NCBI RefSeq assembly: GCF_036365525.1 | Contig: NC_090396.1 | Span: forward strand, 40,846,689 to 40,910,688 | Origin: Heterodontus francisci | Lineage: Eukaryota | Direction of reading: 5' to 3' | Length of the DNA stretch: 64,000 nucleotides | Shown here: piece after piece, positions 1-64,000 of the stretch | How the letters are laid out: each line of letters opens with the position of its first letter | How positions within the stretch are numbered: position 1 is the stretch's first letter | Position numbers and translations under genes: made by a program | Notes under the pieces: generated by a model | Seen by the model: the letters and a program-made list of their open reading frames with translations, nothing else | Told to the model about the DNA's origin: nothing | Database searches by the model: none

Positions 1-190
1 TCCCCCAATAAGCAGGTGAACTGAATTCTGGAAATGAGTTCATACCATACAATAAGTCTCCTTTATGTCATCTTCTATGCAAGCACACTCAATGCACTAA
101 GTAAGTACTGAAATGCATCTCGATATAAAGCTCATTCAACAGCAATTGTCATTGAAGTAACATGAGCTAATGAAAATTATTGTTTTTCAG

Positions 191-514
191 AGCTTGTGAA
201 TTTTGATTGTGAGGATTTAGTGACAGGAATATTTAACGAAGATCCGAAACTACCATGTCCATTCAGTTCAAGCAATATGAATACATTTGAGCTCATTGAA
301 CAGAGTAAATGTGAAAAGGATGGAGAAACATTAATCTTTAATGCAACTGAAAGGGACCAAGAAGCTCAGGGTCGAATTAAATTACTTCATCCACATTCAC
401 AAGATATATCATTGGTAATCCAGAAAACACAACTGTCAGATGTTGGGGAATATAAATATTACCTGGAAACAACTTCTGGTCACATCAGTCAATACATCAC
501 ACTGAAGGTTAAAG
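191..514 (+). CDS. Copy A IgV exon (phase 1-1)
   Basis: Acceptor tgtttttcag|AG. Open frame LVNFDCEDLVTGIFNED..LPC..GRIKL..DISLVIQKTQLSDVGEYKYY..ITLKVK. Donor G|gtggat is weak (copy B has gtgagt). Confidence 0.85.
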
Positions 515-721
515 GTGGATAAAATTATAATTTCCCTGCTTGTTCATCCATGTAGAATATTGGTTGCCTCTAATTTAAAATTTTAAGTTCAATAGTTGCA
601 GCAGTCCCAGAATTAGAAAGGAAGAAAAGGAACCAGGGATCTTACCACTGGTCCCTATCAAATAATCATACTGGAAGGTGGAATGCTAAAAAAGAAAATA
701 AAAAAATCCCTTATGTGTAGT

Positions 722-1130
722 CTAATGTGTCAGCTGTTGTTCAGTTGCTAGCACTCTTGTCTCTAAGTTACAAGGTTCTAGGATCAAGTCCCACTCCACA
801 GCTTGAGCACAAAAATCAAGGCTGACAGGAGCTGTTTTCTGGACAAAATTTGAAACTGAGGCCCCATCTGCCAGTTTAGGTGGATGTAAAAGATCCCATG
901 GCAATATTTTAAAGAGCAGCAGTGGAGATATCCCTGGTGTCTGGAACCAATATATCTTCCTCAATCAACATCACAAAAATAGATTATTTGGTCATTATGA
1001 CATTGCTGTTTGCGGGAGTTGTGTTTCCTATAATGATAACTAAACTTTAAAATACTTCATTGGCTGTAAAATGCTTTGAAATGTCCGGTGGTCCTGTAAG
1101 GTGCTACATAAATGCAAAGTTTTTTTCTAT
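722..1130 (+). mobile_element. Deu-domain tRNA SINE (SacSINE1/AmnSINE-like); counterpart at ~25340-25730 in copy B
   Basis: tRNA-like head (caagtcccactcca), Deu core ggtggatgtaaaagatcccatggca, tail ggtgctacataaatgcaag. Confidence 0.7.
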
Positions 1131-1530
1131 TAATTAGCAGCAAATTCCAGTTTTATTCTCATCCTTAAAGAGCTTGACATGTGAGACAGGTAAACAACAA
1201 GTTATAACGAAGGCCACATTTAGAGAGAAAAGAAAGAATGATTGTGCATTTATATAGCCCCTTTCACATTCTCAGAGCCTTCCAAAACATATTACATAGA
1301 ATGCTTTGAGTTGCAGCCACTGTTGTTGTGTAATCAATCTCAACAACCAACTTGCATGGAGAGAAGTTCCACGAATGACAAAGCGAATGATCAGTTCATC
1401 TGTTCTTGGTGGAGTTGGCTGCACAAAAGATGTTGTCCAGGACACCAAGAGAACACTTTATTTTAATTCTTCCATGGGATGTGGGCATCACTGGCAGGGC
1501 CAGCATTTGTCGCCCATCTCTAGTTGCCCT

Positions 1531-2405
1531 TGACAATTGAGTGACATGCTAGGCCATTGCAGACAGCAGCTAAGAGTCAACCACATTTCTGTGGGTATGG
1601 AGTCACATGTAGGTCAAACCTGGTTAAAACAGCAGATTTCCTTCCCTAAAATACCTTAGGGAACCAAATGGGCTTCTATGGCAATTAATGATACCTTCAT
1701 AGTACCATGATTGAGACTAGTTTTCAATTCTAGATTTTTACTAATTATTTGACTTTAAACTCCATCAACTGCTCTTATGGGATTTGAAACTATGCTCCTA
1801 GCTTATTCATGTGCATCAATAGTTTAGTGATATTACCACTACACCACCATCATCTTTGAATAATATATTGGGATCTTTTCTATCCACCTTAGCAGCATGT
1901 GTAGGCTCAATTTAAAGTCTCATCTCAAAGACAACATTTTCAACAGTGCCTGCTGTGACAACTGAGTGACTTGCTGGGCCATTGCAGACAGCAGCTAAGA
2001 GTCAACCACATTTCTGTGGGTATGGAGTCACATGTAGGCCAAACCACGTAAGGACAGAAAAAAGTCACATGCAGGCCAAATCAGGTAAAGACAGCAGATT
2101 TCCTTCTCTAAAGGGCATTAGTGAGCCTGATAGGTTTTTATGACACCTCCAAAGCACCATTATTGAGTCTAGCTTTCAGTTCCAGATTTTCACTAATTAA
2201 GTAAATTGAAATTCTAGCAGCCGCTATGTTAGGATGTTAACCCATGCCCCCACATCATTAGGCTGCATTATTAGTTTAGTGATACTACCACCACACCACC
2301 ACCTATGAATAGTATGTCAAGATGTTTTCTATCCACCTGAGCAGGTATATGGAGGTCTCAATTTAAAGTCTCATCTCAAAGACAACATTTTCTACAGTGC
2401 CTGCT
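1531..2405. repeat. Tandem duplication of a ~430-450 bp repeat-derived intron segment (units 1531-1955 and 1956-2405)
   Basis: Both units start tgacaa(t/c)tgagtgac..ggccattgcagacagcagctaagagtcaacc and end ctcaaagacaacatttt..acagtgcctgct. Copy B has a single unit (~26134-26578). Confidence 0.85.
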
Positions 2406-3029
2406 CCCTCAGTACTGCACTGAAGTACCAGGCAGCATGATGTTCTCATGCACACTGTGGAATTTGAACCCACAGCCTTCTGACTCTGAAGTGAGATTGG
2501 TCCCAACTGAGTCAAGCTAATACTTTTTATTTATTTTCAATCAGCAGCAGCATAAAATGTGATAACTTTCCTTTCAATAACATGATTTTCTAATGCTGCT
2601 AAACAGTGCTGTGCAGAGGGATTACTATCGCATATATTTTAATGTATTTCTGTTACTCTGTACATTGCAGTTTAAGAAATCAATTTTTTATTCCTATTTT
2701 TAATATTGTTAAAACAGTGCAATTGTGTTAGTTAACATGGTGTGAGGCTGTCCCCATTAAATTACAGCAGTGTTCGAGATTAATAATTTTTTTTCCAATT
2801 GAAGCATTTAAAAATCAAGTCAAAATGGCAAATTGGTACCATTAAGTATTTTCCTCTATCTCATTCCTAACCTAAGGTAACCTAAGTGTAATTAATTTAA
2901 TATCATATATCTGGAAGTTATTGTTTCCCAAGAACTGTTGTTGCTTTTTGCTGTGTGGGAAGGAAGTGTAAAAACTGCCTCTACAGCTCTTTTTCATGAC
3001 ATCAATAACAATGCAATCATTCTTTTTAG

Positions 3030-3207
3030 CTCCACACAGTTGACAAAAGTGACCAATTACACAAATACCACGCTAATGAGAATAACAAATCTCACTTGTG
3101 AAACGACTAGATACTGACAGGTTCAGTTTCACTGGTTTGTCAATGGGAACCTCACATCTGAGTCTCATAATAGTACTGTAGAAACCCCACAGGGATTGCT
3201 CAATATC
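3030..3207 (+). pseudogene. Truncated IgC pseudo-exon, most similar to the copy B IgC exon
   Basis: Acceptor ctttttag|ct. A 1-nt deletion gives TGA at the fifth codon, and CCA>TGA occurs in the GYP motif. Homology ends after gggattgctcaatatca. Confidence 0.85.
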
Positions 3208-3542
3208 ATCACAACATGCTCGATGTATGTACAAGCTACTTTCTAAATTAAACAAAAATGATAAAAGAAAGGTGTTCTAAAATCTGAAGCTCTGAATAGT
3301 TTCAAATTCAGTTATTCAACTCAAAATGACATTGGTACCATTTCAAGCTTTCCTGTATCATAGCCCTAAACGAAGATAACCTAAATTCCACCAGACGAAT
3401 GCAATAAATCTGGGAATTTTTGTTTACCAAGTAATGCTGTTATTTCTTGCTGGTGAGGGAGCAGGGAGTGTAAAAGCTGCTCCTATATTATTCTATGCCT
3501 CTCCCTCATTACCTTAATAACAATGCAATCATTTTCTTTTAG

Positions 3543-3839
3543 CTCCATACAGTTTGCCAAAGGTGACTTTATTCCCAAATCTCACAACCACAATGAGAAC
3601 GACAAACCTCACTTATGAAACGATTGGATACCCACTGGCTCAGATTCATTGGTTTATCGATGGAAAAAGGAACCTCACATCCAAGGCTAAAACTAATAGT
3701 ATAGAAACCCCACAAGGACTGTTCAATATCACCAGCACACTTCAAATCAAAGAAGGAATAATTGCCTTGGAAGGCATTTGTACATGTGCCGTGTGGAATG
3801 TGGAAGACCAGGTGTACGAGGTGCAAAAACACTTTCCAA
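3543..3839 (+). CDS. Copy A IgC exon (phase 1-1, 297 nt)
   Basis: ttttag|CT..CCA A|gtaagt. Translation APYSLPKVT..NLTYETIGYPLAQIHW..TPQGLFNITSTL..GICTCAVWN. Confidence 0.85.
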
Positions 3840-4104
3840 GTAAGTTCATAGCATTTTTTTAAATCTCAGAAAATGATTTTGTTTTTGTTTTCAAAATGTA
3901 GAAAATGCTGTAAGACTGCATTTAATACCCACAACTCTTTGCCCTGAGAAGGCTGTGGGCTTTTTTAAACTATGCATTCCTTTTGTTTCGGTTAAATGTC
4001 AGCATATTTATTGCTAATTAATAGAAGAGTACATATAAATGATTATTATACAGAGGTTGATGGCAGAATTTACAATTAATTAAGTTTTCTTCTCCCACCC
4101 CCAC

Positions 4105-4262
4105 GTTTTGGATCATTTACCTAAGTGTGATCACCAAAGAGAAGAGAAGAGAAGAGAAAGAAAGAAAAACAGTTTTCACAACGGTCGGTGTGATTGCTGG
4201 AGTATTTGTATTTGTAGCAGCAATCTTGGTGGCTTTGTAATATAGTAGTAAAAGGATTCCAG
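4105..4262 (+). pseudogene. Copy A degenerate transmembrane exon
   Basis: Aligns with copy B 27823-27967. The ttttcagattcag acceptor is missing, a GAAGA-repeat expansion adds 13 nt, and TAA at 4238-4240 follows VGVIAGVFVFVAAILVAL. The donor CCA G|gtatga is retained. Confidence 0.8.
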
Positions 4263-5619
4263 GTATGATGGCTGTGTAAATGTTTCCGGTTCTTTTTAAA
4301 GCTTTTGATTATTCCATCAATTATGACATAATCCTCTGTTTTAAAATATTTTTGGTTAGCTTTGGCTTTGAATACAGCCCATAATCTGGAAATCTGATAA
4401 TTCACTTTAACCATATCATATGCCAATCATACAAGTTCCAAGGCTTAAAAAAATGAAATTTAATCTGCAACACTCTGGCTTCAAATTCCTTCTGTCTTTC
4501 TAATTCAAAGGCAACATCGAGCAGAGGTTCACATTTCAGTTAGTGATAGCCACAATTTAAAATGAGTGAATGTCATGAGCCAAGTGGCAGTTTGATATCT
4601 AATTCTATCACCAGGTTTGTGGGAGACACCCATCTCTCTATTGCCAATGCCCATCGATTCTGGCACCCTGCCGATCTCCAACCCTCCCCCACTGCAGCAG
4701 TGCAGAGAACCACTGCAGGTTCTCTGCCTCTTCCTGGAGTTGTGTGCTCTGTTCTCCTGCAAGGAGAGAAAGCAGAGTTATCATTGTGAGAAAAGGAAGG
4801 TATGCAGAGGAGGGAAGGACAACATTTGTGAAGGGTGACTGTGAGGGATGGATATGAGATGGCACTGAGCAGGTTGGCTTCATTGAAATTCTACCCATGG
4901 TGTTTGGTATAGCGAAAGGCACATGAGTGAGGGGCAGGAAGGAAACATTCTTTGTCGGAACTGAAACTTTAAACCAAATTCATTATCTAGTTGTGGACAC
5001 CACTGGCAAAGCTGGCATTTATTGCCAATTTGAGTTGCCCGAAAAAGTGCTGATGGGCCTTCTCCATTGTAGTTTGATACAATAGAATGACTTGGTAGGC
5101 TAATTCAGAGGCCAGTTCAGAGTGAATCACTTTGGTGTGGACTGGAATCACAGAAAGACCAGTACTGACTAAAGGACGGCTGCTTTCCTTCCCTAAAGGA
5201 CATTAGTGGAGCAGTTGGGCTTTTAAAACAATGGTCTAAAATAGATCAAAGCATCGTGGTACCAGCTTTCTTTTTTAACTGAATTCAAATTCTTGCACTG
5301 TGATGGTTGGATTTTAATTCATGTCTTCTGAATACTAGTCCAGACTTTCGGATTAGGAATTCAGTAAGATAACCACTATAGTATCGTACCCTCCTAGTCA
5401 GGTAAGAGGACTACAATCTTCTATACAGGTTGGACAATTATTTTGGATCCCTTTGGTTATAAAAGCATTACTACAGTTGGACAAAGGAATAGGAGAAATT
5501 ATTTGAATGTTAATTAGGGAAAATGTAAGCATTGCTTATAACTGTCAATATTATCACAATTGTACGGAGATTACTGCCCTACTTACACATGATTAGGAGT
5601 TTTTTTGAACTGTAAGCAA

Positions 5620-6045
5620 TAGTGTGTTAGCTGTGGTTCATGATTCTGGACTCAAGTCCCACCCCAGGGCTTGAACACAAAAATCAAGCGGACACTCCAG
5701 TGCAGTACTGAGGGAGTGCTGCACTGTCAGAAGTGCTGTCTTTCAGATGAAATGTTAAACCGAGGCTCGGGTGGATGTAAAAGAACTCACGGCACTGTTT
5801 CAAAGAAGTGGGGGTTATCCCTGTTGTCCTGGTCAATATTTATATCTCAATGAACATTACAAAACAGATTATCTGATCGTTATCACATTGCTGTTTGTGG
5901 GAGTTTGCTGTGTGTATACTGGCTGCCACATTTCCTGCATTACAACAGTGACTACACTTCAAAAGTACTTAATTGGCTGTAAAGTGCTTTGAGACATCTG
6001 GTGGTCGTGAAAAGCGCTATATAAATGCAACTATTTCTTTGTTTC
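5620..6045 (+). mobile_element. Deu-domain SINE present only in copy A
   Basis: tcaagtcccac..cagtactgagggagtgctgcactgtc..ggtggatgtaaaagaac..gctatataaatgcaa. Absent at the matching position of copy B (~29810). Confidence 0.75.
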
Positions 6046-6142
6046 TAATGAACTGAAAATTTTCAGAGCCAAAAATCTTAACTCAAATCAAATTTCATGT
6101 ACCAGAAATAATGAATTTAATCTTTTGTTGCTTCTATTTCAG

Positions 6143-6171
6143 CAGTTCGGAGAGAATCCGAAATCCGAATG
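6143..6171 (+). CDS. Copy A cytoplasmic exon 1 (AVRRESEIRM)
   Basis: ttcag|CA..ATG|gtaggt, homologous to 29911-29939. Confidence 0.7.
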
Positions 6172-6252
6172 GTAGGTGTAGTTTCAAACATTAGCTTATT
6201 TTTGAAGGCCTTGTGCCACTGTTTTCATAATTTTGTTTTTTTCTTTTAACAG

Positions 6253-6282
6253 ATAACAAGTGACCAGAAGGCTGATGTTTAA
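6253..6282 (+). CDS. Copy A terminal coding exon (ITSDQKADV*)
   Basis: ttttaacag|ATA..GTT TAA, homologous to 30020-30049. Confidence 0.7.
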   Translation: MTSDQKADV

Positions 6283-6821
6283 TCGCGATTGCAGTGAATA
6301 ATTTCTATTTCTGCTTGTGAAGTATGCACTGACATCCGATGTTATGGTCTACTTTCATTTTGTGACATGACAGCTCAACCATGTCATTTAGTATCATCTG
6401 ACTAAAGAAAGGTGGTTTTACAACACACATTATTTCAAGCACTGTCACTTTTCTCTTCAGTGAATACCTGGAAACTGCAACTATTTTTAATGCAGTTACT
6501 GTCCAGGATAATACTTCTGATTGATCTACAGCACCGTGCTAAACTCTTCACCATTTGTTTTTCTGTAAAGAAAAAATGCCACATATTTGTTGCCTACTAG
6601 CATCATTGCTGAAACACTGGGTCCACAACAGAAGACAACCACAACTAGAGAGCTGGGTTCTCAATCCTGAAAGGTGTCATTCAAGGGGTATCACTGTTTT
6701 ACAACTGGAACAGTAAATGGATCAGTGTGCGACATCACAACACTCTGTAAAAGGAGAAGAAAATCTTAGACTTAGTTGTACTTTGAAAATATACTTCCTG
6801 TTGGTTGATTACAGAAATATT

Positions 6822-8575
6822 AGAGTCATAGAGTTATACAACACAGAAACAGGCCCTTCGGCCCATCATGTCTGTGCCGGCCATACAGTACCCAACTATT
6901 CTAATCCCATATTCCTGCACTTGGCCCATAGTCTTGTATGCTATGGCATTTCAAGTGCTAATCTAAATACTTCTTAAATGTTGTGAGGGTTCCTGCCTCC
7001 ATCACCTCTTCAGACAGTGTGTTCCAGATTCCAACCGCCTGCTGGGTGAAAAAGTTTTTCCTCAAATCCCCTCTAAACCTCCTACCCCTTACCTTAAATC
7101 TATGCCCCCTGGTTCTTGACCCCTCCGCTAAGGGAAAAACTTTCTTCCTATCTAACCTATCAATGCCCCTCAGAATCTTGTACACCTCAATCATGTCCCC
7201 CCTCAGCCTTCTCTGCTCTAAAGAAAACAACCCTAGCCATTTCAGTCTCTCTTCATAGCTGAAATGCTCCAGCCCAGGCGACATCCTGGTGAATCTCCTC
7301 TGCACCCTCCCCAGTGCAATCACATCCTTCCTATAGTGTAGTGACCAGAACTGTACACAATACTCCAGCTGTGGCCTAACTAGCATTTTATACAGCTCCA
7401 TCATAACCTTCCTGCTTTTATATTCTATGCCTCAGCTAATAAAGGCAAGTATCCCATATGCTTTCCTAACCATCTTATCTACCTGTGCTGCTGCCTTCAG
7501 TGATCTATGGACAAGTACACCAAGGTCCCTCTGACCTTCTGTACTTCCTAGGGTCCTACCATCCATTGTTTGATTAGATATACAGCACTGAAACAGGCCC
7601 TTCGGCCCACCGAGTCTGTGCCGAACATCAACCACCCATTTTTTATACTATTCCTACGCTAATCCCATATTCCCAACAAACCTGTTCCTATATTTCCCTA
7701 CCACCTACCTATACTAGTGACAATTTATAATGGCCAATTTACCTATCAACCTGCAAGTCTTTTGGCTTGTGGGAGGAAACCGGAGCACCCGGAGAAAACC
7801 CACGCAGACACAGGGAGAACTTGCAAACTCCACACAGGCAGTACCCGGAATCGAACCCGGGTCCCTGGAGCTGTGAGGCTGCGGTGCTAACCACTGCGCC
7901 ACTGTGCCGCCTTGCCTTGCCTTATTAGTCCTCCCAAAATGCATTAACTCACACTTCTCAGCATTAAATTCCATTTGCCACTGCTCCGCCCATCTTACCA
8001 GCCCATCTATATCTCCCTGTAATCTAAGGATTTCCTCCTCACTATTTACAACACTACCAATTTTCATGTCATCTGCGAACTTACTGATCATATCTCCTAT
8101 ATTCACGTCTAAATCATTAATGTACACTACAACCAGCAAGGGTCCCAGTACCGATCCCTGTTGTACACCACTGGTCACAGGCTTCCAATCGCAAAAACAG
8201 CCCTTGACCATTATCCTCTGCCTCCTGCCATGAAGCTAATTTTGGATCCAATTTGCCAAATTGCCCTGGATTCCATGGGCTCTTACCTTCTTAACAAATC
8301 TCCCATGCGGGGCCTTATCAAAAGCCTTACTGAAGTCCATATAGACTACATCTACTGTTTTACCCTCATCTACACATCTAGTCACCTCCTTGAAAAATTC
8401 AATCAAGTTAGTTAGACATGATCTGCCAATGACAAAGCCATGCTGACTATCCCTGATTAATCCCTGCCTCTCCAAGTGGAGATTAATCCTGTCCCTCAGA
8501 ATTTTTTCCAATATTTTCCCAACCACTGATGTTAGACTCACCAGCCTTTAACTACCTGGTTTATCCCTGCTACTG
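6822..8575 (-). mobile_element. 5'-truncated CR1 LINE inserted in the copy A 3' UTR
   Basis: ORF2 fragments: QHGFVIGRSCLTNLIEFF, GVQQGSVLGP, KFADDMK, LVRPQLEYCVQFWS. The ctctatgactct-type tail is at the left end. Confidence 0.92.
7571..7911 (-). mobile_element. tRNA-derived V-SINE (HE1-like) nested in CR1
   Basis: Reverse complement reads ggcggcacagtggcgcagtggttagc..ggttcgattcc (A and B boxes), V-domain gtggagtttgcaagttctccc, then a CR1-like 3' tail. Confidence 0.88.
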
Positions 8576-8799
8576 TCCTATAGAAGAAGGATAGGGATGA
8601 TTCAACAGCAGAGTGTTCACCTCCTTTGGCTGGAAGGGCAGGGCTGTTGGGACTGTTGGTTTCTCTTAAGGTCTAAGGTAATATAATTTAGTGAGTCTTC
8701 ACCGTGACTTGGTGGATAAAGATATTGTCAGTGTGGTACTAAATGACACAGACCAGGAGGTTCAATTCCTGGTTGGTTCTGAATTAGCCAATCTCACCT

Positions 8800-9228
8800 C
8801 TGATTCAGAAGGTCATAGGCTCAAGCTCCACTCCAGGTACTTGAGTATAGAATCCAGGCTGACACTTCCAGCATCCCACGAAAGGAGTGCTACACAGTTG
8901 GAGCTGCCATCTTTTGGATGAGATGCCAAAACTAAGGCCATATCTGTCCTCTCAGGTGGATGCAAAAACCCTGTGGCACTATCTGAAGGAGAACTGGGAG
9001 TTTTTCCCAGTGCCCTGGCCAATATTTATCCCTCAATCAATATCACAAAAACAGAGTATCCGGTCACTATCACGTTGCTGTTCGTGGGAGCCTGCTGCAC
9101 GTAAACTGGCCCCTACGTTTCCTACAATTGTGATTACACCTCAAAAGTATTTAATTGGCTGTAAAGTACTTGGAATTGTCCTGAGGTTGTGAAAGGTGCT
9201 ATATAAATGCAAGTCCTTTCTCCTTTCT
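8800..9228 (+). mobile_element. Deu-domain SINE
   Basis: tcaagctccactccag..ctcaggtggatgcaaaaaccctgtggcact..ggtgctatataaatgcaag. Confidence 0.7.
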
Positions 9229-9586
9229 TTAGCTGATCTCAGTTGAGGAAGCAATTAGAGTGCAACAATTGGTCTCATTCTCCCAAGCTAGGGAGAAGAA
9301 TGAAAAAAATGAGCCAAGGTTCTTGCTCTTGATCGGTATCTGGTGTATGTGTGTATGTGTGAGGGGGACAGAACTGGGCCACTGCATCAGCATAAAGGGC
9401 CTAGTGACACTCACTTCTGAAGAATGGCCACAGGGGTGAGCTACCCAGAGAGCTACTGGTGCCCACAGAATTGTACCCCAGCTTGAATCAGTATTTTCAG
9501 GAAAGGAAAATGGAACAACACACTCAACTGAATCACTGCTCTGTGATCACTTAAAAGAGGACAAATTTCCTTTGGGGAAGGAACAC

Positions 9587-10340
9587 ACAGAAGTGGAAAA
9601 GGCCATAGCACTCCTCATCCACTCCCTGTGGGAAGCAAACCACCACCATGGGTATCCCAATTGTTCAGGATTCAGAGATCTGGACAACTTCCACCAGTCA
9701 GGGGGTTAAATTAGTTGATACTCAAGAGGGAGGCAAACTCAAATCATTCATTGAGCAGAATCTTGGATTTCAACAGAAGGTCACTGGTTGATCAGTGGGC
9801 AACTATGTCACATGAAATAAGGTTTGTGGTTCAATCCTTGTTCTGTGCTGAGGTGGCGGGGTGGCAGTGGGTGGAGGGTTGGTGTTAGGATTGACTCCGG
9901 TATCGGTTAAGTTTCCCATTGCTGTCCAATAGCACTGCTGAATGGGTGTTTCCGGCTTTGTTGCGATGCCCACCACAGTTGACCAGCTATAATGTATAGA
10001 CTAAACATAAAGAGGACTGGTTGGGTGAGTGACAGAAAGCTCCCATTGCCTGTACCTCAAGTATGGTCTTCATGAAAGGCCGGGGTAAGGAGATAAAGTA
10101 TTTAATACAAATTTAATCTGTTTTTTTTTCTCTGTTTAGCTCTCCCCATGCTGCCCAACATTGTTGAGGAGTCTCCAATGCAAAGCCACCTTCCCTAAAG
10201 GGTTTCTACTCCCTCCCTGAGGACAGGTTCCTGGTCTCCATTCAGCCTTCCCTGCAGATGCCATGACCCAGTTCAGGAATGTACTGTGGTGAGATTGGAG
10301 GATTAAACTCACAGGACAAGCACAGCCATTATCTAACCAC
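9587..10340 (+). pseudogene. Possible decayed S100-like gene fragment (two exon remnants)
   Basis: TEVEKAIALLI, then after a 63-nt insert DNFHQ, then after a frameshift DTQEGGKLKSFIEQNLGFQQK|gt. A strong acceptor ends at 10139 and is followed by LLRSL and, in another frame, YCGEIGGL. By-eye similarity only. Confidence 0.3.
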
Positions 10341-13106
10341 AAGAGTGAAAATTATTTCTTTCTTTTCCTTCAAAAATGTTGAAAGTTACAGTGCGGTAAA
10401 GGCCCATTCAGACCTGGAAGGTTCCAGGTTCAAATTGCAGTATGTGCTGAGTGAGGTGACCTCAGCTCTTTAATTGGCCTCATGCCCCTTGGCTCATGAA
10501 AGGGGAGGAGAAAATTGAGATTCCTGACCATTATCCAATACTTGAAAGGGCACATTGTGAACAGCAGTCAACTACAGACTCAGGCTCGGCTGTGATGCCA
10601 ATCCATGGTTGAATAGCCGGCCAACACTTACTCTCTGGACTCACATATGAATAATGGCTATTAAGGCAAGTGATTAAAGGGTGATTTGGGCCTGCAGAAC
10701 TGTATCCAAGACAAAGATCAGTGCCTTCAGAGGACAGGAGGAAACACAAGGGGAGGGTATGAAAAGGTTTGTGTGTTGGACTGTATTTCTCACTCAGTAA
10801 AAGAGGAAATGCAGTTGAAGGCAACCACATTGGAAAATTGTGCAAATTTATAATTATATTTACACATTAGTAATGACTGTAAATCACTTTAATGTAAATC
10901 AAGTTGATCTATTTTGTCTTCCAACATGTTGCTTTACTACTTTGTTCTAAATCACAGTTGAAGAAATTTGAAACAAATAAATTACTGTTTTATTGTAAAA
11001 TCTGATTTGCCTGAGGTGCTGGGTTTCATATTTTGTTGAATAACATATTTGAATACATTTTTAAAAACTTTTTTAGACTTTATTCTTGTTTTGTATAAAT
11101 AGACAATGGACAAAGATGTTGTACCTTATAAAGTTTAATAAAACATTTATTTGTTTCAACTGCTTTGTTCATTTTTACTAAAATTCTGGACTATTTTTCA
11201 TGCAATAAATGCATGTCTTCTTCCGCTAAATGCTGTGTAAAAATATCGAGACATAGCTTATCAAAGAGTTTGCAAAATAACAGAGTCTCTGATTTAAGTT
11301 AAAGCTCCACTTAAGGCATGGAGGAGTCTGAGGCCAGTTTTAGTCTTAATATAAACAAACTCTGATGGTCCCGTAACTGTCTCATAATGAGCTAGAATTC
11401 AGTTGTAGTCTATTGAAAGCTTATGCTGTTCTCATGGTGTCCTTAAGCCCAAGGAGTGTTGTAAGCAATGATCTTTAATTGTGAGATTGTTTAACACACT
11501 CCTTGGGCTGAATTTTACTGGCCCTCGGCTCCGCGGGTCATAGCGCAGGGACCGGTAAAATACTGCGGGGAGAGGCCTGCCTCGACCTACGATGTCAAGA
11601 AGGGTCCGTCGCAAATTACCGGCGGGGGGGTACCTTGGTGCAGCACCCCCCCGGACCGCCGCACAGCGGCAGCACCATAATTACAATATGTTAAACGGTA
11701 CTTACCTCTGCAGATTACGCAGCCCGCCTCTCCATTGACACTTTCTGATTTTTCGCTGAATGGGCGGCCATTCACGTGTCGTCCCGTTCACGATTTGAGA
11801 AGCCGACAAGTCCACAGAGTCAGGAGGTTTCGCGGCAGCAGGTAAGTTCCTTTTCAGGGGTCCCACTCTGCATTCTTAAAGGGTTCAACTTTATTTATCA
11901 CATGGAAATAGGTATGGCTCATCCTACATTGTCTGATCCTCTGCTCGTGAGGATCCGTATGTGGCAGAGGCAATATCAACAGGCAGGTGCAATCTATGTA
12001 GAGGCTCCCGGTCGGCAGCTGCAGCCCCCAAAGGGAGCTCACCATTAGGATTGCCGTGCATCTACAGACCCCACATGACATGCCATCGTATCTCAGAGCA
12101 CTAGTGTCAGAAGTGATTATGTATGTAGAGAGGGTGGTGACATGTTTCTGTGCCCTGTTCAAGGATGACCTGCAGCCCATGGGCTCTGGTGGACATCCCA
12201 TGCCTTTGTTCCTCATAGTGGCAGCAATTCTCAAGTCTGACGCCTCTGCAGCTTTTTAGAGGCCCACCAGAGACCTTTGTGGGGTCACACAGTCAGCAGT
12301 GCACCTCTGCATCAGGGAGGTCACCAATGCTCTGCACTGGAGGCCCAGTGAGGATGTCCGCTTCAGGATGGACTCTCACAGCCAGGCCCAGAAGGTCATT
12401 GGTTCTGGCACCATTGCCGGAGAAACATAGGTTGTAATGTTCATAGACTGCACTCATTTGGCCATCAGGCCTACTGCCAGGCTACCACCTGCAGACGTCA
12501 CCATTAAAGGTGTCCTCTCAATCCAGGTGAAGCTGGTATGTGAACACCACGGATGCTTGCTGCAAATGTGTGACCGCTTCTCAGGCAGCTGCCATGACAC
12601 CTGGGTCTTGCGCCTGTACCGCTGCCACCGCTGTTCACTGAACTAGCTCAGATGGAGGGGTGGCATCTTGGAGATAAGGGTTATCCTTTGCAGACATGAC
12701 TCCCGACACCGGTGAGTGACCCCAACACTGCTGCAAAGGAGAGATACAATGCCAGCCACCAAGCTACATGAGCCACAATTGAGCAGGTGATCGGCATGCT
12801 GAAAGAGCACCTCCACTGCCTGTATGGATAGGGTGATGCCCTGTACTACAGGCCGAAAAGGCCAGCTCCTTTCCTTGCTGCTCTGCACAACTACACACCC
12901 AATAGGGGCCAGGCCTGGCATGATGAGGAGAGACGTCAACAGGATTTCTGCTCAGATTATGAGGATGCTGAGGACCTACAACATGAAAGATGCATGGGAG
13001 AGCAGATAGCACTCAGGCTCTGCACGCAGGGCTAGTATAGCAGTGGCTCATCAGACAAAGACTGTCTGCTCCATAGGAAGCGACATGAGCTCTGCAAACC
13101 ACGCAT

Positions 13107-13452
13107 TAAAGGCCTGCTCAGGTCCGCAAAAAAACCCCGACCTGAGCCCGACAGAACAGCATCCGACCCGACCCGAGTCTTCCATTTTTTCCCGCGCCCA
13201 ACCCGACCATCGGTTAACTCATCTTCCATTTTTCACTTTGTTGCTGATCTGCACAAGCTTAAAATAACTGTAACAAAACCACCTTTCTAGTCCAAAAATT
13301 AAAGTAACAGTGGAGCCACTTGCCTGAGATAGAGCATATCCAACCCGGCCTGACCCGAGCTCGAATACCAGACCCAGAAATGCAACCCAACCTGACCCGA
13401 ACCCGACACGTCATTGGGTCCCGTCGGGTTCGGGTCGGGTAGCAGGCCTTTA
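13107..13452. mobile_element. hAT-type MITE nested in the Harbinger element
   Basis: TIR taaaggcctgct / agcaggccttta, 8-bp TSD ccacgcat / ccacacat, and many subterminal acccga / tcgggt repeats. Confidence 0.85.
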
Positions 13453-13892
13453 CCACACATCACCCTCGCTCACCTGCTGTGCACCAGTCCACATCTGCAG
13501 CATCCTTATGAAAACCATTAGAGATAGCAGCTGACTGAGCCAATGTCCATAGCACTGCATCTGTGGAGACGCTTATGAGTAATGGTGGCCTGAGGGCCAA
13601 TGGTGCAAACGGATGTGACATTGGCGCTATATGATTGCACACATCATTCGCACAGAGAAAAAGACACACATGTTGGTGAGGAACATTTAGTGAAAGATGT
13701 ATTTACATTGCTGTGACACCTGTACATTCCCATTTGTGTCAGTGTTTTCTCTGTGAACCTCTGTACTACCATTTATGGTATATTTCAGTCCCATGTCCTG
13801 GAATGTACAAAACTAAGATTATTCACCCAGGTGTGTCATGCCTACAAGAAGGAATGTTACACTTGAGTGGAAGAAGAGGCAAAAAAAAAAAG

Positions 13893-14031
13893 TGAAAAGT
13901 GCTGGGGTAACTCAGCAGGACAGACAGCATCTGTAGAAAGAGAAGCAGAGTTAGCTTTCAGGTCTGTGAATTTGGACAGGTTGCTGCCACAGATGCTGCC
14001 TGACCTGCTGGATTTCTACAGCACTTTCTGC
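13893..14031. repeat. Short foldback element related to Penelope-like terminal sequence
   Basis: gaaaagtgctgg..ctcagcagg..cagcatctgt faces acagatgctgcctgacctgctgg..cagcactttc. The same motif occurs at 62430-62480. Confidence 0.6.
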
Positions 14032-14606
14032 TTTGCTGCCAGATTGACAGCAGCCCCACTCTTCAACAGTCAGGTAAGTATTCTTTGACAGCTGTCAGGA
14101 AGCAGGTGCTAGGACGCTTTAACTAGGGCCCCAGCACCTGCTGCACAGCAGTCAAAAGGGTATTCACTGCAGCGAATGTCCCACCTGTCCCCATGTAATA
14201 TGGGGCAGGGAGGTTTGGTGCAGTGATGCTAATGAGCCCCCACGCGTAATATCGCAGGGGCTCTGCGGTGGCCGCTAAGCGCGGGCACCCCACTGAGTTT
14301 AAAGGGTGCCACCACAGATGAAATTCAGCCCCTTGTCTCTGTTACAGGCCAGTCTGGTTTTGGGTATCAGTAAGTTAGGAGCATTTATACAGTTACAGGG
14401 TACAATGAAAAAACAAACCCAACATTTTCAATCATTGATGCTTTTCAGATGTTCCTGAGGAGCAGATTAACTGTTCAGATCTTGTCAAATAAGAACCCTG
14501 CAATCTTAGTTCTCGTTTATGCAAATTTGGATCCAGCCTTTGGAAAATGTGTGTTTTGAAGATCAGTTTCTTATTACAGACACTCGGATGGCTAATTTCA
14601 TACATA

Positions 14607-15346
14607 GAACTGAATTTCATCAACACACCATGTGGAAGTGCTGCCGCCGAGCCCCTGTGGGGGCTCATTTAAATAGAGGGGGCAGAACGGCCGTCACCGA
14701 TGACGTAGATGGGGTGGCTGCCACATTCCTGGCAATGGCGTCTGGCACCACCGCTCAATCGCTGGCACTATTTGTAAAGGGCTTCAAGCCCTTAGCAAAG
14801 ATTTAAATTTTTAAAGGTGTATTAGAATTAGTTTTTAATTAAATAAATACTTAGGAGATGGAGGCCCTTTCCCAAAACCCCCAATGGTCTTTGCATTGCC
14901 CTTAATTAACAGAAGTTAATTTATTCCCAACCCGAACTTCCCCCCCAAACTTTCTCACTTTTGCCCTTCAATCCCTTCCCACCCCTCCAGTCCTGAAAAT
15001 TTTACTCCTCCCACCTCCCCACCAGTCTCTCGCTTGGTACTCCATACTCAGTTCCAAAGACGAGCGAGTTTCGTTCGGCGGCCGTAAAATCGGTGTGGAA
15101 CGGCAGCTGCCAGCAGGTAAGTCCATTGGCATCTAATTTTTGTTAATTTAAATATTTAGATGAAGGCCCTGTCGCCAAGCGGCGGGGGCTGCACTGAGGT
15201 CCCTCGCCACCAGCAAAATGCAGCGGGCCCTTCTCGACATCAGGGGTCGAGCCGGGCCTCTCCCTGCAGTATTTTGCCGGCCCACCACCCCCACCCCCTC
15301 CCCCAGCCGTGACCCATGGCTTCAAGTGTCTGATAAAATTCAGCCC
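14607..15346. mobile_element. Harbinger-family MITE, copy A-specific
   Basis: TIR gaactgaatttcatca / tgataaaattcagccc and TSD ATA; empty site at ~31650. Confidence 0.82.
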
Positions 15347-15954
15347 ATAATGTCACTTGTATGTCATTAATAGCTTTCTTTTTAATATATTCTACCTTCC
15401 CTCTTGAGAAGGCACTGAATCCATGCTGCATTATTGTTCCTTAGGTGTCAATCCATCTCTGATAACTTGTCAACAGTTCTCTCTTATTCCTATGTCAGCC
15501 TTGACTGTGAATGTGAGCAGGTTATTTAACAATGTTAGTTTTCACAATTCAGCCCGACACTGGTGATTTAACTTGCAGTTATTGTGCCTATAATGGCCCT
15601 AAACTTTGTTTGTAGTTAGCGCCCTGTTACTGTTGATGCTTTGACTTCCACCATTTTTACAAAGGTCTACCACTGGGCTGTTAAATTGCCTTCCTGTTTA
15701 TGGCAATAGACTTCCTCTAATATATAAATTGGTGTCTGATGACAGGTATAGGACATCAATTGCCATTTTCGGACAGAACTGGTTGAGCATATGTGTGCAT
15801 ATTTTATTGTCAGTACAGCTGAAGAGGTCTTAAAAGAGATGTTTTGAGCAGAAGTGCTCTTCCAGGGCAGAAAAATATTATCTGGGCTATTGCCACCCTG
15901 GACTTCTCTCTCTTTCCACCTCATTCATGATTGCTATCTCACCTAGGCTTACCG

Positions 15955-18158
15955 TGGCTATTGGCCTTCTTCTTTGACCTCCTTGTCTCGAGAGACAATG
16001 GGTAAGCGCCTAGAGGTGGTCAGTGGTTTGTGGAGCAGCGCCTGGAGTATAAAGGCCAATTCTAGAGTGACAGACTCTTCTACAGGTGCTGCAGATAAAA
16101 TTGGTTGTCGGGGCTGTTACACAGTTGGCTCTCACCTTGCACTTCTAACTTTTTTCCTGCTACCTGCTAAGTCTCTTCGACTCACCACTCTGTAGCCCCG
16201 CCTTTATGGCTGTCCTCCAGCTTTGGTGATCACTGGCAACTGACTCCCACGACTTGTGGTCAGTGTCACAGGACTTCATGTCGCGTTTGCAGGCGTGTTT
16301 AAAGCGGAGGCATGGACGGCCGGTGGGTCTGATACCAGTGACGAGCTCGTTGTACAATGCGCCCTTGGGGATCCTGCCATCTTCCATGCGGTTCACATGG
16401 CCAACATCTCAAGCACTGCTGGCTCAGCAGGGTGTAAATGTTGGGGATGTTGGCCACCTCGAGGACTTCTGCATTGGAGATATGGTCCTGCCACCTGATG
16501 CCAAGGATTCCTCCAGAGGCAGCGAAGATGGAATGAGTTGAGACGTCGCTCTTTTTATTTATTTTATTTTATTTAGAGATACAGCACTGAAACAGGCCCT
16601 TTGGCCCACCGAGTCTGTGCCGACCATTAACCACCCAATTATACTAATCCTACACTAATCCCATATTCCTACCACATCCCCACCTGTCCCTATATTCTTC
16701 TACCACCTACCTATACTAGGGGCAATTTATAATGGCCAATTTGCCTATCAACCTGCAAGTCTTTTGGTGGTGGGAGGAAACCGGAGTGCCCGGCGAAAAC
16801 CCACGCAGACACAGGGAGAACTTGCAAACTCCACACAGGCAGTACCCAGAATTGAACCCGGGTCGTTGCAGCTGTGAGGCTGCGGTGCAAACCATTGCGC
16901 CACTGTGCCGCTCTTGGCTGACATATGTTGTCCAGGCATTGCTGCCGTAGAGCAAGGTGCTGAGGACACAGGCTTGAAACACTTGGACTTTTGTGTTCCG
17001 TGTCATTGCGCCATTTTCCCACACCCTCTTGGCCAGTCTGGACATAGCAGTGGACGTCTTTCCCATGCGCTTGTTGATTTCTGCATCGAGAGACAGGTTA
17101 CTGGTGATAGTTGAGCCTAGGTAGGTGAACCATTGAACCACTTCCAGAGCGTGGTCACCGATATTGATCGATAGAGCATTTCTAACGTCCTGTCCCATGA
17201 TGTTCGTTTTCTTGAGGCTGATGGTTCGGCCAAATTCATTGTAGGCAGTCGCAATCCTGTCGATGAGTCTCTGAAGACACTCTTCTGTGTGGGATGTTAA
17301 TGCAGCATCATCAGCAAAGAGGAGTTCCCTGACGAGGACTTTCCGTACTTTGGTCTTCGCTCTAAGATAGGCAATGTTGAACAACCTGCCATCTGATCTT
17401 GTGTGGAAGAAAATTCCTTCTTCTGAAGACTTGAACGCATGTGAGAGCAGCAGGGAGAAGAATATCCCAAACAGTGTAGGTGTGAGAACACAGCCCTGTT
17501 TCACGCCACTCAGGATAGGAAAGGGGTCTGATGAGGTGCCGTTATGCTGAATTGTGCCTTTCATATTGTCATGGAATGAGGTGATGATACTGAGTAGCTT
17601 TGGTGGACATCCGATCTTTGCTAGTAGTTTGAAGAGACCACGTCTGCTGACGTGGTCAAAGGCTTTGGTGAGATCTATGAAAGCAATGTAGAGGGGCATC
17701 TGTTGTTCGCAGCATTTCTCCTGTAGCTGGCGAAGGGAGAACAGCATGTCAATGGTGGATCGCTCTGCTCGAAAGCCACACTGTGCCTCAGGGTTGACAC
17801 GCTCAGCCACTTTCTGGAGTCTGTTTAAAACGACTTGAGCAAAGACTTTCCCCACTATGCTGAGCAGGGAGATTCCACGGTAGTTGTTGCAGTCACCGCG
17901 TTCACCCTTGTTCTTATAAAGGATGATGATATTGGCATCGCGCATTTCCTGTGGTACTGCTCCCCCATCCCAGCACAGCCAAAGCAGTTCATGGAGTGCT
18001 GAGAGTATAGCACTCTTGATTACTTCAGGGGTAATGCCGTCTGGCTAGAGTATCAATGGCATCACTGAGTTCCGATTTTGTTGGTGTTCGTCGAGCTCAT
18101 CCATGACTGGCAGAGACTGGGCTGCATTGAGGGCGGTCTAAGTGACAACATTTTCCCT
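15955..18158 (-). mobile_element. 5'-truncated RTE-clade LINE
   Basis: RT ORF 16716-17945: NYRGISLLSIVGK, PEAQCGFR, AFIDLTKAFD, GVKQGCVL, LLFADDAAL. The C-terminus has RMEDGRIPK..GRPCLRFK. Confidence 0.92.
16554..16910 (-). mobile_element. V-SINE (HE1-like) nested in RTE
   Basis: Same family as 7571-7911, with (tttta)n tail and a TSD of about gctctt on both sides. Confidence 0.9.
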
Positions 18159-18692
18159 CGCCACCAGTTCCCCATTCTCCACCACAAACTCTCCTGTCTC
18201 AGCCTGTAATGGACCCACATTTGTCCTTGCTAACCTTTTCCTTTTCACATACCTAAAGAAGCTTTTCCAGGATGAAATCAAATTTGAGGTACAGGCCCTC
18301 ATTTAAATAGAAGCAAGCTGAATAGGCTGCACGTAAGGCCAGGCCACATGATATTGCACCTATCCAAATCCAGAGTGAATTATCTGAAGAGAAAAAATTT
18401 GCAGGGCTACAGGGAAAGAGTGGGGTAGAGGGACTAGGTACGTTGACCTTACAGAGAGCCAGCATGGACATGAAGGGCTGAATGGCCTCCTTCTGTATAG
18501 TAACCAATCTATGATTTTAGGTGCAGCCTATTCAGCTTGCTTCTATTTAAATGAGAGCTTGTACCTCAAATTGACTTCATCCTGGAAAAACTTCTTTCGG
18601 TATGTGAAAAGGAAAAGATTAGCAAGGCCGAATGTGGGTCCATTGCAGGCGGAGACAGGAGAGTTTGTGGTGGAGAATGGGGAACTGGCGGA
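18159..18692. repeat. Inverted duplication, arms ~18159-18332 and ~18521-18692
   Basis: ccagttccccattctccaccacaaactctcctgtctc..gaataggctgcac is the reverse complement of gtgcagcctattc..gagacaggagagtttgtggtggagaatggggaactgg. Confidence 0.9.
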
Positions 18693-20410
18693 GAGACTAA
18701 ACAATTACTCTGTGTCTGTCTTCACAGAGGAAGACACAGAAAATCTCCCAGAAATACGAGGGAACCAAGGGACTTGTAAAAATGAGGAACTGAAAGAAAT
18801 TAGTTCCAAAAAAGCATTAGTACTCGAAAAATTAATTGGATTGAAAGTTGATAAATCCCCTGGATCAGATAATCTACTTCCCAAAGTATTGGAGGAGGTG
18901 GCTATAGAGATAGAGGATGCATTGGCGATTATCTTTCAAATTCTTTAGATTCTGAAAGGGTTCCTGCAGACTTGAAAGTAGCAAAATGTAACCCCACTAT
19001 TTAAGAATTGAGCGATAAGAGAAAACTGAGAACTTCAGACCTGTTAGTTTGATATCAGTAGTAGGGTAAATTTTAGAATCTATTATAAAGGATGAGATAA
19101 CTGGACACTTGGAAAATAATGGTATAATTGGGCAGAGTCAACATGAATTTATCTAAGGGAAATCATGTTTCACATACCAGATGGAGTTTTCTGTGGATGT
19201 TACTTGTAGCATAGATAAAAGCGAACGTGGATGTGGTGTATTTAGATTTTCAGAAGGCTTTTGATAAGGTTCCACACAGGAGGTTAGTAAACAAAATTAG
19301 AGTACATGGGATTGGGGGCAATATACTGCTATGTATTGAGAATTGGGTAATAGACAGAAAGCAAAGAGTAGGAATAAATGGAGCATTCTCAGGATGACAG
19401 GCTGTTCCTAGTGGGGTACTGCAAGGAGCAGTGCTTGGGCCACAGCTGTTTACAATCTATATAAATGATTTGAATGTGGAGACCAAATGTAATATTTCCA
19501 AATTTGCTGAAGATACAAAACTAGGTGGGAATGTAAGTTGTGAGGAGGATGCAAGGAGGCTTCAAGGGGACTTGGACAGGCTACGTTAATGGGTAAGGAC
19601 ATGGCAGATGGAATATAATGTGAATAAGTGTGAAGTGATCCACTTTGGTAGAAAAAAAACAGAAAGACAGAGTATTTCTTAAATGGTGAGAGGTTGAGAA
19701 GTGTTGATATCCAAAGGGACCTGGGTGTCACTGTTCATGAGTCACTAAAAGCTAGTATGCAGGTGCAACAAGCAATTAGGAAGGCAAGTAGTATGTTGGC
19801 CTTCACTGTAAGGGGATTTGAGTACAGGAGTAAAGATGTCTTGCTATAATTGTATAATGCCTTGGTGAGACTGCACCTGAACAGTTTTGGTCTCCTTATC
19901 TAAGGAAGGATACACTTACCATAGATGGAGTGCAACGGATGTTCACCAGACTAATCCCTGGGATGGCGGGATTGTCTTATGAGGAGAGATTGCAGAAACT
20001 GGGCCTGTATTCTTAAGAGTTTCGAAGAATGAGAGGTGATCTCATTGAAATTTACAAAATTCTTACAGAATGTGACAGAGTAGATGTCGATAGGATGTTT
20101 TCTCTGGTTGGTGGGTCTAGAATCCGGGGCATAGTCTCACAATAAGTGGCAGGCCATTTAAGACTGAGTTAACGAGGAATTTCTTCACTCAGAGGGTGGC
20201 GAATCTTTGGAATTCTCTACCCCAGAGGGCTGTGAGCATGTTCAAGACAGAAATCGATAGATTTCTAGATATTAATGACATCAAAGAATTTGGGGATAGT
20301 GGGGAAAAATGGCATAGAGGTAGATAATCAGCCATGATCTATTTGAATGGCAGAGCAGGCTCGAGAGGCCGAATGGCCTTCTCCTGCTCCTATTTCCTAT
20401 GTTGCTATGT
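18585..20410 (+). mobile_element. Decayed 5'-truncated CR1 LINE
   Basis: FFRYVKRKR..VGPL, DKSPGSD, gattttcagaaggcttttgataaggt; 3' tail cctgctcctatttcctatgtt. Confidence 0.9.
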
Positions 20411-20617
20411 TGCTTCTCATTGCTGGAGCAGGTTGTCAGCTGCTGTGCTTTGCAGGTCAACTACTCAATCATTCAAATCTACTCCTGCACACTTCCAGCT
20501 GCTGTCCTGGCCAATTTGCAGCACAATAGTGCATGGGTGCTGAGATCAACTGTGGTCTACCCACTCCTAACCCAAGTGAGATAAATTAACTGAGTACAAA
20601 TGTTCTCCCTTATGTAC

Positions 20618-21092
20618 AGAGGAGATTTATGAGGGTGTTACCAGTAATAACGAATTATAGCTGAGGAAAGATTGGATAGGCTAGCGTTGTTGACTTTCGA
20701 ACAGAGGAGGCTCAGGGGGGATTTAATTAAGGTGCATAAAATTATGTGGAGCCTAGATAGAATGGATAGGATGGACCTATTTCCATTAGCAGAGAGGTTA
20801 ATAATCAGGGGGGCATAGATTTAAAGCAATTGGCATAAGGAATAGAGGGGAGCCGAAGAGAAATGTTTTCACCCCGATGATGATGGGCATCTGGAATTCA
20901 GTGCCTGAAAGGCTGGTAGAAGCGAAAACCCTCAAACCCTTATGGCATTAAACAAAAAACTTGGTGTTCAGCTGAAGAGCTATAAAATACAAGACTACGG
21001 CCCAAGAGCTGGAAAGTGGGATTTGACAGTTTAGCTCTTTTTCTAGCAGGAACAGGCACGATGGGCTGAATGGCCTCTTTCTGTGCTGTCAA
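20618..21092 (+). mobile_element. CR1 3' fragment, copy A-specific
   Basis: gaggagattt..gaacagaggaggctcagggggg..atgggctgaatggcctct. Absent at ~32305. Confidence 0.75.
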
Positions 21093-21527
21093 TTGTAACA
21101 TTGTAAATATTTACCTCTCTTCAGCAATTACATATTCTAGCTTTAGTTCAGGTACTGCCAGCCCTTCCCCCGCCACTTCCTAAGCAAACAACTGTCGTCA
21201 CTCACCTCAAAATACTCAAACTTGACCCAGTTAGTCCTCACTAACTGATCCCCAACTCTGATGTCCCGATTCTTTCCAAGGTCCTTGAAAACACTGACAC
21301 CTCTCAGTCTTGTAGTTGTTACTCCTGCAGCTCCCTGTTGACTCCACCCCTCCCACAGCATCAAAATGGCATTAACCAAAATCACAAATGGCATTCCCTG
21401 TGACTGTAGTACATTATTCTTCCTTCATGACCTGCAGCCTACAACACAATTATACCAACCTCCTGCATTGCCTCCCCTCTGTTGTCTAACTTGTGGAACT
21501 GGCCTGACTTGTTTCAACTCAGCTCTC

Positions 21528-21970
21528 TGGGATGGTGGGATTGTCTTATGAGGAGAGATTGCAGAAACTGGGCCTGTATTCTCTAGAGTTTCGAAGAATG
21601 AGAGGTGATCTCATTAAAACTTACAAAATTCTTACAGGGCCTGACAGGGTAAATGTGGATAGGACTCTATCTCTGGCTGAGTCTAGAACCAGGAGACAGT
21701 CTCAGAATAAGGGGCAGACCATTTAAGACTGAGGTGAGGAGGAATTTCATTACTCAGAGGAGGTGAATATGTGGAATCCTCTACCTCAGAGGGCTGTGAA
21801 AGCTCAATTATTGAGCACATTTAAGACAGAAATCGATAGATAGCTGGATACCAATGACATCAAGGAATATGGGGATAGTGGGATAAAATGGCATAGAGGA
21901 AAATGATCAGCCATGATCTGTTTGAATGGTGGAGCAGGCCGAATGCTCCCCTGTTTGCTATGATCCTATT
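21528..21970 (+). mobile_element. CR1 3' fragment, same subfamily as 19960-20410
   Basis: GLSYEERLQKLGLYSLEFRRMRGDLI plus 3' UTR. Confidence 0.8.
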
Positions 21971-22349
21971 TCCAATTTTGGGCCTGCTATCGGATTCCCT
22001 GGAGAGTAGAAAGTAGTAATGTTAATTTTTCTCTTCACATAAAAAACTTGTAGAGAGAGCACAATAAAAGGTTCAGGAGGGAAGTTAAAATTATAGATTG
22101 TCATTTTTTAATATTGATAGACTTCATTCCTCCAAGTGTCTTGGCTGATGGGGCATGCACTCCATCTAGTGGTGTTCAGTAAAACTTTCTTCAATGTGAG
22201 AAGATATCCATTCCCCACCCCCTCACTGGAATTAAAACTAAATATCAAATTTAACTCACAAAATTCTTAGTTCAATATTTTTAGGAAGAAATTCTCTCCA
22301 TTGCACCTCATCACATCCTTCTGGGTGTTTCAAGGTGCATCTTTGAGCA

Positions 22350-22797
22350 GTGCTGAGGAGGAAAGTTCAGTGACGGCTCAAACTCATTTCTTTTTTTTTC
22401 GGTTGAAACTTTTCTTTGCCAACTTGCCTGCTGGCCATTCACATTGAAACAGAAAGTTTAAAGGAAATCAAAGTGGGAGAGGCAGCTGATTGTATTTTCA
22501 CCAGCACAGATGTGTAGAGAGTTAGTGGAGGAGCTACAGATAACCTTCTCTAACTGTTTGTACTGACACAAGCTGACAGAGGCTGGTGACTTTCCCAGGC
22601 TGGATAGTGGATCGAGCCAACAGTCCCACTCGCTCTCCGCAGATCCCACCACTTGCTTCCGGGTTCAACTGTGCGGTTGTTTTGTGTCGAGATCTCCTGA
22701 ATCAGTCGCAACAATTGTCAAGCTCTCGGATTTTGAATGGTGACTTTTCCAGGGTCAATTTGACCCCCTGTTTCGTGTTGGGCAGATTGGGATAAAG
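22350..22797 (+). promoter_or_regulatory. Candidate promoter and non-coding exon 1 of copy B
   Basis: ISRE-like GAAACAGAAAGT (22446-22457), kB-like GTGACTTTCCC (22586-22596), ETS CTTCCGG (~22656-22662), local CpG enrichment, donor AAG|gtacaa at 22797/8. Confidence 0.45.
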
Positions 22798-23115
22798 GTA
22801 CAATCTGATACTCGTGTAGAATGTGTGTGTATACTTGAGGAGATTAGGTAAAAGGATGGGGAAGTATTAGTTTAACAGAAATAAATACAGAAAACGGCTT
22901 GAAAATAATAAGTTCAATAGCCTCAGTATTCCCAGAAAAGCATCCAAGGATCTCATTGCTGGTCTCGATCAAATAACTGGCGCGGGAAAGTGGAATACTA
23001 AAAAAGCAATTTTTTTTAAAAATCCCTTAAGTGCAGTTCTGTGACTCCATTAGAGAGCAGCAGTTACATCAAGATCTGTATTACTGTTCACAGCAGGAAT
23101 AGATTCATCCCCCAG

Positions 23116-23195
23116 TTACCGATTACGTTGGTGCAATGTGGTTCGTGCTCTCTTCACCATGTAATAAATCTCTGGAACTGGCTTCGCCTTGCAGG
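23116..23195 (+). other. Candidate (frameshifted) signal-peptide exon of copy B
   Basis: ccccag| acceptor, ATG at 23136 (MWFVL), then in another frame LFTM**ISGTGFALQ G|gt ending in phase 1. Confidence 0.35.
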
Positions 23196-24810
23196 GTGGG
23201 ATCATTTCTTACAGACTTAGTCCGAATGATGGAGCCCTCCATCGTTAGCACCGTGCATCACCCGGATTATAGATGTCCCAGTTGTAAAATTCTAAACTCA
23301 GGCAGCTGGTGGAACTACTTGGAAACATTCAAAGTTTGTTGTTGAAAACAGAGATAAACTAGAAAAGTATTGGGATATTTAAACCTGACTTTTCCGATTG
23401 CTCATTGTGTTTATCCTGTAAATAGCTAAGCTGTAGAGGGACCAGGAAGGTCTGGGATTTCAACTCTGCTTGTGGAGGCTGGAATTGCCCTGACAGTTCA
23501 CTTGTGATGCACTCTGTGGTGGAATAACTCGCCAACACTCACTCCTGGAACCAGGGTTTCAACTGATCTTCCACTAAGATGGAAGATCGGGGAAACTCCA
23601 TGGAAATTCTGCCCCTTTATATCAGGACTTGCACAACAGGTGCTAGACATGTGGGTGAAGTATCAGAATCTAACTCATGCCAATAACTAAAGAAGAGGTG
23701 GGCAGGTGAATTAATGGAAGTGGGACAAGGGAGCAGGCAGTTAACCCTCTTCCTGGGGTGGGTTATCTATTTAACTATCTAACCCCTTCCAATATACAAA
23801 CTGGGTGGTTTTATTTTAATAAAAAAAAGTCAACAGATGAAACTCTCCGCCGAACAAAGGCGGTGGAGGGGTGCTACCACCCGGTAAACGGGACCTGGAC
23901 CAAGCAGAGATCAGCAGCCGCCAGCCTCTCAATCCGGTGCCGGGGAGGAGGGCATGATTCCATCCCCACATCCCCAACTGACACCCCAGGATCAGGGATC
24001 GGGTCTCCCTCCAAGGTCTGGGATAGGGAGCCCCCTTGGTGCTAGTAGCAGCTGCAGCCTTGTCTGGAATGTGCCCCTCCCGAATAGAAGCCAAGCCTGC
24101 CAAACATGTTGAACTTCAGGCAGGGAGCCTTGCTAATAAAAAGACGCACGCTGTGGATTCAAAATTACACAGCATGTGGGGAAATCCGAAAGCCTTGTCC
24201 ACCACTGTCTGCAGAACCTGCTGCTGTCAAGATCAGAGCCACGGACTTATTGCAGTGTCTTATGTGTATACTGTTTTCAGTTTTGGCTTTCTTGCTTTGA
24301 GAATTGTAAGAAAACACTGCAAAATGCACTTGTAAGGTTAACAGAAACACATAAAATAATTGTGATCATTCAAAAATTTCTAGCAAATATATCTGATGGA
24401 ACTTTTAGTTCAGTGAAATACAGTTCTTTGACATTCCTGACAAAACCTAACTTATGATGCAAAAGAAAGTGAAATTGTCGGGGCCATGATCAGATCAACC
24501 ATGATCTTATTGAAGCTGGAACAGGTTCGAGGGGCCGAATGGCATACTCCTGCACCTATTACTTATGTTCTTAAATCAGGTTTGATTTGATCTCTTAGAT
24601 TTAATGATTTTTCTGTATTGTCCCCCAATAAGCAGGTGAACTGAATTCTGGAAATGGGTTCATACCACACAATAAGTCTCCTTTATGTCATCTTCTATGC
24701 AAGCACACTCAATGCACAAAGTAAGTACTGAAATGCATCTCGATAGAAAGCTCATTCAACAGCAATTGTCACTGAAGTAACATGAGCTAATGAAAATTAT
24801 TGTTTTTCAG

Positions 24811-25134
24811 AGCTTGTGAATTTTGATTGTGAGGATTTAGTGACAGGAATATTTAACGAAGATACGAAACTACAATGTACATTTAATGCAAGCAATGTGA
24901 ATACATTTGAGCTCATTGAATTGAGTAAATGTGAAAAGGATGGAGAAACATTAATCTTTAATGCAACTGAAAGGGACCAAGAAGCTCAGGGTCGAATTAA
25001 ATTACTTCATCCACATTCACAAGATATATCATTGGTAATCCAGAAAACACAACTGTCAGATGGTGGGGAATATCAATATTACCTGGAAACAACTTCTGGT
25101 CACAGCAATCAATACATCACACTGAAGGTTAAAG
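24811..25134 (+). CDS. Copy B IgV exon
   Basis: tgtttttcag|AG..AAA G|gtgagt; V-set pattern LQC..GRIKL..DISLVI..SDGGEYQY. Confidence 0.88.
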
Positions 25135-28100
25135 GTGAGTAAAATTATAATTTCCCTGTTTATTCTTCCATGTAGAATATTGGTTGCCTCTAATTTAACA
25201 TTTTAAGTTCAATAGTCGCAGCAGTCCCAGAATTAGAAAGGAAGAAAAGGAACCAGGGATCTTACCTCTGGTCCCTATCAAATAATCATACTGTAAGGTG
25301 GAATGCTAAAAAAAAATTTTTAAATCCCTTAAGTGCAGTCTAATGTGTCAGCTGTGGTTCAGTTGCTAGCACTCTTGTCTCGAAGTCGCAAAGTTCTCAG
25401 ATCAAGTCCCACTCCACAGCTTGAACACAGGTGCTGTCTTCTAGACAAGATGTTAAACTGAGACCCCATCTGCCAGTTTAGGTGGATGTAAAAGATCCCA
25501 TGGCAATATTTTAAAGAGGATCAGCTGAGATATCCCTGGTGTCTGGAACCAATATATCTTCCTCAATCAACATCACAAAAACAGATTATTTGGTCATTAT
25601 GACATTGCTGTTTGTGGGAGTTGTGTTTCCTATAACAGTGACTACACTTCAAAAGTACTTCATTGGCTGTAAAGCACTTTGATATGTCCAGTGGTCATGT
25701 AAGGTGCTATATAAATACAAGTTTTTTTCTTTTAATTAACAGCAAATTCCAGTTTTATTCTCATTCTTAAAAGAGTTTGACATGTGAGATAGGCAAACAA
25801 GAAGTTATAATGACAGTCATGTTCAAGGAGAAAAGAAAGAATGATTGTGCATTTATATAGCCCCTTTCATATCCTCAGAGCCTCCCAAAACATATTACAT
25901 AGATTGCTTTGAGTTGCAGCCACTGTTGTTGTGTAATCAATCTCAACAACCAACTTGCATGGAGAGAAGTTTCACTGATGACAAAATGGATGATCAGTTC
26001 ATCTGTTCTTGGCGGAGTTGGCTGCACAACAGATGTTGTCCAGGACACCAAGAGAACACTTTATTTTAATTCTTCCATGGGATGTGGGCATCATTGGCAA
26101 GGCCAGCATTTGTTGCCCATCTCTAGTTGCCCGTGACAATTGAGTGACTTGCTAGGCCATTGCAGACAGCAGCTAAGAGTCAACCACATTTCTGTGGGTA
26201 TGGAGTCACATGTAGGTCAAACCACGTAAGGACAGGAAAAAGTCACATGCAGGTCAAATCAGGTAAAGACAGATGATTTCCTTCTCTAAAGGGCATTAGT
26301 GAGCCTGATGGGTTTTTATGACACCTCCAAAGCACCATTATTGAGTCTAGCTTTCAGTTCCAGATTTTTATTAATTAATTAAATTGAAATTCTAGCAGCT
26401 GCTATGCTATGAACCCATGCCCCCACATCATTAGGCTGCATTATTAGTTTAGTGATACTACCACCACACCACCACCTTTGAATAGTATGTCAAGATGTTT
26501 TTTATCCACCTTAGCAGGTATAAGGAGGTCTCAATTTAAAGTCTCATCTCAAAGACAACATTTTCAACAGTGCCTGCTCCCTCAGTACTGCACTGAAGTA
26601 CCAGGCAGCATGATGTTCTCATGCACACTGTGGAATTTGAACCCACAGCCTTCTGACTCTGAAGTGAGATTGGTCCCAACTGAGTCAAGCTAATACTTTT
26701 TATTTATTTTCAATCAGCAGCAGCATAAAATGTGATAACTTTCCTTTCAATAACATGATTTTCTAATGCTGCTAAACAGTGCTGTGCAGAGGGATTACTA
26801 TCGCATATATTTTAATGTATTTCTGTTACTCTGTACATTGCAGTTTAAGAAATCAATTTCTTGTTCCTATTTTTAATATTGTTAAAACAGTGCAATTGTG
26901 TTAGTTAACATGGTGTGACGCTGTCCCCATTAAATTACAGCAGTGTTCGGGATTAATAATTTTTTTTCCAATTGAAGCATTTAAAAATCAAGTCAAAATG
27001 GCAAATTGGTACCATTAAGTATTTTCCTCTATCGCATTCCTAACCTAAGGTAACCTAAGTGTAATTAATTTAATATCATATATCTGGAAGTTATTGTTTC
27101 CCAAGAACTGTTCTTGCTTTTTGCTGTGTGGGAAGGAAGTGTAAATACTGCTCCTACATTATTCTACAGCTCTTTCTCATTACATCAATAACAATGCAAC
27201 CATCCTTTATAGCTCCATACAGTTTACCAAAAGTGACCAAATACACAAAATCCACACCAATGAGAATAACAAGACTCACTTGTGAAACGACTGGATACCC
27301 ACAGGCTCAGTTTCACTGGTTTGTCAATGGGAACCTCACATCTGAGTCTCATAATAGTACTGTCGAAACCCCACAGGGATTGCTCAAGATCACCAGCACA
27401 CTTCAAATCAAAGAAGGAGCAAGCACCTTGGAAGGTAATTACACTTGTGCTGTGTGGAATGTGGAAGACCGTGTATACGAGGTGACGAATAATCTTTCAA
27501 GTAAGTTCATAGCATTTATTCTTCATATTAAACTCAGCAAATAGCTGTTTAAAGAATTGATATTTTTTGAATTTGTTCTGAAAATGTGGACAGTGCTGCA
27601 AGGCTGTATGTAATACCCATGTCTATTTAGCCTGAGAAGGTTGTGGACCTTCTTTTTAACTTATTGCAGTCCTTTTCCTTACAGTGCTCTTTAAAATTAA
27701 CTTAGCTATTGCTATTTAATGTAGTCATGGAAGGGTAGGAATAAATGACATTATTATGCATTTGGAGGCTGATGCTGGAATTAACAATTAATTAAATTGT
27801 ATTCCCCAAATTTTCAGATTCAGTCTTGGGTCATTTTTTGAATCGTGATCACAAAAGTGAAGAGAAAAATGAAATCGTTCTCATAGTCGTCCTTGTGATT
27901 ACTGGAGCAATTTTACTTGTAATAGCAAGCTTGGTGATGTTTAAATTCAGGAGAACCAGGCTTCCAGGTATGATGGTTGTGGAAATGTTTTTGTTTCCTT
28001 TTAAAACTTTTGATTATTACATGAATTATGACATAATCTTATGTTTTAAAATCCTATTGCGTAACCTTGATTTTGAATATGCCCATAATCTGGTAACCAA

Positions 28101-30049
28101 TTCAGTTTAACCTTATCATATGCTAACTGTACAAGTTCCAAGGCTTAATAAAAAGAAGTAACAGAATCTCAAACATTCTGAATGGTTTCAAATTCCATCT
28201 GTCATTCTAATTCATATGAACATAGAATTAGGATCAGGAGTAGGCCATTCGGCCCCTTCGAGCCTGCTCCGCCATTTATAGCTGATCTGATTGTGGCCTC
28301 AACTCCACTTTTTTGTCTACCCCTGAAAACCTTTGACTCCCTTGTTAGTCCAGAATTTATCAACCTCTGCCTTAAAAATATTTAATGACCCTGTTTCCAT
28401 CGCTCTCTGGGGAAGAGAGTTCCAAAAACTCATAACCGTTGAGAGAAAAAATTTCTCCTCATTTCTGTCTTAAATGGATGACCCCTTATTTTTAAATGGT
28501 GTCCCCTAGTAGTTGTCTCTCCCACAAGAGGAAACATCCTTCAGCATCCACCCCGTCAAGTCCCCCCAGGATCTTATATGTTTCAATAAGATCACCTCTC
28601 ATTCTTCTAAACTCCAATGAAGACAAACCCAACCTGTCTAACCTTTCTTCATAAGATAACCATCTGCAACCACCCCCCCCACCCCCCTCAACTCCCAGGC
28701 ATCAATCAGTGAATCATTCACTTCCTAGAGTTGTGTGACTTACATAAGCTCTTGGCTGAATCGCTGAAAGTCAAATACATTTATATTACTAATCAGGAAA
28801 ACATTTGCTGAACAGTTTGTTCAAATGAAATCAAGAGGGATCTAAAGCTATGAATGTTGCCTAATTAGTTGCAATCATTAGATTTCCTTATGCAGTAATT
28901 GGATGAAGAAGTTGGGTAAAGAGGGGTGGATAAAGTACCAATACAAGCCATGCCGCCACCCCTCCTCCACTCCCACCAAGAGAAGGAACAAAAGCTCATA
29001 TGTGTCACACTGAACTGCTCTGGAGCACCTTCTATTTAGCCATACCCAGCCATCAAGCAGCACTGGTGGAGATATGCAAATAAGTCATCTGTGGTGTTCC
29101 AATCCACAAGTTTGGTACAGGGAAAGGTAAATGGAGGAGGGGAGAAAGGAAACATTCTTAAGTAGGAACTGAGATGTTGTAAAAATACATTATCTAGTTG
29201 TGTGCACTGCTGGCAAAGCTGGCATTTATTGTCCATCCTGAATAGCCCTGAGCTGAAGTTGTGGGGCCTTCTCCATTGTAGTTTAATACAACTGAGCGGC
29301 TTGCTAGGCTAATTTAGAGGGCAATTCGGTGTCAACCACATTGGTGTGTGACTTGTGGACTGTAGCTTTCCTTCCAGAAAGGACTTTAGTGAACCAATTG
29401 GGCTTTTCTGACAATGGCCTAAAGGTCACTGACACTTCATGGCCAGCTTTACTGATACCTGTCTTCTTTAAAAATCTGAACTCAAATTCTCCCAAAAGGT
29501 AAGGGTGGGATTTGAACTCATATCTTCCAAATACTAGTACAGAGTTCTGCATTAGTAATTAGGTAACATAACCACTACAATATCATACCCTCTAGTCAAG
29601 TAAGAGGACTGAAATTTTATGTAAAGGATGGGCTTATTTTGGATCCCTTTTGGTTATAAAATAATTTTTATAGTTGGATAAAGGAGTAAGAGAAATTATT
29701 TTAATATTCGTCAAGGAAAATGTGTGCATTGTTTATAACTGTCAATATTATCTCAATTGCACAAAGATTACTGTCTTTTTTACACATGATTAGGAGTTTT
29801 GGAACAATGAGAAATAACATACTACAAACTTTCACAACTGGATATGTTATTTCAAAGCAAATTTTATGCACCAGAATTAATTAATAAAATTTTTTTTGCT
29901 TTTATTTTAGCAGATAGAAGACAATTCGAAATTCCAATGGTAGGTATAATTTCAAACATTAGCTTATTTTTTAAAGGCTTTGTGTCATTGTTCTCATAAT
30001 TAGTTTTTTCTTTTAACAGATGCCAAGTGACCAGCAGGCTGATGTTTAA
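24811..30049 (+). CDS. B7-family PD-L1/PD-L2-like type I membrane protein, copy B (join 24811-25134, 27213-27500, 27818-27967, 29911-29939, 30020-30049)
   Basis: All junctions are GT-AG and phase-compatible, giving an uninterrupted IgV-IgC-stalk-TM-tail frame ending QQADV*. IgC motifs LTCETTGYPQAQFHW, TPQGLLKITSTL, NYTCAVWN. Confidence 0.8.
27213..27500 (+). CDS. Copy B IgC exon
   Basis: tttatag|CT..TCA A|gtaagt; both Cys and the Trp are present. Confidence 0.9.
27818..27967 (+). CDS. Copy B stalk and transmembrane exon
   Basis: ttttcag|AT..CCA G|gtatga; IVLIVVLVITGAILLVIASLVMF followed by the basic KFRRTR. Confidence 0.88.
28200..28715 (-). mobile_element. CR1 3' fragment, copy B-specific
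   Basis: gagtaggccattcggcccc..agatcacctctcattcttctaaactccaatga. Confidence 0.8.
29911..29939 (+). CDS. Copy B cytoplasmic exon 1 (ADRRQFEIPM)
   Basis: ttttag|CA..ATG|gtaggt, conserved with copy A. Confidence 0.75.
30020..30049 (+). CDS. Copy B terminal coding exon (MPSDQQADV*)
   Basis: ttttaacag|ATG..TAA, conserved with copy A. Confidence 0.75.
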   Translation: MPSDQQADV

Positions 30050-31024
30050 TAGCGATTGCAGTGAATAATTCTTATTTCTGCTTGGGAAACATGCACTGAT
30101 ATCAATGTCATGAACTATTTCAAGAACATTTTGTGAAATGATGCTTCAAATATACAGTCCAGCTGTGTCCTTTCGTGTTATGTGAATAAGAAACTTGCAC
30201 CACATAGATTATTTCAAGCACTGTCACTTTCCTGTCCAGTGAATACCTGTAAATTGCAACTATTTTTAGTTACAGCCCAGGATAATACTTCTGATTGACC
30301 AATCTCACTGTGCTAAACTCTTCACTTTTGTTTTTCTATAAAGAAACAATGCCACTTATTGCTTGTCTACTAGCACCATTGGTAAAACACTGTAAACCAT
30401 AAAACAGATGGTTACCACAAACCAGAGAGCTTATCCCTCAATCCTGGCTGGTGCCATTCAAGGAGTATCATTGTTTTACAGTTAGGATAGTAAATGGATC
30501 AGTGTGCAACATCACAACACTCTGTAAAAGGAAAAGAAAATCTTAGGTCCAGTTGCACTTGGAAAATATACTTCCTGCTGGACGATTACAGGAATATTGT
30601 GAAAAGGTTTGTGTGCTAGCCTGTATTTCTCACTCAGTAAAGGAGGAAATGTGGTTGCAGGCGGTTACATTGGAAAACTAATGTAGAGAGAGGATCTCCT
30701 GTATTCTCAAAGTTGTGTAAACTGATAATTATATATATACATTAGTAAGGACTGTAAATCACTTTACTGTAAATCAAATTGATCTATTTTGTCCTCCAAC
30801 ATATTAGTTTACTACCTTGTTCTATACCACATTTGTAGCCCTTTGATTCAAGCAAATAAATGTACAATTTTATTGTAAAATCTAATCTGACTGAAATGCT
30901 GAGTTTCACATTTTGCTCATTAACATATGTAAATAATTTTTAAAAAGCATCAATGTTTTTTTTTACTTTATCTTCATTTTGTATTAACAGAAAATGTACA
31001 AAAGTATTGCCCTTTGTAAAGTTT

Positions 31025-31097
31025 AATAAATACAGTTCTCTTCTTTCATCTGCTTTGTTCATTTGTGAAAATTCTGGACTATTTTTCATTCAATAAA
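31025..31097 (+). terminator. Candidate poly(A) signals of copy B
   Basis: AATAAA at 31025 and 31092, both conserved in copy A (~11137, ~11204), about 1 kb after the stop codon. Confidence 0.5.
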
Positions 31098-32999
31098 TGT
31101 ATCTGTCCCATTACAGTAAATGCTGTGTAAAAATATCCAAACAAACCTGATCACAAAAAGCTTTCCAAAATAACAGAGCCACTGATTGAATTTAAAGCTC
31201 CGCTTAAATCATGGAGGAGTCTGAGCCCAGTTTGGGTTTTAATATAAGCTAGCTTTGATGGTTGCATACAGTCTTATAATGAGCTACAATGAATCAATTG
31301 CAGTCTACTGGATGCTGATACTTTTCTCACGGTGTCCTTATGCCAAATGAGTGCTGTAAGTAACAGCCCTTAACTAGGAGATTGCGTAACACACTCCTCC
31401 TTGCCCCTATTACAGGCCGGTCTGGTGCTGGATATGAGCAAATTAGGAGCATTCATACACTTACAGGGTAAGATGAGCTAACAACCCAACATTTGCCATC
31501 ATTGGTGATATCCACATGTTCTCGAGCAGATTAATTATTCAGATCTTGTCAAATAAATACTCTGTTCTAGTCCATGCAAATTTTACACCCTGCCTGTGGA
31601 AAATGTTAGTTTCGAAGCTCAATATCTTAGTACAGACATTGAATTTCATACACAACGTCACTTTTATGTTGATAATCACTTTCCTTTTGACATATTCCAC
31701 TCTTCCCACTTGAGAAGGCACTGAATGTTTGCTGTGTTATTGTTCCAAGGGTAACCATCCATTTCTGATAACATGCCAACATGCTCTATTGCTCATGTGC
31801 CAACCTTTACTGTGAATGTGAGCAGGTTTTTTAACGTTGGGAGCTTTCAATTATTTGTGTGGGATAAAAAGGAGCAGGAGTGTTCTTCCAGGCCAGAAAA
31901 GAATAATCTAGGCTGCTGCTGCCCTGGGTTTCACTCTCTTTCCCCAACCTCACTCCCCTCCCATTGTTTGTCAACCCTCCAGGTCTTACATTTGTTGCTG
32001 GCTGAGCCAATGATATTGCACTGCTCCAAATCCAGCGAGGTACAATCCCCTTCATGTTACTTCTATTTTTCAATGAGGCCTGGGGCCTCAAAATATACCC
32101 ATTCTCTTCACGGCCAGAACACATTGCCATCTGGCTTGTTTCCCCGGTCGATGACTCAATAGTTCAAATCTAGCCATTCTACATTGATAAAAGCAGTCCT
32201 GACCAATTCTCACCACAATAGTGAAGGATGCTGAGGTCAATTGTGGTCTGCCTGCATCTACTCCAACTGAGATCAACTAACTGAGCACAAACGTTCTCCC
32301 TCATGTCCACCCTGTCCTGTCAAAGCTCATCTCAATTGAAATTGACCTACTGCTCCGTTCCTTAACTCCATTCCCACTAAACTCTTGGCCATCCTATCTG
32401 CCTTCTTGTCCCCGTTTTGGTTCACAGTGTAAATATTTATCGTTTCAGCAATCACATCCTCAACCACTGCCAGCACTCAGTTTCTCAAAATACTCTAACT
32501 GATCTGCTCACTTCTCAGTAATTGTCTCCCAATTCCAATCTACCTATTCTCTCTAGGGTGTTTGAACACATTGTTACTTCCCAACTCGGTGGATGTCATT
32601 CCTGCAACTCCCTGTTTGAATCACTCCAGCCCTCCCACAGCACCAAAATAGCTTTAACCAGTCACAAACGGCCTTCTCTGTGAATGTAACAGTGGTACAT
32701 TATCCCTTCTGTCATACCTGCAGCCTTCTATACCAAACCACACGCCTCCAACACCTCCCCCCTCTGGTTCTGCTGTGTGGGACCGAGCTGACTTGTTTCA
32801 ACTCAGCTTCTAATTCCAATTATGGGACTGAGGTCACCCTAAAGCAATACAGAGTAAGACATCCTGGAGTATAAAAAGTACCAAATGTTAATTTTTCTCC
32901 AACCAAAAATGCACAGATTATCTTCAGTTGAATTAAAATTGTCTTTTATCTTGTATACTGATAGATTTCATTCCAGCTAATAACTTGGCTGAATTGGAC

Positions 33000-33322
33000 T
33001 TGCTAGGAATTGAATTGAACACTCATAAAAGGATCAGCGAGAGGGCACAGATATAAATGGTTGACAAAAGAAGCAAAAGCAACATGAGGAAAAACTTCAT
33101 GCAGCGAGTGGTTAGGATCTGGAATGCACTGCCTGAGAGTGTGCTGGAGGCAGGTTCAATCGAGGCATTCAAAAGAGAATTAGACTGTTATCTGCAAAGG
33201 GAGAATGTGCAGCGTTATGATGAGAAGGCGGGGAATGGCATTAGGCGAATTCCTCATTTGGCGAGCTGGTGCAGACACGATGGGCCGAATAGCCTCCTTC
33301 TGCAGTGTAACAATTCTGTGAT
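33000..33322 (+). mobile_element. CR1 3' fragment
   Basis: RKNFMQRVVRIWNALPESVLEAGSIEAFKRELD plus tail. Confidence 0.8.
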
Positions 33323-34257
33323 TCCATCTAGCGTTTTTCTTCAATGTGAGAAAACAGCTCCCCCTGCTGGAATTAAAACTAAATGTCAAATTATATACAC
33401 AAAATTGTGTTATTTAAATGGCTAGAAAGAAATTTTATTTATGTAGCATCTCATCACATCCTTCTGGGTGTTTCAAGATGCATTACAGCCAATTAATTAC
33501 TTTTTCACAATGCCAATCACTCCCGTTATGTCTCTGTGCAGTCAATTGTGCACAGTAAGATCCCAGAAACAGCAAATTAGTTGAAGGACTTGTTTTCAGC
33601 GGGAACAATTAACATAGAAATGCTGTCTAGGACACCAGGTGATCTCCCTAGTCTTCTCAGTTATACATCTCTGGTTTAGGGAAAAGTTACATAAATGCAA
33701 ATTGATAGTGAATCTGTGAGGAGGGAACCTCTTTATAAAGTTCACATTAAGAAGTGATTGGCCATTAACCTCCATATTAAGTTATTGGCAAAAATTAAAG
33801 GAGCAAGGCACCAATAAGTAATTATATTTGAATCAGAAAATTATAAGATATAAAATCTTTTGTTGCTGTGGTTCAGAACAACACAATAACATTGGTAGTA
33901 TCAGAGGAGTTTATTTTATACCTGCCAACCTAACTGACAGTTCGGATAAAATAGAAAGAAAGAGAAGGATATCACTTTGGAGCATTTTCTGTGAGAGAAA
34001 GCAGGGATAAAAATGGCTTATGATAATGTTGACAATTAAATGACCCCTAAATCTATCATACTGAACTATCAAACAGGTTACTCCAATGCTCTGTCCAAAC
34101 CAACACGAATGTCATTCCTTTCAAATGAGTGCAACACAGCTTTGTGCGCAGTAATCACATTTGCGCATTTTAGTGATACCAAAAGTATCATCCTTTACTC
34201 CTCACCCACCTCTCCCCATTCAGGTTTCCCTGACTGATAGAACAGGTAAGAGACTTA

Positions 34258-35009
34258 GGCCAGAATTTTATGCCCCGCGCTGGAGCGCACTGCAGGCTGG
34301 TGGTGGGGGGCAGGGTGCGGGGGGGGGGGGTGTGGTGCGTACAATTGAGTGGGAGGTTGGAGGTGCCATTCCCCTCGCCTTCATGTCCTCGCTGCAATTT
34401 TACGAGTGGTGGGGGGAGGTAACAAATGGCCCCTTCGTCCCAGACTATTTAAAGCCCTTAAGTGGCCAATTAATTGGCACTTAAGAGCCTCCTCCTGCCA
34501 CTGCTAGTATATTACTAGTGGTGGGCGGGCATTTCAGGAGGCTGCCCCGTAACACCTGGCAGCCTCCTTGCAGTCAGGGAGGGGTGGGGGCCCCTCCTGA
34601 TCGGGCTAGCTCCCCTGGCACAAACCACCCCCACTGGAGTATCTCCACCCCCCTCTCGACCGACCCCTCCCTCCACTCCGCTGGGGCCCAAACAATTGTC
34701 TCTGGAAAGACCCCACACACTTACCTCATTCCGAGGCTTCCTCCATTGCTGCCCCTCTCGCTGGGTGCTGTCTGTGGCCACTGCACCTGGTGGCGCTGCT
34801 GGGACTGAAGATCTGCTGGCCTGTTGATTGGCCAGCGGCTCTTAGAGGTGGGATCCCCCGCCTCAGAGGGGCGGAAGTCCCACCCGAGGCTACTTAAGGG
34901 GCCTAGGCCACGTAAAATCATGGTGTGGCTTCCAGGCCCGGGGAGATGGGCTCACCCCTGACTTTTTGGCCGGTGGGTGGGGCCTCCGCCCCGACATAAA
35001 ATTCCGGCC
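34258..35009. mobile_element. Harbinger-family MITE
   Basis: TIR ggccagaattttatg / cataaaattccggcc, TSD tta/ttg, GC-rich interior. Confidence 0.78.
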
Positions 35010-36866
35010 TTGGGCACAAGGGGATTATTATCGGATCACAAATGGTGTTGCTGTTTCCTGGGTGAAGACTCAATATCCAAGGTGAGCCTGTGGATTGTTG
35101 GTTATAATAGGGCTCCTTGAAGTTGCAGCCTGAAGGAAGGTCAGACATGATCTCTCCCAGAATAAATTAGATTCAGAATTAACTAAACAATGATACCTGA
35201 AAAATTCTCAGATTTAGATGTTATTGCCAAAATTGTTACAGTCTTTTATGAGTACTGGGATATGAAAGAGCTGCTTTGAGTAAAGTTGGAACACGCTGTT
35301 ATCGTACAGAGGTGACATCAACTAAGGTATCCAAAAAGGAGAAAGGTCCTTCCTTGGGTATTAAGATATATCAGGATAAAGACAGGGATTTGGGATTAAA
35401 AAGACAGAGCTGTTACAAATTAACAAAAATAGAAGGTAGTCGAATAGCCAGAGTGACCTACTCTTGTTTCTCCTGAAGGGATGTGCTGGTCTTTGGAAGG
35501 TGGTTGGAATGAAGATGGGACGAGACTGGATAGTTCTGGATTTCTTTTGCTGACTTTGAATTTTTCATCAAGAACACTTAAATTGTTCATTGAGTTTGAA
35601 AAAAATGTGAAGTGAAGTAAATTTCATTTTAAACTTGACAATTTTTAAAAAGTAGAAGTGAAACTTTTAATGCAGCTCAAAGAGCTGTGGATAGTGATCA
35701 TCCTGCACCTGCAGTTGAGGCATTGCTCTCAAAATTCTCAGTTCCATTTTCATATCATATTAATACTGATTTCCTTCCTAAATTTAAAGGAGACTTGTAT
35801 GCTGCATTAATAAGGAAACACTAATTAAGAGAGATAATAAATTATACTGTGATTAAGTATTTCATGAAATGAGGGGAACATATTAAATCAGTAAACTATT
35901 AATGTCAATTAATATATATGTAACAGCATTCGTAAAAGAGGCAGTTTATTTTAATGTTTGGAAGCTGCAGGTTTTATTCCTTAGTCTGAAGATTTTAGCT
36001 GATTTTTATTGTTGCAACTGAGACTAATTGAAAAACAATCCTATTTTGTTTGTGATAGAAGCAGAAGTCTGTCACGCATATTTCTATTCTATAAAAATGT
36101 CTGCATGTTTGTGACCTGTTGTATGCATGCAACACTTGCAGATGTGTGTCTTGGCACCTTGGAGCTATTCTCTGTATTGATCTATCTGATATGCAGGTTG
36201 GATGTTAAAAGCAATCAATGCATCAGGATGTCAGAAAGACTGTTGGCTGCCTGAATGCTAAATTGGCTAATAACATGATTGCTTGCCCAATGTTGAAAAA
36301 AAACTACAAGATGATAAGCTGAAATATCATTATTATTTAAAGGACAGTTTTGGCTTATATGCACTCTGTAAAAATTTAACTAGATTAGGCTTTAAAAATT
36401 GAAGATAATGACACAAATACTGAAGATATTGGCAACATGAAATGTTCATGATGACACTTGTTTCTTATAGTTTCAAACAACAGGTAATTCAAATAAGGGC
36501 AGATGGCTTATAATAAATTGCACTCAACAAATTACAATCTTTTAAGTCCATTTGATGGATTGATTGCTCATGTACTGAAACTAAAATACTATTTAGCATC
36601 TCTAATGTCTTTATTACATAGAACATTCATAACTTACTGTTGCTGGGAAGAATTGCTGTGCCTGAAAAATGACTGAGAAGATCAACATCGAGAGCAATTT
36701 TCATGTGGTTATCAAATGACTGGAATACGGAGGTGGTTTCAGCCTTGTCTCACACTGACACGCATTGAATGCCTTGTATTAAATAATGAAGGTATAACAT
36801 TATATGAATGGGTCTTCTCTCTGTCACCTGGGTCAACCTTGACTGGGTAATATCTACTGACTATAT

Positions 36867-37750
36867 TGTTATGACCAGGTGAGAAAGGGGTGTAGGGGTT
36901 CCCTCTCAGCCTTTGCCTTGTATACCCGAGGTAGGGTTTACTTTTAAAACACAGTGTTTTTAGCTCTTGCTCAGTGAATCCTTGTTCACTGCTGTTCAAT
37001 TGCAAGGCAAAGAAATCAACCAGACAGGTTTTCTTAAATTTAAACAAGAAAGGTGGAAGTTTATTAACCTTAAACTCTAATTCAGTTAGCGACGTGACCA
37101 CGCTAGCATGCATATGCAATAAACACATGCAGATAGAGAAAGAAAAGTAAAAAGAATAAAGGGGAAAAGTTTGAGGCGATAGCTGGGATTTATTTACGGT
37201 CCTTTGAATGTGATGTAGAGTCTTTGATTGCCAGTAAGTCTTGCCATTTTGTGGGGCCCAGTGCACGCTTGAAAACTTATTCCCATGTAGGAGTCTTTTC
37301 TCTCTTGAGGTTAGAGTGACTTCAGTGGATCCAGAGATTCATGAGAGCGAGACCTAGCCAGGAGAGAGGCGCTCTTCTTCCAAGTTCCGTTGCAATCTGA
37401 CAAACTGTGCTGTGAGCTCTTCAAATGAAACCTGGGCCAGCGAGTTAGTCATGTGGCTAGCTGTTCTAACATACTCCTGCGTTTGTGGATTCTCCATCTT
37501 AGCAGACACCCTGGAATGCTGGCTTTCTTACACATTCAATGTCTGGTGATCAAAATCCATTTGGGTTAATTGGATCAAGGAGCCGTTCTATTATCTCCAG
37601 GCACTGTCTCTCAGTATGCTCATATTTTCCAGCCACCGCTGATCTCTTTAAAAAAATCATCTCTTCCTTCCTTCCAGCAACAGTTTAAAATTAATGTTCA
37701 CATGACAGAATTAATATGCCTCATTCGTGGCAGGTGGGGTCTTCATGACA
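36867..37750. mobile_element. Solo LTR (Gypsy-like)
   Basis: TGTTATGA..TCATGACA termini and 4-bp TSD atat/atgt. Confidence 0.7.
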
Positions 37751-39696
37751 ATGTTAAGGATGGAGAACATTTGGTTAGTTCTGACAGAAGCCTTTATGTT
37801 TAGTGAACAGAGTATACAGCTCAATGGGATTTTAATTTTTATCTTCAGAAATCTGTATAGTATCTGTATGAGCTTTCTCAGAGGGAGATCAAATCGTTGT
37901 GGAATTCCCAGGACTATGTGCTTTCTTAATTGAAAACAACCCATTATCTATAAAGTTTTCTTTGTTATGTACTTCTTGGAGGATACGGAGTAATTTTTCA
38001 TATGTCAGAACTTGTGCTCTATACAGAGTTGTTTGAATTCTGGTAGCATTGCTCAATCTTGAAACACCTTGCACCCTAATTAGTAAAGCAGCTGGATGTT
38101 GGGCATTGATTGGATACTCATAACAAATGGTAGTTTTCCTGTTGGCCCCAGAATTAATGTGTAATTCTCCCTCTGTAACTCAGCAAGATCAAAAGAACCT
38201 TTAGAATGCTACTTTTTTTTTCTTGTACATATGAACAACTTAATCCAAAATATTTTAATAGTTTAATTCTGTAGCTTTCTGGGGAAGTTCTGACCGCAGT
38301 ATACAAAAGATGTATTGGGAAATCTTCTAATACTAGGGCTGCTTTTGTGTTTACACTTATGTACTTAAGAGGAGAAACAAAAATCTTTGGGCCCACAAGT
38401 GCTTACCACTATCCTTAGCTGATTTCATTGCCTGATGTCAACCTTTCCTTCCCCTAATCTTCTGTTAAATATTCCTCTCTCACCCTTCATGGTCAATCAA
38501 ATAGCCCCCAGAAGGCCTGAAAACAAAGGAGGAAAAAGAGAGTTGATTTGGAGAGTGAGCACATACAGACTTAATGGTCTTTTCTCATCCTCAATATATA
38601 AAAAAGGAAACACAATGCGCCCCTAACAAAATTATAATTGAGAATGGATTACTTTTACAATCCATATGCTCTGATCCGCTCAATCTATTACCTTTTTGAA
38701 GGCTTTTAAGTAATCAATGTTCACTACCTCCTACGGAATCGTGTTCCACAGAACTGTGGAATAGAATTCCTACAAGGTAATAAACACCAAATACTTACAG
38801 TTCCTGCCTTGCTCCTAGTCCATCTGTCCCCAAAACCTCAAACAAACAATCTTTTTTTATTCATGTTTGGGATGTGGGCATTTATTGCCCATCCCTAGTT
38901 ATCCTTGAGAAGATGGTGATGGACCTTCTTCTTGAACCACTTTGTAACAGTTTGATATAACTGTGTGGCTTGCTAGGTCAGAGGGAGGTTAAGCATCACC
39001 CATATTGGTGAGCAACTGGAGCAACCTATAGGCCAGATGAGGTAAAGATGGCAAGTTCACTGCAGGACATTAGTGAATCAATTGGATTTTTAGAACCATC
39101 CAACAGATTCATGGTCATTTTTACCGATAATGTATTATCAGATTTTAAGAAAAAAAATGAACTTAAATTCTTAAACTACCAAGGTGCGTTGGAACGCGAA
39201 TTAGTTGAATTATTAGTCTAGTTCTTTTGATTACTAGTCCAGTAACACAACCACTTCACCACTGCACCTATCTGGCATCCTTTTTCTATTTGAAAAATCG
39301 TAAATATCTGTGTCAGATCCTCTCTAAGTTTCCTTTTTCTTGTAATTACAATCCTAAAGCATTAAGTATACGTTCAAACTTTAATGCTTCCTTGTTGCTG
39401 TTTGCACCTGCTCCTGGGTCATAATGTCCTTCTTCATTTGACTTCTGATAAGTTTGTATTTGTGAGAACACTTAAGCTGTATCCCAAGAGAATTTGAGTT
39501 AGAGTGGTGTGAAAGATAGTACAGAAAAACCTTGTGATTGATTTCTGGTGCTCGATAATTTTTGTTCAGGTGACCAACTCCTTGCTTTTAAAATTTTGTT
39601 GGTTTGCAAGCCATGAATCACAGCTATCATTCAGAGCATCTAATAGAAATGAATCTGGAATTCTCAATTATTTCCAAATAATCTCAGGATGTGGAT

Positions 39697-39863
39697 TCGT
39701 GTTCTCTCTAGGGTGCATGAATACACCGCAACTCAGTTGCTGCACAGGCCACTCACACATTGGCCCATTTGTGTTAATTCACATGGATGGCAGCACAAAA
39801 TATTTTAAATCTACCGCGCATTGAAATACAGGCCGCGTACAACAAAATTAGAGAGGAACATTG
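39697..39863. mobile_element. Small hAT-type MITE
   Basis: Imperfect TIR tgttctctcta / tagagaggaaca and 8-bp TSD atgtggat / atatggat. Confidence 0.6.
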
Positions 39864-40219
39864 ATATGGATAAGTCACCATTTATTGCCTTACCCTTGTT
39901 TGCCTGACAAGTGAGATAGTGTGGGACTGGAATCACACATTGACAAGACTAGGCTAGATTAGTCCTTCCAACCAGTTGTTTTTTACAACAGTCTGGTACT
40001 GATGTGATTATCTTCTTTGTGGTGCTAACCTACCAATTTAGCAGATTTATTGAACTCATTTTCAAAATCTGAGTTGCTATGACACTGCCATACTCCACTG
40101 AATATACCTCTGACCTTCAGCTGCTCCTTATCTCCTGGTTACGTCCAGCTTCCTAAATGCATAAGGCCTCATTGCCTGCTTCATGTCTGCCTCAGGTTCC
40201 TTTCTTGCTCATCCTTCTG

Positions 40220-41598
40220 TCATAGAAACATAGAAACATAGAAAGTCTAAGGCACAGAAAGAGGCCACTTGGCTCATCATGTCTGTGCCAGCCGAAAAAT
40301 AATCCACCTACTCTAATCCCACCTTCTAGCATTTGGTCTGTAGCCCTGCAGATTACGGCACTTGAAGTGCATGTCCAGACTCCTTTTGAAAGAGTTGAGG
40401 GTTTCTGCCTCAACTACCCTTTCAGGCAGTGAGTTCCAGACCATCACCAACCACCCTCTGGGTGAAAAAGTTTTCCTCATCTCCCCTCTAATTTTTCTAC
40501 CAATCACTTTTAATCTATGCTCCCTAGTCACTGACCTCTCTACTAAGGTGAATAGACCCTTAACCTCCACTCTATCCAGGCCCCTCAAAGTTTCATACAT
40601 TTCAATCAGATCTCCCCTCGGCCTTCTCTGTTCAAAGGAGAACAACTCCAGCCTATCCAATCTTCCCTCATAGCTGCATTTTTCCAGCCCTGGCAACATC
40701 CTCATAAATCTCCTTTATATCCTCTCTAGTATAATTACATCCTTTCTGTAATGAGGTGACCAGAACTGCAGACAGTACTCAAGTTGTGGCCCAACCAATG
40801 AGTTATACAGTTCCAGCATAACTTCCCTGCTTTTATATTCTATACCTCGGCTAATAAAGGAAAGGATTCCATATGCCTTCTTAACCACTTTATCAACTTG
40901 TCCTGCTACCTTCAGCGATCTGTTGACATTCATTCCAAGGTCCCTTACTTCCTCTACACCTCTCAGTACTTTCCCATTAATTGTGTATTCCTTTGCCTTG
41001 TTTGACCTCCCCAATTGCATCACCTCACACTTCTCCAGGTTGAATTCGATTTGCCACTTTTCTGCCCATCTGACCAGACCATCAATATCTTCCTGCAGCC
41101 GACAGCTATCCTCCTCGCTATCTAATACATGGCCAATCTCTGTGTCGCCTGCAAACCGCTTGATCATGCCCCCTGCATTTACGTCCGAATCATCAATATA
41201 TACCACAAAAAGCAGGTGACCCAGTACTGAGCCCTGCGGAATGCCACTGGAAACAGCCCTCCAGTCGCAAAAAACACCCATCAACAATTATCCTTGTTCC
41301 CTGCCACTGAGCCAATTTTGTATCCACCTTGCTGCATTTCCCCGGATCCCATGGGATTTTTTTTTAACCAGTTTGCCATGTGGGACCTTGTCAAAAGCCT
41401 TGCTAAAATCCATGTAGACCACATCAACTGCACTACACTCATCTATCTTCCTCGTTACTTTTTCAAAAAATTCAATCAAGTTGGTCAAACAAGATCTTCC
41501 CTTAACAAATCCATGCTGACTATCCTTGATTAATCTGCGCCTTCCTAAGTGACAGTTTATCCTGTGTCTCAGAATAGATTCCAATAATTTTCCCACTA
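40220..41598 (-). mobile_element. 5'-truncated CR1 LINE
   Basis: QHGFVKGRSCLTNL, GIPQGSVLG, LEYCLQFWSP; (catagaaa)n tail. Confidence 0.92.
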
Positions 41599-42136
41599 CT
41601 GCCCCCTCTTCCACTTCTGAAATAAGTGAATAACTGTCTCATTATCAGAATTCTAAGTTATGAGGAAAGATAAAGCAAGTTAAGCTTTATCTCTTTGGAA
41701 AAGTGAAGAATTTGAGGAGGCGTCACCAAAGGTTATGATGGAGGTTAACAATGTTGATCCAGCCAAGTTGTTCACAATGGAGAACTCCACCCAAAGCATT
41801 GTGGAATAAGTTAACCATTTAAGCAAATGATATCAAAGTAAATCCTAAACATAGTTCAAATAGATCACAAGATGTGGGCAGGAATTTTGCCGTTGTTGGC
41901 AGCTCAGAGATTGGGCAGGCGGAAGCAGGTGCAGAATCTCTCCCGCTCTGCACCTAACTGCCTCCACTATCGCGCGTGAGGCAGCAAATTAGCGGCCCTG
42001 TGGAGTATTCTGAATGAAAAGGGCGCATGTGGGTGGGAGGCTGAGCATCGACAGGGGTGGGGCAAGAGCCGGAAGTTGTTGCTGAAAGCCGTTTTAAAGG
42101 GCTTTCAGCAACCTCTGTGGCTCTGAGAGGCTTACC

Positions 42137-43310
42137 TTTTTTTTATTCATTCATGGGATGTGTGCGTCACTGGCTAGGCCAGCATTTATTGCCCATCCCT
42201 AATTGCCCTTGAGAAGTGGTGGTGAGCTGCCTTCTTGAACCGGAGCAGTCCATGTGAGGTCGGAACACCTACAGTGCTGTTAGGAAGGGAGTTCCAGGAT
42301 TTTGACCCAGCGACAGTGAATGAACGGCGATATAGTTCTAAGTAAGGATGGTGTGTACCTTGGAGGAGAATTCACAGGTGGTGCTGTTCCCATGCATCTG
42401 CTGCCCTTGTCCTTCTAGTTGGTAGAGGTCGCGGGTTTGGAAGGTGCTGTCTGGGGAGCCTTGGTTTGTTGCTGCAGTGCATCTTGTAGATGATACACAA
42501 CGCTGCCACTCTGCGTCGGTGGTGGAGGAAGTGAATTTTTGTGGATGGGCTGCCAATCAAGCGGGCCGCTTTGTCCTGGATGGTGTCGAGCTTCTTGAGT
42601 GTTGTTGGAGCTGCACCCATCCAGGCAAGTGCAGAGTATTCCATCATACTCCTGACTTGTGCCTTGTAGATGATGGACAGGCTTTGGGGAGTCAGGAGGT
42701 GAGTTACTCGCCACAGGATTCCTAGCCTCTGACCTGCTCTTGTAGCCATGGTATTAATATGGCTACTCCAGTTCAGTTTCTGGTCAATAGTAGCCTGTAA
42801 CATGTTGATAGTGGGGAATTCAGTGATTGTAATGCCATTGAATGTCAAGGGGAGAGGGTTGGATTCTTTCTTGTTGGTGATGGTCATTGCCTGGCACTTG
42901 TGTGGCGTGAATGTTACTTGCCACTTATCAGCCCAAGCCTGGATATTGTCCAGGTCTTGCTGCATTTCTACACGGACTGCTTCAGTATCTGAGAAGTTGC
43001 AAATGGTGCTGAACATTGTGCAATCATCATCGAGCATCCCCACTTCTGACCTTATGATTGAAGGAAGGACATTGATGAAGCAGCTGTAGATGGTTGTGCC
43101 TAGGACACTAGCCTGAGGAACTCCTGCAGTGATGTCCTGGAGCTGAGATGATTGACCTCCAACAACCACAACCATCTTCCTTTGCGTTAGGTATGATTCC
43201 AACCAGCGGAGAGTTTTCCCCCTGATTCCCATTGACTTCAGTTTTGCTAGGGCTCCTCGATGCTATACTCAGTCAAATGTTGCCTTGATATCAAGGGCAG
43301 TCACTCTCAC
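42137..43310 (-). mobile_element. CR1-group LINE fragment nested in the Harbinger element
   Basis: ALDIKATFD, GIRGKTLRWLESYL, GVPQASVLG, YKAQVRSMMEY; TSD-like cttacc/ctcacc. Confidence 0.88.
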
Positions 43311-43467
43311 CTCACCTGCAGCAAGGAGGACGTTGGGAGGAGCAACTGCATATCTCCAAAGGAAAAACAGAAGCCTGAGGGTGAAAGCACTGGGAGGAGG
43401 ACTTAAAGTGCCCACTAATCCAACAATTGTATATAAAACAGAACCCCACCAGAACCCACTGGCAGCA

Positions 43468-45310
43468 ATGGAAGGGAGAAGTAGCCGCATGGCCTCTGCT
43501 TCTCAGAGGACTCCTTACATCTCCTCCTCGAGGCTGCTGAGGCAATGCAGGAGGTCCTGTTCCCATTCCAACAGAAGAAGGAGGCCTTCCCAAGTCACAA
43601 AGAAGGCATGGCTGGAGGTAGTGAAGGAGGTCAGCAGCCACGGAGTTTTTAGGAGGACATGGCTCCAGTGCCGTAAGCAGGTCAATGAACTTCTGTGCTC
43701 TGCCCGGGTAAGGAGCATTCTGCAGTTATCTCATCTGTTATGTGACACGGGACGGTTAATGGGTGCTGATGCTGCAAAGTCAAAGCAATTCATGTTCAAT
43801 GATTGGCTGCAGCCATGCCTTGGGCTGTATAATGGGAACATCTGCGACACAGAGTGGTTCAGATTTGTTCCATCCGTGCACTTCATTGGCATTGGTTTGA
43901 GATGCAGCACTCAGCCCAAGGGGTGAGTGGGTGATCTTCCAAGTGATATGTCTTAACTAATTGCTTTGTGTATACACAGGAGAATAGGGCAGAGAAAGGT
44001 CCCGGACCGGTGGCGGAGTGGCCAACCTGGCATTTTTGAGTAGTCTGGAGGAGGATGCGTTGACACTAGCAGGGGAGGACGGAAGACGCGCTATAGCTGA
44101 TGGCGAGGCCGGCACACCTGGCCAGGAGAGTGAGTTCCCCAGTGTGTGGTTGAGGGGAGCGGCGGTGGGGGGGGGGGGGGGGGTGAGGGGGTGGGTGGTT
44201 GGGAGGGGGGCATGTGGGTGGAGGGAGGGGCATCTGGTGATTATTTCAGGCACTGAAGGGTGCTCTCAAACGTAAAATCACACCAATATGCCCACACTGC
44301 AGTCTATAACATGTCCCCCAGTCAGGAGTGCTGAACACAACGGATCATTCTGATTTTCCCTGCGGGTGAAACACAGCAGCAGCCAGGAAGCATCTCTGGG
44401 GCTCATCTGTCCACCTCTGAGGATGAGAAGGGGACCTCAGAGGGTGCAGCATCATGTCCTCTCCCCGCAGCAAGCGCCAGCTCAGAGACATTCACCTCGG
44501 TTGGAATGCATGTCTCCTTAGATTCATGGTCACAAACTGGTGTCAGCACCACACAAGTGCCGGACCAGCTGCCAGAGGCAGTGCAGCTGATGCCTCTGAC
44601 AATCGGAGGACTGTGGGAGGCCAGGCCAGTGCAGAGTCACAAGTCAATGATGAGACTCTGCTGGCATCCATTGGGCAGGATATGCTGCAAGTGCAGCAAA
44701 CGATGTGTGGAGATCTGGCGGAGTTACCAGAGACTTTGCGTGCTATGACTCAGACTTTGGAGATGTCCATCCAGGGCTTGAGTACTGCACATTCTCTGTC
44801 ATCTGCCCATCAGGTTTCCTCCACTGACAGATTAGTGGCTGTGTTGGAGGGCCCGATCCTGGAGGCCATGCATAACTTCACAGAGTGGGCTCCATGGACC
44901 AGAGCACTAGAGATCTGTCTCTGATGCTCAGGTGACATTTGGAAACTGCTCATTCCTCTGAGGTTAGCAGAGAGGACCAATTGAGCCTCGAGAGGGCACA
45001 GGGGCAGCAGCAGAATGCATAGGGGGCTCTTCTCAGGGCACTCCTGATGAATCCTGCAGCTCCTTGTCCCCTCTGCCAGTGACATCAGCACCACATAATC
45101 CAAAGGTGTCACAGGGTGTTCCTGAGACTCCTCAGGGCCACCTTGACATGACGCGGCCCACAAGGCCTCGGGCAGACGGAGGACGCCGGCCAAAGTCATC
45201 CAAAGCAATGTGGCAGCCCACTCAGCCAGCTGCCTCTGTTGTGGCTGGCGGCGAGGGATCATCCACATGCGTGAGCACTCGCAAATGTTTCAAAAAAAAT
45301 CACACTAATA
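43468..45310 (+). pseudogene. Harbinger Myb/SANT-like DNA-binding protein gene, spliced and decayed
   Basis: TATAAAA at 43432. Exon 43468-43707 KKAWLEVVKEVSS..RTWLQCRKQVNEL|gtaag; exon ~43980-44129 RTGGGVANLAFLSSLEE|gtgagt; then a coiled-coil-like last exon. Confidence 0.75.
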
Positions 45311-45663
45311 GCACTCCGAGGTCACAGGTGCGATTTGTAAATATTTATTTGATGTATAAACGCAGTAAAATTTATTACATTTTTCACTTGGCATTTTCAT
45401 ATGTCACAAGTCATTGCTGATGTTGTAGGTGAGCTGGTTGATCTGCATGAGAAGGATTACTTGAGAGGTGACACATTTGGGCTGGGTGGTGTTTGATGGA
45501 AAGGTGGCCTATATCAGCTGAGATTTCCCCCTGAAGGTGAGTGCTTTTGCGCTTCCAGCTCCTGTTAATGCCTCATCTCAGACTGCCATGTCAGTTTATG
45601 GTTGATGAGACTCTGTTCAGGAGAAACACCTGAGTATTAGAGCCTCCCGGGTCTCCCTTGCAC

Positions 45664-46551
45664 TTAACTCCCCAAAGCTCCAGCTCTCTCTCCCCGCCAT
45701 TCAGGAGGCTGGGGCTCCTCTTCCTCATCTGTATCACCATCCTCGTCTGAGGATGCCTCGCGCTGAATTCGATCATCTTCCAGGGCCTTTCCCCTCTCCA
45801 TCGCCAGGTTATATAAAGCGCAGCAGACAACAATAATTCTAGAAACCTTTGATGGCGAGTACTGCCGGGCTCCACCTGACCGATCGAGACACCACAATCT
45901 CATTTTGAGAAGACCTATAGTCCGTTCTATGGTCACTCTGGCGATCACATGGCTCTCATTGTAACGTTCCTCTGCCTCATTCCTTGGGTTCCTCACTGGT
46001 GTCATCAGCCATGTCATCAGCGGATAATCCCTGTCACCAAGTGTCCATCCTTGCAGGCATTCAGGAGGGCTGAATAGTGCTGGCACCTGGGTGTTCCGGC
46101 GAATGAATACATCGTGACTGCTTCCAGGATAATGAGCACCCACCTGCAAGATTCCCTTCCAGTGGTCAAAGACGATTTGAACATTCATTGAGTGGAACCC
46201 CTTTTGATTAATGAAGGCCCCTGACTGACCTGTAGGTGCTCTAATGGCCACATGTGTACAGTCTATTATGCCTTGGACCATGGGGAACCCAGCAATGGCA
46301 CTGAAATCTCTGGCTTTCTCGGCGTGACTGGCAGCATCTGTCTGGAACTTGGTGAACTGGTTGGCACGCCTCAATATGGCAGTCACCACCTTAATGCAGT
46401 GATGCGCTGATGCTTGGGAGACTCTGCACATGTCTCCCGATGAAGCCTGGAACGAGCCTGATGCATAGAAATTTAGTGTGACTGTTAGCTTCAATGCGAG
46501 CGGCATTGGATAGCCACCCACGCAGTTGGAAGTGACCTCCGCTGCCAGCAT
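45664..46551 (-). CDS. Harbinger (HARBI1-like, DDE_Tnp_4) transposase, frameshifted upstream of this ORF
   Basis: LNFYASGSFQ, GFPMVQGIIDCTHVAI, YPGSSHD, LGDRDYPL, RVTIERTIGLLK; acidic tail. Confidence 0.92.
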   Translation of the reverse strand: MLAAEVTSNCVGGYPMPLALKLTVTLNFYASGSFQASSGDMCRVSQASAHHCIKVVTAILRRANQFTKFQTDAASHAEKARDFSAIAGFPMVQGIIDCTHVAIRAPTGQSGAFINQKGFHSMNVQIVFDHWKGILQVGAHYPGSSHDVFIRRNTQVPALFSPPECLQGWTLGDRDYPLMTWLMTPVRNPRNEAEERYNESHVIARVTIERTIGLLKMRLWCLDRSGGARQYSPSKVSRIIVVCCALYNLAMERGKALEDDRIQREASSDEDGDTDEEEEPQPPEWRGERAGALGS

Positions 46552-49500
46552 CTCACACAGAGATGTGACAGTCTCCCAATGACAGGCGCCGTCTTCTTCG
46601 GCATTGGCGCTCTGACATTTGTAGATAGCTCAAACGCGGGCAGTAGACCCTGCCTGCTGGGTAGGCTCATCTCCTGACAGGTGGTTGCACCAGGGCCACT
46701 CTGTCATCTTCATCCCGTCCCCCATTACGAGGATGCACTGGGCCAGCAGGTTGCATTAGATGAGCCACCTCTAAATTGGATAATTCCCATTGATGCTGTG
46801 CTCCAGAGATGCAATTATTTCAGGTATTACCAGCCTGCTGTAAGCACAGGCACACACAACCCCCACCCCTTCACCCAATAAAGCAATACTGCTGTGGCCT
46901 GACCAGGAGTGACTAACACTCAAATGACCCCTGCTGAACCAGCAGAAATAACCCCAAACTTAAAAGTCACGCAAAGAAATATCAATGAACAGTGAACCAA
47001 AAAAATACCATAAAATTTGACAGCCGACATTAAATGGCTGTTAAGTGCTTTATTGACGACCTCAATTGGTCTTTAATTGATGCTAAGCGGACGGCGAGTG
47101 GCGACTCAATCTCGCCCACTATACGACCAACGTAAAATGGCATGTGGGCATCATGACATCGGGGATCCAACCCGACGTCATCGGCCACCATTTTACGCCT
47201 TGGCTGCCTCGGAGGACTCCCGTTTTTATACGGTAAAATTCCGGCTGTGTTCCTGGAAAGAAAAGGTAAGATTTGCATGAATCAAAAAAGCACAGACTTG
47301 TTCTTAAAAACTCCTGTGCTTTTGTACATAACCCAAACTGAGGTGTAATACCATAGATGACCAGCAGAAGGTAGCAAGTCAATCAAAATTTCATTACTGT
47401 CCTTGAAACAGTAACATGAACAGCTGGCAGAGGGTAGCAATTATATGAAATGCCTGTTGTTCCAAGATAATGTGTGAATCACCGATAGAGGGTCAGATAT
47501 ACTAAAGTACTTCCCGAAGTGCCCAGACATCACAAGAGGATACAAATTTTTAAAAAACTCTAAAAATTTACCTTCCCTCTTATCATATCATTGGATTGAC
47601 CATTGAGTGAGTCCAAGGTTTTTACCTCCAGTACCATAACAAGGATATTATTCCAAGTGCTGATCACTCTTTAGTATAAGCAGTTCTTCCTGAAATCTAT
47701 CCTATACTTTTGTTGCACACACTCCTCATGTTGTATTATCCGACCTGGATAAGTGTGCAGAAAACCAGCAACTTACTGAGGATTCCAATACTACTATGAA
47801 TTCTATTGCTCCATCTTTATTTTTCTAGCATTATCTTGCCTCAATGTGTCTTCTTTTTTCTAAAAACTAAATACACCCTTATCTTTGTTCGTCTGTATAA
47901 TAGATGCAAGTGTATTTCATCAGAATCTTTTTTTTTGTTCTGTTTCTGGTCATTTACATCAACCAGGAATGCATACCCCAGTGACCTCATTTGGCCTCAG
48001 ATGGACATATTTCACAGACTGTCCTGTTCATTATTCTGGCCATGTTGATGAAGTAGTGCAATAGAATATTTATATATGTTTAAAAAAAACCCTTCTAAAT
48101 GCAGTGGTGAAAAGACAACAGTAATCATTAATATTGACATAAGCTGGTATTTTCTGAACTGTTTGATTTGAGGAGAGATTTCACTTGTACATTCACTGAA
48201 AGAAAACTCTTTATCCCCAAACATATCTGCAATATTGGGCATTGAATGGGTCTTCAGAAAGCTCAACATCGACTTTTATTTCCAATAGCAATTAGATACC
48301 CTTGAAGATAAATGAACCATAACACAAGCAATTTGCTCTTAGATCCAAAGTTAACCTTTGAAGTTAATCATTGAAATGAACATACAAGGTAAAATGCTCC
48401 AAGCTCATTGAAGGTGGCTCATGGCCCTTCCATTAATTACAGTTGTTGACCATCTCCTCCTTACCTCATACTGTAATGATTTTCTTTGATATGCCAACAA
48501 ATACAGAAAGATCTTGGTTTAAATCCCAGACTCTCAATTTTCAATTGCAGTTACAATCTTGAAGAGCTTACAAATTTCTAATCTTCGCACCAAAGTTCCA
48601 GTTGGCGTGCCAAACAGAAATATTGGCAATTTGACTTGAACTTTTTATCATAACCAGCCAGTTAACACATTTTCTCTTTTAGATGCTGACCAACCCACTG
48701 TATATTTCCAACATTTTCTCTTTTTACTTTGGATTTCCCAATATGTGATTTTTAAAAATAAAAAGCTCTATATTTCAATTGTTGATAGAAAATATTCAGT
48801 TATAATCCTAAAATTATCATATCTCCATCTGATCAATGTCTCCCAGCTCACAGTCACCCTTACTCCGATTCTTGTAATGCTGCTTCACTACTCCCTCTAC
48901 ACCAACACTGGAGTCTATTCTACAACTAGCTACAGGGTTTCTGTTGCCCTGAATTTTCCTTCAAATCTATCTTTCTTCGACCATATGTAAACCCATTTCT
49001 CCCCTGATGCTCCAGCAGTTTGCCTTTCTGTTCAGTGTTCACCTCTCCTTTATGTTAAATGCTCGGAGATATTTCTTGTATGTGAGCAGCCCTGTGGAAA
49101 CCCAAGTCGCTGTTGCCAATAAACTGCATAGCAAGTTATTTTACAATGTGACAAACCAGACCACATCCTTTAATCATATTATAGAAAGACGCAGGCATTT
49201 TATTGCATATGTCTCAAAATAATTTTTAAAGGATACAGCAGAATGAAAGATCCATTACCTTTTACATGATGTGATAGGAAATTAGAACATGCACCATGAA
49301 GGAGACCATTCGGCCTATCATTCCTATGCCAGCTATTTGAAAGAGAAATCCAATTACTCCCACACCCTTGCACCTGCACCATAGCCCTCTAAATTTTTCA
49401 TTTTCAAATATTTATCGGATTACCTTTGAAAGTTACTATCGAATCTGCTTCTACCATCCTTTTAGGCAGTGTATTTGAGATCACAACAACTTGTGTCAAA

Positions 49501-50399
49501 TAATTTTTTCCTTTTCTCCCCTCTAGTTCTTTTGCCAATTACCTCAAATCTATTTCCTTTGGTTACTGACCCTCCAGTCAGTGGAAACAATTTCTCCTCG
49601 CTAACTCTATCAAATTCCTTCATGATTTTGAACACCTCTATTAAATTCTCCCCACTTGACCTGTCTGCATATTTTTCATGAACAGTGCTCTCTACAATAA
49701 TAAGCAGCTGACTATCAGTTTTATAGTCGATAATGTCAAGGTTTTAATCTAATTTACAGATTCAAAATTCAGCTTTTAGGATATAATCTTTATCTCCCAT
49801 ACTGTGTTCTGTAGTTTTGTAGTGATGATTGGATATTAAACAACATCACAAAAACAGATTATCTGGTCATTGCCATTTGTGGAACCTTGCTGTGTGTAAA
49901 TTGACTGCCGCATTTGCCTATAAAACAATAGTCATTATACCTCAGAAGTAATTCATTGACTACTAATTGCGTCGGAGCTGCCTGAGATTGTGAGAAGCAT
50001 TATATCAATGCATGTGCTCCCTTCCTTTACTGTTGAGACACTTCTTAGTTAAAATGACAACTTTTTTTCTTACCATTGTCTGAATACTCCCAATTCCTCA
50101 GTGTTGAACGCCACAAATCCAGTTTAACTAAAGGCCGGCAAATAATTAATGTCTTTTGTGATATGGTTATTGCAGTATCAATAGAATATGGAGCAATCGT
50201 TTATGTCAAAAGTGCTTTTCTGACTCGAGATACATTTTCACACTTCCTGAGCTTATGCCTTTCATCTGCAACTAAAATAAAAGGTGTTTGACACCAGAAG
50301 CTGATTCAGATGTCGATAAATACCTCTTCCCCCACCAAATAAGATGTGTTAAACTCTTAACAGACTTTTCAACAGTAAAAGCACAGCTATCGTAAAGCA

Positions 50400-50720
50400 C
50401 AGAACAGAAAGGTAGAGCCAGTTTCACTTTTTGCTTTCCTTCAGTTTAGTTTTTCAGTTAAGGAGTTTGTTGTTTCCCTGGTCACATTAAATTTTCCATT
50501 TTAATTTTGTTTGTGCTTTTCACATTTTGTTTTCAAGAATGGTTGATAAATTTCCACACAAACTTCCTCCTGAGTGTTATGACTGTTCACCGTGTTTTTC
50601 TCTTCTATTTTCGCCTTGAATCATTTCTTCACTGAAAAACAGTGAAACACATGTCTGTGGGTGTGTTTCAGGTAGCACAGAGGTTGGTGTCTATGAAGTA
50701 CTCCTCCTGCACTTTTACTG
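50400..50720. promoter_or_regulatory. Cluster of IRF/ISRE-like and ETS motifs
   Basis: AGTTTCACTTT (50420-50430) followed by further TTTC repeats, AACTTCCTC (50561), GAAAAACAGTGAAAC (50634). Confidence 0.3.
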
Positions 50721-52344
50721 TAAGTCTGTGGAGAACTTTTGTTGTTTAGAAATGAAATGACTGACATCACAATTCACTCTTGCAGTTGAGAATAATAGAT
50801 ACCAGTGACTGAAAGCAGTAATATCATCAGTTCAGAAGGTATTATCAACTAGAAGAGTGAAATTTGAGTAGGTTATAGCTCTCATGCAACCAGAAAATGT
50901 GTGATGCATTATTGAACTATGTATATTAAGAAGTTGTAACATTTAATCCTTTGCTCTGCTAATTGATCTTTGGGGTAGTAGTGGTAGCACAATGATTGAC
51001 TTCAACTTGTTTACCTAGCTCCTAATGATTATTAACTGAGCCCTAGTGGAAAGTGTATGTATGTGAACATCAGGTGACAATTTCTATGATCAAATAGTCT
51101 TCTAACACTCATGCAAAAATATGGCCTCTTGGGGTACTGTCCAGAAGACTGTTGGCACATGTAGAAGAAGCACTGCTTGCCGGAGATTAATGACAAGGAG
51201 AGAAAGTTGGAAAAAAAATCTTTTAAAAAAACTGCCCCATAAATTTTGAGATATGGTTCTAGTCTTGGCACCAATTCCATCCACCTTTAATTTACTATAT
51301 TTTAAAAAATGATTCTCTTTTGCATGGAATCATTGTGCATGTTGGCGGTGACTTGGGGCCATTACATCAGACCTGTGCATATGAGAGTTAGCTGGCCAAG
51401 TGCATGGGGGTGAGCTCATACCTGGAGCTCATAAAGTTAAGCTATTTGATGATTGTAATGTCATCACTCGAGATATTGACTAAGAATCTGCTTGTATTGC
51501 TGGGAAATAACAGTCAATGTATATATTCATAAAACAGCTAGTAGATCTCCTACAGCTTTGACAATAGTGAGTTGGAGAATGCTGTTCTATAATGTGGGCT
51601 TCCTAACCAATGACAGTGACCATCCTATTCCAACCGAAGCAGAAAACTCCAAACTACACATACACAAGAAAGTTGCTCTTCCTCTCTCTTTCTCCACATT
51701 GTACTCAACTGGTTCTGTCTCTATCTTTCTGTCTTGCCTCAGCAGGGCCTTTTCAACAACACACCCCTGCAGCAACCACCCACCACCACCACACCACAAT
51801 GAGAACCTACCATCAAAATTAGGTTGTCTTTCCCTTCTACCCCTACAAAAGATATCTCTCTTGCTCTACTCATCTATCCACTCACTCTTTTTTTCCTCCC
51901 ACTCCAATAGTCTCTCTGTACTTGGATGTCCTCTCTCTTTTGCCCCAAGATGGCTTATTGCCCTCCCCCCCACCACAGTGTCTCTGCACCTCCCTTTCTC
52001 TCATGCTCCCATCCCTCTCTAATCATTAGCTGTAGCTGTATTCATGTAAGTAGATTCATCAGCTGAAAACATTACATTAGGTCTCTCAGTGTGCAGTCAG
52101 CTGACCAAGATGGAATCACAAATTATTTTGTGGAGGATGTATTTGGAGTCCAGGATATTCAGAGACCAGATGCAGCCCATTGTGCTACTTGTGGAAGCTG
52201 GAGGGCAAATTTATTGAAGCCGTTTATAGAGACGTTTGTAATTTCTTTTGGAGGGAGAAAGAAGGTTGACAGGAGGAGAGAGGAGCCCTCCCAGACAAGT
52301 GATGAGAAGGCAGTAGGAGCAGGTGGCCATGGTGATCAATTCCA

Positions 52345-55322
52345 TCATGGTAGGCCGGAAAATTGGGAAAACTTTAGAAACCAACAAAGAACGACTTTAA
52401 AAAATGGAGAAATTAGAATATGAGGGTAAACTAGGAAGAAGTATAAAAACAGACAGTAAGAGCTTTTGTAAGCATATAAACAGGAAGAGAATAGCTAAAG
52501 CAAACATTGATCCCTTAAAGGATGAGACTGAGGAATTAATAATGGGAAACAAGGAAATGTCAGAGACTTTAAACAAATATTTTGTATCTGTATTCATGGT
52601 AGAAAACACTAAAAGCATCCCAATTATAGTAGAAAATGGGGGGACAAAGGGAGGGAGGAACTTAAAACAATCGCTATCACTACAGAAAAAGTACTAGGAA
52701 AACTAATGGGATAACCTACAAAATACTTAGAGGTAGATGCAGGGTAGATGCAGGTAAGATGTTTCCCCTGGCTGAGGAGTCTAGAATCAGGGGACACAAT
52801 TTCCAAAGAAGGACAGAGATGAGGAAACATTTATTTATTCAGAGGGTTGTGAATCTTTGGAATTCTCTACCCCAGAGGGTTGTGTAAGGTCAGTCATTGA
52901 GTATGTTTAAAGCAGAGATTGACAGATTTCTAAATACCAATGACATAAGGGGATATTAGGATAGTGTGGGAAAAAGGCATTGAAGTTGATGATCAGCCAT
53001 GATGGTATTGAATGACTGAGCAGGCTCGATGGGCTGAATGGCCTACTCCTGCACCTATGTTCCTATATTAAAGCTATCAAGGGACAGGGGGATAGTGCGG
53101 GAAAATGGCATTGAGGTAGAAGATCAGCCATGATCGAGATGAATGGCAGAGCAGGCCCCAAGTGGCCGAATGCCCTACTCCTGCTTTTATTTCTACTCCT
53201 GCTCCCATGTTCCTTTTAAAAATGTTTTTCAGAAATTAAAGATAGAAGATTGGTTGATTAACATTTAATTAGCCATTCTTCAGTTTGATGTAAGCATGCT
53301 ATTCCAACATAGGGGTGTCACAACCAAGCCAGATACTGTTGTCTTCACCCAGGACATTGTTGCAGGAATTTCTTTGGGTCGTGTCTTAGGCGCAACCATC
53401 TTCAGCTACTTCATCAATGACCTTCCCTCCAACTTAAGGTCAGAAGTGGGTGGCACAGTGGTTAGCGGCCTCACAGCTCCAGCGACCTGGGTTCGATTCT
53501 GGGTACTGCCTGTGTGGAGTTTGCAAGTTCTCCCTGTGACCACGTGGGTTTTCGCCGGGTGCTCCGGTTTCCTCCCACAGCCAAAGACTTGCAGGTTAAT
53601 AGGTAAATTGGCCATTGTAAATTGCCCCTAGTGTAGGTAGATCGTAGGAGAAATGTGGGGATGTGGTAGGGAATATGGGATTAATGTAGGATTAGTATGA
53701 ATGGGTGGTTGTTGGTCGGCACAGACACGGTGGGCCGAACGGCCTGTTTCAGTGCTGTATCTCTAAATAAATAAATAAATAATAAATAAAGGTTGACAAA
53801 TCCCCGGGACCTGATGGCCTGCATCCTAGGATCTTAAAAGAAGTGGCTGAAGAGTCAATGATTGGTTGTAATCTTCCAGAATTCCCTAGATTCTGGAAAG
53901 GTCCCAGTGGATTGGAAAACCGCAGATGTAACACCTCTATCAAGAAAGGAGGGAGACAGAAAGCAGGAAACTATAGATCAGTTATCCTAACATTGGGAAA
54001 AATGCTGGAATCTATCATTAAGGAAGTAGTGGCTGGATATTTGGAAAATCATAATAAAACCGTGTTGAATCTCCATGATTGTATGAAAGAGAAATCGTGT
54101 TTGACAAATTTATTAGAGTTTTTGAGCATGCAATGAGCAGGGTGGATGAAGGGGAACCAGTAGATATAGTGTAGTTGGATCTTCAAAAGGCATTCGATAA
54201 GGTGCCTTATAGAAAGTTACTACACAAGATAAGAGCTCATGGTGTTGGGGGTAATATATTAACATGGATAGAGGATTGGCTAACTAACGGGAAACAGAGA
54301 GTTGGGATAAATGGGGCATTTTCAGGTTGACAAACTGCAATTAGTGGGGTACCACAGGGATCAGTGCTGGGGTCGCAACTATTTACAATCTATATTAATG
54401 ACGAATGAAGTGATAGAATGTACCATAGCAAAATTTGCTGATGATCCAAAGATAGGTGGGAAAGCAAGTTGTGAGGAGGACAGTCCTCAAAGGGAAATAT
54501 AGATAGGTTAAGTGAATGTGCACATATTTGTCAGATGGAGTATAATGTAGGAAAATATGAAGATATCCACTTTGGTAGGAAGAACAGAAAAGGAAATTAT
54601 TATTTAAATGGAGAGAGACTACAGAATACTGTGGTACAAAGGGATCTGGGTTTCTTCTTACATGAAACACAACGACCTAGCATTTAGGTAACTGCAAGTA
54701 ATTAGGAAGGCAGATGGAATGTTGGCTTTTATTAAAAGGGGGATGGAGTATAAAAGTAGGGAAGTCTTGCTACAACTGTACAGGGCATTAGTGAGACCAC
54801 ATCTAGAGGAGGGATATACCTGCATTGGAGGCAGTTCAGATAAGGGTCACTAGGTTGATTCCTGGGATGAGGGTGTTGTTTTATGAGGAAAAGTTGAGCA
54901 GGTTGGGTCTATACTCATTGGGGTTCAGAAGAATGAGAGGTGATCTTGTTGAAAAACAAGATTGTGTGGGGGCTTAACAGGGTGGATGCTGAGAGGATGT
55001 TTCCCCTCATGGGAGAATCTAGAACTAGGGGACACAGTTTCAGAATTAGAGGTTTTCCCATTTAAGATGGAAATGAGGGAGAATTTCTTCTCTTAGAGTA
55101 TTGTTAATCTTTAGAATTCTCTACCCCGGAAAGCATTGATCATATTGAAGGCTGAGTTAGAGTTTTGATTTACAAGGGAGTCAAGGGTTATGGGGGGCAG
55201 GTGGGAAAGTGGAGTTAAAGTCACAAACAGATCAACAATGACCTTATTAAATGGCGGAGCAGGCTCGAGGAGCTGAATGGTCTACTCCTGTTCCTATTTC
55301 TTATGTTCTTATATTTCTTATG
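52345..55322 (+). mobile_element. Decayed CR1 LINE with nested CR1 tails, a CR1-group fragment and a SINE
   Basis: KLEYEGKLGRSIKTDSKSF, KKGGRQKAGNYR, AKFADDPKIGG; 3' tail at ~55260-55322; insert cluster ~52710-53790. Confidence 0.85.
53449..53789 (+). mobile_element. V-SINE (HE1-like)
   Basis: ggtggcacagtggttagc..ggttcgattctgggtactgcc..(taaa)n. Confidence 0.88.
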
Positions 55323-55329
55323 TCCTTGT

Positions 55330-56700
55330 TGAAGTCTGATGATGTGCTCATGGACATCGCGTCTGGAAAGTGAATGTGCCAATGTCTCCTCCCCTCTTGA
55401 GGTGGTCACCAAACCCCTGGTAGGAAGGGCTGCACCCTCATGATGACCAGGCTGTGGAGGATGTAACAAAATACTACAAATTGAGACCCCTGCTCGGCGA
55501 GTACTGGAGGGTTTCCCCCGAACGGTCCAGGCAGTGGACGCGTTGCTTCAGCACCCCAATTGTCTGCTCAGTGACGTACCTCATGGCAGTATGCTTCTCT
55601 TTATATAAGCCCTGGCCACATGTGGTGGGGCTGCGGGGGTGAGTCATCAGCCAGGTGCAGAGTGGATAGCCCTCATCACGGGCAGCCATCCTTTGGTTCA
55701 ACATGGTACCTGAAAGATTGCTGGATCAACCGACTGGCGCAGGATAAATGAACCAAGACTGCTGCCAGGATAGTGGGCATTCATCAGCATGTGAGTGTGG
55801 TCACACACCAATGCACATTAAGTGAGTGGTACCCTTTGCAGTTTTGATGCTTCTCGGCAGTGAAATGTGGTACTCACAAAGTCTCTGTTTAGGGAGAAGA
55901 CAATGAAGTCTTCTGACCTGACATACAGAATCTCTGTGACCTCCCGGATGCAGCGATGAACGACTTACTGTGAGGATGTTTACAATGTCACACGTTCCAG
56001 CCTGAAAGGATCCGCTGCCGCAAAAACTTAGGGCCATGATCACCTTGACGTCCTCACTCTGCTGTAAGACTACAGGTCTGGTTCCAAGAGGTGGCACCGT
56101 TCTGTGACCACTTCCTTGGGGAAATCACAGCCACCAAACACACTGCTCCTGGCTTAGGTGCAGGTACAGAAAGTACTCTCTGAAGACTTTAGGTGGGTAA
56201 GGCCTCCTGTTGAGAGGCCTCTTCCTCCTTCCTCTGCAAGCAGTTTGTCTTCTCTGCTGCCTCTACTTCATCCCTCTCTGATACTGCATCTCAAGAGGGA
56301 CTTCAACTATAGTCCCCATGACTGGGAGCAAGTGATGTAGTCAGAGGCCTTTCAGTAACAACCAAAACCTTCTTAATATCCAGCACCAATCCCTGCCATC
56401 TTTACCAACTTTGTTGAACCCCTCCAAACACCCAGTATTGCCATAAACCCAGCAAGCAACGAACTTGCAAGTTGGATGATGATGTCTTTAAATAGCGCTG
56501 GAGGGAGTTTCAGCTGTGAGTTGGAGAGAGGGCATTGACTAAAGTAGTGGGGTTGAAAATGGCAGGTCGACATCAGCGTTAGCCACTGACTGACATCGTG
56601 AGCTGCGTACTTCCAATGCATGCTCGCATTGCCCTCAACAGCATGGTGTTCGTTGCATGCCTCTATTTTCTTCTAAACCAACAGCCACAGTGTCACCAGT
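55330..56700 (-). mobile_element. Decayed Harbinger transposase fragment
   Basis: VKVIMALSFCGSGSFQAG, DEGYPLCTWLMT, EQTIGVLKQRVHCLDRSG. Confidence 0.8.
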
Positions 56701-57261
56701 GCTACAGTGAATTTTATGGCTTGTGTTTATTCCACGGATTCTTTTATTGAATGGGTTAAAACAAATATTAAAACATATAAATGTTCAAGTGTTTAGTGCA
56801 CTCAGTAACTAAAGTGCAAACTCACACTCAGCCTGAGGAACTGTATTTCTATTCTTCATTGGAGTTGCAACATCACTCGAGAGTTATGAACAGTCTGATA
56901 TTTTGTGCTCTACAACTGTACTTTCATGGCACTAAACATTAACTCAGCAAACTGTTTTCTTCAAAAAGAATTAAATCAATACTAACTATTATTATGCTTC
57001 TGTTTATTATAAAATAATTCTGGGGGATTGCAATGTGGTTGGGGGCTTTTTCAGGTAGGGTAACTTCCTGGAACAGAATTTGCTGGAATAGAAAAGTGCA
57101 TCAAATTAGCATCAGACGCAATTTACACCACATCAGAGTAAACGCTTGTAACATTCAATGTTGTTTTGCTAATGTACAGAAGCATGTGAAAATAGTGCCT
57201 CCACTTACATCAACACCTATCAATAAACTAGTTACAATCATTAGTTCTTTGCAAATGTATT

Positions 57262-58038
57262 GGGCTGGATCTTGTGAAGACAGCGGGGCTCCTGGCGCTG
57301 GCCTGAAAAGTTGGAGGTGGGGAGAGGGGGGGATTCTCCGCCTCGGCCTTTTCATGCCTCTACCCCGGCGCAATCCACAGTTATTCTGGACGCAAAGTTT
57401 CTGGCACTGGAATCCCCATTCCTTTAAAGATGGGGGTCCTGCCTTCAAGAGCTGCTGGCAATCACAGGTCGGTAGCTCAGCAGTATCGGTAGTGCCACTG
57501 GGAGCAGTGGCCGCTGCTGGTACTGCAGAGGCCTCAGACCCAGGCCTAGTGCTGGAACCCCGCGCCTTAGGCAAGTGAGGCGGGGTCACTGGGGCCAGTC
57601 CAGAAGGCCCAGGTAAGGGGGGTTAGAGGTTGGTCATAAAGCTCAGGGGGAGGGCTGGTCCTGGGAGGTGCATTGTTTCCCGGCTGGGGCCCTCATGAGC
57701 CACAGATTTCTCATGGAGGAGGGAACCCCCACCCTCCCCAAGCCCAAAGGAGGGTGTCTCATTTTACAAGGCACCCTCTCCGCGTGGCGGAGGTTCCCTG
57801 CGTGGCGGAGGTTCTCCGCGATACTGGTTAGATCCCAACAGTGGGAGTAAGAGGCCACTAATAAGGGCCTCAATTGGCCTCTGGCGGGAAGGTCATCATT
57901 GGCCTATCCCATCCCCAGGAAAATCAGTTGGTGACAGGGAGATGACAGGCCCTCCGCTTTCTACCTCCACCACCCGTCGCAGTTCAATGAGCTTCCCCAC
58001 CTCTGACCTCGTCTTACGGGGCCCATAAAATCCAGCCC
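57262..58038. mobile_element. Harbinger-family MITE
   Basis: TIR gggctggatcttgtg / cataaaatccagccc and TSD ATT. Confidence 0.82.
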
Positions 58039-58059
58039 ATTGAATAAGGAGCAGTTTCG

Positions 58060-58720
58060 TGTCATAGGAGTAGGCTATTCAGCCTCTCAATTCTCTCTGC
58101 TGTTCAGTTAGCTCACAGCTCGTCTGTACCTCACTTCATTTACCCACCTTAGCTCCATATCCCTTGACACCCTCATATAATAAAAATCTATTGATCTCAG
58201 TCTTGAAAGCTCCAATTGTCCCAGCATCCACTGTGTTATGGAAAAGAGAATTCTACATTTCAACGACACTTAGTGTGGAAAATCTGCTTCCTGATTTCCC
58301 TCATAAATAGTCTGGCTCTAATTTTAAAATGATGTCCTCTGGTGTGGAAACAAGGAGAGGAAACAGTTTCTCTGTATCTACCCTATGAAATCATTTTAAG
58401 CACCTCAATTCCATCACCCCGCAATCTTCTATACACAAGAGAATAAAAATCAAGTTTATGCAATGTGTCCTCAAAATTTAACCCTCAAAGTCCTGTTATC
58501 ATTCTGGTGAACCTAGGTTGCACCCCTTTCAAGGCCAGTATATCCTTCCTGAGGTGTTGTGCCCAGAACAGAAAGCAGTATTCCAGATGGGGTCTGACCA
58601 CGGCTGAATACAAGTGAAACATAATTTCCTCTGCTTTGTAATCCAGCTCCTTGAGATAAAGGTTAACATTTCATTAGCCTTGTTGATTGCATTTTGTACC
58701 TGATTTAAATGATTTCTGCA
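58060..58720 (-). mobile_element. Old CR1 3' fragment
   Basis: ggagtaggctattcagcc..; QVQNAINKANEMLTFISR. Confidence 0.75.
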
Positions 58721-58729
58721 TCTGCTCAA

Positions 58730-59625
58730 GTCCCACCTCATCCTCAACCTGTTATCTGGCATGAAGTACAAGCTGCAGATGGTGTGACCATAAATCATTT
58801 GCTTTTAATCCCATCCCCCTTCCCTCACCCCAACCCTCCTCTTCTGCATTTTTGCCTTTAGGTAGCCAAGATTTGCTGCCCGTCCAGCCAGTCCAGCCTC
58901 ATGATGAAAGGCGTGAGCAACAGCAGATTTCTGATGAAGAAGCACCCGATGCCGATACTTTGCATATGTTAGACGTTAGAAGAGAGGTGGGATCTGCATG
59001 AGTGGGCTTCAGCCAGGGTATGGGGAAAGGACAGTGTGTGTGCTGGCTCTCTGGAGGGTGAGGTCGCACATGCGTTCTGCTACTGGGGACTCAGATGAGG
59101 ACTTTGATGGGGTGGTATACAAGAGAATGCTGATGAGCCTGCACATAGAGATGCTTGGTACATTGGCAGTCCTGCCACAGAGACTGTTGTCACTGTCAAG
59201 GAGCATGGAGAAGTCCAGCTCCAACTTGACACAGGGCTTTGTGCGGAGGCTGGAGTCCATTCTTTCCAATGTGGAAGTAGTGACCAACTCCAAGACAGCA
59301 CTTGTGGCCCCACTTTTGCTGAAGTCCCCTCTCATTGTGCACAGGGCCTCTGTTACCTGTCTGGTGCAGCGATAGATGGTGAACTGTTGATATGTTGATA
59401 ATGTCACCTGCTCCTGCCTGGAATGATGATCTGGCATAGAAATTGAGGGCAATGGTGATCTTCACAGCCACTGGCAGCACTGTCCTTGTCCTGCTTGCAC
59501 AGCTGTAGGTCAGGTTGCGGGAGGTAGCATTGTTCAGTGACCATCTCCTTGGTGAATCATAGGCACCTCAGAAACTGCTCCTGGCTGAGGTGGAGGTAGG
59601 AAGTGTGTTCTCTGAAGACCCTTAG
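58730..59625. mobile_element. Internally deleted Harbinger remnant (Myb-gene part on +, transposase part on -)
   Basis: + strand GDSDEDFDG..RMLMSLHIEMLG..LSRSMEKSS; - strand LPVAVKITIALNFYARSSFQAG. Confidence 0.65.
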
Positions 59626-59969
59626 TATCTTATTATCTGGCTTCTTTCTCTTTCTGTCTGGATATCCTCTTCTATTTCCATTAATTTGATTCTGCTCTCT
59701 CAACATGTCAGATTGTGTCAACCCTGAACTTTAAATTTGACTACCAACTCCACTTAATGATTGAGACTGTGTAATTGATTGATTAGTCTTAATCAACGAC
59801 CCTGACTCACTTTGGTGGATTCTGTGATACCAGTAAACTTTTAGTTTCTTTGTGGCTTGCTCTTTCTTTCTGATTTTCACTTGGGACTGTAAGAAGTTGG
59901 ACTATAGGAGGTTATTCCCTTTATCAGATTTTCTCTTTCCATCAAATGGTCTACATGACACTCATGGAG

Positions 59970-61530
59970 TCTCTCGCCAATCTTCACTAGATTTGTCTTT
60001 TTACAACAACTCCAAACACATACTTCTCCTTATCACCTTGGTGGTTTTTCACCATGACCTTCTGACCAGCACCAAATTCTCTTAAGTTTCATGCCTCGTG
60101 TATTATGACTCATCTTCACTCCGTCTTGCTTTTCTCTTACTTTGCAATTGAAATCAGGCTTAAGCAAACTAAACCTTGTCCTAAGAGCGTGTTTAAACAC
60201 TAATTCGTAAGGTGAGCAACCTGTTGTAGCCCCTGGGGTTATTCTGTAAGAGAACAGAAAATTTTTTAGCCTGTGTCAAAGAGAAACATCGAAGTTACTG
60301 CCTAGCTTGTCACCTAGCAAATATTTCTGCAAAGACCTGTCCATAATTTGAACACTTCTTTCTCTAGCACCATTCGATGCTGGGTGATATGGTGGTATTA
60401 GAGTGTGTTTGACTCCATTCTTACTCAGAAATATTTCAAGCTCTTCTGACATAAACTGTGGACCATTACCTGACACCAACACCTCTGGCAACCCATAAAT
60501 TGCAAACCAACTTCACAAAACCTCAATAGTTTTGGCAATTATGGTATTGGGGATAGACTCAACATTTATCTACTTGCTATGGCTATCGATCAAAACAAAG
60601 TACTCTTTTCCTTCTGCTTCAAAGAAATCGACATGTACTCGTTCCCACGGTTTTCTTGTGTTTGACCATGGAATGGAAGGTTAGATCATTTCTCATTCTG
60701 AGACACATTTTACAACTTTTCACCAATTCTTCAATATCTCTATCTACATTTGCATGCCAAAAATAGCTTCTTTCTACTGCTTTCATAAGTAGTGTGCTTT
60801 TGATGAAATTCCTCTAACAATCTCTCTCTAAACCTTGGCAGAATAATGACTCTTTAACCCCATAGGAGACAGCCTTGATTTACACTCAGTTCATTTCTAC
60901 TTGTGAAATACTCCTGCAGTTTCTCATCATCACTCTCTTTAGACCAGCCATTCATGACGTAATTGACCACTTGACTGAGCACCATAACTTTGCGAGTTTC
61001 TTCAGTAATTTCTCTGGCAGATACTGACATGTCATTTGTGTATGTAAAGTAATTTACAGGTACCTTATTGGCTAAAAATGAATCAGCCTTCACGGAAAAA
61101 CTCAAAAGAACGTCCATATTTACATAACCTGCTGACGTACGATATTTAATATCGTATTGATAGGCCACCTCTGAAGCCGTACTGCCACTAGAGATGGTAT
61201 TCCCTTTTTTGAACCAAATATGATCATAAGGTCTTGGTGTTTGGTTAACAAAATGAACTTCCTACCATAGAGGGATTTATGAAACTTTGTAAGACCATGT
61301 ATAATGGCTAATGCCTCTTTCTCAACTTGTAATTTTGCTCTGACTTTGTTAAATTATGTGAAGCATTCGCTAGAGGCCTCTCCACATCGGCTTCTATTGT
61401 GTGAGACAACACAACACCTCACCTCTGTGGTGAGGCATTGCATGTTAAAACCAGTGGTTTCTTGGGATCATAATGAGTATAAACAGCATCACTAGTCAGT
61501 AATTTCTTCACCTCTTCAAACACATGATCA
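59970..61530 (-). mobile_element. Gypsy LTR-retrotransposon pol remnant (RNase H to integrase)
   Basis: AYQYDIKYR..ELSVNQGCLLWG; PEVLVSGNGPQF..PYHPASNGARER. Confidence 0.88.
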
Positions 61531-61769
61531 ACTGGGAGTAATTAAGAGAATTAAAAGGTCATTAACAGGAACGGTGAGGTCCAAAATAGCAGGTCATGCA
61601 CCAAATGAGTGTTAGACATTGTTTGAAGTCATGAACTGCCCACTCTGCATGCTTCCAGCACACACACACATACCTGCTAGCACCAATGGCAAAGAATGCA
61701 TTCTCCAAACATAAGGAATTGCTCTATATAGGAAGAGTAGAAATTTTAATAAAATAATTGTCAAGACTG

Positions 61770-61945
61770 TGACTTGGAGTGTCTTTTTGGATGGGGGGGA
61801 CTTAAATGTGAATCTTGAGAAAGGTCAACATCCAAAGACCAAAAAGTTGTGAAATGTGGCTCTGGAGAAGGATGGAGAGGATCACTTGGTGAGAATGCAA
61901 GAGCAATGAAGAGATTCTCAGGATGGTGGAGGACAGATTGTTAGT
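61770..61945 (+). mobile_element. Short RTE LINE fragment
   Basis: Reads EMWLWRRMERITW*ECKSNEEILRMV. Confidence 0.55.
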
Positions 61946-61959
61946 GAATAACTAACTTC

Positions 61960-63208
61960 CTTTAAGTTTTTGATGAGGTAACAGAGAGTGTTGCTGAGGG
62001 TAATGTGGTTGATGTGGTGTACATGGACTTCCAAAAGGCATTTGATAAAGAGGGACATAGCAGACTTGTCAGCAAAGTTACAGCCCATGGAATAAAAGGG
62101 TCAGTGGCAGCATGGATACAAAATTGGCTGAGTGACAGGAAACCGAGTGTATTTGTGATGGTTTTTCATGTTTGTGCTTGGGGCCTTGGCTGTTCAGTTT
62201 TCTGTTAATTAACACCCTCTCTGTATTAACACTTTGTCTTTCACCACCATTAACATACCATTTGCCTTTGCTCCATGACCTTCTGGTCAGTTATTCTCTG
62301 TGACCTTGTCCTATTTACACCTCTTTTGTTATCTCTTGCCCCACCCCTGTTTTGCTTGCTTAAAACCTATCACATTTCTAGCCTCTGCCAGTTCTGATGA
62401 AAGGTCACTGACCTTAAAATTTAACTCTGCTTCTCTCTCCACAGATGCTGCCAGACCTGCTGAGTATTTCCAGCACTTTCTGTTTTTATTTCAGATTTCC
62501 AGCATCTGCCGTATTTTGCTTTTATATTATTGTAGTTGAGATGGATTGTTTTTCAGACTGGAGGAAGGTATGCAGTGGGGTTCCCTGGGGTCAGTGTTAG
62601 GACTAGTGCTTTTCTTGATCTGCATTAATGACCTAGACTTGGGTGTGCAGGATTTAATTTCAAAATTTGAAGATGACACAAAACTTGGAAGTATTGTGAA
62701 CTGTGAGGAGGATAGTGATAAACTTCAAGAGGACATAGAGAGGTTGGTGGAATGGACAGAAAAGTGGCAAATGAAATTTAATGAAGAAAAGTGTGAAGTG
62801 ATTCATTTTCGCAGAAAGAATGAGGGGAAGCAATATAAATTAAAGGGTAAAATTCTAAAAGAGGCTGTAGGAGGGGTTAGATATGCACATCATTGAAGGT
62901 TGCAGGCCAGGTTGAGAAAGTGGTTAATAAAGCATACAGGATCTGGGCTTTATAAATAAGGGCATAGGGTACAAGAATAAGGATTATGATAAACCTGTAT
63001 AAAACACTGGTTCGGCCTCAACTGGAGTACTGTGTCCAGTTCTGGGCATCACACTTTAGGAAGAATATTAAGGCATTAGAGGAGGTGCAGAGAAGATGCA
63101 CGAGAATCGTTCCAGGGATGAGGAATTTCAGTAACATGGATAGATTGCAGAAAGCTAACACAGACATGACAGGCCGAATGGCCTCCTTCTGTTTTGTAAC
63201 CATTCTAT
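61960..63208 (+). mobile_element. CR1 fragment interrupted by a Penelope-like insert
   Basis: VDVVYMDFQKAFDK, SKFEDDTKLG, LVRPQLEYCVQFW. Confidence 0.88.
62170..62530 (+). mobile_element. Penelope-like terminal fragment with a mutated hammerhead core
   Basis: ctgatga-a-aggtca-c-tgacct-taaaa followed by acagatgctgccagacctgctgagtatttccagca. Confidence 0.6.
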
Positions 63209-63963
63209 GGGCTGGATTTTGTTCTCCCCTAGGTGCAGGTTCCTTGGCGGGGAAGGCCTGAAGTTGGCTCCGGATGAGGCCCACCATGGCCCTCGACGCC
63301 AGGAGGGCCTGGCCTGGTCCTCCCGGTGACGGTGAGGCTCTGTGGCAGCCTCCCCACCACCGGGCAGTGGGACCACAATTTTAATATGCAAATCAATTCA
63401 AATAATTAATTTAAATAAACTTACGTCTCCTCCTGATGGCCCGCCGCGATCTTCGGCCCAGTGGTTGACACCCCTATGCCTTTGGATCCCTGTCTGGGGA
63501 AACGAGGCACCAAACTGGTGTGGGGGTGTGGGGGAGCGGGGTAGGTAAGATTATCAGTGTTGGGGGGCACGAGGTCAAATAAACATTATGGGTGCAGGGG
63601 ATGGCGGGAAGGGTTGTAATTTAAAGAGTAGATGATAAGGGTAAGTGTTTTTTTGGGGGGGGGAGGAGGGCAGATAATTAATTACATTTTTATGGGGCGG
63701 GGAGGAGCAAAAGAAATGTATTTATTTAATTTAATTTAATCTATCTTTAAATATTTAAATATGCCCGTAGGGTTAACAGCCCTTTACGAATGGCGTCAAC
63801 GCATGCACACAGGCTGCTGACGCCATTGCTGGGGATAGACAGTCCTCCCCCTCCACATGATTACCTCCGCGCTTTGGACCGCGACGGCGCTGCAACATGC
63901 GACCGGCACAGGCAGGCTGTCATTTTTTTCGCCCGCTGCCGATTTTGGCATAACATTCAGCCC
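63209..63963. mobile_element. Harbinger-family MITE inserted in a CR1 tail
   Basis: TIR gggctggattttgt / ataacattcagccc and TSD TAT. Confidence 0.82.
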
Positions 63964-64000
63964 TATAATTCTATCATCAAGGAAAGGCAACAGCATTTTT

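Follow-up and report, generated by a model that had tools for sequence, protein, structure and literature searches.

We found that two tandem genes in the horn shark (Heterodontus francisci) are probably members of a B7-type gene family that is separate from PD-L1 and about equally similar to PD-L1 and to B7-H3 (CD276). Both genes lie in the window, the whole 64-kb stretch of DNA analysed here, and the source organism is given by two RefSeq proteins of this species, P0160 and P0009, that match them. This confirms the proposal of an earlier note on the same DNA that the stretch carries shark B7-type genes with V, C and transmembrane (TM) parts.

A self-blastn comparison showed that positions 1-15530 of the window, with the first gene (copy A), are collinear with positions 24621-31835, with the second (copy B). 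The collinearity begins with two blocks of high identity (1-1620 with 24621-26223, 92.6%; 1955-3208 with 26133-27392, 95.2%) and continues in blocks of about 79% identity until 15530 reaches 31835, and transposons inserted at 6842-10834 and 11503-14331 break it on the copy A side. Both copies consist of leader, IgV, IgC and TM exons followed by a pair of small tail exons, and their junctions are in phase 1. Using tblastn on the 64-kb window, we found no family exons beyond copies A and B, and the remainder holds transposon ORFs only. The earlier note had described two collinear V-C-TM-cyt-cyt genes, of which the collinearity and the integrity of copy B stand, while copy A is not intact; its picture of a tandem cluster in which genes duplicate and decay agrees with an intact copy B beside a damaged copy A. 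The gene pair itself is a case of ordinary birth-and-death evolution.

Copy B is an intact gene of seven exons, including a presumed 5′ UTR exon upstream, and it is transcribed and correctly spliced. All its large junctions are confirmed by contigs spliced across them in four runs from a single sample; contigs of runs X2, X3 and X4 join 24630-24720, 24811-25134, 27213-27500, 27818-27967, 30 unplaced letters and 30020 onward, exactly at GT-AG sites on the plus strand. The leader exon (24630..24720, +), which these contigs and the sequence support, has an ATG at 24654, a signal peptide and a phase-1 donor; since the acceptor is ambiguous, 24633 and 24636 are alternative positions of its 5′ edge. 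The IgV exon (24811..25134, +) encodes a V-set domain with an A-strand Cys and neither the F-strand Cys nor the Trp, and is identical to P0160. The IgC exon (27213..27500, +), identified by sequence, Pfam, contigs and a PDB search, reads CETTGYP and, further on, CAVWN. The next exon (27818..27967, +; sequence and contigs) encodes the stalk, the TM segment and the start of the tail, and the AF2 model has a helix at residues 227-273. For the 29-nt cytoplasmic mini-exon, which was fitted by length in a scan of candidates, only one candidate, 29911..29939 (+), fits the 30 unplaced letters; it is flanked by AG and GT and has the best polypyrimidine tract, and P0160 reads DRRQFEIPM there. RefSeq isoform X2 results from an alternative NAGNAG acceptor at 29914. 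The last exon (30020..30620, +) has 9 codons and a TAA at 30047-30049, and its 3′ UTR extends past 30620.

The coding parts of copy B (67+324+288+150+29+27 nt) amount to 295 aa, or 273 codons counted from the V exon, and the product is P0160, a RefSeq “PD-L2-like” protein that we used for all analyses of the full-length protein. Pfam recognises a V-set (7.5e-9) and an Ig_3 domain (7.6e-11) in the exons, and in the AF2 model (pLDDT 77.9) each of the two Ig domains forms a beta-sandwich, with blocks of pLDDT 80-94 in both, and a TM helix follows. Copy B encodes a type I membrane protein with a signal peptide, IgV, IgC, stalk, TM segment and a tail about 30 residues long. Accordingly, the exons and the 273 uninterrupted codons that the earlier note had deduced are upheld by the spliced contigs, with the mini-exon fitted by length; the splice support that it had asked for at its predicted junctions is there for copy B, and the motifs that it had pointed out (CETTGYP, TPQGLLKITSTL, CAVWN and ITLKVK/APY) are all present. 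Upstream of copy B, we found a candidate IRF-E/ISRE-like site, GAAAGTGAAA, at 24465..24474 (+), 156 nt from the first RNA-supported base, which is a further likeness to PD-L1/PD-L2; the strict ISRE pattern GAAANNGAAACT was not matched.

Copy A, in turn, is a duplicate in decay, made up of two layers of different age. Its protein is P0009, a RefSeq “CD276 antigen-like” entry of 230 aa; the leader exon (10..100, +; ATG at 34) is placed by alignment to copy B and by P0009. The IgV exon (191..514, +) differs from that of copy B by 13 nt, 11.5 of them nonsynonymous, and has the donor GTGGAT. It is followed by an extra, truncated C-exon fragment (3030..3208, +) that is about 95% identical to copy B and has a 1-nt deletion and an in-frame TGA at 3115-3117. 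The full C exon (3543..3839, +), which is the one in P0009, belongs to the older layer, with 79% nucleotide identity to copy B, and its first IgC Cys is changed to Tyr. Only a relic is left of the TM exon (about 4100..4262, +), with a stop directly after the hydrophobic stretch and the acceptor lost, CAC standing at the position of copy B's CAG. The cytoplasmic mini-exon (6143..6171, +; aligned to copy B) and the last coding exon (6253..6282, +; ITSDQKADV, then a stop) are open.

The 3′ part of copy A, at about 79% nucleotide identity, goes back to an old duplication. The younger layer, at 92-95% identity, was copied recently from the 5′ part of a gene like copy B; it ends inside the C exon and left the spare, broken C-exon fragment. 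A separate lineage origin of the full C exon, hinted at by the C-domain tree, was considered and rejected: copies A and B as sisters were not rejected (AU test, p 0.52), and we therefore claim only an age difference between the two layers. The only outgroup sequences were from frog, namely the two PD-L units that are joined in P0060. In every run of the one sample, the depth over the V exon of copy B equals that of the single copy B contig, so that no copy A contig is among the mapped reads, which weakly suggests that copy A is silent.

The family numbers at least 35 proteins in sharks and rays. Against its profile, three proteins of the coelacanth reach 122-129 bits, as compared with 64-82 bits for frog PD-L units. 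Searches for homologues with family queries retrieved only family members and, limited as they were, none from vertebrates other than elasmobranchs and coelacanth; a set of 150 representative proteins consisted mostly of giant multi-Ig proteins. By these sequence comparisons, the family is conserved in both sharks and rays and the coelacanth has close relatives of it, and the earlier note's cluster confined to one lineage does not hold. Copy B has the B7 organisation, in which a V-set and a C-type Ig domain are followed by a TM segment and a short tail, as seen by Pfam, AF2 secondary structure and Foldseek, with one domain per exon and phase-1 introns in its spliced contigs and sequence. The tail of the family has the conserved pattern R-R-x-S-E-x-P-M ... 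D-V/A; QFE in the tail of copy B, considered as a PD-L1-tail motif, is not conserved in the family and was treated as chance. RefSeq names within this one family conflict (PD-L1-like, PD-L2-like, CD276, ICOS ligand and hemicentin-like). The protein-atlas neighbours of the query are generic V-C proteins such as BTN2A2, OX-2 and CD80.

The IgV domain of the family differs from that of PD-L1 and PD-L2, as it is devoid of the canonical B-F disulfide and the C-strand Trp. In nearly all members the F-strand Cys and the Trp are missing and an A-strand Cys is present, and among the aligned members this Cys and the B-strand Cys are invariant. The horn shark copies have an additional Cys, Cys65. The missing residues, together with the clear damage of copy A, could be taken to mean that the two genes are no more than pseudogenes or annotation noise, with an odd IgV produced by decay. 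We consider this very improbable: in the alignment, 17 of 17 open-frame proteins of sharks and rays have Y-x-Y for Y-x-C and Leu for Trp, the same substitutions occur in two coelacanth genes, and copy B is transcribed, exactly spliced and predicted to fold in both domains. For copy B, decay is already contradicted. The alignment instead indicates that the non-canonical IgV is a family-wide variant, in which a putative A-B disulfide would replace the usual B-F disulfide.

Where the family stands with respect to PD-L and CD276 was judged from HMM scores, by which it appears about as similar to both. In PDB searches with the two family profiles, CD276 (73.5-86.2 bits for one V-C unit), PD-L1 (69.5-83, ectodomain) and PD-L2 (63-76) top the two-domain chains per V-C unit, followed at lower scores by BTN1A1 (52-63), CD80 (50) and ICOSL (47). 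In one of these searches, an eight-Ig DSCAM chain sums higher than the B7 chains. The leading Foldseek matches of the copy B model were BTN1A1, PD-L1 (TM 0.76), PD-L2 (TM 0.80) and B7-H3, and PD-L1 and PD-L2 gave the best structural superposition. The earlier note's PD-L affinity is therefore only partly right, its duplication, gene structure and splicing having been borne out, since the profiles score CD276 equally or higher.

In a reading that follows the earlier note, these are extra PD-L genes that arose by duplication of the ancestral PD-L gene and have retained PD-1 binding, and the IgC domain gives this some support. Among single-domain PDB matches, PD-L2 ranks first for the IgC exon (34.9 bits, as against 30.2 for the best CD276 chain with a single V-C unit) and for the paralogue P0161, and a frog PD-L unit tops the named B7 sequences compared (82 bits). 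Copy B shares with PD-L1/PD-L2 the IgV-IgC-TM ectodomain with a short tail from two small exons, the VK/APY domain junction, and C-x3-GYP (CETTGYP, in the IgC B strand) and CxxWN in IgC; its seven-exon layout is presumably that of CD274. However, the C-x3-GYP spacing that the earlier note took as a mark of PD-L is not diagnostic, because coelacanth relatives read CKTSRGYP or CQTSRGYP (C-x4-GYP), and the IgV exon searched alone retrieved no PD-L protein, its best match being VSIG4 (E 0.0013), which goes against a PD-L checkpoint-ligand reading of that domain. For IgC, whose robust grouping with another family the earlier note had named as counter-evidence, we found no such grouping, and none with PD-L either. 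The PD-1 contact residues of PD-L1 include F19 and D122 (PMC12151841); F24, which corresponds to F19, hardly varies in the family, whereas the D122 equivalent is Asp in P0159, P0161 and P0162 but Ser in copy B. Furthermore, a canonical PD-L1 with W, YRC, C-x3-GYP and CMFW is published for catshark, nurse shark and thorny skate (PMC12151841 supplement), the shark and skate sequences including XP_038660173 and XP_032874294. Catshark and thorny skate also carry family members (P0156, P0169 and P0182), which in neither species are the PD-L gene itself. This coexistence makes the family a paralogue of PD-L1 rather than its orthologue, and sets it apart as a lineage from the canonical PD-L1 that cartilaginous fish have; a second PD-L gene has been found only in tetrapods (PMC12151841). 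Extra PD-L genes are thus an unlikely explanation. We are only slightly less doubtful of the family being the B7-H3/CD276 of cartilaginous fish and coelacanth with a strongly diverged IgV. CD276 tops the PDB matches of both profiles and, together with PD-L2, those of coelacanth P0187, it shares the APYS-x-P linker and the GYP-x-A-x-(V/I)-x-W motif, the V-C-C forms of rays and coelacanth recall the domain duplications of B7-H3, and several members are named CD276 in RefSeq. Yet these names are automatic and inconsistent, the CD276 scores are no better than those of PD-L1, and identity between human B7-H3 and copy B is only about 24%; CD276 has C-x4-GYP, a one-residue insertion in the HMM alignment relative to the C-x3-GYP of the elasmobranch family, and a canonical IgV, which the family has not.

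The close relatives outside sharks and rays are the three coelacanth genes, LOC102347274 and its neighbours (“ICOS ligand” and “PD-L2-like” in RefSeq), all on one contig. They share GYPL-x-QIHWF and CTVWN in IgC, and two of the three have the A-strand Cys and are devoid of the F-strand Cys and Trp, whereas one member has a canonical IgV, one is V-C-C, and their tails, like their C-x4-GYP spacing, are unlike those of the shark family. The butyrophilins (BTN1A1, BTN3A) have the same V-C ectodomain and the top Foldseek E-values, but they score lower in sequence, and the shark family has only a short tail and no B30.2.

Taken together, we favour two tandem members of a B7-type family apart from PD-L1. 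By analogy with other B7 ligands, the copy B protein would stand at the cell surface and offer its IgV face to a putative IgSF receptor on lymphocytes, and the conserved tail may signal or sort it. A more tentative possibility is that the family is an ancient B7 lineage with an A-B-disulfide IgV that arose before cartilaginous and bony fish diverged and was retained in elasmobranchs and coelacanth, and whose members bind an orphan CD28-family receptor or serve as a second PD-1 ligand; the orphan receptors of this family in cartilaginous fish are CD28HL1, CD28HL2 and CD28X (PMC11599192). PD-1, PD-L1 and several such orphans have recently been found in sharks (PMC12151841, PMC11599192), and the ligand side of shark checkpoint evolution is poorly charted. 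Here we describe a family that is conserved, expressed, tandemly expanding and contradictorily named in RefSeq. Treating it as one lineage apart from PD-L1 would correct these annotations and would supply a concrete candidate ligand for the orphan CD28-family receptors, and its rewired IgV would be a natural test of how far the B7 fold tolerates the loss of its core disulfide.

We found that copy B, the downstream of the two tandem B7-like genes, is a real, expressed gene. The read data come from four runs containing the stretch, all from one sample, whose contigs drop introns precisely at GT-AG sites and which therefore behave as RNA. A 2020-nt contig of run X3 joins 24630-24720, 24811-25134, 27213-27500 and 27818-27967, followed by 30 unplaced letters and by sequence from 30020 onward, and contigs of runs X2 and X4 back the same joints, in agreement with the junctions predicted in the earlier note. 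The unplaced letters correspond to two trimmed bases of the transmembrane (TM) exon and a 29-nt exon ending in G, for which a candidate scan left 29911-29939 as the sole good candidate: its polypyrimidine tract is the best of those scanned, and its donor reads GTAGGT. All junctions from the leader through the TM exon are phase 1, and the frame runs from the ATG at 24654 to the TAA at 30047-30049 (295 aa), which reproduces the 273 codons computed earlier when counted from the V exon. About 169 more contig letters lie 5′ of 24630; they either extend the leader exon collinearly or belong to an exon of their own further upstream. The intronic repeats at 25421-26420 and 28221-28620 are covered by contigs of the RNA runs at depths of 10^4 to 10^5 and have 77% self-similar copies at 1601-1954 and 2063-2405; these SINE-like elements are transcribed in abundance, and account for most spurious ‘joints’ in the read table.

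Exhaustive searching by HMMER, with the IgC exon as query, and a subsequent cluster look-up revealed that the horn shark genes are already present in RefSeq under inconsistent automatic names. Copy A is XP_067914191, “CD276 antigen-like” (P0009; 230 aa, V and second C exon without TM), copy B is “programmed cell death 1 ligand 2-like isoform X2” (P0160; 294 aa, NAGNAG acceptor at 29914), and a third paralogue on the same 77.8-Mb scaffold is “PD-L1-like” (P0161; 296 aa). Further searches, started from a white shark relative and from a profile of 17 sequences, extended the family to at least 35 shark and ray proteins, either V-C-TM forms of about 290 aa or, in stingrays, V-C-C forms of 373-392 aa.

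Across the 17 aligned sequences, the A-strand Cys C29, the B-strand Cys C45, Y110-x-Y112 at the Y-x-C position of Ig domains and L60 at the Trp position are invariant in the IgV, as are the C154/C209 pair and W166 in the IgC. Decay as the origin of the odd IgV is ruled out by this invariance, and the oddities are therefore a conserved family trait. The family thus belongs to the known B7 type, with a conserved structural variant in its IgV. Among the papers covered by a full-text search none describes it, although an earlier description may exist. The IgV of each horn shark copy (24811-25134 and 191-514) has a third Cys (LSKCEKDG), absent from all other family members, which would have no partner if the A-strand Cys pairs with the B-strand Cys. 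The V-C-C members (stingray P0166, P0167, P0168 and P0171, coelacanth P0111), which arose in rays and in coelacanth, are named hemicentin-like, otk-like or NCAM-like in RefSeq.

The family profile gives 122-129 bits for three coelacanth genes that share one contig, compared with 64-82 for two frog PD-L units and at most 44 for all other sequences compared. In two of the three the A-strand Cys is present and both the F-strand Cys and the Trp are missing; the remaining gene retains a canonical IgV. Pyxicephalus adspersus ‘PD-L1’ (P0060, 624 aa) is a RefSeq model containing two complete fused PD-L units, each V-C-TM-tail; the gene predictor most likely merged PD-L1 with PD-L2.

Next we consider the place of the family among B7 proteins. 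The IgV exon alone found no PD-L protein (top match VSIG4, E 0.0013). With the IgC exon alone, PD-L2 reached 34.9 bits and the best single V-C-unit CD276 chain 30.2 (summed 44 bits for four-domain human CD276), and PD-L1 was not among the best 60 matches. The shark and ray profile scored mouse CD276 at 73.5, the PD-L1 ectodomain at 69.5, PD-L2 at 63 and BTN1A1 at 52; adding coelacanth sequences gave CD276 86.2, PD-L1 82.7-83, PD-L2 75.8 and BTN1A1 63, above CD80 (49.6), ICOSL (46.6) and CD86 (42.4). PD-L2 and PD-L1 superposed best on an AF2 model of the copy B protein (pLDDT 77.9; TM 0.80 and 0.76). BTN1A1 and B7-H3 had equal E-values in the structure search, and a Protein Atlas search returned generic V-C neighbours only. 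On these profile and structure scores, the family sits within the PD-L / B7-H3 neighbourhood of B7, without a decidable nearest relative. The PD-L1 proteins that Kondo et al. 2025 (PMC12151841) give for catshark, nurse shark and thorny skate are all canonical (W, YRC, C-x3-GYP, CMFW), and these authors found a second PD-L gene in tetrapods only. Since catshark and thorny skate also carry members of our family, it is paralogous to PD-L1. The PD-L-like identity proposed in the earlier note is only partly borne out, CD276 scoring at least as high as PD-L1 with both profiles; its C-x3-GYP argument loses force with the coelacanth relatives, which read C-x4-GYP.

Self-comparison of the window showed 1-15530 to be collinear with 24621-31835, with transposons inserted into copy A at 6842-10834 and 11503-14331. 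Identity between the copies is 92.6% across 1-1620 and 95.2% across 1955-3208, and about 79% in all blocks beyond. Copy A is in decay and is built of two layers of different age. The leader and the V exon remain open, the latter differing from copy B by 13 nt (11.5 nonsynonymous). At 3030-3208 lies a copy-B-like C-exon fragment (95% identity) that ends mid-exon and carries a 1-nt deletion and an in-frame TGA; 195 unrelated bases follow, and then an older intron stretch and, at 3543-3839, a C exon that is complete (79% identity to copy B) but has Tyr for the first IgC Cys. In the relic of the TM exon the acceptor AG is gone and a stop comes immediately past the hydrophobic stretch, while both tail exons are still open. 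In the simplest history, an old tandem duplication would have created the older paralogue, into which the 5′ part of a copy-B-like gene was recently copied non-homologously. The C-domain tree hints at a separate lineage origin of the copy A C exon, but copies A and B as sisters are not rejected (AU p 0.52), so we claim only the age difference of the layers. Contigs were aligned to copy B alone, at a threshold of 90%; none on its V exon came from copy A, though the two are 95% alike, a weak indication of copy A being silent in the one RNA sample.

In the family tree, rays form a single clade and galeomorph sharks two lineages, relative to which the horn shark copies, sisters with support 99, have an unresolved placement. 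The Mustelus asterias paralogues P0010 and P0162 have sister V domains (support 98) and C domains in different groups, suggesting that gene conversion or exchange acts on the scale of exons inside such clusters; horn shark copy A is a comparable case.

The other 32 kb of the window hold just LINE reverse-transcriptase fragments and a Harbinger-type DDE transposase, with no flanking cellular gene usable for synteny. An open 409-aa reverse-transcriptase ORF (16716-17945, minus strand; RVT_1, 6e-32) lies between the copies, with related fragments at 7574-7914 and 53450-53786. The Harbinger/PIF-type transposase is an open 295-aa ORF (45664-46551, minus strand; DDE_Tnp_4, 3e-28), adjoined by a 213-aa ORF without Pfam match (43285-43926, plus strand).

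If it resembles all B7 ligands characterised so far, copy B would be a glycosylated surface protein whose IgV front sheet faces an IgSF receptor of lymphocytes. The conserved tail motif in the family alignment, R-R-x-S-E-x-P-M ... D-V/A, suggests a conserved intracellular interaction. An IRF-E/ISRE-like GAAAGTGAAA occurs at 24465-24474, just upstream of the copy B leader exon and 156 nt before the first base with RNA support; the window has 12 occurrences of the core GAAANNGAAA, where 4.6 are expected. This putative site would parallel PD-L1 regulation. Candidate receptors include PD-1 as well as the orphan members of the CD28 family that have been reported from cartilaginous fish (PMC11599192).
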